A stretch of 64,000 nt of DNA from an uncultured Verrucomicrobiae bacterium. Its GTDB lineage: Bacteria > Verrucomicrobiota > Verrucomicrobiia > Limisphaerales > Palsa-1400. The translations under genes were made by a program, and so were the position numbers. Below the pieces are notes generated by a model. It did no database searches and was not told the origin of the DNA. It saw only the letters and a program-made list of their open reading frames with translations. The stretch is from the NCBI GenBank assembly GCA_963764165.1, contig CAVXRD010000002.1, positions 3,551,161 through 3,615,160 on the forward strand. The letters run 5' to 3'. Shown here in pieces: positions 1 to 64,000 of this stretch (the stretch's first letter is position 1; the number at the start of each line of letters is the position of its first letter).

Positions 1-135
1 GTGGTGGTGCACAGCCGGCTCATCAGCGACCCCGTGGCAGTCCGTTACGGCTGGGCGAATTATCCCGTCGTCAACTTGTGGAACAAGGCGGGGCTTCCGG
101 CCTCGCCATTCCGCACGGATGATTTTGAGAAATAG
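1..135 (+). CDS. 3' end of a sialate O-acetylesterase family protein (partial)
   Basis: Frame 1 reads [44 protein letters not shown]. PVAVRYxW...[16 protein letters not shown] is the typical C-terminus of this family. Confidence 0.85.
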
Positions 136-308
136 CCGCCAAGAAGGTGAAGGGATTTCACCCCTTCGCCACAAATCGACCGCGATCGCTCTACGGAATC
201 GGCAGGATCGCTTCGGCACGGCGACCGGGAGAGGCGGGTTAAACTCGCCGGCAGGCTGAATTTATCACAAGCTGCCGGACACCCTGCGAGGCGTCCCTGC
301 CTTCCCAA

Positions 309-698
309 TCAACGCCAGCGGCCGGGCACCCAATGGCGGTGGCGATCCCAATATCCGCCTACCCAAACCGCGCCATGCCAGGGTCGATGATCCCAGCGGC
401 CCGGGAACCATACCCATGCCCCACCGCGCCAACCCCAATATCCACCCACCCAATAGAACTCAGGCCCTGGCGATGCTACGACCACCTCGGTTTGAGTCGC
501 AGGCATGGGAGGAGCCGAAGGTGGGACCACCGTTTCAGCGGGGGGCGGGGGAGGAGTTGTCACCGGGGCGCTCGCGGGTGGCGGAGGAGGCACGTAGGCC
601 GGCTGCGGCGAGGCGCATCCGACGATTGTCATGCCTGCCGCTACGGCAAGCACCGGTAGTATCAAAATTTGTTTCTTCATGTCCGTTTTCCTTTCCAA
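309..698 (-). CDS. Pro-rich lipoprotein with YXWGXW-type repeats (start probably MKKQ at 677)
   Basis: Signal peptide with lipobox IVGC, poly-Pro linker, WVGGYW/WFPGRW/WVPGRW repeats. Confidence 0.85.
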   Translation of the reverse strand: MERKTDMKKQILILPVLAVAAGMTIVGCASPQPAYVPPPPPASAPVTTPPPPPAETVVPPSAPPMPATQTEVVVASPGPEFYWVGGYWGWRGGAWVWFPGRWDHRPWHGAVWVGGYWDRHRHWVPGRWR

Positions 699-753
699 TC
701 TTTAATACGGGACGAATTGCCACACCTTGCATATTCAAAACTTTAGGGGAAGA

Positions 754-782
754 ATGGGACTTATGGGACCTATAGGGCCTAT
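754..782. repeat. Three tandem degenerate 9-mers (ATGGGACTT-ATGGGACCT-ATAGGGCCT)
   Basis: Read directly in the spacer between the ABC binding protein stop and the lipoprotein start. Confidence 0.7.
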
Positions 783-1750
783 CAATTCCGAAGAAAAATC
801 TGGCGGGTCTCTTCAGTCGCGTTGGTGAGGTCTAGAAGAAGTTTTCCCCAATCCACTTTCAAACCGGTGGCAGCAGTCGCCGGATCCTGCGTAGCTCCTT
901 CCAACGCCCGCAGTTCCACCAATTTTTGCGAGACCTTTGGATCGCACAAAAAGGCGAACAGCTTTTGCGCCGCCTCCGGATGCGGACAGTTTCGGATGAC
1001 GCCGACGGTATTGGGTACAAATAGCGTTTCCTTGGTGGTCGCCAGCGGCGCAACCGGGAATCCTTCGCGCTGCGCGCCGGCGATGTCATCGGAATCCGTA
1101 AACCCAAACAGCGCCTCGCCGCGGGAAACCTGTTTCACGACCATCGAATTTCCCTCGAGCACGAACGGTTTGTTGGACTGCAATGCGCGGCACCAATTCT
1201 GCCACGCTTCGTCGCCCCAAAGCTGGCGCAGCGCCTGAAAATGAGTGGCTGTTGTGCCAAACAGCGGATACGCCACCGCCACTTTGCCCTGCCAGATGGG
1301 ATTGGTGGCATCGCTGAACGAGCGCGGAGCCTTCGCGAGTGGAAGCAGATTGGTATTGATAACAATGCGGCGGGAGCGATAGCCAAGGTGCGCCCAGCCG
1401 TTCGTCTCCCGGAACACTCCGTGCGCGGCGAGCTGGCGGGTGCGGAATTCCTCATTGTTCCAGAAGACGTCGCACTGCGGATTTCCCTGCTCTGTCAATA
1501 ATCGGTTGACCAGTCCGACCGTCTTGACAGCTTCGCTGTCATAAACCGGCTTGACCTCGATGCCGGTTTCTTTCTCAAAATCGCGCAGGATTGGCTCGGC
1601 AAAGACTTCGTCCTGGGACGTGTAGATGATGACGACCGCATTCTGCTTTTTTTGACAGCCACCCGAGAACACGAGCGCGGCCATCAAAACGCACACGAGT
1701 TTCACGACAGCGCGTGGGCGAAAGGGCGGAATCGCTGGCAATTGCATCAC
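782..1750 (-). CDS. ABC transporter substrate-binding lipoprotein, Fe3+/FutA-AfuA-like
   Basis: Lipobox SGGC, IYTSQD, F.KETGIEV, CDVFWNNE, TDSDD, PNTVGVI...PHPEAAQKL. Confidence 0.85.
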   Translation of the reverse strand: MMQLPAIPPFRPRAVVKLVCVLMAALVFSGGCQKKQNAVVIIYTSQDEVFAEPILRDFEKETGIEVKPVYDSEAVKTVGLVNRLLTEQGNPQCDVFWNNEEFRTRQLAAHGVFRETNGWAHLGYRSRRIVINTNLLPLAKAPRSFSDATNPIWQGKVAVAYPLFGTTATHFQALRQLWGDEAWQNWCRALQSNKPFVLEGNSMVVKQVSRGEALFGFTDSDDIAGAQREGFPVAPLATTKETLFVPNTVGVIRNCPHPEAAQKLFAFLCDPKVSQKLVELRALEGATQDPATAATGLKVDWGKLLLDLTNATEETRQIFLRN

Positions 1751-2427
1751 GCCGCCCCGGCGGGGGATGCGTTGAAGAAACCGCGCAGTTCCTCCTCAAG
1801 TTCGGCGGGCGTCGCCACCAGATTTGCCATTTCCTCGCGCAAAACCTCGCTGTAACGCTGGCGCAGGCTCTGCACCATATGTGTGACAGCGGCTTCGGCC
1901 AGGCTCAGGCGCGCGGCCAATTCCGCATACGAAACCGCCACCGGCGATCCGGCCAGGCAATGCTTCATGGCCGCGAATATTTCTCCCTTGCCCAAAGCTT
2001 CATATTCCTGCTTCAAGCGTTCATAGACCACATTGGCGACCGCCAGCGCCCAATTTTGCTCGAAGACCTTTTCCGTCAGCGGGGTGTCGTTAACCGGTTC
2101 CGGCTTTCGGAGCCGCCCTTTGCGGGCCTCATCGATGAGGAAGTGGTTCATGGCAGACATTACAAAAGAGCGAAATTTGCCGCAGTCTTTTCGCATGTAG
2201 GCCAGCGTTTTGTTTTGAAGCAGCTTGGAAAAGAACTCGTGCGTGAGCGCCTTGGCCTCTTCCGGGGAATGCCCGCGAAGGCGGACGTAGGCATAAAGCG
2301 GATACCAATATGTCTGGCAAAGACGGGATAGCGCTTCCATGGCGCGCGCGGTGTCCTGCCGCCGTGCGTGCAACACGACGGCCCAGTGGTTGGCGGCGCA
2401 AGCCGCCTGAGGCGTGTCGGAATTCAT
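1747..2427 (-). CDS. ECF RNA polymerase sigma factor (PVC-type)
   Basis: HWAVV...LCQTYWYPLYAYVR...LTHEFF...GKFRSF region 2 and SYAELAARL...V..LRQRY region 4. Overlaps the downstream gene by 4 bp. Confidence 0.85.
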   Translation of the reverse strand: MNSDTPQAACAANHWAVVLHARRQDTARAMEALSRLCQTYWYPLYAYVRLRGHSPEEAKALTHEFFSKLLQNKTLAYMRKDCGKFRSFVMSAMNHFLIDEARKGRLRKPEPVNDTPLTEKVFEQNWALAVANVVYERLKQEYEALGKGEIFAAMKHCLAGSPVAVSYAELAARLSLAEAAVTHMVQSLRQRYSEVLREEMANLVATPAELEEELRGFFNASPAGAA

Positions 2428-2646
2428 ACAGATTATAAACAGCCGTAGAATGTTTTCGATTTCTTATACTCAATCGACAGATTTTCGTAAACATCTTTAT
2501 TTCGCCCCCGCCCCGGCGCTAACCGGCTCCATTTATGCGGAAAATATTCGGAAATATTTTAGAAAACGCTTGACGCTCAGGGGCCTTTAGTAGTTAATCA
2601 AGCGCAATTGCGGGTGTTACACCGCCCCAAAGAGCCAAATAACAAT

Positions 2647-3372
2647 ATGAACATGTGGACCAAGTCATTTTCGGGCCAATTCGCCATGATTGGAGCGGCG
2701 CTGATTTTCGCCCAGAGCGCTCATAGCCAAACACTTGTGTATGCCAATGACACAACTTACCAGAATGCAACGTTCAATTTCAACAACGGCGCGGGCTTTG
2801 GCGAAGCTGGCAACGAGGTTGTGCTGGCTGGCGGTTCTGCGGGCGACACTTCCACTTTCTCCTACTACATCACCCAGGCTGCCGTTCAGTTTGCTTTGAC
2901 GGGCACCGGAACCCCGACCGGTTCGGAGCAAGTCGAACTGAATTTTTACGAGAACAACGGCCCTATCGTTTATAGCTACTATAACACCCCTAGCTCATTA
3001 ATCTGGAGCAGCGGTTTCTCGACTTTGAGTTCTTTGGGTCTCTCCACTTTCACCGACGGTTCGAGCTTGACCTACACGCCCAACGTGTTGGTTCCGGCTG
3101 ATTTTACCTGGACGCTGGTCTTCCAGAACCTGTCTCCTTCAGAATCCGCAGGGTTGGCCCTTTATTCCCCCGCTACGGTCGGCGCAAATTTCGGAGACGC
3201 ATGGGAAAACGTCGGAACGGCGAACACTCCTGTGTGGGACTTGGTTTCGGCTGGTTCGGGCGATCCCGCCCTGACCTTCGGCGCGACCTTGTCGGTGCCT
3301 GAGCCGAGCACGATTGCTCTTGGCGTGATGGGCGGATGCGCGATTTTGGCACGCCTGCGCCGGAAATCCTGA
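2647..3372 (+). CDS. PEP-CTERM exosortase-sorted surface protein
   Basis: Signal peptide (MNMWTK...SAHS) and C-terminal VPEPSTIALGVMGGCAILARLRRKS. ATG 2647 is preferred over the track start at 2608. Confidence 0.92.
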   Translation: MNMWTKSFSGQFAMIGAALIFAQSAHSQTLVYANDTTYQNATFNFNNGAGFGEAGNEVVLAGGSAGDTSTFSYYITQAAVQFALTGTGTPTGSEQVELNFYENNGPIVYSYYNTPSSLIWSSGFSTLSSLGLSTFTDGSSLTYTPNVLVPADFTWTLVFQNLSPSESAGLALYSPATVGANFGDAWENVGTANTPVWDLVSAGSGDPALTFGATLSVPEPSTIALGVMGGCAILARLRRKS

Positions 3373-3399
3373 TTTCTGGTTTCACACTCGATTTTCAAG

Positions 3400-3432
3400 A
3401 AAGGCCCGAAGCAATTCGGGCCTTTTGCTTTT
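3400..3432 (+). terminator. Rho-independent terminator of the PEP-CTERM gene
   Basis: AAAGGCCCGAA-GCAA-TTCGGGCCTTT stem-loop followed by T-rich sequence. Confidence 0.88.
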
Positions 3433-3762
3433 TGCCCGCTCGGTTCCACAAAAGAAAATCCGTCGATTTTCTCCATGGATCCCGTCTTTTTCGGGTTCCT
3501 TGGCGATGTTGGCAGATTAGGAGATGCAAATCTGATTTGGTTGGACCGAGGAAACTCCGCGCCCTCCGCGGCTACCTGCGCGATGGCGGTGGATGCCGCG
3601 AGGAAACCAAGTGCGAGCTGGAAAAGCAATGTCGCGCAGAGAGAAGATGAGTGCGCAGAGCAACACAAAGGCAAAATCAGCACTCCACAGTAAACATCCC
3701 AGAGCCATTTCCGTTTGGTTTTTCGCAATGTTTCTACAGAAATCGCGCCGAAAACACTCTGG

Positions 3763-4051
3763 TAGGTTTTCCATCGAGCCCCAACCGTGGTAAAGTGCGT
3801 TCATGCAAAGGCAAGGTCATATTAAGGGAGGCAGCGCAGCGCGCAACTTCGTGTTCATGCGCCGCAGCCTGGCCGCCCTGTCCCTGGAGCCGTCCAAACG
3901 GGTTTCGCCCGAAAGAAATCGTTGCACCCTATTGCACCCTATTTCACTTTGCGTTTTTGAGCCTCTCCAGCGCCCAGCTTGGACTCCCCAAAACAGGTTT
4001 GCGGCAAAGGCTGGCGCGGAGATTCATTCCACCGAAAACAGAGAGGAATCA
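3763..4051 (+). repeat. Copy A of a ~290-bp dispersed element (promoter-like motif, small ORF 3803-4066, TTGCACCCTA repeats)
   Basis: Aligns nearly without gaps to the reverse complement of 12666-12956. Shared blocks include TAGGTTTTCCATC, GCCCCAACCGTGG, GCGCGCAACTTCGTGTT, TCGTTGCACCCTATTGCACCCT and GGCAAAGGCTGGCGC. Confidence 0.85.
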
Positions 4052-4224
4052 AATGTTGCACTTTAACTCATTGAGAATGAACGATGGAGCGGCATGGAGC
4101 AAATTTCTTCATGCCCGTCGTTTCCTTGTTGTAAAATGTCTTGTGACGAATTCTATCGCGCATCCGCATCCATGCCATAGCCGCTCCGCCTTGTATTCCG
4201 GGCGCCTCGGGGTTTATTAGACTC

Positions 4225-7200
4225 ATGGCGGACGTGGAATTAACGGATGCCCTGCTGGCGAAACTGGCGGGGTGGGAGGCTGTCAAACAGGCGCGTTTGC
4301 TGCTGGCGGCCGGGCGGGTGCTATCGTCGGAATGGCAGCCGCCTACCCTCCGCGGCACGGTGCAGGAAGGCTCCTTGAGTTATCGCGCCGGACTTGTCAT
4401 CCGCAGCGCTTCGGACGCCGACAACCTTTGCACCTGCCGTGATTCGCGCCAACGCGGACTCATCTGCTCTCATTCGGTTGCGGCGGGTTTGCATTTCCTG
4501 AAAGGCCCGGCGCCAGCCACCGCCGCGAAACCTTTGGCGCCCGCCCAAAAGGACGCGCCCAAACCGCCAACTTCGAAAACGCCCGTGCTCTTGCGCTCCG
4601 CCGCCGGGGAAACGGGCGAATCGGTGGAATTATTTGTGGTTCTCCCACCCAATTTTGCGGCAGCCGCCTCTCGCGGAAAAATCATGCTCTACATCGAAGC
4701 AAAATGGCGGGCGGGGCGCGTCCCGCTCGATGCTCTCCCGCTTGATGCGCCATTCGCGCTCGACGCCGCTGACTCCGCTTTGCTGGACGCCTTGGAAAAT
4801 ATCAACCATGGCGGCAAGCCTTCGATGGTAATGCTGGAATCTCAAGCATTGACAGAACTTTTGCCACGCCTGGCCGGGCATCCGCGCGTGACGCTGGGAA
4901 AGGGCCAGGCCATCCGGATAGTTTCGGAGCCGCTGCAGCTTTCCATCCGCGCGCATCTGGAGAACAGCGGGGAGATTGCGCTTTCGCTGTTGGGAAAGAA
5001 ACCCGATTGCATCATTCCCGGGACGACGCCGTGGACTTTCGACGGCCGCACCTTGCAACCGCTCGGTTTGTCGTCCGACGTCGCGGATTTGCTCCGTGGG
5101 CCGGTGCGCATTCCAAGATCGCGTGTGCCGGCCTTTCTCAACATCGATTGGCCAAAGCTTTCCGCGAGCGGCGGGGTGGAGGCGGATTTCGCGCTCGACG
5201 ATTTTGTTCTGGAACCGGCTGCGCCCGAATTCAAATTGCATCTCGCCGGCGGCCTGGCGGCGCTGGAGGCAAAGCTCGAATGTTTTTACGGGGGCGTGGC
5301 GGCATCAGGTCTTCCGCGCGAAACACCGTGGCTGCCGGATGCAAAATCCGCGACGCGCTACGCCATGAGAAATTTCCAGGCGGAGCAGGCTGCGATGGCA
5401 ACCCTTGTTCGCGCCGGGTTTGCCGGGCCTGATTCGAGCGGCAAATACCAGCTCAACGGCCAAAATCCGGTTCTCAATTTTTTCGCGCGGGATTTTCCGC
5501 GGTTGGAGAATGAATGGCGCGTGACGTTGGAAGAACGGCTGGAACGGAGCACGGAAAAACTGGAACGGGTGCAGCCGCGCTTTCAAGTCACGCCGTCCGG
5601 CGAACAATGGTTTGATTTGCAGGTCAGCTACGATTTGCCCGGCGGCGAACCGCTGCCGGCCTCTGAAGTGCAGCGGCTGATTCTCTCCGGCCAGGGCCAC
5701 ACGCGGCTGAAAAACGGAAAATTCGCTTTGCTCGACACGGGCGCGGTGGAGGAATTGCAGGAGGTGCTGGTCGATTGCGCGCCCCGCCAGCATTCCACCG
5801 GCTATCGGCTGGACAACTCGCAGGCTGGTTTCCTGCAGGCAACCCTGCGCGGCCAGCCCGGCTGGAAAATCCAGGCGCCCGCCGAGTGGTCGCAGGGCGA
5901 GATAAAACTCCCGTCTCCGGCGCTGGGCGATTTGGAAAATGTGCTGCGCCCCTACCAAAAGGACGGCGCGGCCTGGTTGCAATTTCTGCGGGCGCACGGA
6001 TTTGGCGGCATTCTCGCGGACGAAATGGGCCTGGGCAAAACGGTGCAGGTCCTCGCGCATCTTCGCTCCTCCGCGCGGACGGGTCCGAGCCTCGTCGTCT
6101 GCCCCTCCTCGCTCGTTTTCAATTGGGAGGCCGAAGCCGCCAAGTTCACTCCCACGCTGCGCGCGCTGGCTGTTCATGGGCCGGATCGCCATGGATTATT
6201 CCCGAAGATTTCCTCGTCCGATATTGTCATCACGAGCTACGCGCTGCTTCGGCGCGACGCCGAACATTATCGCGGCCTTGAATTCGACACCGTTGTTCTG
6301 GACGAAGCGCAGCACATCAAAAATCGCCAGACGCAAAACGCGCAGGCGGTGAAAACCATCCGGGGCCGCCACAAACTCGTCTTGACTGGAACGCCGGTGG
6401 AAAATTCCGTGCTCGATCTCTGGTCGATTTTTGATTTTTTGATGCCGGGCTACCTTGGCAAGGCCGAGGATTTTCGCGAGCGCTACGAAGTTCCCATCAT
6501 GCGCGAGCGGGATGCCGGAACGCAGGCGCGGCTGGCGCGGCGATTGCGCCCATTCGTCTTGCGGAGGCGCAAGCGCGAGGTCGCCGCCGACCTGCCTGAA
6601 AAAATCGAGCAGGTCAGCTTCTGCGAATTGAACCAGGAGCAGCGCGCCGTTTACCAGCAGGTGCTGGAAGCCGGGCGGCGCGAAGTTCTGGAAACCGTCT
6701 CGGCGCAGGGCAAGGGCCGAAGCCGGGTGGCGGCGCTGACGGCTCTGCTGCGCTTGCGCCAGATTTGCTGCGACCTGCGCCTGCTCAAGACGGACATGGA
6801 GCCGGCCGTGTCCGGCAAAGTGGAGCTGTTCAACGAACTCCTGGAGGAAACGCTCGACGGCGGCCACCGCGCGCTGGTGTTCAGCCAGTTCACTTCCATG
6901 CTGGCGCTGTTGCGCGAGGAATTGGACGCGCGGCAGATTCCGTTCTGTTATCTCGATGGCTCAACCACCGACCGTAGCCGTGTTGTTGACACATTTCAGC
7001 GCGACGCCTCGGTGCCGGTTTTCCTGATCAGCCTCAAAGCGGGCGGCGTCGGCTTGAACCTGACGGGGGCGGACACGGTCATCCATTTTGATCCATGGTG
7101 GAACCCCGCTGTCGAAGCGCAGGCGACGGACCGCGCGCATCGAATCGGGCAAAAGAAAATTGTCACGAGCTACAAGCTCATCGCCCGCGGCACGGTGGAG

Positions 7201-7326
7201 GAAAAAATCCTGAATCTGCAAAAGCGCAAGCGCGCATTGACCGAAGGACTGCTGGGAGACGAGGAGTCGTTTATGGAGGCCGTTAGCTGGGAGGATATCC
7301 AGGATCTGCTGGATATTTCGCCGTGA
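4225..7326 (+). CDS. SWIM zinc-finger SNF2/DEAD-box helicase
   Basis: SWIM CTC...CSH; LADEMGLGKT, DEAQHIKN, LTGTPVEN, GGVGLNL, DPWWNPAVEAQATDRAHRIGQ. Confidence 0.95.
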   Translation: MADVELTDALLAKLAGWEAVKQARLLLAAGRVLSSEWQPPTLRGTVQEGSLSYRAGLVIRSASDADNLCTCRDSRQRGLICSHSVAAGLHFLKGPAPATAAKPLAPAQKDAPKPPTSKTPVLLRSAAGETGESVELFVVLPPNFAAAASRGKIMLYIEAKWRAGRVPLDALPLDAPFALDAADSALLDALENINHGGKPSMVMLESQALTELLPRLAGHPRVTLGKGQAIRIVSEPLQLSIRAHLENSGEIALSLLGKKPDCIIPGTTPWTFDGRTLQPLGLSSDVADLLRGPVRIPRSRVPAFLNIDWPKLSASGGVEADFALDDFVLEPAAPEFKLHLAGGLAALEAKLECFYGGVAASGLPRETPWLPDAKSATRYAMRNFQAEQAAMATLVRAGFAGPDSSGKYQLNGQNPVLNFFARDFPRLENEWRVTLEERLERSTEKLERVQPRFQVTPSGEQWFDLQVSYDLPGGEPLPASEVQRLILSGQGHTRLKNGKFALLDTGAVEELQEVLVDCAPRQHSTGYRLDNSQAGFLQATLRGQPGWKIQAPAEWSQGEIKLPSPALGDLENVLRPYQKDGAAWLQFLRAHGFGGILADEMGLGKTVQVLAHLRSSARTGPSLVVCPSSLVFNWEAEAAKFTPTLRALAVHGPDRHGLFPKISSSDIVITSYALLRRDAEHYRGLEFDTVVLDEAQHIKNRQTQNAQAVKTIRGRHKLVLTGTPVENSVLDLWSIFDFLMPGYLGKAEDFRERYEVPIMRERDAGTQARLARRLRPFVLRRRKREVAADLPEKIEQVSFCELNQEQRAVYQQVLEAGRREVLETVSAQGKGRSRVAALTALLRLRQICCDLRLLKTDMEPAVSGKVELFNELLEETLDGGHRALVFSQFTSMLALLREELDARQIPFCYLDGSTTDRSRVVDTFQRDASVPVFLISLKAGGVGLNLTGADTVIHFDPWWNPAVEAQATDRAHRIGQKKIVTSYKLIARGTVEEKILNLQKRKRALTEGLLGDEESFMEAVSWEDIQDLLDISP

Positions 7327-7332
7327 ATCTGC

Positions 7333-9642
7333 TTACTTCTTGGCTTCCGCGGGAACCGAAGCTTCGGCGGGTTTGGCGTCACCGGTTGCGGGCTGCCAGA
7401 TGACTTCGTAGATGCGCACGGGCTTTTGGAAGCCTTTGACGGTGCGCGGCGGCCATTCAAGGCACAGGGAGGCCATTTGCGGTTCGTCGCGAACAATCTG
7501 CTCGTACGTCGCTTCTCCGATAATGATGCGTCCGTGCCCCGAAACTCCTTCCAAACGGCTGGCCAAATTTACCTCGCGTCCAAATGCGGTGTAATTGAGC
7601 AGATGATCTTCTGATCCCATGAATCCGACGATCGATATGCCGGTGTTGATGCCGGTGCCCATCGAAAGGATTGGCAACATCGAAAGCGCGGGAAGCCCCT
7701 GCTGCAAACGAGTGACGTTTTCCTCTTCGCGAAGCTTGTTTTGCTTGGCGCGCTCGACGTTCAGCGCAGCCATGGCCCGCTGCGCGCCAATCGCCGCCCG
7801 CACCGCCAGCAAGGCGTGCTGCGGGTCCGGCAGCGGCGAGCCCCAAAACGCCATCACGCAATCGCCGATGTATTTGTCGAGCGTGCCCTTGTGCTCCTTG
7901 ACCACGTCGGAGATCGCGGTGAGATAGGCGTTGACCGTGTCGAGGGTGTCCTTGGCGTGCAGGTCGAAATAAGCTTTGGCATCCGCCTCGTTCAAATTGT
8001 TCTTCTTGACGTATTCCTCCGCCTGCGCCTGGGTCACGTCGGTCAATTCAGTAAAGCCGCGCACATCTGCGAAATAAACAGTGATTTCCCGGCGCTGGCC
8101 GCTGATGCGAATTTCCTCCTTGGTCAGGACTTCGTTGACGACGTCCGGCGAGAGGACGCGCGAGAAAAGGTTCTTGATCAGGCGCTTTTGCGATTGCTCA
8201 ACGCGCACACGATAGATGAGCGTGCAGACGTGCGTCAGGATTCCAGCGCAAAACATCGGGAGCGCAATCGGAATCCAGATGCGCCATTCTGCGTAGAGAA
8301 ACATGGCGACGCCGAAATAAGCCGCAATGAAAGCCACCATCACGAGGGTGCCGTTGTGCGCCTTCTCCACCACCCACGTCACCCACGCCGCAAAAAAACC
8401 CGCAAAGACGATGAGCAGAATGTTGACGGCCATCGGCGTAGGTTTGACAAAAACGCCCGATATAACACTGTTGGCGACATTGAGATGCTTGATGACAAGA
8501 AAGGTATGCGTGTCCAACGGCGTCGAGCCAACGTCGGTGAGATCGTTCCCCGTTGCGGTTGAACCGATCATCACCAGCTTGCCGGTGAAATCATTGGTGA
8601 CTGGCAGATGGTGTTTGCGATCAACCCCATTTTGAAGCAACGTCTCGAAAGGCGCCTCGTAAATCTGTGGATCATCCGCCTTCAGCGACCAGTCAATGTA
8701 ATAGCTGTTTTCGCCGTCCACCGGAATGGCGCGAACGACACCGTTTGAGCCAGTCAGAATGATTTTCCCGGGCTCAAATTTTGGGTACTCGAGATCCAGA
8801 TGCAACTGCGCCGCCGCCAGCATGATTCCCATGCTCCAAATGCGGGCCGTTTGGTATGGGACAAATTTGTCTGGAACTCCTTCTGGAACGGGATTGAACG
8901 CATTTGTCGCCACGATCTCGCCGGCGTCGTTTTCGGGCCAATCAATCTCATGATCCCTGTGCTCGGTGAAAAACCGAATCTTGTGCTCCTTTTTGTCAAC
9001 AATCGTTTTCGACAGATCCAGGTTCATCGTTGCCGCGAGATCCTCAATGACGGAATTCCAAACGTAGTAGTCTTCGAAGGCGCGGTCTTTGCGCAAAACA
9101 TCGTCAATCGGATCGCGGTAAACTGTCATGCTGGCAATTTTCCATGCGCTTTCGCGGAATTTCGCTATGGGCATCTTGTCCAGAACGGTGGCCAAAATGG
9201 CATTGCTCGAAGCGCGAAGCTGCGCCGCGAAGACATCATCGGGCGCGACTATTTCGCCCTCGGGTGTCGTAACCGCTGCCTGGTCTCCGCGCTTTTCGGC
9301 GAACAGCACGTCGAACGCCACCGCCCGCGCGCCTTCCTCGGTCAGCTCCTTTAATGCTGCCGCATATACGTCGCGCGGCCAGTACAGGCCGTAATTGAAA
9401 CCGAGATGACTGTTGTAGCGGACTTCGTAAATGGAATTGTCGGTGATCTTTACCAGCGCCAGATTGGTCGCGGCGTTGGCGTTGGTTTGCTGCAGTTGGT
9501 GTGCAACTTGAACGCGCCAATCATACGTCATTAATTCGATTTGGCGAAGCGGCTTGAGCGGCCATTTCTCGAAGGCGCAAACGAGCGCGATGACGACGAC
9601 CGCAATAAGAAAGGTAGGAGATTTTAGAAAACCAAAGCGCAC
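7333..9642 (-). CDS. CHASE2-domain transmembrane class III adenylate cyclase
   Basis: N-terminal TM, CHASE2 (WPR...AFDVLF...GKLVMIGSTA), three TMs, cyclase motifs FADVRGFT, LDKYIGDCVMAFWG, NYTAFGREVNLASRLE. GTG 9642 chosen because the track start (9672) lies inside the upstream terminator. Confidence 0.92.
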   Translation of the reverse strand: MRFGFLKSPTFLIAVVVIALVCAFEKWPLKPLRQIELMTYDWRVQVAHQLQQTNANAATNLALVKITDNSIYEVRYNSHLGFNYGLYWPRDVYAAALKELTEEGARAVAFDVLFAEKRGDQAAVTTPEGEIVAPDDVFAAQLRASSNAILATVLDKMPIAKFRESAWKIASMTVYRDPIDDVLRKDRAFEDYYVWNSVIEDLAATMNLDLSKTIVDKKEHKIRFFTEHRDHEIDWPENDAGEIVATNAFNPVPEGVPDKFVPYQTARIWSMGIMLAAAQLHLDLEYPKFEPGKIILTGSNGVVRAIPVDGENSYYIDWSLKADDPQIYEAPFETLLQNGVDRKHHLPVTNDFTGKLVMIGSTATGNDLTDVGSTPLDTHTFLVIKHLNVANSVISGVFVKPTPMAVNILLIVFAGFFAAWVTWVVEKAHNGTLVMVAFIAAYFGVAMFLYAEWRIWIPIALPMFCAGILTHVCTLIYRVRVEQSQKRLIKNLFSRVLSPDVVNEVLTKEEIRISGQRREITVYFADVRGFTELTDVTQAQAEEYVKKNNLNEADAKAYFDLHAKDTLDTVNAYLTAISDVVKEHKGTLDKYIGDCVMAFWGSPLPDPQHALLAVRAAIGAQRAMAALNVERAKQNKLREEENVTRLQQGLPALSMLPILSMGTGINTGISIVGFMGSEDHLLNYTAFGREVNLASRLEGVSGHGRIIIGEATYEQIVRDEPQMASLCLEWPPRTVKGFQKPVRIYEVIWQPATGDAKPAEASVPAEAKK

Positions 9643-9650
9643 GGTTGGAT

Positions 9651-9688
9651 AAAAACAAAAAACCCGGAGCAACGCAAGTCACTCCGGG
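9651..9688 (-). terminator. Probable terminator/attenuator between the FecR gene and the cyclase
   Basis: CCCGGAG...CTCCGGG hairpin followed on the minus strand by TTTTTGTTTT. Confidence 0.65.
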
Positions 9689-9708
9689 CTGAAATTACAG
9701 ACTATGCT

Positions 9709-10527
9709 CTACCCACCACCTGGCGGAGTTCCACCAGATGAAGGCAGGGGAGGCAATCCCGGCGCACTCGTCGTGGGCGGGATACCTCCATTGAACACAG
9801 GGCGAATTGGAGCGCTGGTAACCGTGGCGCCAAGCGGAAGTGTAACGACCGCCGCCAATAATTGGCTGATTTGAGCATTATACTGAGACATAATCGCCGT
9901 TTCAACAGTAACCACAGCCGTGCTAAGGACGTTGGCACCTGACGTGAACTGCTCGCCACCACGCAAGGTCACGTTTTGCACCCCTCCACCTGACCCCACC
10001 TGTGCGGTGACGAAGACTGTGCCGGAGACACTGGTGAACGTCACGCTGTAGCCGCCGCCGGGCAGCAGGCTCACGCTAATTCTGAAGTCAGTTCCACGAA
10101 TTCCTGCGACGCCGCGGGGGGTCGTGATTTCATACTTGGAATTCGCACCGACCTTTTTGACCTGACCCAAAATGTTGCCATTCTTCAAGTCGAGCATGGT
10201 TTCGGTTTCTGCCGTAGGTCCCTTGCCAATCTTATCCATCGTCGGAATGGCCATCGTCGATTCAGCGCCAATGCGAACGGCGGAACTAATGCCATTCACG
10301 CTCATGTAAACCTCCGAGTCCGGCCCGGTCGTAATCTTCACACCAGCGGGGAGATCAGTATTCGGCTTAAGCTGTTTCTGAACCCCGTTAAGCTCGTAGG
10401 TTGCCGTTCCTTTAACAGTGCGGATTGTCGCTTTGCCAGCGGTTTTGCCGGGCTCGTTTGACTTGACCGTCACTGCGCTCAAGGCGAGAACAGCCAAACA
10501 AATAGCTAGGTTTTTCAAGATTTTCAT
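9709..10527 (-). CDS. Secreted FecR-domain protein
   Basis: Signal peptide MKILKNLAICL...; ITTGPDS, LDLKNG, ITTPRGVAGIRGTDF FecR motifs; Pro/Gly-rich tail. ATG at 10527. Confidence 0.87.
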   Translation of the reverse strand: MKILKNLAICLAVLALSAVTVKSNEPGKTAGKATIRTVKGTATYELNGVQKQLKPNTDLPAGVKITTGPDSEVYMSVNGISSAVRIGAESTMAIPTMDKIGKGPTAETETMLDLKNGNILGQVKKVGANSKYEITTPRGVAGIRGTDFRISVSLLPGGGYSVTFTSVSGTVFVTAQVGSGGGVQNVTLRGGEQFTSGANVLSTAVVTVETAIMSQYNAQISQLLAAVVTLPLGATVTSAPIRPVFNGGIPPTTSAPGLPPLPSSGGTPPGGG

Positions 10528-10561
10528 AAAATTATTCTCAATTACGCATTTACTAAGGGCT

Positions 10562-10589
10562 AGATTATCGTTTGGACAAGAATTGTCAA
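10562..10589 (-). promoter_or_regulatory. Putative sigma70 promoter of the FecR gene
   Basis: Minus-strand TTGACA (10589-10584), 16 bp, TAATCT in an AT-rich spacer. Confidence 0.45.
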
Positions 10590-10715
10590 CTCCATAAAGC
10601 CAAAAATTTAACAAAATCTTTAGACCTGCGCTCCCGCCTTTCGTTCAAAAGCTTCCCTTTTGCCGGAATTGACATAAATATAACAACGATAAATGCTTGC
10701 ATTTTAAACCACTCA

Positions 10716-12017
10716 TCACGGCGCAAACGAATATGCCCAAATCACTCCGCCGTCCAGAACCAAAAGCAGTGCTCCGGCGCCTTTTCGCGGCGCGAGGGAA
10801 GCCCCTTGGATGGTGGATTTGCGGCTGATTGTCCCCGCGAGAGATCCAGTTGAAGCCGCGATCTCCAAGTCCCCGCGCGGATCCGAATAAATCCATTCGC
10901 CGCTGTTATCTCCAAGCAGGTCGCCCGCTACGGCGATTGTCGTCTGGCCCGGTGTGCCTGGGGCAGACCGCGAAACCCAGCTCGTCGCACCGTTTTCCTC
11001 AAAGGCGACAACGGCGCCGTTGGCAAAACCCAGCATCTGCACAGCATTGCTCTCCATTAATCCGGCCGCCACATGGGTGAAGTAACCTCCCTCAGGCCGC
11101 AGAGCCGGGAGCGCTTTGCCGGCAAGATCGATCAGCACGACGGCTCCAGACGCCTCGCACGCCGCGATCGCCCCCGGGTGGAGAAGAGTGGGCGGAATAA
11201 ACGCGTGCGACCAAACATTGCCCATGCGAACTTGCCACAATTCCTTGCCTTCGCTCGAATACGCCGCGATCCCGCTCGCGCCGTTGTAACCGATGACGAC
11301 TCCCTCTTCTCCATCGCCGTTGAGGTCAGCCCAGTGCGCGCCGTTCATTCCCAGCCAGGCGGACTGTTTCCAAGCCTCTTTGCCGTTATGATCGATCACG
11401 GAAAGATTTCTGCCCCAAGGCGTTGTGTAACCAAGAAGACGCGAGCCTTTCGATTTGCTGCGCCCATATTCAATAACGGTAAACACGCCCGGCAAACTTA
11501 CATGGGATTTTTCAATTCCCGCTAAGTCGAGCACATGGAGCGTCTGTCCCGACACCACCAGAATTTCCGCGGAGCCCGTGCCATCCCAATCGCCGACAGT
11601 CATGGCGACCGCGCCGGGAATAGTGTTCGACCAGACAAGCGACGTCTTGAACATGGATTTCGCGGCGGGCAATGCGGTTGGGCTCAACAATTTGGCCGAC
11701 GGGATTGCCGGAGGCGAGCCTTTGGCAGCCGCACCCACGTTTGCGACGGAGTTAATCAGGGACTTATATAGAAGGGCGAATCCGATGCTCGCCACGATTC
11801 CGAAGACGGAAAGTCCGATTCCCCATCGCGCCATGGTCTTGCCGCCCTCTGGGCGATTGAGGGACGTGATTCCAATCCCGACTCCCGCCAATCCAAAGAT
11901 GAATCCAACAACCAGGAAGCTGAGCCCGATGGCAATAATGCCCGCAATCAAACAGGCCAGCGCCTTGCCCGACGGCGGCCCAAATCCGGCCCGGTCAATT
12001 GGTGGCGGAACGTCCAT
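10716..12017 (-). CDS. Membrane protein: DUF4190-like N-terminal TM pair plus extracytoplasmic FG-GAP/PQQ-like beta-propeller
   Basis: GKALACLIAGI...G...A.WGIGLS TM hairpin; VGDWDGTG, WADLNGDG and AGDLLGDN repeats. Confidence 0.7.
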   Translation of the reverse strand: MDVPPPIDRAGFGPPSGKALACLIAGIIAIGLSFLVVGFIFGLAGVGIGITSLNRPEGGKTMARWGIGLSVFGIVASIGFALLYKSLINSVANVGAAAKGSPPAIPSAKLLSPTALPAAKSMFKTSLVWSNTIPGAVAMTVGDWDGTGSAEILVVSGQTLHVLDLAGIEKSHVSLPGVFTVIEYGRSKSKGSRLLGYTTPWGRNLSVIDHNGKEAWKQSAWLGMNGAHWADLNGDGEEGVVIGYNGASGIAAYSSEGKELWQVRMGNVWSHAFIPPTLLHPGAIAACEASGAVVLIDLAGKALPALRPEGGYFTHVAAGLMESNAVQMLGFANGAVVAFEENGATSWVSRSAPGTPGQTTIAVAGDLLGDNSGEWIYSDPRGDLEIAASTGSLAGTISRKSTIQGASLAPRKGAGALLLVLDGGVIWAYSFAP

Positions 12018-12041
12018 TTTTCAGTCCGGCGCGAACGAGCG

Positions 12042-12563
12042 TCAGGGAGCCGGCGCGGGGTCAGCCTCGTCCGGGTTGCAAGCGTCAATGACGTTCTGGC
12101 GGGTCATATAATACAGAAGCAACCCCGCATAGCCCATTCCGATCAGCAGGGCGAATCCCATGCTCACCGCGGTAATTCCAGTGGCCATGCCATGCGTCAT
12201 GTGAGGCGCCGCCTCCATCCCCCGCACCATCACCGGATAGGTGATATAAACGGAAACCGGCGAATACACGATGGCCGCAATCGAGTAAATGATAAGACCC
12301 AGGCGGGCCCAGTTTCTCAGCAGAAGCAGGCCAATGCCGAAAGTCAGGAGCGCCACACCGAACGCAATGCTCACCCCGGTGGCGAAGTGGCTGAACTTCA
12401 TAAAATCCGGATCCGCGTTCATCGCGTCCAATACAGGATTCGGTGTCTTGGTGGTATTGAGCGCTTTCGCCATGGCCTGCATCACCGGCGAGGCCACCGA
12501 GAGCAAAGCCAGGCCAATGCTTAGGATTCCAAAAATGAGAGTGGCCATCGGACGCTGTTTCAT
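12042..12563 (-). CDS. Hypothetical 4-TM membrane protein
   Basis: ATG 12563 (MKQRPMATLIFGIL...), four hydrophobic helices, GIGLLLLRNWAR. The upstream extension in the track runs through the repeat element. Confidence 0.75.
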   Translation of the reverse strand: MKQRPMATLIFGILSIGLALLSVASPVMQAMAKALNTTKTPNPVLDAMNADPDFMKFSHFATGVSIAFGVALLTFGIGLLLLRNWARLGLIIYSIAAIVYSPVSVYITYPVMVRGMEAAPHMTHGMATGITAVSMGFALLIGMGYAGLLLYYMTRQNVIDACNPDEADPAPAP

Positions 12564-12665
12564 CGTGTTTCCTTTTGTTTCAAAGTGAACGGCCTGAATT
12601 CGCTTGATAATGGCCGCGCGCCGCGCGGACGCAATATTATTATCAGCAACCGAATAATCTCCAAA

Positions 12666-12956
12666 TGATTTCCCGCCGTTTTCATTGGAAGGGAATGCCT
12701 GCGCCAGCCTTTGCCCGGAACCTGTTTTGGAGCGTGCAAGCTGGGTGCAAGCGAGGCTCAAAAAACGCAAAGTGCAACAGGGTGCAATAGGGTGCAACGA
12801 ACTCTCTCCGTCGAAACTCGGTTAGACGGCCCCAATGACAAGGCAATCAGATTACGGCACATAAACACGAAGTTGCGCGCAGCGCGGCTTTCCTCAATAT
12901 GACCTTTCATATGCATGAACGCACCTTGCCACGGTTGGGGCGGGATGGAAAACCTA
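12666..12956 (-). repeat. Copy B of the ~290-bp dispersed element, inverted relative to copy A; small ORF 12916-12758 (52 aa)
   Basis: Reverse complement is collinear with 3763-4051. ORF MHMKGHIEESRAARNFVFMCRNLIALSLGPSNRVSTERVRCTLLHPVALCVF*. Confidence 0.85.
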
Positions 12957-13087
12957 TCGGTGGTCTTTCAGAAAATCGGACAGGCGCAGCTTGGCGACTT
13001 CCAAAACGTGCGTGTCCAAAGAGCGGCGAATAAGCTTGCCGTCGACCTTAACTCGGCCAAAATAGGTGCCGCTTGTTTAAGAGTTTA

Positions 13088-13162
13088 GCCAGTTTAGCTC
13101 AGCGGTAGAGCAACGGTTTTGTAAACCGTCGGTCGTCGGTTCGATTCCGACAACTGGCTCCA
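13088..13162 (+). tRNA. tRNA-Thr(UGU)
   Basis: GCCAGTT/AACTGGC acceptor stem, TAGCTCAGCGGTAGAGC D arm, ACGGT-TTTGTAA-ACCGT anticodon arm, GGTTCGATTCC T arm, encoded CCA. Confidence 0.97.
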
Positions 13163-13208
13163 TTCTTAACTGCATGTGCAGCAACGGTTTGTGAGCGTCG
13201 GAATGGCC

Positions 13209-13232
13209 ACTGTCAGTGAAACTGTCAGTAAA
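13209..13232 (+). repeat. Tandem 12-bp direct repeat, candidate integrase arm-type sites
   Basis: ACTGTCAGTGAA ACTGTCAGTAAA between the tRNA 3' end and the integrase start. Confidence 0.6.
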
Positions 13233-13349
13233 CCGGCGAAGCGGCAAACCATTCGCCATTACTCGGCAAAACTTCCCTGAGACTCGCCACCGCTTGCGTT
13301 CGATTACGCGGGCCGCGTCGGACTGATTTGCTGATTTGGAAAAATCAGC

Positions 13350-13886
13350 ATGAAAGCACGTTTCATTTTGTTCCGTCGCGGCGCGATGTTTTATTGCGAG
13401 GACACCGAAACGGGAAAGCAAACCAGCCTTAAGACGAAGGTCGAAAGCGAAGCCCAAGCCCTGCTTCACACGCGCAACGAGGCTGTGCGCCGGCCCGCCA
13501 TGAATCTGCAAATCGCGCAGGTTTATCTCCGTCATTCTGATCCGACGATGTCGGGCCGCACATGGCAAAACGTGATGGATGAAATTGTTGCCGCAAAATC
13601 GGGGCCGACGGGCGAGCGTTGGAAATACGCCGTTGCCGGTAAAGCCTTCGATTGCATTCGCGACGTCAAACTGGTGGAGACAACCGGCGAGCAGTTCTTG
13701 CGGACGCTCCGGGCCGGAACCGTGACGACGAATGTCTATTTGCGCCGCCTTCACAATTTTGCGCTAGGAATGCACTGGCTCCCGTGGCCGATCTTGCCAA
13801 AATTACAATGGCCCGCCCTTAAATTCGGCGAAAAGCGTGCGGTCACATTTGACGAGCATCGCCGGATCATTGAACGCGAGGGCAAT
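13350..13886 (+). pseudogene. Truncated tyrosine integrase (N-terminal and core-binding part only)
   Basis: MKARFILFRRG.MFYCEDTETGKQTSL...NVYLRRLHNFA...WLPWPILPK...EKRAVTFDEHRRII resembles tRNA-adjacent integrases. Similarity stops at EREGN and no R-HxxR-Y catalytic domain follows; the rest of the 434-aa ORF is antisense to other genes. Confidence 0.75.
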
Positions 13887-13981
13887 GAGCTTAATGAGGT
13901 CATCCATTGGCCCATCCAAGCGGAAAGCAAACACGATTGTTTGATGCCCTACAATATGCTGAATTGCCCCGAAAAGCTCTT

Positions 13982-14188
13982 CTACTTTGGCACCTGTCCG
14001 TCAGAAATCTGTTTCACGAGTGCGCAGATATCAGCCGCCGGCCACGCGGTGCAGCGAACTGACAGTTTCACAGGTTTCGGATACTTGCCCGCCTTCACTC
14101 CGGCCCACCAAGAAGATTTGCTGACTGGAATAACTTTGAGCACTTCTGAAAGCCGAACGAACCCTATTTCAGGAATCGTGAACTGCAT
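13982..14188 (-). CDS. alpA: AlpA-family regulator / excisionase
   Basis: MQFTIPEIGFVRLSEVLKVIPVSKSSWWAGVKAGKYPKPVKLSVRCTAW; GGGAGG RBS upstream. Confidence 0.88.
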   Translation of the reverse strand: MQFTIPEIGFVRLSEVLKVIPVSKSSWWAGVKAGKYPKPVKLSVRCTAWPAADICALVKQISDGQVPK

Positions 14189-14237
14189 AATCAACCTCCC
14201 TAATGAAATTTCAGACCTGCGCCCCATGCGCCTCCCC

Positions 14238-14690
14238 TTAATGCTTTATCTCTTGCTCCGAACCAGAATTCTCCCCGCGATTTCCATGCCACTGAATTTC
14301 GATACTCTCGATGAACGCCGCTTTGTCACTCGTGGGTTTTGCCCACCGCTCAGGATCAAATTCCTGAATGAAGCCGCCCATTTGATTTTGAATTGCGAAG
14401 ACGATTTCTTGCAGATTCCGCCCGCGCACGAGGACACTCATTATCGTGTAGGTGACAAGAAAATTTGTCCCATACGCACCATCGTGCGCCACGTTGAGCA
14501 ACAAGTTGCTTCGTGGCGAATGGTGCGGCGGTCGCACGCGCCTAATCTCCAAAAAATGCGATTTGTCCTTTGCCACGAAGGCGACATATTCCTCCTGCAT
14601 GGGAGGCTGCGGCCCGCCCGTAGTGGGTGGTGCCGACTTGCGAAACTGCGCTAATAGATCATCGACCATCGTTTCGCTCCATGTCGCCAT
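14238..14690 (-). CDS. Hypothetical protein in the mobilization operon
   Basis: 150-aa globular-looking ORF, co-oriented between the relaxase and alpA. Confidence 0.65.
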   Translation of the reverse strand: MATWSETMVDDLLAQFRKSAPPTTGGPQPPMQEEYVAFVAKDKSHFLEIRRVRPPHHSPRSNLLLNVAHDGAYGTNFLVTYTIMSVLVRGRNLQEIVFAIQNQMGGFIQEFDPERWAKPTSDKAAFIESIEIQWHGNRGENSGSEQEIKH

Positions 14691-14892
14691 TCATCTGACA
14701 TGCACAGCGGGCACGTTCACCCCAAACGAACAGAAGCCCGCCTTTTTCAAGGCCAGCCGTCGGAGGCGTGATCTTGGGTGTCTCGAATGGCCGGTCAATA
14801 TCGTTTGCGGCGACCAGCCGGATGTCTCGCAAATTTTCGATGCTGGCCACCGCGTCCAGTGCTCGTCGTTTCACTTGTTCGGAGAGTGCCAT
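14659..14892 (-). CDS. Small hypothetical protein
   Basis: ATG 3 bp after the reconstructed relaxase stop, with GGAG upstream; overlaps the next gene by 32 bp. Confidence 0.45.
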   Translation of the reverse strand: MALSEQVKRRALDAVASIENLRDIRLVAANDIDRPFETPKITPPTAGLEKGGLLFVWGERARCACQMNGDMERNDGR

Positions 14893-15032
14893 AAATTATC
14901 GCTCCATCTCGGGGCCGCGTGACTGCCCCGGAGCCGGTTGATGCCCGCGTGGCGGCGTTATCATCATGGAATGCCAAATGTCTTTGGCGGTTTCTTTTGC
15001 CGATTCATGGACACCCGCCATGAAAATCCTAG

Positions 15033-15853
15033 GGCCTGTTAACACTAACGTAACGCCTCCACGATGAGCGCGAGGACGACGAATCCGGAGTACAACGCAT
15101 CCAATTTGTCGAAGCGACTGAAGACTCGGCGGTAGCTTTTGAGTCGGCGAAAAAGCCGTTCAATCTCATTGCGGCGTCGGTAAAGGGTTTGGTCATACTC
15201 CCACGGATTTAAGCGTCGGGGGTTAGGAGGAACCACTGGAGCGTAGCCCAATTCCCGCGCCTGTTGCAGAGTCTCGTCCCCTTCATAGGCGCTGTCCATG
15301 ATGAGTGGAAGCCCTGCCGGAACCGGCCCGCCCGCCTGCAAAAGCTCGCGTCCTTGCGGCGCGTCCCCCGCCTGGCCGGGGGAAAGCTTGAGCATTAAGG
15401 CGCACTGGGCATTCGCGGCAACCAGATGAATTTTGGTGGTGCAACCGCCTCGGGAGCGCCCGATGGCCTGTGGGCCGTTTTTTTTAGCGCCCCGGTGCCG
15501 TCGGGGTGAACCTTGATCGTCGTGCTGTCCAAGCAGACTTGCTCGATCCGGATCGCCAGGATTTGCTCCTGCTGGAGCCGGGCGAAGACTCGATCCAGCA
15601 CGCCCGCTTTGCTCCAGCGGTTCATGCGGGTGTAGATCGTATGCCAGTTGCCAAAATGTTTTGGCAGGCCGCGCCATTTGCACCCATGCTCCACCACATA
15701 GAGCAGGGCGTTGAGAAGTTGCAGATTGGTCATGCTCACGTTGCCGCGCTGCCGCGGCAGACAATCAGCAACCCGCTGATATTGACTCTCTGTAAGCTCC
15801 ACCCAGCCATTTTGCCTTGTCGCCTATAAAATGTCAATTAGTGTTAACAGGCC
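15033..15853 (-). mobile_element. IS5-family (IS427-group) insertion sequence, ~820 bp
   Basis: Perfect terminal inverted repeats GGCCTGTTAACACTAA, flanked by CTAG at 15029-15032 and 15854-15857. Confidence 0.95.
15045..15802 (-). CDS. IS5-family transposase split into orfA (15802-15395) and orfB (to 15045), joined by a probable -1 frameshift
   Basis: orfA GCKWRGLP..FGNWHTIY.R..RW and LDSTTIKVH; orfB IGRSRGGCTTKIH, MDSAYE, YRRRNEIERLF. An A8 run (T8 at 15478-15485) sits at the frame junction. Confidence 0.92.
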
Positions 15854-16952
15854 CTAGAGCGTTCCCACCACGTCTTTCCGGCACCGGATTGGTGGAACTC
15901 CTTAAATTTATCAATCGCCCTGGCCAGCGGCTTCATTTCATTGAGGGTTCGCACAAAGCGCCAGAGCTTGAACCGTTCGGAGTCCCGGCCTTGGCGGCGC
16001 ATCGCCGTCGCCGTCGGGCCGATTTTTGGCTCCGGTTCGCGGTCGATCGCTCTCGCCTTGAGGGAACGGTGATCCACGCGTTCCGGGCGACCGGCCTTTT
16101 CCAAGGCAGCGTTTTCGTGCTTTTCCCACGAGTCCCGCCAGCCCTCAAGCTCGGACTTGGCCCTGACTCCAACGGCCCCACGCCCGTTGAATTTGCCAGC
16201 CGTGCTCGGCTTCTTCCCGAAACCTTCCCCTTCTACGGGGCGAGTCGTGACCATCACATGGGCATGAGGGTTAAGGCCGTTCTTGGATTTATGAACAGCG
16301 AAATCCGCCACAAATCCTTTGTCCACGAACTTGTCTTTACACCAGCCGCGAACAAGCTTGATTTGCTGCTCAGGGGTTAGCTCGCGGGCGAGCGTCAAAA
16401 CAAAATCCCGCGCAAGTTGAGAATCTTTTCTTTTCTCAACTTGCTCAATCGTGTTCCACAAACGCTCGCGCAGGTCGCGTTGTTTCCTAAAGTCGTCCTT
16501 GGTTTTGGGTGGCTCACTTTGCATCCAAGGTGCCGCATTTTTGGGAGCCATGATTTCAGAGTAGGCCACTTCCTGCGTGCGTGCGCGGTAGTTGTAAGTC
16601 GTCTTGGCCTGTTCGTCGGAAAGTTGGTTGCCGGAGCGGTAGGCCGCAGAATGAAGCACGCTTCCCGAACGATAAGCAGCCGAGGCCACTACGGACTTGC
16701 CGCGATTTTTGCGGCTGATAATTTTTGCTTCAAGACGGTAGATCGCCATACTCCCTGATCCAGTCGTCACTGCGGTTGATTTACGAACAGTATAACACAA
16801 CTGCCGTGTTCAGTCCCTCGGAAAGTGGCTTTCAGAGCCAATTTCAGCAGGTTGTCCGTTGCCGTTCGCTAGTGAAAACATGCCGCCGGGCCTTTGCCCC
16901 ATTTCCCGCCAAGCAAGGCAAGCAAGCCAGGCGCGCGCCGGGTATCCCCCCG

Positions 16953-16979
16953 ATGCCCAAAAGACATAAGTGCGCGGTT
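16953..16979 (+). promoter_or_regulatory. Putative MOBQ-type oriT
   Basis: ATAAGTGCGC (16966-16975) matches the RSF1010/pSK41-type nic core TAAGTGCG^C, preceded by an imperfect hairpin ATGCC-CAAAA-GACAT, ~220 bp upstream of mobA. Confidence 0.7.
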
Positions 16980-17338
16980 ATATGTTGCGTTCGCAACATC
17001 CGCGTTCAGAGGCTCAAGCGCCGCCTCCGAAACCACGCTGGCAAAGGCGTTCCGCCCTTGCCGAACCCTGACCAAAAGGGGGCTTTGAAGCCGCCCCCTT
17101 GTTGGCAATCCCTGGCTTATTGGGGCTCGCTTCGCATCCCCGGCCAAAGGGCATCTGTCCCTTGGCAAACCTCGACCAAAGAACGGCGTCCTTTGGGATT
17201 CTGCTGTGGTTGGCGCTGCTCGCGCATCGGTGGAACACGCAAACCAGCCGAAGCAATTATGCACGGGTTTTTGAGGTTGAATTAACGGCAATTTAACGGC
17301 ATAATAACGGAAATGTCCGTTTCCGGGTAATTGCCGTT

Positions 17339-18430
17339 ATGTCGTTTGCGCCCGCTTTCACCATCACGCCCAAAGTCGCCAATGCACTCATGCGCATTGA
17401 AGGAGCGAGGCAGGCCGTGGAACATCTGCCGATTACACCGGCATTGCTCGCCACGCTTCGCGAATCGGCCCGGCTTTATTCCACCCATTACTCCACCATG
17501 ATCGAAGGCAACCGCCTAACCCAGGAACAGGTCTCCAGGGTGATCGAAAAGCAGGAACATTTTCCCGGACGCGAACGCGACGAAAAGGAAGTCCTCGGCT
17601 ATTTCGCTGCGCTGGAAAAGGCGGAAGCGCTTGCCGAAGCCAGCCGCCCTGTAACCGAAAATCACATCCAGCTTTTGCACGCGCTGGTTATGGCTGGCGG
17701 CAGTGCCAAGGTAAAACCATCCCCCTACCGCGACGGCCAGAACGTCATCCGCGACAGCCGAAGCCGGGCAATAGTCTATCTGCCGCCGGAAGCCAAAGAC
17801 GTGCCGGCATTGATGAAGGACCTTGTGGCGTGGATTGGAACGTCGGAGCGGGACAAACTGCCCTGCCCGATCCGCGCCGGGATCGCGCATTACCAGTTCG
17901 CCACCATCCACCCGTATTATGATGGCAATGGCCGCACGGCCCGATTGCTGACGGGCCTCATTCTGCATTTAGGCTCCTTCGGCCTCAAAGGGCTTTATTC
18001 CCTGGAGGAATACTATGCCCGCAATCTTGGAGCCTATTACGAGGCGCTCACCGTCGGGCCATCCCATAATTATTACATGGGCAGGGCAACTGCCGACATT
18101 ACCAAGTGGGTCGAATACTTTTGCGACGGGATGGCAGAGAGCTTCGAGACGGTTAGAACCCGAGCGGAAGAATCGGCGGGGACCGGCGCGAAAGACGCCT
18201 CCCACCTGATGCGCGGCCTCGATCCGCGCCAGCGCAAAGCACTCACTTTGTTTCATCGCAGCGACACCATTACCAGCCACGATATTGAAAAACTCTTTGG
18301 CCTCTCCCAACGGATGGCCCGCAATCTGTTGACCGCATGGGTCGAAACCGGGTTTGTCACGGTTGCCGACACGGCCCGCAAAAGCCGCAAATACTCGCTG
18401 TCAGCAGAATTCAAGGAATTGATCCAGTAA
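17339..18430 (+). CDS. Fic-domain protein with C-terminal HTH (class II type)
   Basis: Fic motif HPYYDGNGRTAR, N-terminal inhibitory-type motif STMIEGN, C-terminal winged-helix-like segment. Confidence 0.93.
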   Translation: MSFAPAFTITPKVANALMRIEGARQAVEHLPITPALLATLRESARLYSTHYSTMIEGNRLTQEQVSRVIEKQEHFPGRERDEKEVLGYFAALEKAEALAEASRPVTENHIQLLHALVMAGGSAKVKPSPYRDGQNVIRDSRSRAIVYLPPEAKDVPALMKDLVAWIGTSERDKLPCPIRAGIAHYQFATIHPYYDGNGRTARLLTGLILHLGSFGLKGLYSLEEYYARNLGAYYEALTVGPSHNYYMGRATADITKWVEYFCDGMAESFETVRTRAEESAGTGAKDASHLMRGLDPRQRKALTLFHRSDTITSHDIEKLFGLSQRMARNLLTAWVETGFVTVADTARKSRKYSLSAEFKELIQ

Positions 18431-18501
18431 CGTATAATTTCACGCTGAAATGCAGGCGATAAGTTTCAACTATCGCCGTGCGCCACAAGTAACTGTTACC
18501 C

Positions 18502-21500
18502 GTGAGGGCGATTTGTCGGTGTCCATTTGTCGGTTGGCAACTCCAACGCAAGCCGCTACTATTCAGCACTACCGGAGTGGCTCCTGAACAAACACGACCA
18601 GCACTTCACGGGTCTGCGCGCGGGCGGCGCGCCAGTGAACGTGTCGCAAAAGTTTTAACGTTGATTCTGGCGATTCTCTCCGTGATCAGCCCTGCCGCGG
18701 GGCAGGCCGGCAGTCCAATATTCGGCGATCTTCAAAAAGACTATATTGTTGATCATTGGCAGACAGACGACGGCCTTCCACAGAATTCAATCACTGCCAT
18801 CGCCCAGGACACCAACGGTTATTTATGGCTGGGCACGTTTAACGGATTGGTTCGGTTTGACGGCGTGCGGTTTGTCGTCTTTAACAACAGAAACAACCCG
18901 GCCCTCGCCAACAATCGCATCGTCACGCTTTTTGTCCATCACGATGCTCTCTGGATGGCAGATGAGGAGGGCGCCGCTATTTGCCACCGAAAGGGGAAGT
19001 TTACGCGGTTTACCCGGAAGGACGGATTGCCGCCCCGCGGAGTCCAGGATTTCTACACCGATCCCGAGGACAACCTATGGTTCACCTCGCATGACAATGC
19101 CGGCAGCTTCCGATTCGAGAATGGAAAGTTCGTCCGCCGCCTGCCGCCAACGCCCGGCGGCGGCGGATCCATGTCCAGCGTCACGTTCGATTCGGCCGGT
19201 TCGTTTTGGGCGGTTCAAGGCAAAGATATTGTGCATGTCACCGGCTTCACCAACGATTTCGTTTCGACGACGGAAATCGTCCGCTACAGATACAATTTCG
19301 AGCAGAGCGGGCTTCTCGTGCCGGTCAGTGAAAGCAAAATAAAACCGATGGGCGGGTTGGCTTTGGCGCCAGCCCGCGCTGGGGGCTTCTGGATTGCCTC
19401 GCGGACGGGATTGGCCAAATTTCGCGCCGGCCAGTGCCTAGCAAAGTTTGCGGCCACGACAGACAGTCTCGCCGGACTGTTGGAGGATTCGCAGGGTTGT
19501 ATCTGGGCGGGAACGTACAGGGCAGGCTTGTATCGATTGACGCCGCAAGGAACGGTGGAGCGATTCCGGCTTTCCGAAGATTCGCCCGGCGAGCAAATAC
19601 GCGCCCTGGCGGAAGATGTGGAAGGCAACATTTGGGCAGGTACGGATGGCGAGGGGTTATTTCGTTTTCGGCGGCGGTTCTTCTCCACCTACGGAATCAA
19701 TGATGGACTGACGTCGAAGGTGGTGAAATCCGTCAGCGAAGGCAAAGACGGAACACTTTACGTATGCACCCTTGGCCATGTGGATGTTTTTGCGACCGGT
19801 TCGGTTTCCACCAATGGCGGACGACCGGCTTTTGCCCGCCAAAAACACTACGATCTGATGGGTGCCTGGTGTGGATTGGTGGACCGCGGCGGGAGATTTT
19901 GGCTTGGGACGTTTGGCCGGGGCGTTTTCGCGCTCGAGGATGACAACTTTGTCAAATTGCCAATCGTCGGAACGAATGGCAACTATTTTTCCGGACAGAG
20001 CGTCGTTCAGTCGCTCCTTCAGGACCGTGAGGGCAAGCTCTGGTGCGGAACGGAACAGGGACTCTTCTGCGTGAGCAACCAGATCATGCAACAGGTTGAT
20101 TTTCCGGCGGGCGTCGCCAGCGACGTGACCGCCCTGGCCGCCGACACCCGCAACAATCTATATGTCGCGACGGAAGACGGATGTCTCTGGCGCGGTTTTC
20201 AAGGCAACTGGGTCCAATATTCAAGACACGACGGATTGCCTGGCGACCAGATTACTTCAATTGTCGCGGACTCCAACGATACACTTTGGCTGGGCACGGC
20301 GAGCTCCGGGTTATGGAGGGGCGCCGCTGGAAAATTCTCCGCTTTTCCAGTGGGAAACGATGGATTTCCCAGCACCATTTTGAGCATCATCGAAGATGCG
20401 CACCAGGACTTCTGGCTTGGCTCCGAGCACGGAATCTTCCTGGCATCCCGCCAGGAGTTAAATGACTTCGCCAATGGAAAGACAAATTCCTATCACTGCA
20501 TGCGCTTTGACAAGTCGGATGGACTTGGGAACTCGGAATGCGCGGCCATGCCATCGGCATCCTGCCAGGGGCCGGACGGACGGCTTTGGTTTGCGACCCT
20601 GGGCGGAATTTCCGTGGTGGAACCGGCTCGGATGAAGCCCAACAACCTGCCTCCGCCAGTTTTGATTGAAGAGGCGGACATTGACTGGAATCCCACCGCA
20701 ATTTTGGGCGGTGGAATTGTGGTGCCGCCTGGCGGACACGATGTCGAAATCAAATTTACCGGCTTGAGCCTCGCCTCGCCCAATAAGATGCAATTCAAAT
20801 ACAAGCTCGATGGAATGCCGGGCGAATGGCGATATGCCGATGCCAGAAGCCGGGCGGTGCAGTTTAGCTCGCTGGCGCCAGGCAAGTATGCTTTTCGGGT
20901 GACGGCTTGCAACAATGACGGTGTTTGGAACGAAACCGGCGCCGCGCTGCAACTGGTGCTCCAGCCAAGATATTGGCAAACGTGGTGGTTCCGGGCGCTC
21001 GTCGTGGTGGCGGCGGCCGGAACTTTTGTGTCAGCTTCCATCCTGCGCATGAATCAATTGAAACGCGCCCACGCCGCCCAGTCCGAATTTTCACGGCAGC
21101 TTATTAACGCGGAGGAAGCGGAGCGCAAGCGCATCGCCGGCGAGCTTCATGATAGCCTCGGCCAGGAATTGCTCATCATCCAGAACCGGGCAATCCTGGC
21201 GCTAATGGAGTCTAACGCGCCTCCGCCAATGGTCGAACATCTGCGAGAGATTTCCAACGGAGCGGCCAACGCGATCGAGGAAGTCCGGGCCACGGCGTTT
21301 CGACTGCGCCCGGTCGAACTCGATAAGCTCGGCTTGACCCGGGCGGCGGAAGCAATGATTCAAAAGGCGGCCGCTGCTTCTGGAATCAAGTTTTCGATGG
21401 AACTCGAAGAAGTCCGCGGTTCCCTGACATCGGAAAAGGAAATAGGCATTTACCGCATCCTCCAGGAGGCCATCAACAACATCATGAAGCATTCGCAGGC

Positions 21501-21729
21501 CAAATCGGTCATTGTCGAATTGAGGCGCGAGCCGCCAGTCTTGCGGCTGTCGCTGCTGGATGACGGGGTCGGATTCGACCCCCAGGCACAGGACCAATCG
21601 GCTGTTCCGTCGGGTTTTGGATTGAAAGGAATCGCGCAGCGTTGCAAACTCATGGGCGGCGATTTCCAGGTCCTTTCCGCCGCCGGCAAAGGGACGCGTT
21701 TGACGGTTAGCGTCCCATTGCGGAATTAA
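18502..21729 (+). CDS. Ligand-binding sensor histidine kinase (Reg_prop propellers, Y_Y_Y, TM, HisKA_3, HATPase_c); start uncertain
   Basis: GLPQNSITAIAQDTNGYLWLGT-type repeats, LAPGKYAFRV, PRYWQTWWF TM, ERKRIAGELHDSLGQ, EAINNIMKHS, DDGVGF, GFGL. Confidence 0.93.
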   Translation: MRAICRCPFVGWQLQRKPLLFSTTGVAPEQTRPALHGSARGRRASERVAKVLTLILAILSVISPAAGQAGSPIFGDLQKDYIVDHWQTDDGLPQNSITAIAQDTNGYLWLGTFNGLVRFDGVRFVVFNNRNNPALANNRIVTLFVHHDALWMADEEGAAICHRKGKFTRFTRKDGLPPRGVQDFYTDPEDNLWFTSHDNAGSFRFENGKFVRRLPPTPGGGGSMSSVTFDSAGSFWAVQGKDIVHVTGFTNDFVSTTEIVRYRYNFEQSGLLVPVSESKIKPMGGLALAPARAGGFWIASRTGLAKFRAGQCLAKFAATTDSLAGLLEDSQGCIWAGTYRAGLYRLTPQGTVERFRLSEDSPGEQIRALAEDVEGNIWAGTDGEGLFRFRRRFFSTYGINDGLTSKVVKSVSEGKDGTLYVCTLGHVDVFATGSVSTNGGRPAFARQKHYDLMGAWCGLVDRGGRFWLGTFGRGVFALEDDNFVKLPIVGTNGNYFSGQSVVQSLLQDREGKLWCGTEQGLFCVSNQIMQQVDFPAGVASDVTALAADTRNNLYVATEDGCLWRGFQGNWVQYSRHDGLPGDQITSIVADSNDTLWLGTASSGLWRGAAGKFSAFPVGNDGFPSTILSIIEDAHQDFWLGSEHGIFLASRQELNDFANGKTNSYHCMRFDKSDGLGNSECAAMPSASCQGPDGRLWFATLGGISVVEPARMKPNNLPPPVLIEEADIDWNPTAILGGGIVVPPGGHDVEIKFTGLSLASPNKMQFKYKLDGMPGEWRYADARSRAVQFSSLAPGKYAFRVTACNNDGVWNETGAALQLVLQPRYWQTWWFRALVVVAAAGTFVSASILRMNQLKRAHAAQSEFSRQLINAEEAERKRIAGELHDSLGQELLIIQNRAILALMESNAPPPMVEHLREISNGAANAIEEVRATAFRLRPVELDKLGLTRAAEAMIQKAAAASGIKFSMELEEVRGSLTSEKEIGIYRILQEAINNIMKHSQAKSVIVELRREPPVLRLSLLDDGVGFDPQAQDQSAVPSGFGLKGIAQRCKLMGGDFQVLSAAGKGTRLTVSVPLRN

Positions 21730-22278
21730 TGATGACCCAAAAAAACAACAGTATTCTCTGTTGAAGATCATCCGATTTTTCGCCGCGGCCTGCGAGGTGC
21801 TCGAGGGCGATGGCCGTTTGGCGGTGGTCGGCGAGGCGGGGCGCTCCGGCAAGTCCGCCCGCCTGTCAATGTCATTGTTCTGACGATGTGCAAAGAGGAA
21901 ACGATCGTCAACCCGGCGCTGGATCGTGGAGTCAAAGGGTACATTCTCAAGGACAACGCGGCGGTGGATGTCATTACGGGGATAAAAGCGGTGGCGGCGG
22001 GAGAAGTTTTTTTGAGCCCGAGCATCTCCGGTTATTTGCTTCGACGTCGGGAACGGACCACCGCGCTGCACGCCACCAAACCGGAGAAGCGTTCGCCAAC
22101 CGAACGCCGCGTGTTGAAGCTTTTATCCGAAAATGAAACCAGCAAACAAATTGGCGAAACCCTTTTCATCAGTCACCGAACGGTGGAAACGCATCTGACC
22201 AACATCCGCTGCAAGCTGGAATTGAAAGGCCCGCATTCGCTCCTCCAGTTTGCGATCAAGAATCGTTCCGAGTTGTAA
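21729..22278 (+). pseudogene. NarL/LuxR-family response regulator with frameshifted, internally deleted receiver domain
   Basis: REC fragments lie in different frames (TVFSVEDHPIFRRGLR / EVLEGDGRLAVVGEAG / ALRQVRPPVNVIVLTM) and the segment carrying the phospho-Asp is missing. The LuxR HTH (TSKQIGETLFISHRTVETH) is intact. Confidence 0.8.
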
Positions 22279-22283
22279 AAAAA

Positions 22284-22348
22284 CTACGTAGTACTACGTA
22301 GGCAGAATACACAACACTACCGAGGGCAAAATCCGCAGCTTTGCGGAT
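22284..22348. promoter_or_regulatory. Candidate NarL/LuxR-type operator array
   Basis: Perfect 18-bp palindrome CTACGTAGTACTACGTAG (22284-22301), degenerate box TACACAACACTACCGA (22308-22323), palindrome ATCCGCA-GCTT-TGCGGAT (22331-22348). Confidence 0.65.
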
Positions 22349-22386
22349 GCCCTAAAAGGCTCATCCCGAGGCATTATCGCCGGGTT

Positions 22387-22752
22387 GTGGCCAAAATTCT
22401 AATTGTCGAGGACAGCGCTCCCATGCGCGCCATGATCCGCCTCATGGTTGCCCGCCAGGGAGATGAGGTGCACGAATGCGCCGACGGAGCGGCGGCATTG
22501 GATGCCTACGCCGAGTTTAGCCCGGAATGGGTGACGATGGATCTCGAACTCGGCGCAACAGACGGCTTGATGGCGACCGAGCAAATCAAATCCGCCTTCC
22601 CCGCGGCCCGGATCATGATTGTCACCCAACACGACAACGACGCGCTTCGCGATGCCGCCCTCAAGGCGGGAGCATGCGCCTATGTGCTCAAGGACAACCT
22701 TTCCCGACTCCGCGAACTGTTCGCCGGCCCCCGGCCACCCAACAGCAAATGA
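22387..22752 (+). CDS. Single-domain response regulator (REC only)
   Basis: ILIVEDS, VTMDL (phospho-Asp), IMIVT, GACAYVLKD. Confidence 0.9.
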   Translation: MAKILIVEDSAPMRAMIRLMVARQGDEVHECADGAAALDAYAEFSPEWVTMDLELGATDGLMATEQIKSAFPAARIMIVTQHDNDALRDAALKAGACAYVLKDNLSRLRELFAGPRPPNSK

Positions 22753-22789
22753 GACCGCAATTCCAACTTTGTAAAATCAAACCGCCCCG

Positions 22790-24973
22790 ATGAAAAAGAC
22801 CTTCTTCCCAGCGCTGTTTGCAATTGGATTGATCGCCGGCCCGGCGAAGCTGCTGGCGCAAATGCACACCAACATAGTGTATGTCAATCAATACGCGCCG
22901 AGTTCAAGCCAGCAGACAGGAGCGAACTGGGCCAATGCTTACTTTGACTTGCAGGATGCTCTCACCGCTGTCCAGCCCACAGCCAATACGGTGGTGGAAT
23001 TTTGGGTGGCAGGCGGAACCTATTATCCAGTAACGCCCCAGGATGAACTCAATCCGCTGGCAGCTCTCGAAATAAGGTACTCTTCTTTTAATTTGGCCAG
23101 CCATTTGCACATTCGCGGCGGTTTCAACGGCTGGGAAAGCAGCCCAGACCAGCGCGGAGGCCTGACGCTCACGGTGCTGAGCGGGGACATCGGCACGCCC
23201 ATGGTCAATCCAATTACCAGTTCATCGAATCCATTGACGTTGGCCGACCAGCCGTTCGATCCGAACGATCCCGGCCTGGCGGATAATTGTTACAATGTCA
23301 TTCGGGGAACGGATTGTACCGATGTCGTTTTGGACAGTTTGGTGATCACCGGGGGCTGCGCCAATGGCACCAATTTTTATTCTTTCCAGGATATCCAGGC
23401 GATGTCGGTGGCGGCGCCGATTCCTGACGACTTCCCGGTCAATCAAGACCCGGCGGGAGAGGCAGAAGTTGATTTGGACCCGGTATTGGCGGGGGGCGGG
23501 TTATTTGTCTCAAACCAATACATGCGGACCTACGAGAAGCAGTTGGCAGTCACTGGATGCACGTTCATTAATAATTACACGTCGGGCTATGGAGGGGCGG
23601 TGGCCTTGAAAGACACCCAAGCCGAGATTCTATTTTGCAATTTTTATAACAATCAAAGCGAACAGGAAGGCGGGGCGATTTATGGCCAGAACCAATATTC
23701 GTCTGTATTCGGCTGCGCGTTTGGGGGCAACGCCTCGGCATTTGACGGGGGGGCGCTTTATTTTGAATCGTTTCCGTCCTGGAAGACTATGATTCCAGGC
23801 AACGTGTTGGATTTCCTGCCGCAAAATCCGACAGTGGATGAGTTATCGGCAGTGTTTGTGGTGGCCGTGGGTGGCACCTTGCTCAATGAAGATCAGTTTT
23901 TCTCGGACACTATTACAGCCACCAAAATGGCGAATAACACCCGAGTTTGTTTAAATGGAACTGTGCAGGCGGAGGAAGCAGGTGAAGAGGGTTCCTTCGC
24001 TTCGGATTTATTTTATAAGACGCTTCCGGCCAATCCGGTTGCGAAAGTGACGGCGGTAATTGAGGCCGATGGCGCGGCGGACACGACCGTAGCCGCCCTG
24101 GGGGTGGCAGGCAATGTCTATGGCCTTCTCACCGTCTCCGTCACCGTCGGGAATCTCATCAACGACAAGTGGGGCAACCCAAACTCCACCGCGTACAAGA
24201 ATTGGCAGATTTTTGCAAACGGCTTTAACACTTATGCCACGCCGGCGGGGTGGATTACGTTGCTGATCAATGCGATCACGACGTCGGAGAATAACCAACT
24301 CCAGGAGGAGCAGGCGGAATCTCTCCGGCAACGGGCCGTGGCGACCAAATCGCAGGAGGCAAGTCAGTATAACTGGAGCGATTACTCGACGATTGTCGAT
24401 TGCACGTTTACGAACAATGAGAGCGGCCTTGGTGGCGCGGCGGGGATTTTTTATGATAATGTCCAAATTGAGAATTCTGTTTTTGAACAGAACGTGGCAC
24501 TCTCAGGCGGGGGCGCGTTGGATATCGAATTCTGGAACAGCCCGTTCGTGTTCAACTGCGGATTTTACCAGAACAGTTGCCGGACCAACGGAACCAGCGC
24601 GGCCATGAATCTCCACAATTCCCGCACCAAATTCATCAATTGCACGTTCAACGAGAACTACGCCGGGGGGAGCAGCACCATGTCCAACGGCTGCGCGGTG
24701 AGCAGCGAGTTGGGGGCGGACATCGTCGTGGCCAATTCGATTCTTTGGGGCAATACCAACCCGGCGCTGGCGAACGGCGGCGCGGACCTTCTGGTTGTTA
24801 CCACCAACATGCTTTCCGCCACCAACTACAACGCCTACATCGCCGCGGATGCCGATGACTGCCGGTGGATCGGCCAATGCGATTTGCGAAACAGTTGCGT
24901 GCAGAGTTTGAACATTTTGCCGCAGGGAAGCGAGACTTTCTTCATTTACGATTTCGGGACGTGGTACGTATAA
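22790..24973 (+). CDS. N-terminal part of the giant secreted protein: signal peptide plus most of beta-helix module 1
   Basis: Signal peptide MKKTFFPALFAIGLIAGPAKLLA; YVN...G.NWANAY.DLQDAL, WVAGGTYYP, GGA(I/L/V)/FxxN repeats. Stops before the module's C-terminal cap, which is found in another frame. Confidence 0.85.
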   Translation: MKKTFFPALFAIGLIAGPAKLLAQMHTNIVYVNQYAPSSSQQTGANWANAYFDLQDALTAVQPTANTVVEFWVAGGTYYPVTPQDELNPLAALEIRYSSFNLASHLHIRGGFNGWESSPDQRGGLTLTVLSGDIGTPMVNPITSSSNPLTLADQPFDPNDPGLADNCYNVIRGTDCTDVVLDSLVITGGCANGTNFYSFQDIQAMSVAAPIPDDFPVNQDPAGEAEVDLDPVLAGGGLFVSNQYMRTYEKQLAVTGCTFINNYTSGYGGAVALKDTQAEILFCNFYNNQSEQEGGAIYGQNQYSSVFGCAFGGNASAFDGGALYFESFPSWKTMIPGNVLDFLPQNPTVDELSAVFVVAVGGTLLNEDQFFSDTITATKMANNTRVCLNGTVQAEEAGEEGSFASDLFYKTLPANPVAKVTAVIEADGAADTTVAALGVAGNVYGLLTVSVTVGNLINDKWGNPNSTAYKNWQIFANGFNTYATPAGWITLLINAITTSENNQLQEEQAESLRQRAVATKSQEASQYNWSDYSTIVDCTFTNNESGLGGAAGIFYDNVQIENSVFEQNVALSGGGALDIEFWNSPFVFNCGFYQNSCRTNGTSAAMNLHNSRTKFINCTFNENYAGGSSTMSNGCAVSSELGADIVVANSILWGNTNPALANGGADLLVVTTNMLSATNYNAYIAADADDCRWIGQCDLRNSCVQSLNILPQGSETFFIYDFGTWYV

Positions 24974-27900
24974 TTCAGTTAACAACCAGAATCTTATCTC
25001 GCCCCTCTACACTGGGACTTACCAACAATATGTCGCTGCCGCCGAAGCGGCCTTTAATAGTGCGAATACAGACGAGACGCTCTACGAGAATGGTTTCTAC
25101 AATTCCGGGATGGGGATTCGTCCCGGGGCCTTTACCGGCGCCAACGGCAACATCAGCAGCGATCCGTATCTAGCCAATAAATATCAGCCGGAATTGTTTT
25201 CACCCGTCATCGGCGCCGGCAGCACCAACGTTCTCAACAATGGATTTAACCAACTCATTACGACCTACGATCTTCTAGGCAATCCGCGCTATTACAATGG
25301 CAACATTGACATGGGGGCGACCCAGAATCAGGGAGTGGCGCCGCCGGGCACGATCATTTACGTCAACAAAAATGTCGTCGGAGGCTACCATAATGGCCAG
25401 GACTGGGCCGATGCGTATAGTGACTTGCAGTCGGCCTTGTCCGCGGGGGGGGAACAGTCCCAGGTATGGGTTGCCAGCGGAACGTATATCCCCAACACGG
25501 CATTGTATTTCGCCGGGTTCGATGTGCCAGAGGGGGTATCGGTCTACGGCGGATTCTCCGGCATACCCGGAACGGAAGGGAATCTGGCGGCGTCCCAACC
25601 GGCATTAACACCGACGGTCCTGGCGGGCAGCCGATTATCCGGATCAGGCATTATGACTGCCTATGGCGAGGACAGTTACGCCAGCTTTGCCACTTTCAGC
25701 GGGCTGACGTTCTCGAATGCTCCCGGAGGAGTCGCTCTTGATGTGGACCATTCCTCAGCAATCCAAAACTGTCTTTTCATATCGAATCAAAGCACGCCCG
25801 GCGCTTTGGAAGCCTTCAGCGATCCCCAGCAGATTCGCGCCGTCACGGTTTACGTCACAGATTGCCAGTTTCTGAGCAATTCCTGCACCGGGATCTTTTC
25901 CTCTTGCAGCGATACGGAAGTATCCGACAGCGTTTTTGAAGGAAACCGCTCGACCGGAAACGTGGCCGCGATCGCTGCCGTTGTGGGAGATGATAGAGGG
26001 TTGCTCCACATTTATGATTCGCTTTTCGCGAACAACACCGCGGCGGAAACGGATGGCGGCGCGGTGTCCATTGACGGATTGCAGGGGAATATCGAGAATT
26101 GCACATTCTTTGGGAACCAGGTCAACGCCTCCGCTAATGGCGCGTCCGCCGGCGGCGCGGCCGTGATTTTTAACGCGGAAGACAACGGCTTCCTGTGGGT
26201 GGCCAACTCGATCTTCTACCAGAATAGCGCGGTCAATAGCGGGTCCGGCGGGGTGGATTCGCCAGAGCTGCAACAGATTCAAACCGAGGGATCAAGCGCC
26301 TATTTCATCAGCTATAGCCTGATTGAAGAGGCCAGTAATTATATTGACAATCCGCAAACGGTTTTCCCCGGCAATCCCGGGTTCCGCGCCTCGTCTGTGG
26401 GTAATTTCCAATTGGATCCCAGTTCACCCGCCATTGGCGCGGGCACAATCTCGGAGAGGTATCTTCCTTACGGATACCCGCAAACGGACCTGGCCGGCAA
26501 TGGGCGTGTGATCGGTGAGCGAATGGATTTGGGTCCTTATGAGTATCAAGGCAATGTCACACCCCCGACCAGTCTTCCGGTGATTGTCGAAATTACTAAT
26601 TATAGCTCGAGCGGGATCGCCGAGACAAATTTTACGACCGACGAACCGCCGCTGACATACGTCACGACCAGTTGCAACGGTCCGGGACCAGTCTATCAAA
26701 TCACCTGTCTTTTAGGGACAAACGCCCCTGTCAGATGGTATGTCAACCGCAACGACGGCAAAGGGTGGGTGGGGTTGACGGATGATAATGTCACCAGCGG
26801 TTCAGCCACCACCGTACTGACAATTACCGACCCGCCGACAACCATGAACGGATGGCAATACGAACTGCGAGGAAGCCCCGGCCCCGGCGGAATTCCTTTC
26901 AATTTCACTTCGCTTTCATCCGCGATCACAGTCGATTCTCCGGTTATCTTTGTGAACGCGGCGGCCAAAGGCGGACGGCATGATGGCAGCACGTGGGCGA
27001 ATGCATTCAACGATCTGGGAAGCGCCCTGGCTGAAGCGTCGCCCTGCCATCAGATTTGGGTGGCCGCCGGAACTAATCCGGTGAATTCCTTGAGCCTGGA
27101 GTCGGGTGTGGCGGTCTATGGCGGTTTTGCCGGCAATGAAACCAGCCTTGCGCAACGCAATTGGAGGGTCCACGTGACGACGTTGACGGGGTTTGCCAAC
27201 GGCTCGAACAGCGTTGCGGGACAAACGCCGAATCTCTTCGTCAACGACGGCGCCCGGGGGAACTGTGACGCGACGGCCATTCTGGATGGATTTGTCCTGA
27301 CGGCGGCCAATAGTTCGGCCATTGACAATATAGACGGCGCAAGCCCAACGATCCGGAATTGCGTGTTTACAGGCAATTCGGGAGATGGGGCGGCAATTCA
27401 GGACCAGAACGCGTCCGCGCCGCATGTAACCGCCTGTATCTTTAGCAATAACTTTGCCGGGGCTGGCACGATGTTTGAGAACGGGGGTGTAGCGACCATT
27501 GACAACTGCCTGTTTCTGAACAACTCGGCGGACGAAGGCGGGGCGATATTTGCGGTGAATTCCACCGTCGCGATTATCAACTGCACGATTGCTGGAAACG
27601 TCGCCCGGGAGAATGGCGGGGGTATTTGTGAGGGCAACGGCGTGGAAACGGAGCAGAGTGTTCTCAACATCTATAACTGCATTATTTGGGGCAACACGGT
27701 GAATTCGTCCATTGGCAGCGCTCCTTCGACACTAAGCGCCCAACTGCACCAAGCTTCAATTAACGATACAGCAAACGTGATGAATTCGGACATTGAAGCG
27801 TGGCCGAATAATGCGAACGGGAATATCGCCTACGATCCCTTGTTTAATGCGGATTATACGCTCGATACCAACTCACCGGCGGTCAATAGCGGGAGCAATG

Positions 27901-30900
27901 CGCCGACCAACAGCCCGGCCGACCTGGCTGGGGCCACGCGGGTCGTTGGCGGCACGGTCGATATGGGCGCGTTCGAATTGCAGTCGGCGGCCGCGCCGAC
28001 ACCTGTCGAAGTGACTTCGCTCCCGCAATCGGCCACCTATTGCGCATCTGGCTTGGGGACGTCGCTAACCGTGACCGGCGGCGGGACCGATGTCTATGCG
28101 TGGCAAATAAACACGGGCGCGGGATTCGTGCCCGTGAGCGGTCAGATTTATTCCATAAACACCAGTGGCGGCAACTCGACGCTGTCCATTGCCACTCTTA
28201 CGCCCAGCATGAGCGGCTATCAGTACCAAGCCGTTGTAAATGGAGTTTATTTTTCACTCCCGGCGACGCTAACAGTTGACTCACCGACGACAATTTTTGT
28301 CAACCAGCACGCCAGCGGGGCCAATAACGGGACCACCTGGGCCAATGCTTTCACGAGCTTGAATACGGCGCTCGAGGCGGCTTCCGGGGGTTGCGTTCAA
28401 ATATGGGTGGCGGCGGGCACCTACCAGGCGCCCAGCGCGGGTTTTGCGATGCGCTCAGGCGTTGGGATTTATGGCGGGTTCAACGGTTCGGAAAGCGCTT
28501 TAAGCAGCCGCAATTGGACGGCCAACATTTGCATCCTCACACCCACAGGGAATAATGGGGTCATCGTTAATGACGGATCGGAAACGTCCGTGGATGCGAC
28601 GGCGATTCTGGACGGTTTCACCATCCAGGCGACCAACTCGATCCGAGCGGTGGAAAATCATTCCGGTGTCACACCGACCATTTCCAACTGCACATTCCAA
28701 GGGGCCGAAACAGCCATTTATGAGCAGGATTCTAGCGGAACCATTGGCAACTGCACTTTCGAGAACACTTCGGAACAGGCGATTTACCTGGAAGGGGCCG
28801 CTCCGCTCATCGCTAACTGCGAGTTCTCGAGCAACGTGGGAGCAATCTATAACAGCGGGAGCAGCCCGACGATCCAGGATTGCTCGTTCACCAATAATAC
28901 GAGCAGCGCGATTGAAAGCGCCGGTTCCTCAAGTCCGTTGATTAATCGTTGCATTTTTACCGGCAATACCGCCTGGCAAGGCGCCGGGTTGATGGATGAC
29001 TTCGAGTGCAGCCCGACGGTGGCCAACAGCTTATTTTACAACAATAGAGCCAGCTCCGTCGGTGGCGCTATTGTGCATGATGGCTCTTCTTTAACGGTGT
29101 TGAACTGCACGTTCTCGCAAAACTCGGCCGGCTATGACGGTGGAGCGATTTACGACGAAGGCACGAATCTGGCCGTCCTTAATTCGATTGTTTGGAACAA
29201 TCAGCTTGAATCAGAAGCCCTTGGACCTCGCACTCTCGAGCAACAACAGATTAATTATTACAGTGCCCAAGGCACCCCACCGGCAATCAGCAATTCATGC
29301 ATCGACGGACTCACCATTTATGCTGGCAACTTCAACATCGGCTATGATCCTCTGTTTAGTCAGCCGGCGGCGGGGGATTTCAGGTTGCAAGCGCCATCCC
29401 CTGCCATCGGGGGCGGCAATGGCGCCTACACGGCCACATATTTGACTGATCTGGCCGAATACCAACGTGTCGCCGGCCAACCGGTGGATATGGGCGCTTA
29501 CGAATTTCGAGGCACGCCCCTGCCGCCAATCGAGATTGCGCAAGCGCCGGTTGCGCAAATCGTTTGCGACGGGACGCCGTTTTCGTTCGCGCTGTCCTTC
29601 AGCGGTAATGCGCCTGTGCCTCAAGTTCAATGGCAAGTCAACAGCGGCGGGGGTTTTGTTGATGTTCCGACTGGCGCTCCCTACATGATAGTCAGCAACG
29701 AAACGTCGAACGTGCTTTCGGCCACGGCGGAATCGGCGTGGAGCGGAAATACTTATCGTTGGACCGTGCCGTCGGAAGGTTTTACCAGCGCGCCGTTCTC
29801 ATTGACGGTTAATCCAATTCAAATCATTTATGTCCAGGCTGGGGCGTCCGGTGCCAATAACGGGACCACTTGGGCCAACGCCTACACCAGCTTGAATACG
29901 GCGCTTGAGGCGGCTTCCGGGGGTTGCGCTCAAGTGTGGGTGGCGGCTGGCACTTACCAGGCGCCCAGCGCGGGTTTTGCGATGCATTCTGACGCCGGGA
30001 TCTATGGTGGGTTCAACGGCTGGGAAAGCGCTTTAAGCAGCCGCAATTGGACGACCAACATCTGCATCCTCACCCCCACAGGGAATAATGGGGTCATCGT
30101 TAATAACGGATTGGAAACGTCCGTGGATGCGACGGCGATTCTGGACGGTTTCACCATCCAGGCGGCCAACTCGAGCCGAGCGGTGGGAAATTATTCCGGT
30201 GTCACGCCGACCATTTCCAACTGCACGTTTCAAGGGGCCGCAACAGCCATTTATGAGCAGGATTCTGGCGGAACCATTGGCAACTGCTCTTTCGAGAACA
30301 CTTCGCAACAAGCGATTTACCTGGAAGGGGCCGCTCCACTCATCGCTACCTGCCAGTTCTCGAACAACATGGGAGCAATCTATAACAACGAGAGCAGCCC
30401 GACGATCCAGGATTGCTTGTTCACCAATAATACGAGCAGCGCGATTGAAAGCGCCGGTTCCTCAAGTCCGTTGATTAATCGTTGCATTTTTACCGGCAAT
30501 ACCGCCTCGCAGGGCGCCGGGTTGCTGGATGGCGTCACGTGCAGTCCGACGGTGGCCAACAGCTTATTTTACAACAATAGAGCCAGCTCCGTCGGTGGCG
30601 CTATCGTGCATGATGGCTCTTCTTTAACGGTGGTTAATTGTACGCTGGCGCAAAACTCGGCCGGCTATGACGGTGGAGCGATTTACAACTATGGCACGAA
30701 TCTGGCCGTCCTTAATTCGATTGTTTGGAACAATCAGCTCCAATCACAAATCTTTGGGCCTCGCACTCTCGAGCAACAACAGATTAATTTTGAAGGCGCC
30801 TTAGGCACCCCACCGGCGATCAGCAATTCATGCATCGACGGACTGGCCATTTATGCTGGCAACTTCAACATCGGCTATGATCCTCTGTTTAGTCAGCCGG

Positions 30901-33900
30901 CGGCGGGGGATTTCAGGTTGCAAGCGCCATCCCCGGCCATCGGGGGCGGCAATGGCGCCTACACGGCCACATATTTGACTGATCTGGCCGAATACCAACG
31001 TGTCGCCGGCCAACCGGTGGATATGGGCGCTTACGAATTTCGAGGCACGCCCCTGCCGCCAATCGAGATTGCGCAAGCGCCGGTTGCGCAAACCGTTTGC
31101 GACGGGACGCCGTTTTCGTTCGCGCTGTCCTTCAGCGGTAATGCGCCTGTGCCTCAAGTTCAATGGCAAGTCAACAGCGGCGGAGGTTTTGTTGATGTTC
31201 CGACTGGCGCCCCCTACATGATAGTCAGCAACGGAACGTCGAACGTGCTTTCGGCCACGGCGGAATCGGCGTTGAGCGGAAATACTTATCGTTGGATCGT
31301 GCCGTCGGAAGATTTTACCAACGCGCCGCTCCCATTGACGGTTAATCCAATTCAAATCATTTATGTCCAGGCCGGAGCGTCCGGGGCCAATAACGGGACC
31401 ACTTGGGCCAACGCCTACACCAGCTTGAATGCGGCGCTCAATGAGGCGGCCGGCGGCTGCGCTCAAGTGTGGGTGGCGGCGGGCACTTACCAGGCGCCCA
31501 GCACGGGCTTTGCGATGCGCTCAGGCGTTGGGATCTATGGCGGGTTCAACGGCTGGGAAGGCGCTTTAAGCAGCCGCAATTGGACGACCAACATCTGCAT
31601 CCTCACCCCCACAGGGAATAATGGGGTCATCGTTAATAACGGATTGGAAACGTCCGTGGATGCGACGGCGATTCTGGACGGTTTCACCATCCAGGCGGCC
31701 AACTCGAGCCGAGCGGTGGGAAATTATTCCGGTGTCACGCCGACCATTTCCAACTGCACGTTTCAAGGGGTCGAAACAGCCATTTATGAGCAGGATTCCG
31801 GCGGAACCATTGGCAAATGCTCTTTCGAGAACACTTCGCAACAGGCGATTTACCTGGAAGGGGCCGCTCCGCTCATAGCTAACTGCGAGTTCTCGAGCAA
31901 CGTGGGAGCAATCTATAACAACGAGAGCAGCCCGACGATCCAGGATTGCTCGTTCACCAATAATACGAGCAGCGCGATTGAAAGCGCCGGTTCCTCAAGT
32001 CCGTTGATTAATCGTTGCATTTTTACTGGCAATACCGCCTGGCAAGGCGCCGGGTTGATGGATGACTTCGAGTGCAGCCCGACGGTGGCCAACAGCTTAT
32101 TTTACAACAATAGAGCCAGCTCCGTCGGTGGCGCTATTGTGCATGATGGCTCTTCTTTAACGGTGTTGAACTGCACGTTCTCGCAAAACTCGGCCGCTGG
32201 GGATGGCGGAGCGATTTACGACAAAGGCACGAATCTGGCCGTCCTTAATTCGATTGTCTGGAACAATCAGATAGGCCCCACTCCAGACGGGCCTCGCACT
32301 CTCGAGCAACAACAGATTAATTTTGAAGGAACCCCACCGGCAATCAGCAATTCATGCATCGACGGACTCACCATTTATGCCGGCAACTTCAACATCGGCT
32401 ATGATCCTCTGTTTAGTCAGCCGGCGGCGGGGGATTTCAGATTGCAAGCGCCATCCCCCGCCATCGGGGGCGGCAATGGCGCCTACACGGCCACATATTT
32501 GACTGATCTGGCCGAATACCAACGTGTCGCCGGCCAACCCGTGGATATGGGCGCTTACGAATTTCAGGGCACGAAGCAGCAGGCTCTGGACCTTTTGCAA
32601 TCGCCAGTGGCACAGACGGTTTGTGAAGGGGGGACCGCATCCTTCACCGTCGTCTTTGGCAGCGGGGCGCCGTTGGCCGACTTGCAATGGCAGGTAAGTT
32701 CGGGGACGGGCGTCGTCAATGTGACTGACGATGGCACCAACCAGATCAGCACCGGCCTTAATTCGAGCACACTGACCATCCTGCATGCGCCGACTAATTT
32801 CAACGGCAACAGTTATAGTTTCGTTGTTCCCGCCAGCCAATTTGCCCTCGCACCAGTCACGCTCAATGTGACGCCGGCCAGGATCGTCTATGTCAATGTC
32901 AACAACCCAGCCACGGCGAAACCCGATGGCTGTTCGTGGGCCAGCGCCTATACTTCGCTGGCGCCGGCGGTGATGGCGGCGGCGGGAAGTTGCGCGCAAG
33001 TATGGGTGGCGGCGGGAACGTATTCGATTGCCGCGCCGGGGCTTTCGATGGTTTCCGGCGTGGGAATTTACGGCGGTTTTGCCGCCAACGACACCCATCT
33101 GACTGACCGCAATTGGACCAATAATCCGACGATTCTGCAGGCGGCGGGAAATGGGGCGGTGATCAATAATCAGGGCATCGCAACGCCAATTGACGAGAGC
33201 GCCATTCTGGATGGGTTCATCCTGAAAGGCTCGCCACAACAGTACACCATTGAAAATCAGCTCGGCGCCAGCCCGACCATCGCCAACTGCACTTTGCAGG
33301 GAGGACAATTTATGGTTGCGGAAGGGGCGGGAGTGATCCGCAATTGCACGTTTCTTAATTGCAGTCCGTCCGCCCTGTTGTTGAACAACGCATCGCCGAC
33401 CATCAGCGGATGCGTGTTTCAAAGCAACAATGGAGCGATTGACAGCGCGTTCGGAAGCCAGCCGGTCATTGAGGACTCTTCGTTCATGTGGAACACAAAT
33501 ACGCTCTCGGCTGGGGGCGCGATCAGCCTGAACTACTGTTCGGCCAGCATATTGCGTTGCGTCTTCACGGGCAACTATGCATTCACCGCAGGGGCGCTTT
33601 ACATCGACTCTTCCTCGACCGCGACGGCGGCCAATTGCCTGTTCTATAATAACAATACGGAACTGAACGGCGGCGCGGTGGAGAACCTCGGAACCAATCT
33701 GACAATTGTCAACTGCACGATTGCCGGGAACAAGGCGGCCCAGGCTGGCGGCGGAATTTATAGCCAGGGCAATAATGCGGCCGTTTTGAATTCAATTTTA
33801 TGGAACAATCAAAGCGGCGCCGCCGGCCAGAACTCGACCTCGGTTGAATTTCAGCAAATCGACTTTTCCTCCGCGCCCATCGCGGTGGAAAATTCGTGCG

Positions 33901-36900
33901 TCCAGGGGTTGGACATCTTTGCCGGGTTCGGAAATATCGGTTTCGATCCGCTTTTCAATGGGACCACTAGTTTTACGGTTGGCGCCGCGTCGCCGGCCAT
34001 CAACAGCGGCAATAACAATTATGCCAACGGACTGACTGGGGACCTCCTCCAGGCGCCGCGCATCGCCGGCGGTACGGTGGATATGGGCGCGTATGAATTT
34101 CAAGGCACTCCGGCCTCCACTGTGCTGGATGTAGCGACCTCGCCCGGCGGAGAATCCGTTTGCGAGGGCAACCCGGCGGTCTTTCAAGTCGTCTTCGCCA
34201 TTGGCAACCCACAGGTGCAATGGCAGATCAACAGTGGCGCGGGATATTATAATGTGACGGATGACAGCGTCACTTCGGTAACGACGGCGCAGAACTCCAG
34301 CACGCTGACCATCCCCAATTCGCCATCCAGTTTGAACGGGGCTTCCATCCGCTGGACCGTCCCCGCCGATCAATTCAGCAACGCGCCGGTAACGCTGGCG
34401 GTGAATCCGCCGCGGATCATTTATGTCAACGCGGCGGCGACGGGGACGCGCGACGGGAGCAGTTGGGCCAATGCTTTCACCGATTTAGGGTTGGCGCTGG
34501 CAGCCGCCAACTCCTGTTCGGAGGTATGGGTCGAGCGCGGCACTTACGTCACGGGCAACCTGGCGCTGTTGAGTGGTCTTTCGATTTATGGCGGGTTTTT
34601 CGGAAATGAATCAAGCCTCACACAACGAAATTGGACAACGAACATAACCATCATCTCTGGAATCAACGCGGTGGGGCATCTCTTTCAAACGGAAACTCCG
34701 GTTGACAACACGGCCATTCTCGACGGCTTCGTTCTGAGCAAAGCGACCAACGGGGCGGTGTTCAACATGGGTGGCGCCAGCCCGACAATTCAGAACTGCG
34801 TATTCACGGGAAATCGCGGGCAGGTCTCGGCGATTTGGAACCAGGACGGCTGCGCGCCGGTTATCTCGTCCTGCATTTTCAGCAATAACGCCTCCAGTTC
34901 GGCAACCGTCGAGGATGTGGCCGGCGCGATGACGATGGTTGACTGTTTGGTCGTGCAGAACACTTCGTCAGGGAACGCCGGCGGGATTTTGAGCTATAAT
35001 TCACAAGATGCACTTGTCAATTGCACGCTAAGCGGCAATGCCGCGCAGGCCTGCGGCGGCGTGTATGTGGAGGGTGGATACTGCTCGTTGCTCAACAGCA
35101 TTGTTTGGAACAACACGGGCGCGGGTTCCGTGACGCCCGAGAGCGCCCAAATTGATGCGATGGCTGGAGCCGGGCTTGTGGTATCGAGTTCGTGCGTCCA
35201 AGGGAGCACCGATTCGACGCAGGGAAATACCGCCTACGATCCGCTTTTCAATAATCCGCAAGCGGGCGATTACACGCTCAACAGCCTGTCGCCGTTGATC
35301 GACGCGGGTAATAATGCATATGCGAGTTTGGCCGGCTCCTTTGATCTGGCGGGCAACGCTCGGGTCGCGCGAGGGGGGATTGATATGGGAGCGTACGAGT
35401 CGCTGACTGCTCGCAGTTCACAACCAGCCTGGCTGACCTTGTTGCCGTTGGGCACCAGCGCGTGCGGCGGCGGCAGTTCCGTCGAGTTGACGGTCGCCGG
35501 GCCGGAAACAAACAGTTATCTTTGGGAAGTGGACACGGGGAGCGGATGGGAGACGGCGAGTGGCGCGGCTTATTCCGTGAGCAACAACCCCGGCGTTTCC
35601 TCGCTCACTATTCTGGCGCCGACGACCGCGATGAATGGCAATCAATTCCGCATCGCCCTCAATGGGTCGGCGTATGTTTCGGCTCCCGCCACCCTCAGTG
35701 TTGGGGCTCCCACTGTCATTTATGTCAACGCCCATGCCCCGCAAACGCCCCACACCGGCCAAAATTGGTTTGACGCCTACACGACTCTTGACGATGCCCT
35801 CAGCAATGCCAGTCCCTGCTCGCAAATATGGGTGCTGAACGGGACTTATCAACCATCCGCCAGCGGCCCGGGCTTCTATCAACTAGTGCCCGGCGTGCAG
35901 ATTTATGGCGGTTTCAATGGAACCGAAACCGACCCGACGCGACGCAATTTGACCAATTTCGCGACCGTTCTTTCGCCAACGGGCCTCAATCCGATTTTCT
36001 ACAATGAAGGACTGGGCATCGAGCTTGACAGCGGGGCGGTGCTGGACGGCTTCACGCTCTCGACCACCAACGGCACGCCGGCAATCGATAACGAATTCTC
36101 GGCCAATCCAATCATTCGCAATTGTATCTTCGAGGCCACCAACGGCCCCGCGTTGAGCATTTATTCGGCGGCGGGAATTATAGCTGACTGCACTTTCCTG
36201 AATTGCGGCCAGGATGGATTGGATTTGAACAGCGCGACGCCGTTGGTGACAGGCTGCACGTTTGTCGCCACTGCGCAGAACGCGATTTCAATTCAGAACA
36301 GCTCGCCCATGATTACGAACTGTGCCTTTGAGAACGGTCTGGGGGCGGCGTTATTGTTGCAGAACTCCTCCGCAACAGTGGCGAGTTGCCTCTTTGCCAG
36401 CAACACTCAAGCCATCGAGTTGGAATCTGAAACCGCCCCCATCATTCAGGATTGCATCTTCAACGGAAACTCGAATCCGACGCTCGAGGGCGCGATTATT
36501 AGCTTCAGCGGCGCATCCCCCTTGATCAATCGTTGCGTTTTTTCGGGCAATGCGGCGTGGACAGGCGCGGCGATGGTGAATTTGCCGGGCAGCAGCGTCA
36601 CGGTCGCCAACAGCTTGTTTGACAACAATAGCGCGGGCAGCACTGGCGGGGCCATTGACCAAGCCGGGGGAAGTTTGACGATTTTAAACTGCACGCTGGC
36701 TGGAAACTTCGCCCACATTAGCGGCGGCGCGATCGAGTTGGATGGAGGGAGCGTTACGGTGTTCAATTCGATTCTATTCGACAACACGAGCGACCTGATT
36801 TACTCGCAAGCTCATGATCCCGAGCTGCAACAATTGCAAGTTTCCACGGGGACATCCGTTCAAATCAGCAATTCCTGCGTGCAGGGATTGTCTCGTTATG

Positions 36901-39900
36901 CCGGCAATTTCAACATCGGGTTTGATCCTCTCTTTATTGGACCCGCCAGTGGAAATTTCTTGCTCGATCCGTCCTCGCCTTGCGTTGACGCGGGCAACTT
37001 CCTTTATCTAAGCGCCGCGGTAAGCAACCTGGATCTCGCGTTGAAAAACCGCGTTTTCGGTATCAACGTGGATATGGGGGCCTACGAATTGCAAGCCGAC
37101 CCCGGCACAAAAGTAAAAGTCGCGCGCCAGCCGCTTTCGCAATCAGTTTGCGAGAATGAAACGGCGGCGTTGAGCGTCGGCTTGTTCACAAATCTTACAG
37201 TGCCGTCCATTCAATGGCAGATGCTGGGATCCAATGGCTACGTGCCTATCGTCAGCGGAGGCGTCAATGAAGTCGTTGCGTCGTCTGGTGCGAACACTCT
37301 TCTTATCAGCAACGTCCAAGCCGGGACGCAGACCTATCGCTGGACGGTACCATCGGTCCGCTACTTCAGCGCGCCCGTCACCGTAACAGCCAATGTGCCG
37401 ACAATTGTGTATGTGAATTCTACGGCGACTGGCGGCAATAACGGGACAACCTGGCACGATGCCTTCACCAATTTGCAAACGGCGCTGGGATCCGCCGCAA
37501 GCTGCTCGCAAATCTGGGTGGCGCAGGGCAACTATGTTGTAACGCCGGACGCATTCGGTTTTACGACATTTTCAATGAAACCTGGCGTGCGGCTTTACGG
37601 CGGGTTTGCCGGAACGGAAACCGACTTCGTCGATCGCAGACTCAATCTATATCAAACGGTATTGATTGGCGACGGAACCAACGCCGTCGTGACCGCGCCG
37701 GGTGAGAACGGAACCATAGATTCCACTTGTACGTTGGATGGGTTCACGGTGGAAAATCCAGGAACGGGTTTGGGCGCGATCGGGCTGGAAATCGATCAGG
37801 CCAGTCCAACAATTGCGAATTGCACGTTTATCAATTGCGGAAGCAGTGGACTTTTTGTGGCGGGCGGAAACCCCAGTGTCGTCAATTGCCTTTTCACCAG
37901 CAACAGCCTGTCGGGCTTGTATTTAAATATCGGTTCGACGGCACTTGTGAGCAATTGCGTGTTCCTCAACAATACAGCGACCACCGCAGGCGGCGGCGGG
38001 ATGACGCTGGAAACAGCTTCGGCATCAGTCCTGAATTGCCAATTCACCAACAACGTGGGGGTGTCCGCCGGTGGCATTTATGGCGACCAGAGCACGCTCG
38101 GCTTGAACGACTGCATCTTCTTTACCAATTCATCGCCGAATGGCGCGGGGGGTGTGCAGTCGGAGGATGGCGGCTCGCTCTCCGTAACTAACTCGCTGTT
38201 TGCGGCGAACAGTTCGGGTTTTAAAGGCAGTGCCCTGTCCAGTTACGAGGGTTTTTGCCGAGTCGTCAACTGCACTGTGGCAAATAATAGCGCCGCTAAC
38301 GGGGAGGCCTTCTACTTACAGAGCGGCAATGGGATCGTAGAAAACTCCATCTTTTGGAATAATAGCAGCGCCTGGCCTTACGATACTGTCGAACAACGGC
38401 AGTTCGACGCCGATTTCCCAATCGGCGGGAGCATTGCGGTGAGCAACTGCCTCATCCAAGGGCTGCAATATTATGGCGGCAATGGCAACATCGATCTGGA
38501 CCCGGACTTTGTTGCGCCGCTTTCGGACAACTTCCGTCCCGGCTCGATCTCCCTGGCAATCAACGCCGGCAACAACTCCGCTGTCAATACCACCTCGACA
38601 GATTTGGACGGGAATCCCCGGCTCTACGGCAGCGCAGTGGACATGGGCGCTTACGAAGCGCAGTTTAGCCCCGGGCAATCCTTAACCGTTTGTCCTGGAA
38701 ATTCGATTGTCGCGACCGCCAGCGGTTCAGCCAACACCACTTTCCAATGGCAGATCAATAGTGGCGGCGGATTCAATAATGTGAGCGCCGGCGGCCTTTT
38801 CACCATCAGCCTCGAAAACACCAATGGCGGCGCGATTGGCGCGCTGACCATTTCTCCGGCGGACTCGAGCATGAACGGATGGGAAATTCGCTATCAGGAT
38901 TCAAATGGCGGCGTCTCAGTGCCCATTACGGTGCAAATCAGCGTGCCGGCTACGGTGTACGTCAACGCCGCGGCTACTAATAGCGCGCAGGATGGCAGCA
39001 GTTGGATTAACGCCTTCACCAATTTGAGCCAGGCCTTGGCGGCGTCCAGTTGCGCGGAAATCTGGGTTGCCCGCGGTACCTACGTTCCAGTGGCGAGTTC
39101 GAATGGCGTGAATTCGTTCGAGATGGCATCGGGCGTCGCAATCTATGGCGGATTTGCCGGGACGGAAGCAGCCCGCGCGCAAAGAAACTGGATGACCAAC
39201 CCGACCGTCCTGCAAGAAGCCTCGCCGAGCAATGCGGTGATCTACAACGGCAGTTTCATCAATAGCACGGCGATACTTGATGGGTTCCAAATTGCCAACT
39301 CTCAAACGGGCGCGGCCATTGAAAATGAAAATGGAGCATCACCGACGATTCAGAATTGCCTGTTCTTCGGCAACCAGGGACAGTGCATCCTTAATACCGG
39401 AAACGCGATCATCCAGAACTGCGTGTTTTCCAACAACATTCAAAGCGTCATGTATAATGTCGGCGGGAGCGAGCAAATTATTGGCTGCGTATTCGCCAGC
39501 AACGGTCCTGCTCCTTTGGGCGCAGCAATCCAAAATCTCACCTCCGCCACACCACTCATCGAAGCCTGCATATTCAACGGCAACAGCACGAGCGGCTACG
39601 GAGAGGGCGGCGCGATCTATAACGGCGGGACATCGGCGGCCCAAATTTTCCGATGCGTCTTTGCCGGCAACCAGTCTGCCCAAGGCGGCGCGGTTTATAT
39701 TTCCAGTCAAAGTTCGCCCACGCTGGCCAGTTGCCTGTTTGACAACAACACCGCCCAGAGCCTCGGCGGCGCGCTGGCCAATTTCAGCACCAGAACTGTC
39801 TCGCTCAACAATTGCACCATCGCGGCGAATGCCGCGGACTCGATTGCTGGCGGCGGCATCTTCAGCCAAGGCCCGCTCGTCCTGACAAACTGCATTCTTT

Positions 39901-42900
39901 GGGGCAATACTGTGCCCGGCGTTTCAGGCGTCAGCCTGGCTCAGGCGCAACTTTATGACACCGCTTCGGCGACCCTTGCGGGAACCATTGTGCAAGGCTC
40001 GGCCGGAAGCTACGATCCGGATTTCGTCGGCGTTGCGGATTTTCATTTGCAATCCGATTCCCCCGCGATAGGCGCGGGCGTGAATCCTTCCGCGCCCCAG
40101 CCGACCTCCCTCGACCTTGACGGCAACCCGCGGGAAACGAACGGGAGTCTGGACCTGGGCGCTTATGAATTTCAAGGCGCCCCGGCGCCTTTCCGCCCGA
40201 TTGTTTTCTTGTCTCCCGCCAGCGCGCAAGTGTGCGTGGGCCAGCCGGCGATCTTTTCCATTGCGGCGAATTATTCATTTGACTGGCAAATTTTCAGCAA
40301 CGGCGCGTTCGTGGATATTGCCCCAGGCGGCGCTTATAGCCTGACGACCAACGGCAATGAAGAAACGCTCGAAATTATGAACGCGAGCCCGGCCATGAAT
40401 GGAGAAACATTCCAAGCCGCCGTTCCAGGAACTTCCTTCGCGACCGCGCCAGTCACACTGACGGTGACTCCGCCGCAAATTATTTATGTCAATTCGAGCA
40501 ATGCCGCGCCTGGCGACGGCTCCAGTTGGGGCGCGGCGCTCGCCGACTTGCCGGGCGCCATCGCCCAAGCCGGCGGCTGCTCTGAAATTTGGGTGGCGGC
40601 GGGCAGCTATGTTGAGAACGACCTGGCGCTCAAACCTGGCCTGGCGATCTATGGCGGCTTCGCGGGAAATGAAACCAACCGGGCGCAGCGTAATTGGATA
40701 ACCAACGTCGCCGTCCTTCAATCTGCGCCTCTGGCGGAGGTCATTGAAAATGTAAATTCAACGTTCACCCTCGGTTCGACAGCGGTGCTGGATGGCTTCA
40801 CCATATACGGCAGCAGCGGACAGGCGGCGGTATTTTTGATTTCCAACAGCCCGTCATTTCAGAATTGCGTTTTCGCCCAGAACAGCAACCACCTCGCAGT
40901 CGTTGAATTGGGTGTGGGCGCCAATGCCGCCTTCACCAATTGCATTTTCCGCAACAACGCGGCCACGGCTGTTTTCGCCGATGGCGCGTCGCCCTCGTTC
41001 ACCAATTGCCTCTTTGTCAAAAATACGACCGCCTCGGCTGGCGGGGCCATTTCCGCGCTCGGCGGCAGTTTGACTCTCGCGGGCTGCGATTTTCTAACCA
41101 ATTCGTCCGCCCAAGCCGGCGGCGGACTGGCGCTCAACGGGTCCACGGTGACAGTGATTGGTTGCATCTTTGAAAGCAACTCCAGCACGGTCGGGGGCGG
41201 GGCGATGGATATTAGCGGTTCTTCAACGGTCACCGCGGGTAATTCGCTTCTGGCCGGCAATTCCGGCGTGAACGGTGGCGGAATCAACAGCACCGCTTCG
41301 CAAGTCACGCTCTATAACTGCACTTTGGCTCAGAACTATGCCTCGGGATTTGGCGGAGGCTTTTACCAATCGCAGGGGACGGCGTCGATGGCCAATTGCA
41401 TTTTCTGGCAAAACATGGCGACGTCCCCCAACGGCAATGGCACAGTGGAAACGGCCCAAATCACGAACAATGGCGGGGTGCTTTCGGTTTCGTATTCGTG
41501 CATACAGGGACTCAATACTTACTCCTATCTGAGCGGCGACATCATCAACATACCTTGGGACCCGTTGTTCACCGGCTCTGGCGACTTCCATTTGAACGCG
41601 AATTCGCCGTGCATCAACGCGGGCAACAACGCCTCTTATCCAAACCCGCAGGGGTCAGCGGTGGATCTCGACGGTAACCCAAGATTCGTCGGCGTCATTG
41701 ACATGGGCCCTTATGAGAACCAAAACCCCGGCACAGCCGCGTTGGTTCTGGCACAACCACAATCGCCGACGGTTTGCCAGGGTAATACCACGACATTCAG
41801 CGTCTCCGGCGATCCGGGGCTGATTAACGGGTTGAGTTGGCAGGCGAACTTTGGAGCCGGCTTTGCTACTCTGCTCACCAGCGCATATGTCAGTTTCATC
41901 ACCGGCCCAAGCAATTCGACCCTGGTCATTGCCAATCCGCCGCTTAATTATTCGGGATACCAGTTCCGCGCCATCGCTCCGAACTATGTTTCCCCGCCGG
42001 TGACGTTGACGGTGCAGCCGCGTGGGGTCATCTACGTCAATGCCTATGCAAACGGAGGAAACAATGGATTGAGTTGGTCCAGCGCCTATACCGATTTGCA
42101 AACAGCGCTGGCGGCCGCAGGCCCATGTTCTGACGTTTGGGTGGCGGAAGGTGTCTATGTGCCCGATTCAGGTTCATTCGAGATTCCGGCCCAGACGAAA
42201 GTTTATGGCGGATTTTCAGGCGGCGAGACAATCGAGTCGCAACGCAATTGGAGCGCGTACCCCACAGTCCTGGCGGGCAATGGCCACGCTCATGTGGTGG
42301 CCAATATCCTAAATCCGGCACTGGGCACGACGATTGATCATGCGACGGTCCTTGATGGATTCACCATTGTCGGAACCAACGGATACTTTGGGGTCTATAA
42401 TCAGAATGCCAGCCCCGCCATCCAGAACTGTCTTTTCCCCGGGAATTCGTCGGTGGCCATGTATAACTCCGACTCAAGTCCGCTGGTTTCGGGTTGCGTT
42501 TTCAGCAATAACACTGCCGCCGCCATGGAGAACGTTCTGGGTTCCGCGCCGCTGGTTACCAACTGTCTCTTCACCAGCAACAACGGGTCTGTGACAGTGG
42601 TCGAAAATGACGGCGGCTCGCCGCAGTTTCAATACTGCACGTTCCAGGACAATTCGGAGATCGGCCCGGGCGCGGCGATTCAGAATAATTCCGGCAGCGA
42701 GTGCGGGATACTGAGTTGCGTTTTCTCGAAGAATTCGGTGGGCAACAGAAACGGCGGCGCGCTCTACAATGATGCTTCGAGCACCATCGGGGCGACAAAC
42801 TGCTTGTTGGTTAACAACACCGCGTGGATCGGCGGGGCCGTCCTCAATGCCGGCGCCATCGCTCTGGTTAATTGCACGGCCACGGAAAATGCCGCGCTCC

Positions 42901-45900
42901 AGGAAGCCAGCGGATTATATAACCAGGGCCAGGCCTCCGTCCTCAATTCCATTTTTTGGAATAATTCGCTGACCTACAATTCGGGAACCAACGAACAACG
43001 CGCGCAGCTTTACAGCGCCGCCGGGAACGTCGATGTCGAGTTCTCATGCGTCGAGGGATGGAACCAATTGGCAGGCATCGACAATTTCGGGTACGACCCG
43101 CTCTTTCAAAACGCGCCCGCGGGAAATTTCCGACTGAGCACAAATTCTCCCGCGGCCGGAGTGGGCGAAACGGCATTCCTAGTGACGGCCACGGCGTCCG
43201 GAGACTTTGTCATCAGCTACGATTTGGCCGGCAATCCGCGCGTCGCGCACAACCTTGTCGATATCCATGGAGACAACCTTCAGGCGTATGAGGACAGTCC
43301 GCTGGACTTGGGGCCATATCAGACCGTTGGCGCCCAGGTGCTAACCGCGCCGCTGGTCCTCCTGCCGCCCGCTTCGCAAACCGTTTGCGATGGACAAACG
43401 GCCACTTTCACGGCGCAAACCGAAGACGGAGCGGGGACAGTTTCCTGGTCTTACAACATTGGCGCCGGGTGGGTGCCGCTGAACTTGCCGACGACAATTT
43501 CTGGCGTGAGGCATTATTTGTCTTCCGGGACCTTCGATCTGGTGGTTTCCAATGCGGGCATCGCGCTGAACGGCATCCAATATCAGGCGCAATTTAGCAG
43601 TGAGGGGGGATCCGCCGAGGATTATGCTGTCACTTTGACGGTCAATCCACCTTCGACAATTTATGTCGATGCCTCCGCGCCGCCCGGAGGTGATGGGAGC
43701 AGTTGGAAGAAAGCTTACAACGACCTCGCCACTGCTGTTGGCGCCGCCACTTTGTGTTCGCGCGTAATTTGGATGGAAGCCGGTGTTTACACGGCCGGTG
43801 GTGGCAACTCGTCCAGTAACGTCTATATTCCGGCCGGCATCCAGGTTTACGGCGGGTTCGCCAGCAACGAAACCAATCTCGCGCAACGCAACTGGCAAAC
43901 GAATTTGACACGCTTGAGCGGCATAAGTCTGGTGTTTAATCCGGACGCCCCGGTAATCAGCCGTGAGGAAACTACCATTGACGGGCTTTGCCTCGAGAAC
44001 TCCAGCACGGCTATTTCCATTTCAGGGGCAAGCCCGCTTATTCAGAACTGCCTGGTGCGCTCCAATTCAAATACCGGCATTCTGCTGCTGAACTCGAGCG
44101 CGGTGATCAGCAATTGCACCGTCACTGCCAATAGCGGACCGTCTGGAGGCGGGTTGGCCATTGAAACAACTCAACCGGAGCCAGCTCTTCCCGTGCTGGT
44201 GAATTCGAGGATCCAGGGAAATTCCGCCAGCCTGACAGGCGGCGGCGTGTATCTTTCGAGTTCTTCAAGCGCCAATTCTTTGCCTCGATTTGTCAATTGT
44301 GTCATCAGCGGCAATACCGCTCCAAACGGAGGCGGCGGAATCTACTCATTTGGGAGCGGGCTGAGCATGAGGAATTGCACCGTGGCCGGCAACTATGGAG
44401 CAGACGCGGCCTTTGGCGGAGGCGGAGGAATCGATGCGCAGAACAGCGAGATTTCCGTTCAAAATTCGATCTTATGGAAAAATGGCCCCGCCGGGACGAA
44501 TCTGGCGATGGCCCAGGCATTCGCTTACCAGTCGAGTGGAACAATTGTTAAATCTTGTGTTGAGGGCCTTGTGCAATTCGAGTCTTTCTCACCCGGAGGC
44601 GCTTATGGGACGTTTGTTATTGATCCCGGCGAGAACAGCAACCTGAATCCGCTATTCGCCAGCGATCTTGATCCGGCAAGCGTGGCAAGTGCCGCGGGCG
44701 ATTTCCATTTGCAGTCGTGCTCGCCCGTCATCGGCGCCGGCTTGAATTCGTGCCTAACCGGCCTGGCCGAATGGGGCGGCGGCTGCGCACCGGCGATTGA
44801 CAACCCTGTCAACTCCGCGGCGGCGGGCACAGGAGTGGATACGGATGGCAATCCGCGCGCGATTGGCGGACGCCTTGATCCTGGCGCATACGAATTTCAG
44901 GGAGTCGCCAGTCTGCAGTTGACGACGAGCGATCAATTGGCGGCGGACATTTCGTGCGCCACCATCCCGGCAACAATTAGTTTTACAGCCAGCGGTTTTG
45001 ACCTGGGTTACCAATGGGAAGTTTCCGCACCCGGCAGCGGGACGTTCGTCTCGTTGCAGGATGGCGTTACTTATTCGGGAACGACCAATTCTACCCTGGC
45101 CATCAACAACCCGGGTCCGACCCTTGACGGGTATCAGTACCGTTGCGTCGCTACCACCAGGGATGGATGTTCCGCGACTTCGGCGCCGCTGGTCTTCTCC
45201 TTCCCCATTCAACGCTGGTATGTGAATGCGACTAATTCCGCCACTGGCGATGGCACCACTTGGACGACGGCTTTCGCAAGCATCGAACAGGCGCTGGCCA
45301 ATCCGAACCTCATCCAATGCCAATCTGAAATCTGGGTTGCTGCCGGGACTTATGAGCCTTCCTACAATGTTCAACTTTTGCCTGGAGTCTCCCTTTATGG
45401 CGGATTCAGAGGGACGGAAACGAACCTGAGTCAGCGTAATTGGCAGGTCCATCCGACGATTATAACTGGCAACAACGGGATTTTGGCGCATGGGGACTCT
45501 GACAACTGCCGTTTTGATGGACTCGTCATTACGGCTGACGCTGTTGGTATTCAGATTTCCCGTGGCGCGGCTCCGGTCATCGCCAATTGTATATTTAGCA
45601 ATATTCAGTACAATTTGAGCACTGGCCTGACAATTGATAACTCGAGCGCGCTGGTGACGAACTGCGTCTTCACCGGCATTGGGTATCTTAACACCCAGCC
45701 CGGTTACGCCGGACAGGCAACCCTTAGCCAAGACAGCGCTGTCACTTACATCGATTGCCGCTTCGACCTTAATCCATGGCAATGCGTATCGGTGGACGCA
45801 GGCAACGTCACGGTAAATCGCTGCCAATTCGCCGGAAACAGTTGGGGCTGCGTGGCCATTTCCGGTGGCGCAACCATGCTGGTGGAAGACAGTCTGTTCA

Positions 45901-48010
45901 GCGGCAATGCCACCACCATCGGCGTTTTGGGATGTTTTGGCGGCAGCCTGGATATTCGCAACTGCACAATTACTGGCAATCATGGCGGATCATCAGGCGT
46001 GGCGATTTACAATGAGAGCGATGTTTCCGTCTATAATTCGATTCTTTGGAACAATTTGTCAGACCAATTTGGCTACACTGAAGCCGGCAATGTTTTCGGC
46101 CCGGTCAATATCGCGCAAAACAACTGCGTGCAGGGCCGCGGTGGCAACACTGCCTTCCCCGATTCAAACGGGAACATCAGCGACGATCCCTTGTTTGTGC
46201 AAGCGATTGCCGCGGCGACCGCGCCAACCCTTGCGGGCGACTTTCATCTCACGCCCGTTTCTCCGACAATTGACGCGGGAAGCAACTCGTTTGTTGTTTC
46301 TGGTTTGGACCTTGACCAATTGCCGCGCGAAGTGGGAACGGTGGACATTGGAGCATATGAGTATCAATATGCCCCTGACACGCCCATAGCGTTTACGATC
46401 CAGCCGGTGCCCGTCAATTATTGCCCGACCGCGTCAAACTATTTCCAAATCGCGACCACGGAGAGCGGATTAATTTATCAATGGCAGGTCAACCGTCAAG
46501 ACGGAGCGGGTTTTGTCGCGGTGTCAAACGATGTCAATCATATCGGCGCAACGACGCCGGTGCTGGTGATCACGAACGCCACGCCCAACCTCAATGGATG
46601 GCAATATCGCTGCGCCGTGACCAGCGGCAACTGGACCACTTATTCCAGCGCCGCGACATTGACGGTATATCCCTCGGTTGTTTTCGTGAACGCGGCGGCG
46701 ACGCCGGGCGGCAATGGATTTTCATGGGCGAGCGCCTTCCAAGGCCTCGGTCAAGCCCTGGCGGTTCCGGGGAATCGATGTGGCGAACAGATTTGGGTCG
46801 CTGATGGCTCGTACGCGGCCCCCAACGGGAGTAATCTGTCGGTTCCAATTATCGGCGGCTTTGCCGGAACTGAAACAAACATTTCCCAGCGCAGCCTCTC
46901 GAACCCGCGCAGCGTGCTGACGGGAGGTTCGATTGCAGCCAGTTCGTTGATCGATGGGTTTGCCTTCAATGGCACGCAAATCCAATGCGTCAACAGCGCC
47001 ACGTTCTTTAATTGCTCATTTTCCAACAGCGCGGGAGCCTTGACCGCGTCGGGGCCTAACTCTGACAATTTGGCGTCCATTACAGTTTCCAACTGCCTCT
47101 TCAATAATAATTCTGTGGCGATGAACGCTGGAGAAGGCTGTCAAATTACCCAATGTTCGTTTATCAGCAATGGCGTTGCAGTCGAGATTCTCGGAAACCC
47201 AACCTTTGCACATCCATTGCAGGTGGACCGTTCCATTTTTCAGGCAAATACCGGCGGCGCGATAGTTGACTCGACAGACAATCCGACAATCACCGATTCG
47301 CTCATCACCGGCAACTCGACAGGCATCTCCCTCCAATACGGCACCTTAACGGTTCGCAATTCAACGATTGCCGGCAATATCGACGGCGTCCAGTTGGAAG
47401 AGGCGAGCGCCAATTTCTATAATACCGTTGTGTGGAACAACGGCCAAATCTCCCCATCATCCCCTGTCGCTCCCATTTACCAACTCGACGATTCCATCGT
47501 TCAAGGGATTGCTGGCGCCGATCCTTTGTTCATGCAACCGATCGACCCGGCTCAGACGCCGACGACTTCGGGCAATTTTGCTCCGTCACCCTGTTCGCCG
47601 CTGATCAATGGCGGCGATCCGGCGGCGGCCGGGTCTGATACCGTGGACATCGCGGGCCAATCGCGATTCAATAATGGCCTGGTGGATATTGGCGCTTACG
47701 AATTCCAGGGAACCAACCCTGCTCCATCCCTGAGCTTCGTCCAATCGCCCGCCTCGCAGTTGGCGAATGAAAGCTATCCAGCCGTCTTTTCTGTTGTTCC
47801 GAGCCGGGCTGTCACATCCTATCAATGGCAACGCCTCGCGGCGGGCGCGGCGCTCTTCACCAATCTTGCCGACGGCGGCAATTTCACCGGCAGCCAAACC
47901 GCCTCGCTCACGGTTTCCAATGTGACGGCGGCGCTGGGAGGCGATCAATATCGCTGCGTGGTCACGTCGTCGGAAGGATGCGAGCTATACTCGTCCGCGG
48001 CGGAGCTGAT
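22875..48010 (+). repeat. Array of 16 right-handed beta-helix modules (Pmp/choice-of-anchor-Q-like), linked by Ig-like domains from module 2 onward
   Basis: Heads (Y/F)V(N/Q/D)..G..W..A..L near 22880, 25360, 26950, 28295, 29830, 31360, 32890, 34420, 35720, 37410, 38955, 40485, 42030, 43660, 45220, 46680. Each ends in a D..G.PR...D.G(A/P)YE-like cap followed by a QWQ-type Ig domain. Confidence 0.85.
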
Positions 48011-51000
48011 CTATGGCCTGACATTAGCGCAGGCCCTCGAAGCGCCCGGCCTTGTTTTCTCCAACAGCGGCAATGCAATTTGGTTTGGCGAAACGAATGT
48101 CACTTATGACGGCATCGCCGCCGCGCAAAGTGGCGCTATTACTGGTTCCGGCCAAAGCATTATGCAAACGACCGTGACAGGACCTGCCACCGTTTCTTTC
48201 TGGTGGAAGATCTCCGGCGAATCGGATCTGATTTTCTATCTTGACGGACAGTTGGCGGACAATGTTTATAACGTATCTGGCTGGCAGCAGGTAAAGCTCA
48301 ATATTGCCTCGGGTCCTCACACGCTGGAATGGGTTTACTCTCAAAACTACAACTATGCCCTGGTATCCAACGCCGCCTGGGTGGCTGACTTGGTCGTCAC
48401 TCCCAATCCGTTCATTTCCGTCCAGCCTTCCAGCGAGACCGTTCCTGCCGGCGGGACGGCTCTCTTTACCGCGTATGCTTCTGGCGCTAGTCCTTTCGCT
48501 TATCAATGGTCGTTCAATGGCACAGTTATTCCGGACGCGACATCTTCCACCTACTCGATAACGCCGGCTCAATCAGCCAATGCCGGTGATTACTCTGTCC
48601 AGGTAGGAAACAGCCTGGGCACGAATACAAGCTCCAATGTGACTCTGTCCGTTACCTCCTCACTGGCCCAGGCCCTGAGCACCTCGGGCTTGACCTGGCA
48701 GACTGGAGGAAACACCGATTGGTTCACAGAAGGCTCAATTACCTACGGAACCAATACCTACGCCGCTCAATCCGGGAATATTTCGAGCAATCAGCAAAGT
48801 TGGATGGAAACCACCATAACCGGCCCCGGAACACTCTCGTTCTGGTGGAAAGTTTCCTCGGCAGCCAATCACGGCCTGCTGGAACTTTCCCTCAACGGCG
48901 TTTCCACCAACGCCATTTCCGGCGAAGTCGATTGGCAGCCGGTCAGCATTCATTTGGGGCCGGCCGTTTATGATTTGCGTTGGACGTATCAGAAGGATGG
49001 CGCCCCGCCATCCGGGACGGACGCCGCATGGGTTGACCAAGTCGGTTTCGTCATCGACGCCAACACTTACATTGCTGTCACATCAACGGCGGACAGCGGC
49101 CGCGGCACTTTGCGACAGGCATTGTTGGATAGCAGCCTCATTTCCGTGCCCACTGTTATTGATGCCACTGGCGTTTCCGGCAGCATTTCCCTCCTCAGCA
49201 TGCTGCCGATGATTACCAACAGCGTGATCATCAATGGCCCCGGCGCGTCCAATCTCACGATCAGTGGCAATCAAAGCAATCGAATCTTCTTCATCAATGC
49301 CCCGGGGCAAACCGTCGCCGTCAATCAGTTGACTTTGTCCAACGGCTTTGCCCAGGGCGGCAATGGCGGATTCGGCGGCGGTGGCGGGGGCGCTGGTCTC
49401 GGTGGCGCAATGCTCATTAACGCGGGTGATGTTACCGTTTCGGGCGTCGCTTTTGTCAGCAATAGTGCCGCGGGTGGCAATGGCGGCTCGACTATCCTCA
49501 ATCCTGACACCTACCCCTCCGGGGTCGTCGGCGGCGGTGGTGGCGGACTGGGAGGCAACGGCGGCAATTACGATGGCGGCGCGGGTGGCGGTGGGGGGTT
49601 TGCCGGTAATGGCGGAAATGGCTATGGACCCGGCGGCGGCGGCGGTGGATTTGAGGGCAATGGCGGCGACGGCAACTACGGCAGCGGTGGAGGCGGCGGC
49701 GGACTCACCGACGGTCAATCCGGTTCAAATGCAAACTACGGGAGCGGCAGTTCGGGCGGAGTGGACGGCGGGAATGGTGGAACGTATACCGCTTCTGGCA
49801 GTAATGGAGAAATATTTGGCGGCGGCGGAGGCGCTGGGTCAGGTGTCGGTGGGGGCGGCGGAGAATTTGGCGGCGGTGGCGGGGGCGCGGGTGGAAGCGG
49901 CGGCGCGTCTGGCGATTTCGGCGGCGGAGGTGGAGGCGACGACTACCAAAACGGTGATAACGGCGGGAATGCCAGCGGTTTAGGCGGCGGTGGAGGCGCT
50001 GGGTATATTGGCGGTCAAGGCGCCTTCGGTGGTGGTGGCGGAAGTTCTGCCGGGAATGCTCCCGCTGGAAGTGTGGCGTTCGGTGGCACGGCAGAATACT
50101 CCTACAGCGGCGGTGGAGGAGGAGCGGCCCTCGGCGCGGCCGTGTTTGTACGGAGTGACAATGGTGCGTCGCTCCACGGTATTGACGTCACTTTTGATTC
50201 TGGTTCGCTTACTCCGGGTACCGGAGGAACCGGGATCTATGGTGACCCGGGAACATCCGGCGGCTCGGCGGGCAGCTCGCTCTTCTTGCTTGGCGGCACA
50301 AATACCCTGACGGTGAACGCCGGTCTCACGAATACAATAGCCGGAAGTATCGGCGGATGGGACGGTTCGCCTGGCCTTCTCATCAAGGACGGACTCGGCA
50401 CTCTGATTTGCGGAACAGCCAACGGCCTGCAAGGCGAAGTTCAGCTTGTCGCCGGCGCGCTGCTACTCAACGGCAGTGATCCCAACACTTCCATCACAGT
50501 CAATAGTGGCACAGCTCTCACCGCCAATGGACGGCTTGCCTTCAGCAATCTGGTCTGGTCCGGCAGCGGTTCTTATAGTTGGAATTTCCGCAATGCAACA
50601 GCATCCGCAGGCACGGGTTATGATTCGCTCGATCTCAGCGGAACTCTGGACGTTTCCGCCGCCACAAATTTTGCCATCAACGTGTTGACTCCATCCGGCG
50701 GTACGGCCAACTTTGTCAGTACGACGCCGGGGTGGTGGACATTAGTCCAGACCACGAAAGGAGTTTTAGGGTTCAATCCCGCCAACTTTGACATTATCAC
50801 TAATGGCCCGGGCACCGGCCAGTTCACTTTGATTCTGTCCTCCGATAGCAACAGCCTGATCCTGAACTATGCGGCGCCGCAGACCATTTCGTTTTCATCC
50901 AACGGCCCGATAACACTTGGCTCCGTTCCCCTTTCGCTGCAAGCCACTGCTTCATCTGGTTTGCCGGTGCAATTCTCGCTGGTGTCCGGCCCGGCAACTC

Positions 51001-54000
51001 TAGCAAATGGCATTCTAACAATCACGGGCGCTGGAATAATCCAGGTTGTCGCCACTCAACCGGGCAACTCGAATTACCTGGCCGCCAGCAACGTTGAGCA
51101 ATTCATCAACGTCCAGCCTGCCGCGCCCGTCATCACGTGGTCGGCGCCCGCCGCCATCAATTACGGAACGGCGCTAGGCCCGGATCAATTGGATGCCTCA
51201 GCCAGCGTGCCGGGCAGCTTCAGTTATAGTCCAACCGCCGGAACCGTTCTCGATGTCGGTTCCTACACACTGAATGTGACGTTTACTCCCAGCAACACCA
51301 CCAATTATCTAACCACTAACGCCAGCGTGCCTTTGTTGGTCCAGCAAAGTGCGGAAACGATCAGCTTCGGCGCGTTGCCGAATCACGTCTATGGCGATTC
51401 ACCCCTGACGCTCAGCGCATCGAGTTCCACCGGCCTGCCGGTAAGTTTCAGTGTTGTTTCCGGCCCGGCCAGTCTTTCCGGCAATGTTTTGACCCTGCTT
51501 GGCGCGGGCGCGGTCACGGTGCAAGCATCGCAAGCGGGCAGCGCGGAATATGCGGCGGCCGGGAGCGTCACGCATACTTTCAATGTCGCTCCAGCGCTGC
51601 TGGTGGTTACTGCCAGCGATTACACCCGCGCCTACGGGCAAACCAATCCAATCCTGACTGGCACCGTGACGGGATTGCAAAACGGCGATATCATCACTGC
51701 TTCATTCAGCACCGCCGCCACGAGCTCGAGTTACGTGGGTGGCTATGGAATCGTTCCGACGCTCAACGATCCGGGCCAGCGCCTGCCTGACTATGTCATC
51801 ACAACGAATACGGGAACTCTCACAATAATCAAAGCAACGCAGCAAATTGTCACTAATCAATTCACGAATCAGATTGTTTTTGGCCAGTCAATCCCTCTGA
51901 TTGCCCAACCGACCTCCGGCGGGCCCATGTACCTTGTCATTACGGAACCATTCGTGGGCGGATCCTACACTTATACAAACGAACTATTCCCGCCCGCGTT
52001 CAGTAATCTTTTTACCCCGAGCGGCGCGGGAACTGTCACCATCCGGGCTTATCAACCCGGAACGGACGAATATCTTGGCGTTACGAATGACCCGGAGATT
52101 TTCACCGTGGCTCGGTTCACGCCCGCCATTGTTTGGACCAACCCCGCGCCAATCACTTACGGCGCGTTGCTCAGCCCGCTTCAGCTTAACGCCGAAGCTT
52201 ATGGCGTGGAGACGCCGATCGGAGGGAATTTTGCGTATAATCCGACCAATGACACGGTTCTTAGTGGTGGGATAAACAACATGTTCCTCACCTTCACTCC
52301 ATATGACACCAATGACTACAACTCCGCGGTGGCCAGCGTCACTCTCGATGTGCTCCCGGCGTCTCAGAGCATCACGTTTAACCAAATCGATTACCCGGGG
52401 TACGGCGCCGCCCCGATCACGTTGTATGCTTATTCCTCCTCGGGGCTGCCGGTAAGTCTTCAACTTGTCTCGGGTCCTGCTCAACTCGTGGGAAACACTC
52501 TTACTCCGACAGGCGCGGGGACTGTTACAGTGTCAGCCTCGCAAGGTGGCAATCAAAACTACAGTGCTGCCATTCCTGTCACCCAATCCGTGGTCATCCA
52601 GCCTTCATTCATTTGGGCGCCTAATCCGCTTTCATATCCGGCGGCCCTGGGTCCGCAGCAGCTCAACGCCCGGGTAAATTTCCCAGGCACAATCGTCTAT
52701 AATCCTCCCGCCGGCACCGTTCTGCATCCGGGAAACTATTCGCTGGTGGCGGCTTTCTATCCCGCCGGAAATGGAAATTCCACTTTCTCCGCCACCAACT
52801 CAATCGAAGTTTACAAGGGAATCCAGACCATAACTCTCGGAGCTATCCCGGACCAAATCCTCGGCGCTTCGCCGGTTCCGCTCGTCGCCACCACAAGCTC
52901 AGGGTTGCCGATTACATTTGGCGTCTCCGGCCCTGGCTTCCTATCCAACAACTTTGTCGTGGCAACGAACGCGGGAGTGGTTATCGTAACGGCCACACAA
53001 GCCGGTGATAGCGACTATTATAACGCCAGCGCCCAGACGGGATTCAACGCTTATCAGCCTCTGTCAATAAATTGGACAAATCCGGCGCCAATCACTTACG
53101 GCACTCCTATTCACACGGGGAACTTCTCCCAGCTTAACGCGACGGCGAACGTCTCCGGCTCGTTTAATTACACCCCGGGGGATGGAACGATCCTCAATGC
53201 CGGCACTAACACGCTCACGGCCATCTTTAGCCCGGTTAATCCCGTTTACGGGACCGTGACGTCCACTGTTCAGCAGGTTGTTTTCAAGGCCGACCAGCAG
53301 GTTGGCTTTCTCGATCATTTCTACAACGAACAATACGGCAGCGCGCCGTTCGCCGTCAGCACCTATGTAGGGCAGCCGAATTCCGGGTTGTCCGTGGTGT
53401 TGTCCGCGACAGGCCCCGCCTCCTTTGCCGGGCCAAACCTGGTTGTTACAGGGACCGGTTTGGTAACCGTCACGGCTACTCTGCCGGGCAACAACAATTA
53501 CAACTCGGCGGTCGCGCAGGCCAGCTTTGCAGTGGAACCAATGCCGACTTACGTAACCTGGGACAATAGTTTTTCACCATTGGCTTACGGCGTTCCGTTG
53601 CCAACGAACCTGTTCAATGCGAATGGTTACCTCTACACTCAAGTCAATCCTATTGATGGAACATTCGTCTATACTCCGCCGGCCGGAACAGTTCTGCCTG
53701 TCGGCACGAACTCGCTCATTGCTCAATTCACCCCCGCCGATACCAATTACGCGATTTCATTCGCCACGAATCAGATCGTCGTTCAGTCCGAGAGCCAAAC
53801 GATCACTTTCACCCCTATTCCCAACTTCCAGAGTGCCAACACCGTCCTGATAATGAGCGCGACAGCTTCCTCCGGTCTTGACGTAACTTTCAGCGTCGTT
53901 TCCGGCAACGCCACTAACAACGGCGATGAGCTTTATCTCTTGGGCACGGGTTTGGTCACGGTCGAAGCATCCCAGGCAGGCAATAGCATCATTGGCGCCG

Positions 54001-57000
54001 CTGCCGTCCAACAGACCTTCTCCGTTGGCCCGCCGCTAATCACCGTCACGGTCAGCAACGCCACCCGCTTTTTCGGCCAAACAAACCAGACCTTCACGGG
54101 TGAGTTGCTCGGCGTCATTGCGGGGGATGACATCGGAGCCTCATATAATGCTGTGGTCCCGCCGGATCCAACCATCCCCGATACTTATGACTTAGCTTTT
54201 GGCGTCGGCGGTGACGGGCCGGGCCTGCTCCAAAGTCCCGAAAACATCGCCACCGACGCCTACGGCAACATTTACGTCGTCAACTACAATCGGGCTGCCG
54301 GATTCACCAATTGGATCGAAGAATTTGATCGTTATGGCAACTACATTGCCCAATTCGGCTCGCTCCCCGGAGAGTTGCAATATCCAGCGGAGATCGGGCT
54401 GGACTCCGGCGGGAATCTCTATGTTGCCGACTTCTACGCCAATCGCATCGTTAAATTCGACACGGCCGGAAACTTTATCACCAATTGGCCGGCTGTGTCC
54501 CCCTACGGCTTGGCGGTGGCAAATTCCAGCGTTTATGTGCCGGAATTGTACAACGGCATAGCGCAATTCGACCTGGACGGCAATATTATCAGGACAATTA
54601 ACATTGGAGTCGGATATAACACCAGCCTTGCCATCGATACCAATGGAAATTTTTACCTCAGCGGTGAAGTCGTTGGTAGCTTCGACTCGAATGGAAATTT
54701 TCTCCATCTCTTCCGCCTGCCTTCTACCGTTACGCCTAACGGATACTTTGCGAATGGAATCTGTGTCGGAAACGATGGCTACATCTATATCCCGGATAGT
54801 CAGTACAATCGTATCCTGAAGTTCGATACCAACGCCAATTTCCTCGCCAGTTGGAATGGAGATTTCGGGGCCACAGGTCCTTATGGTGTCGTTCAGTCGC
54901 CTTTGGGTCAAATTGTGGTCGCCGCGCCGTCGCTGGATCAAGTGCAAGTATTCTCCCCGCCGCCCGGCTCGCCGGTCACCGCCTCGACACCTGTCGGAAC
55001 ATATCCAATCGTCCCCTCTTTGATTAACCCGGATGGCAGCTTAACCAACTACCTCCTTCTCGTGACCAACGGAACCCTGACGATCGAACTGATACCGCAA
55101 ACGATTTCCTTTGCTCCAATTGGAGACCAAACCGTCGGCGCCAATCCCATTACTTTGACCGCCTCGTCGGACAGCGGTCTTTCTGTGACATTCAGCGTGA
55201 CATCCGGCCCCGCCACCCTTTCCAGCAATGTGCTAACCTTGACGGGTGCTGGAAACGTCATTGTTGAAGCGGACCAACTGGGCGACACAAACTACGCCCC
55301 GGCTACTCCCGCGATTCAATCATTTTTCGTCCGCACCGTTCCAACGCTAACATGGAATCCCGGCACGATACATTCCGGCATGACTTTAGGCGCTGACCAA
55401 CTTGATGCCGCCGCTTCAGTTCCGGGATCCTTCTCCTACACGCCACCTCTGGGCGCAATCGTCTCCACCGGCGCCAACTCGTTGGCGGTCCAGTTTACGC
55501 CAACGGACTCCGTCGATTACACGAACGCGTCGCTTTCGATCACCCTGGACGCTCTGCCGCCATTGCAAACCCCAACCGCCACCAACCAAGTGTTGACCGA
55601 TATAGGCGGCACTTCGCTGCCTGTGACGCTGACCGGCGGCGATCCAGATGAGGATTCGTTGACCTTTGCCATTGTCACTCAACCTGCCAACGGTAACCTG
55701 ACTGGCACGGCACCCAACATTGTTTATACGCCGAACGCCGGTTTTGCGGGCAACGACGCGTTTACATTTGAAGTCTTGGACGGCCCAAGCAATTCTCCGC
55801 CAGCCACCATTTCCATAGACACCCTTTTCGCTCCAGCGTCGGTCACCCTCCCAGCCAGCGACATCACCAGCAATGCCGCAACCCTAAATGGCGCCGCCAA
55901 TCCCGAATTTGCCGATACCCAGGTATATTTCTTATACGGCCCAACCCAATCCTATGGAAGCGCCACTCAGCCAATGGATATCGGCGCCGGGACAAACTTG
56001 GTTGCCGTGACAAACCGCGTTTGCGGCGTGACCTCCGACTCGATCTATCATTATCAATTGGTCGCCTCCAATATTGCCGGCGTTACTTATGGTGGTGACA
56101 AAGTATTCGTTCCCATCAGTAGCGCAATTATTGCCACCACCGAGGCGGCAACCGGCATTGGATTTAACAGCGCCACTCTTAATGGCAGTGTTCAACCCAG
56201 TATTACTCCGGCGGCCGTCTTCTTCGAGTATGGAACCGATACAAACTACGGCTTGGATACCACCACCAATTACTATTCTGACTTCTTCACCGCCCTGGCT
56301 TTCGACGGCGTTGATCAATATGCCGCCGTCGCGCAACCGAACGTTCCCGTCGGCGACTCGCCTTACACGATCGAAGCGCGGATCAATCCAGTCTCGATGG
56401 GCACCGAAGGAATCATTGGTTGGGGCGAATTCGGCAATGGCAATGCTGTCAACGCCTTTCGCCTGACCGATTCTGGATTGATTAATTACTGGTGGGGCAA
56501 CGATTTGACAGTCAATACCCCCGATTTGTCCGGTTCATGGCATCATGTCGCGGTTACGTTCGATGGAAATACTCGCACGATCTACCTCGATGGTGTGGCT
56601 CTCGGCTCCGATAATCCTGGCACTGGTCACGCTGTCGATGACTCAAATCTCAATATCGGCGTCACCGATTTCGGCGAATTCTTCAACGGGGCGATTGGCG
56701 AAGTCCGCGTTTGGAACACGGCCCTTCCGCAATCCACTATTCAAGCGTGGATGAATAGCACGTTGTCTCCGGCCCATCCTTATTTTGCTCAGTTACAGGC
56801 CTGGTGGCCGATGAACGAAGGTTCTGGCGATACTATTATCGACCAAAGTGGCAACGGGAACAACGGCACTCTCATGAATGGACTGCAATGGACGAATATC
56901 GCCCGAACCGCTTGGCCCGTTGCGGCCTACACCAGCAATCTGCTGGCTGGCACTACCTATCACTATCGGTTGGCGGCGCTTGGTCAGTCCAGCTCGGCTT

Positions 57001-60000
57001 TTGGCGATGACTTCGTCTTTAGCACCTTGACGCCGCCCCCGCCAACGGTCGTCACCCTGGGCGCGCTTTCAACTTCGGGAGGAATCACTCTGGACGCGCG
57101 TGTCAATCCAGAGCACGGCGCCACTTATGCCTGGTTCCAATACGGGATCGACACAAACTATGGAAGCACGACTTCGGAAATAAGTCTTGGCGCAACAAAT
57201 GCCTCCATCTTTGTCAGCGCCACGATATCATCCGGTTCAATCTACCACTATCGCGCTGTTGCCTCGAATATCGGCGGCGTTACGTATGGCGACGACCTGG
57301 TTTTTCCCCCTGCTGGCGCCGGCGCGGCCACGCCCATTATTGCCACTACGGAGGCCGCCAGTGGTGTTGGGATCACTCATGCCACGCTTAATGGCAGCGT
57401 CCATCCAAATGCAACTCCGGCCGCCGTTTTCTTCCAATATGGAATCAATACGAACTACGACTTCGACACCGCGACCAACTATTACTCCGCCTTCTCAGAC
57501 GCCCTGGCTTTCGACGGCAACCAAACTTATGTTGATTGCGGGACAAATATCGACCTTGATGCCGGTTCGTTTACCATCGAGTTCAATGCGCTCCGTAGTT
57601 CCTTCGGACGCTACGATCTCATCGTCGGGGATGGCCAATCGGAAAACACCGACCAATACCTGCATATCGGCTTCCGTGATTACGATGTCTTCACCTTCGC
57701 CTTCTATGGTGATGACCTGAACACACCGATGCCCATCGACACCACCACTGGCACCAATGTTTGGCATCACTGGGCCTGCGTCTATGATGCGAATGCGAAC
57801 ACCCGCAGCATCTATATGGATGGCATGCTTCTGGCCCAGGACAATCCCACCGGCCAATTACAAGCCGTGGGAGAATTCGATCTCGGACTGGCTTTTGGCA
57901 ACTATTACCTGGGTCTGCTCCAGGAAGTGCGCGTTTGGAACGCGGCCCTGCCGCAATCCACAATTCAAGTCTGGATGAATAGCACGGTCTCCCCGGCCCA
58001 TCCTTATTTTGCTCAGTTACAAGCGTGGTGGCCGATGAATGAAGGTTCTGGCGATACCATTATCGACCAAAGCGGCAGCGGAAACAACGGCACTCTCATT
58101 GATGAGCCGCTATGGACTAATTTTGACCAAAGCATCTGGCCAATAACCAACCTCACAACCAATCTCCTGGCCGGCACGTCATACCATTACCAGCTTGCGG
58201 CAGTAGGCGAGATTAGTTCGGCCTTTGGAAACGATGTCACTTTCACTACCTTGCCGTTGGCCCCGCCGCAAGTCTTTACCCTCTCCGCGACGATGTTTGC
58301 CACAAATAATACAGCCATCCTCAATGGCGCTGTCCTGCCTGATGGCAGCGATACGATAGCCTGGTTCGAGTATGGACCGGATACCAATTATGGCAACGCC
58401 ACTGCCGCGCAAAATCTCGGAAGCAGTGATCTGACACCATCTTTGCCTCAGGCTGCAATCCAGAATGCCATTGGCACACACTACCGCCTGGTCGCTTCCA
58501 ATGGCTTGGGAACGTTTTACGGAGCCGATTGGGTGATTGATCCGCCGGCAACCCTCGTCGGCACCAATTTCACTCAGTTGAAATATGGCGCCATGGCCTG
58601 GGGCGATCTCAACAACGACGGCTACCTCGACCTGGTCCAAACCGGTTACGATACCAACTACAACTCAGTGACCGAAATCTGGATGAACCAGGGCAATGGC
58701 ACATTCGTCAAAAGTCCCGCCACTCTGACCCAGGTTGGCAACAGCTCTATTGCCCTCGCCGACTACGACAATGATGGTTATCTGGACATCCTCCTCACCG
58801 GCTACGATAACAATGGCTACGCCGATACCGAATTGTGGCGCAACATGGGTGATGGCACCTTTACTAACGTGAATATTCCGCTCCCGGGAGTCGGCTACAG
58901 CGCCGTGGCCTGGGCCGACTTTGATAACGATGGAAAACCGGACATACTCCTCACCGGCTACGACAACAATGGCGATAACGTCGCTCAAATCTGGCGTAAT
59001 TTGGGAGGCGGCGTCTTTACTAACCTGAACGTCCCGCTAACCGGCATTTCCGATTCCTCTGTTGCTGTGGGTGATTTGATGGGAGACGGCTACATGGACA
59101 TTGTGCTCGGCGGTTGGGTTAATAATAACTATATTTCACAAGTCTGGCGCAACCTGGGCAATGGAGTCTTTACAAATCTCAATGTCCCATTGCCCGGGAT
59201 TAATACGGAGCCTAACTCCATAGCTTTGGGAGATTTTGGAAACGACGGACACCTGGACATTTTGTTAGAGGGCCAAGACACTAATTATAACCCGGTGTGC
59301 CAGCTTTGGCACAATTTGGGTGGTGGCATATTTACCAACGCGAACGCAAATCTGCCTCCGCTTTTTTGGGGATCGCTTGCCGTCGGTGATTACAATAATG
59401 ACGGCTACCTGGATATCCTTTTAACAGGATTCGATATTCAAGGTTACGAACAGACATCGCTCATGCTCAATCAGCGCAATGACACGTTCGCCGATGCCAA
59501 TGAAGGCTTGCCGCCGCTTCAATACGGTTTCGTTACTTTCGGCGATTTCAATAATGATGGACGCATCGATATGTTTTTATTGGGATTGAATTTCAACTAT
59601 CAACCGCTTTCTGAACTGTGGCAAAATAATTGCATTACCTCGAACACCCCGCCAAGCCCCCCCACAAACTTATGGCTTTCGTATAGTGCCACTAACGCCG
59701 TGCTGACTTGGAATGCAGGCAGCGATGCGCAGACTCCGGTTCAGTCTCTAAGCTACAATGTTCGCGTCGGCTCCGCTCCGGGAGCATCCGATGTTGTCTC
59801 TCCTCAATCTTTGCCAAACGGCTATCGCTTGTTGCCGGCGCCGGGCAACGCGGGAGAGCGACTGTTCCTGCTGCTGACTAATTTGAACGTCGGTTCCAAC
59901 TACTACTGGACCGTTCAAGCCGTCGATGGTGCGTACGCCGGTTCTTCTTTCGCAGCCGAACAATCGTTCACTTTTACGCCGCCTGCACCCACAATTCAGG

Positions 60001-63000
60001 AAACGATTACGTTCAATTCTATTTCAAACCATGCCTACGGCGATTCGCCATTCGCCCTGGCCGCCTCGACGTCTCCGGATAACGGCTTGCCTATTGCATT
60101 TACCGTCCTATCCGGTCCGGCCAGCATAGGCAGCAATCTTTTGACAATTACTGGGGTCGGCACTGTTTTCGTCCAAGCCGCCTTGGTGACTAACAGCCAA
60201 TACGTTGCCGCGCCCGTTCAGCAATCGTTTATTGTCAATGTGGCATCACCATCGATTTTGTGGACCAATCCGGTGAGCATCACCTACGGCACGGCGCTGG
60301 ACAGCAATCAACTCGGGGCCAGCGCCAATGTGGCGGGCACGTTCGCTTACAACCCGACCAATGGCACGGTGCTCGAGACCGGCACCAACACGCTGACCAC
60401 GGTCTTTACCCCGGCGGACACGGTGGATTATCTGGCGGTCACAGGCACCGTGACGCTGATTGTTGTGCCGGCGCCGTTGATGGTGACGGCCCATGACGCG
60501 AGCCGCAGCTATGGCCAGGCCAATCCCACCTTCAGCGGCACGATCAATGGATTGGTCAATGGCGACAGCATCACCGCCAGTTATTCGACCGCGGCCACCC
60601 CCGGCAGCCCGGTTGGAAGTTATGCCATTGTCCCGAGCCTGGCAGATCCGAACAACCTCGAATCGAACTACACCGTGACCCTGGTCAATGGGACGCTGGC
60701 CGTCACTCCAGCGACGCCGATCCTTGCCTGGACCAATCCGGTGAGCATCACCTACGGCACAGCGCTGGACAGCAATCAACTCGGGGCCAGCGCCAATGTG
60801 GCGGGCACGTTCGCCTACAACCCGACCAATGGCACGGTGCTCGAGACCGGCACCAACACGCTGACCACGGTCTTTACCCCGGCGGACACGGTGGATTATC
60901 TGGCGGTCACAGGCACCGTGACGCTGATTGTTGTGCCGGCGCCGTTGATGGTGACGGCCCATGACGCGAGCCGCAGCTATGGCCAGGCCAATCCCACCTT
61001 CAGCGGCACGATCAATGGATTGGTCAATGGCGACAGCATCACCGCCAGTTATTCGACCGCGGCCACCCCCGGCAGCCCGGTTGGAAGCTATGCCATTGTC
61101 CCGAGCCTGGCAGATCCGAACAACCTCGAATCGAACTACACCGTGACCCTGGTCAATGGGACGCTGGCCGTCACTCCAGCGACGCCGATCCTTGCCTGGA
61201 CCAATCCGGTGAGCATCACCTACGGCACAGCGCTGGACAGCAATCAACTCGGGGCCAGCGCCAATGTGGCGGGCACGTTCGCTTACAACCCGACCAATGG
61301 CACGGTGCTCGAGACCGGCACCAACACGCTGACCACGGTCTTTACCCCGGCGGACACGGTGGATTATCTGGCGGTCACAGGCACCGTGACGCTGATTGTT
61401 GTGCCGGCGCCGTTGATGGTGACGGCCCATGACGCGAGCCGCAGCTATGGCCAGGCCAATCCCACCTTCAGCGGCACGATCAATGGATTGGTCAATGGCG
61501 ACAGCATCACCGCCAGTTATTCGACCGCGGCCACCCCCGGCAGCCCGGTTGGAAGCTATGCCATTGTCCCGAGCCTGGCAGATCCGAACAACCTCGAATC
61601 GAACTACACCGTGACCCTGGTCAATGGGACGCTGGCCGTCACTCCAGCGACGCCGATCCTTGCCTGGACCAATCCGGTGAGCATCACCTACGGCACGGCG
61701 CTGGACAGCAATCAACTCGGGGCCAGCGCCAATGTGGCGGGCACGTTCGCCTACAACCCGACCAATGGCACGGTGCTCGAGACCGGCACCAACACGCTGA
61801 CCACGGTCTTTACCCCGGCGGACACGGTGGATTATCTGGCGGTCACAGGCACCGTGACGCTGATTGTTGTGCCGGCGCCGTTGATGGTGACGGCCCATGA
61901 CGCGAGCCGCAGCTATGGCCAGGCCAATCCCACCTTCAGCGGCACGATCAATGGATTGGTCAATGGCGACAGCATCACCGCCAGTTATTCGACCGCGGCC
62001 ACCCCCGGCAGCCCGGTTGGAAGTTATGCCATTGTCCCGAGCCTGGCAGATCCGAACAACCTCGAATCGAACTACACCGTGACCCTGGTCAATGGGACGC
62101 TGGCCGTCACTCCAGCGACGCCGATCCTTGCCTGGACCAATCCGGTGAGCATCACCTACGGCACAGCGCTGGACAGCAATCAACTCGGGGCCAGCGCCAA
62201 TGTGGCGGGCACGTTCGCCTACAACCCGACCAATGGCACGGTGCTCGAGACCGGCACCAACACGCTGACCACGGTCTTTACCCCGGCGGACACGGTGGAT
62301 TATCTGGCGGTCACAGGCACCGTGACGCTGATTGTTGTGCCGGCGCCGTTGATGGTGACGGCCCATGACGCGAGCCGCAGCTATGGCCAGGCCAATCCCA
62401 CCTTCAGCGGCACGATCAACGGATTGGTCAATGGCGACAGCATCACCGCCAGTTATTCGACCGCGGCCACCCCCGGCAGTCCGGTTGGAAGTTATGCCAT
62501 TGTCCCGAGCCTGGCAGATCCGAACAACCTCGAATCGAACTACACCGTGACCCTGGTCAATGGGACGCTGGCCGTCACTCCAGCCACGCCGATCCTTGCC
62601 TGGACCAATCCGGTGAACATCACCTACGGCACAGCGCTGGACAGCAATCAACTCGGGGCCACCGCCAATGTGGCGGGCACGTTCGCTTACAACCCGACCA
62701 ATGGCACGGTGCTCGAGACCGGCACCAACACGCTGACCACGGTCTTTACCCCGGCGGACACGGTGGATTATCTGGCGGTCACAGGCACCGTGACGCTGAT
62801 TGTTGTGCCGGCGCCGTTGATGGTGACGGCCCATGACGCGAGCCGCAGCTATGGCCAGGCCAATCCCACCTTCAGCGGCACGATCAATGGATTGGTCAAT
62901 GGCGACAGCATCACCGCCAGTTATTCGACCGCGGCCACCCCCGGCAGCCCGGTTGGAAGTTATGCCATTGTCCCGAGCCTGGCAGATCCGAACAACCTCG

Positions 63001-64000
63001 AATCGAACTACACCGTGACCCTGGTCAATGGGACGCTGGCCGTCACTCCAGCGACGCCGATCCTTGCCTGGACCAATCCGGTGAGCATCACCTACGGCAC
63101 AGCGCTGGACAGCAATCAACTCGGGGCCAGCGCCAATGTGGCGGGCACGTTCGCCTACAACCCGACCAATGGCACGGTGCTCGAGACCGGCACCAACACG
63201 CTGACCACGGTCTTTACCCCGGCGGACACGGTGGATTATCTGGCGGTCACAGGCACCGTGACGCTGATTGTTGTGCCGGCGCCGTTGATGGTGACGGCCC
63301 ATGACGCGAGCCGCAGCTATGGCCAGGCCAATCCCACCTTCAGCGGCACGATCAATGGATTGGTCAATGGCGACAGCATCACCGCCAGTTATTCGACCGC
63401 GGCCACCCCCGGCAGCCCGGTTGGAAGCTATGCCATTGTCCCGAGCCTGGCAGATCCGAACAACCTCGAATCGAACTACACCGTGACCCTGGTCAATGGG
63501 ACGCTGGCCGTCACTCCAGCGACGCCGATCCTTGCCTGGACCAATCCGGTGAGCATCACCTACGGCACGGCGCTGGACAGCAATCAACTCGGGGCCAGCG
63601 CCAATGTGGCGGGCACGTTCGCCTACAACCCGACCAATGGCACGGTGCTCGAGACCGGCACCAACACGCTGACCACGGTCTTTACCCCGGCGGACACGGT
63701 GGATTATCTGGCGGTCACAGGCACCGTGACGCTGATTGTTGTGCCGGCGCCGTTGATGGTGACGGCCCATGACGCGAGCCGCAGCTATGGCCAGGCCAAT
63801 CCCACCTTCAGCGGCACGATCAATGGATTGGTCAATGGCGACAGCATCACCGCCAGTTATTCGACCGCGGCCACCCCCGGCAGCCCGGTTGGAAGCTATG
63901 CCATTGTCCCGAGCCTGGCAGATCCGAACAACCTCGAATCGAACTACACCGTGACCCTGGTCAATGGGACGCTGGCCGTCACTCCAGCGACGCCGATCCT
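24912..64000 (+). CDS. Giant multidomain surface/adhesin-like protein, remainder (~13,000 codons, open at window end)
   Basis: The frame with codons starting at positions divisible by 3 opens after TGA 24909-24911. It gives sensible domains wherever sampled, including the last line (VNGTLAVTPATPI). No long plus-strand ORF ends in this span in the track, as expected if no stop is reached. Confidence 0.92.
28310..32575 (+). repeat. Three closely related tandem copies (modules 4-6) with a 1533-bp period
   Basis: Identical blocks recur at +1533; the shadow ORFs at 28555, 30088 and 31621 show the period. Confidence 0.93.
48020..49050 (+). other. Two jelly-roll/CBM-like domains separated by an Ig domain
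   Basis: LAQAL...WF...AAQSG.I...QS.M.TT.TGP...SFWWK.S...W......G...L.W.Y occurs twice (~48020 and ~48660). Confidence 0.6.
49065..50870 (+). other. Gly-rich, autotransporter-passenger-like segment
   Basis: VTSTADSGRGTLRQAL head, GGFGGGGGGAGLGGA, long GGGGG/FGGGG runs to ~50280, IKDGLGTLI (PATR-like) near 50380. Confidence 0.7.
54180..54955 (+). other. NHL-repeat beta-propeller
   Basis: PENIATDAYGNIYVVN, PAEIGLDSGGNLYVADFYANRIVKFD, NGICVGNDGYIYIPDSQYNRILKFD. Confidence 0.8.
55830..58540 (+). other. FN3-like domains carrying two LamG/ConA-like lectin domains
   Basis: ATLNG.V.P...F.YG.DTNYG...YHY domains; LamG motifs ALAFDG...WHHVAVTFDG..RTIYLDG...F.GAIGEVRVWN at ~56290-56890 and ~57500-58120. 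Confidence 0.8.
58580..59630 (+). repeat. Seven FG-GAP/VCBS repeats (Ca2+-binding propeller), followed by an FN3 domain
   Basis: WGDLNNDGYLD, LADYDNDGYLD, WADFDNDGKPD, VGDLMGDGYMD, LGDFGNDGHLD, VGDYNNDGYLD, FGDFNNDGRID at ~156-bp spacing. Confidence 0.88.
60261..64000 (+). repeat. Tandem array of at least 8 near-identical 468-bp (156-aa) Ig-like plus MBG units
   Basis: TGGACCAATCCGGTGA starts at 60261, 60729, 61197, 61665, 62133, 62601, 63069 and 63537; the array runs off the window. Confidence 0.97.

What the first reader, a model, noticed from the sequence alone, without database searches (positions are those of the whole stretch)
22790..64000. Hidden giant gene: secreted multi-adhesin of more than 13,700 codons
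Seen: one plus-strand gene of >41 kb, mostly absent from the ORF track because no stop is reached. Order: signal peptide, 16 beta-helix(+Ig) modules, 2 CBM-like domains, Gly-rich passenger-like segment, MBG/Ig stalk, NHL propeller, cadherin-like Ig, FN3+LamG x2, FG-GAP propeller, FN3, then at least 8 MBG-type repeats. Known: beta-helix, LamG, FG-GAP and MBG folds occur in adhesins and glycan-binding surface proteins. Inference: a very long filament displaying many different binding heads. I do not recognise a 16-fold beta-helix/Ig array from any characterised protein.
Basis: partly seen in the sequence, partly recalled or inferred. Interest (0 to 1): 0.92.

Follow-up and report, generated by a model that had tools for sequence, protein, structure and literature searches.

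The report
Giant bacterial rod with hydrophobic tip
This is a real gene of more than 14,000 codons, split once near its start in this assembly, from an undescribed family of giant exported bacterial proteins in which a chain of beta-helix and immunoglobulin modules is predicted to form a stiff rod that likely holds out one fast-changing, hydrophobic tip to grip other cells.

Summary
The giant gene is real but is not one open frame: a 727-codon frame (22790-24973) and a 13,029-codon frame (24912 to the contig end) are two pieces of one gene, split by a frameshift that homologs lack. Assembly error or true break cannot be told. The gene probably ends on contig C5 (at least 14,390 codons) and is the last gene of an island at tRNA-Thr. 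Sixteen beta-helix modules and the domain order are confirmed. It is not unique: three paralogs sit in this genome and relatives of 4,800-11,500 aa in 9 of 300 genomes of the order, with 7-14 modules. The family's constant core is head + rod + C-terminal FYR domain; the 'many binding heads' are variable extras. Best reading: a stiff surface rod with a target-gripping tip; a membrane-attacking spear is not excluded.

The parts
22790..22858 (+). Predicted Sec signal peptide (23 aa: two Lys, hydrophobic core, Ala before the cut)
   Evidence: Read by eye from the translation; homolog heads also start with such peptides; no predictor run
22790..24973 (+). ORF1, 727 aa: signal peptide and most of module 1 (head beta-helix)
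   Evidence: AF2 model pLDDT 78, pTM 0.80, beta-helix; VIA Z 25-27 to Vag8, phage ORF18, AlgE
23774..24373 (+). Alpha-helical insert in the head (ORF1 aa 329-528): hypervariable first half, hydrophobic helix, then motif G.DPN...W..F...FN.YATP.G
   Evidence: no Pfam, PHROG, NCBIfam, PDB-sequence or fold match
24929..24970 (+). Zone of the single frameshift (+1 offset) that splits the gene; no base run longer than 3 here
   Evidence: ORF1 matches homologs to Gly713, 87% conserved; long frame carries the next family motif; sequence
24912..64000 (+). ORF2, 13,029 codons without a stop, runs off contig C2
25353..48008 (+). Modules M2-M16: N-cap + beta-helix + choice-of-anchor Q + Ig, 433-563 aa each; M4-M6 79-89% identical, other pairs 24-48%; paired Cys at Ig/next-helix junctions
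48018..49061 (+). CBM-like domain, I-set Ig, CBM-like domain
   Evidence: Pfam Ig_3/I-set; Atlas leads CBM_4_9 0.88 (21% of members), Cleaved_Adhesin 0.86, MAM 0.85, all under 0.9
49071..50876 (+). Gly-rich passenger-like segment
   Evidence: Sequence; no Pfam, NCBIfam or PDB-sequence hit; a related segment recurs in the C5 ORF, 37% over 155 aa
50877..55568 (+). Ig/MBG stalk units around an NHL propeller (54174-54956)
   Evidence: Pfam MBG_2, NHL; coordinates
55569..59981 (+). Big_9/cadherin-like Ig, FN3-like units with two LamG domains, FG-GAP propeller (58554-59636), FN3
   Evidence: Pfam Big_9, Laminin_G_3 x2, FG-GAP_3, fn3
60261..64000 (+). 8.0 copies of a 468-bp (156-aa) unit, 99% alike, no indels: one Ig-like and one MBG_2 domain each; the contig breaks here
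13088..13229 (+). tRNA-Thr(tgt), its 23-bp 3' end (13142-13164) and a 20-bp arm-like repeat (13210-13229); both recur on C5 (2344-2366, 22/23; 2217-2236, 20/20) just after the likely gene end
13350..18430 (.). Island cargo: truncated integrase-like ORF (13350; name inferred, no family hit), DDE transposase (15045-15764), MobA/MobL relaxase (15844-16800), Fic protein (17339-18430)
18502..22752 (+). Reg_prop/Y_Y_Y histidine kinase (18502-21729), broken NarL-type regulator (21730-22278), single receiver domain (22387-22752)

Best explanation
The window holds most of one gene, split by a single frameshift, for an exported protein of likely at least 14,390 residues that is predicted to be a surface-tethered stiff rod holding one hydrophobic, fast-evolving tip away from the cell to grip a target surface, likely another cell. 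Shown: the frames, the 16 modules, the family-wide order head + (beta-helix/Ig)n + variable tail + C-terminal FYR domain, the insert present once and only in module 1, the co-occurring junction cysteines. Inferred: Sec export, outer-membrane passage and tethering through the FYR domain (so the N-terminus is distal); disulfides lock each Ig to the next beta-helix; the rod (very roughly 150-200 nm for 16 modules, from recalled domain sizes) reaches past capsule or slime; the insert's hydrophobic helix binds a membrane or a hydrophobic partner while its variable half sets specificity; LamG, FG-GAP and CBM-like domains add optional glycan grip; a propeller-type kinase controls expression; islands spread the genes.
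For: Same grammar in 34 of 34 relatives that carry the insert, always after the first cap and with no Ig behind module 1; 27 of these 34 end in an FYR-like motif (read by eye), 3 are cut off, 4 end otherwise. Insert profile hits 43 of 150 relatives, once each (several were used to build it). Junction Cys: both 158, neither 75, one only 19 of 252; 0 of 36 Ig domains not followed by a helix have it; in the window M2's cap and M16's Ig lack it, as expected. No conserved acid in the coil columns 108-315 of 284 modules; Lys+Arg 2%: structural, not catalytic. Insert identity 11% and 23% against 35-36% in flanks, first half lower than flanks in 33 of 34 closer pairs. Most hydrophobic 19-mer at the same place in 48 of 55 heads, median 1.65. 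Pmp-type GGA[ILV] x24 and FxxN x89. NarL-type regulator within 1.5 kb upstream of 6 of 22 head genes (two were the queries) against 37 of 2,951 background ORFs.
Against: No binding, location or expression data. Polarity rests on analogy; the FYR domain matches no NCBIfam sorting signal and lies on another contig. The hydrophobic helix is marginal: 30 of 55 reach 1.6 and only 6 of 55 beat shuffles of their own insert at p<0.05, so it may be an ordinary buried helix. The insert models are weak (pLDDT under 50 for much of it; 66 alone). This copy may be dead: the neighbouring regulator and integrase are broken. Kin are not independent in any of the counts.
Confidence: 0.5

Rival explanations
1. 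Contact weapon: the rod delivers a membrane-inserting (pore-forming or translocating) helical domain into neighbouring cells, and the variable half of the insert is under arms-race selection.
For: Amphipathic helices around a small-residue hydrophobic helix (GxxxG in 23 of 55; small-xxx-small 302 against 250 expected), single copy at the tip, fast divergence, four distant heads in one genome (4 changes on a quick tree), island location, patchy spread (0 of 4 same-genus genomes).
Against: No fold match to any pore-former (best Z 6.8, unrelated bundles). No orphan insert cassettes: all 16 matches in 401 genomes are the heads the profile was built from, none among 79-406 aa proteins. No small immunity-like gene seen behind the C5 end or behind the paralogs (by eye). 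Hydrophobicity is marginal.
Confidence: 0.2
2. Inverted polarity: the hydrophobic insert anchors the N-terminus in the producer's own envelope, the FYR domain is only an export signal, and the lectin-like tail domains are the working heads.
For: The insert is the only membrane-like segment and is in every member; LamG, FG-GAP and CBM-like domains cluster in the C-terminal half.
Against: Members with almost no tail exist (P0033, P0014, G181); identical stalk repeats sit next to the C-terminus, as in C-anchored adhesins (recalled); an own-membrane anchor need not be hypervariable.
Confidence: 0.12
3. Multi-enzyme chain: each beta-helix is a polysaccharide lyase or hydrolase of different specificity, induced by a glycan-sensing kinase.
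For: Fold neighbours include alginate epimerases/lyases, RbmB and tailspikes, Z 24-26; modules differ (24-48% identity); Reg_prop/Y_Y_Y kinase upstream.
Against: No conserved acid and only two weakly conserved Arg in the coils of 284 modules; very few Lys/Arg; no PDB sequence hit for the helix of M11; the top fold match (Vag8) is not an enzyme, and a shared fold shows no function.
Confidence: 0.1
4. State of this copy (independent of function): the frameshift is real and the gene is a young pseudogene in a decaying island, not an assembly error.
For: Neighbouring regulator is about 100 nt short and out of frame; integrase-like ORF truncated; no long base run at the break.
Against: 39 kb behind the break hold no stop and the 8 repeats no indel; about 9 of 132 FYR-tailed ORFs (437 kb) are split alike and 7 private indels lie in 94 kb of multicopy DNA, so about one break is expected in 43 kb whatever the cause. 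Programmed shifting is unlikely: 15 of 15 other inserts found lie in frames that run on.
Confidence: 0.45

Closest known systems
Giant non-fimbrial adhesins (SiiE, LapA type)
   Same: Very long chain of Ig-like stalk units with lectin-like domains; reach as the likely purpose (SiiE 595 kDa, T1SS substrate: PMC6272769, search listing only; the rest recalled).
   Different: Signal peptide and a C-terminal FYR domain instead of a type I signal; half of the protein is a beta-helix/Ig array; a helical insert at the N-terminal tip.
Chlamydial Pmp adhesins
   Same: GGA(I/L/V) and FxxN repeats forming beta-helix coils (PF02415/TIGR01376 hits; PMC11166332 and PMC2997323, search listings only).
   Different: Sixteen separate capped helices, not one passenger; no autotransporter barrel in the likely C-terminus (no family hit on the C5 ORF).
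Choice-of-anchor Q (NF041518) beta-helix repeat proteins
   Same: Each module carries the domain over its cut-off where tested (4 of 4 complete modules scanned); tandem arrays of such helices are common among the 150 hits.
   Different: Ig spacers with paired Cys, the head insert and the FYR end mark a distinct subfamily (43 of 150 hits). The NCBIfam name describes a domain, not a function.
T9SS cargo with C-terminal domain (Bacteroidota)
   Different: No NCBIfam CTD hit; PorV and GldK below cut-off; five secretin genes are present, so another route is possible.
Beta-helix pore-formers and contact toxins (VacA, CdiA)
   Same: Beta-helix scaffold with a hydrophobic helical part (VacA: PMC4926140, search listing only; CdiA recalled).
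   Different: No sequence or fold match of the insert; no orphan cassettes or immunity-like genes found; different export.
Omnitrophota giant proteins (10.1101/2023.11.21.568195, passages read)
   Same: Giant genes in the PVC group; the paper notes proteins of 10,000 aa or more also in Verrucomicrobiota.
   Different: Those have many membrane helices, peptidase and SecA domains and antiparallel helices; the passages read do not describe this architecture.

Membership tests
Choice-of-anchor Q beta-helix proteins | NF041518 over cut-off | tested here: met
   29.6-44.6 bits against cut-off 25 in four modules
Chlamydial Pmp autotransporters | GGA(I/L/V)/FxxN repeats | tested here: met
Chlamydial Pmp autotransporters | C-terminal autotransporter barrel | tested here: not met
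   No Pfam or NCBIfam hit on the likely end, C5:2-1963; paralogs end in the ~75-aa FYR domain; an unassembled gap remains
T1SS giant adhesins (SiiE/LapA) | No Sec signal peptide; C-terminal type I signal or RTX repeats; adjacent T1SS genes | tested here: not met
   Signal peptide by eye; no RTX hit in the pieces scanned (not every module was scanned); neighbours are not T1SS
T9SS cargo | CTD matching T9SS sorting models | tested here: not met
   0 NCBIfam hits on four C-terminal pieces
T9SS cargo | T9SS machinery in the genome | tested here: inconclusive
   PorV below cut-off with a working control; GldK below cut-off; SprA and PorP none, but their controls did not ring
Polysaccharide-active beta-helix enzymes | Right-handed parallel beta-helix fold | tested here: met
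Polysaccharide-active beta-helix enzymes | Conserved catalytic Asp/Glu/Lys/Arg in the coils | tested here: not met
   284 modules; module-specific active sites are not excluded
Alpha pore-forming / translocation domains | Fold or sequence match to a known domain | tested here: inconclusive
   nothing above background, on a model of pLDDT 66
Alpha pore-forming / translocation domains | Membrane-length hydrophobic helix | tested here: inconclusive
   median 1.65, 30 of 55 at or over 1.6, 6 of 55 beat shuffles
Alpha pore-forming / translocation domains | Oligomerises and permeabilises membranes | not testable with these tools
Polymorphic toxin systems | Orphan variable cassettes and adjacent immunity genes | tested here: not met
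   no orphan insert found in those searched; neighbours, by eye
Integrative island at a tRNA | Direct repeat of the tRNA 3' end at the far side | tested here: met
   22/23 on C5, the only copy with under 3 mismatches besides the tRNA
Integrative island at a tRNA | Empty site in relatives | tested here: inconclusive
   gene order differs in four same-genus genomes; no empty site seen

The most novel reading that the evidence does not exclude
An undescribed contact-dependent spear of Verrucomicrobiota: a disulfide-stiffened rod of 7-16 beta-helix/Ig modules carries, at its tip, a new class of membrane-inserting helical domain grafted into a beta-helix, with a hypervariable half that picks the target, and moves between genomes on tRNA islands with its own sensor kinase.
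Probability: 0.2. Interest if true: 0.88.

Novelty: new variant of a known kind. Interest (0 to 1): 0.6.

Why it matters
Verrucomicrobiota are abundant and poorly cultured, and what their giant genes do is open. This family gives a fixed architecture and one testable part: a 200-residue insert that can be expressed alone or in its 800-residue head. If it only grips, it is a new adhesin tip and a natural design for a stiff 100-nm-scale protein rod. If it inserts into membranes, it is a new route of contact antagonism or predation. One member lies intact in a closed, single-contig genome (G377). The case also shows how a 43-kb gene vanishes from annotation through one frameshift and one repeat-broken contig.

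Tried and rejected
Reads across the break: no sequencing run was listed; no metagenome contig held the junction pattern; the 727-aa form is on record from one contig only; no read-through version among 399-1,273 aa proteins (capped at 8,000 candidates). A codon-usage scan did not place the break. Two separate genes: rejected, because the ATG at 25110 lies inside a conserved motif and homologs are continuous. Chimera: not supported; the array follows the family grammar. A sigma-70-like site overlaps the break (24945-24974), but 3 sites against 2.4 expected is chance. Insert identity: no hit in Pfam (three weak single-member hits), PHROGs, NCBIfam, PDB sequences, Foldseek, VIA or the Atlas; a missing match does not show a new fold. 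Insert in other contexts: only two family members among 407-2,000 aa proteins and none among shorter ones (word-limited, weak). Named genomes: the search for related loci gave only two generic helix matches. G458 and G639 are generic helix proteins without the head. Empty island site: not found. Literature: nine full-text searches listed no paper on this family; most subscription papers are not covered, and the supplements of 10.1101/2023.11.21.568195 (a list of the longest public proteins), which I did not see, may hold members. No Rfam family but the tRNA in 1-26000.
Full report
Observation. The window is the last 64 kb of contig C2 of a 7.0-Mb, five-contig genome. One + frame has no stop from 24912 to the end, 13,029 codons. 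The two overlap and are offset by +1; together they span 13,736 codons. So the 'single open gene' is wrong as written.

One gene, one break. ORF1 holds a signal-peptide-like start (by eye) and most of module 1; the long frame begins with the rest. Its first 150 residues hit two paralogs of this genome in the same frame as, and right after, their ORF1 match. In an alignment with 17 homologs the motif N.GEG.RP follows the region where ORF1 ends; in the window it lies in the long frame at 25101, and the ATG at 25110 is inside it. ORF1 agrees with homologs to Gly713, so the break lies in 24929-24970. No reads were available. For an assembly error: 39 kb without a stop, 8 repeats without an indel, about 9 of 132 FYR-tailed ORFs split alike (crude test), 39 split against 1,008 intact paralog-backed ORFs, many in multicopy elements, 7 private indels in 94 kb of multicopy DNA. 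For a true break: the upstream regulator is about 100 nt short and out of frame, the integrase-like ORF is truncated, and no long base run lies at the break. I put error at 0.5, true break at 0.45, recoding at 0.05.

The missing end. C2 ends inside 8.0 copies of a 468-bp unit. Of ten contig ends only C5's 5' end begins inside a long + frame, 654 codons; it starts with the same stalk unit (51-53% to the repeats) and ends in the FYR domain. Six ends are multicopy repeats. The 3' end of tRNA-Thr (13142-13164) recurs at C5:2344-2366 (22/23) and a 20-bp arm-like repeat (13210) recurs exactly at C5:2217, both in direct orientation just behind that ORF. This makes the join C2-to-C5 likely, the protein at least 14,390 aa, and the gene the last of an island that also holds a transposase, a MobA relaxase, a Fic gene and a Reg_prop/Y_Y_Y kinase. 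The empty site was not seen in four same-genus genomes, whose gene order differs.

Anatomy. Sixteen modules: the head and M2-M16, each N-cap, beta-helix, choice-of-anchor Q and, except the head, an Ig domain. M4-M6 are 79-89% identical, other pairs 24-48%.

A family. Three paralogs lie in this genome (11,324, 7,863, 4,925 codons). The head matches 4 of 40 relatives, 5 of 30 family and 0 of 4 genus genomes, 9 of 300 in the order (frames of 4,792-11,454 aa where not cut) and 4 of 400 in the phylum, two with a true head. One homolog is labelled Verrucomicrobiales; the phylum of this genome I take from earlier notes, untested. Of 44 long sequences mapped, 34 carry the insert; all 34 read head, no Ig, then helix/Ig modules, 7-14 caps in all, then a variable tail; 27 end in an FYR-like motif, 3 are cut, 4 end otherwise. 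Some have hardly any tail. The window's 16 is the largest count seen. The four heads of this genome fall in four places on a quick tree of 55, which fits old paralogy or transfer; no donor is claimed. A NarL-type regulator lies within 1.5 kb upstream of 6 of 22 head genes (two supplied the queries; two had under 700 bases held) against 37 of 2,951 background ORFs.

(a) Module 1 has an insert of 115-230 residues. AF2 on 32 sequences gives a confident beta-helix with a helical excursion of low confidence; the helix matches Vag8 (Z 26.7, rmsd 2.6, 295 aligned), phage ORF18 (26.3) and AlgE-type enzymes (25-26), tied. The insert alone, folded from homolog L015, is all-helical, its second half at pLDDT 81-93 over residues 101-150, with no match above background (best Z 6.8, rmsd 4.8, 103 aligned) and no family hit. 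Its first half is 11% identical between members, its second 23%, the flanks 35-36%; the most hydrophobic 19-mer sits at one place in 48 of 55, median 1.65, but beats shuffles in only 6 of 55. It was found once per protein (43 of 150 hits) and in no other context (limited searches). (b) A Cys early in each Ig goes with a Cys in the next cap: 158 both, 75 neither, 19 one only; 0 of 36 unfollowed Ig domains and 7 of 101 caps without an Ig before them have one. A disulfide staple is inferred, not shown. (c) In 284 non-head modules the conserved charges lie in the caps and Ig; the coils have no conserved acid, against a shared catalytic site.

Mechanism. Most likely (0.5): Sec export, tethering through the FYR end, a stiff rod, and one N-terminal tip whose helical insert grips a target surface, with optional lectin-like domains below. 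Rivals: membrane-attacking spear (0.2), inverted polarity with the insert as own anchor (0.12), enzyme chain (0.1). Export route is open: no T9SS signal hit, T9SS parts below cut-off or untestable, five secretins present.

Known kinds. It works like a giant adhesin and shares Pmp-type coils and the choice-of-anchor Q domain, but fails the barrel, type I and T9SS-signal tests. Papers: passages of 10.1101/2023.11.21.568195, PMC3482391 and PMC11573180; abstract and outline of 10.64898/2026.03.19.712371; others as search listings only. Nine searches listed no description of this family.

Noticed in passing
G000:C1:939962-973933, C3:374073-397661, C2:453436-468210: Three intact paralogs of the giant gene. 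The C2 one starts just outside a copy of the tRNA-Thr(cgt) 3' end (468540) with the same arm-like repeat; the C1 one lies between tRNA-Ala and tRNA-Pro.
   Followed up: partly
window 21730-22278: NarL-type regulator directly behind the kinase is about 100 nt short and out of frame in its receiver half.
   Followed up: partly
window 13350-13890 and eight other places in G000: Integrase-like ORF family without a Pfam or NCBIfam hit in this truncated copy, several copies beside tRNA genes and with a shared 20-bp arm-like repeat.
   Followed up: partly
L075:6750-7829 (G377) and the matching place in G551: A TIGR02597 gene (tested for G377) and a PEP-CTERM-like gene directly follow the giant gene; P0016 seems to end in a similar domain. 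Possible anchoring partners.
   Followed up: partly
G000:C2:1559019-1561230: Cluster of nine tRNA genes, one called with anticodon tta ('Stop') by ARAGORN.
   Followed up: no
G000:C1:835137-843056 (-): 2,640-codon secreted protein whose end looks, from recall, like the C-terminal part of Tc-type toxin A subunits.
   Followed up: no
G000 whole genome: 132 ORFs end in the FYR domain; about 9 are split from an upstream signal-peptide ORF by a frameshift.
   Followed up: partly
window 7333-10614 (-): CHASE2/adenylate cyclase gene beside a FecR-domain gene; ordinary.
   Followed up: no
G000:C1 ends: The first 878 bases of C1 equal its last 878 bases: a repeat at both ends or a circular contig.
   Followed up: no
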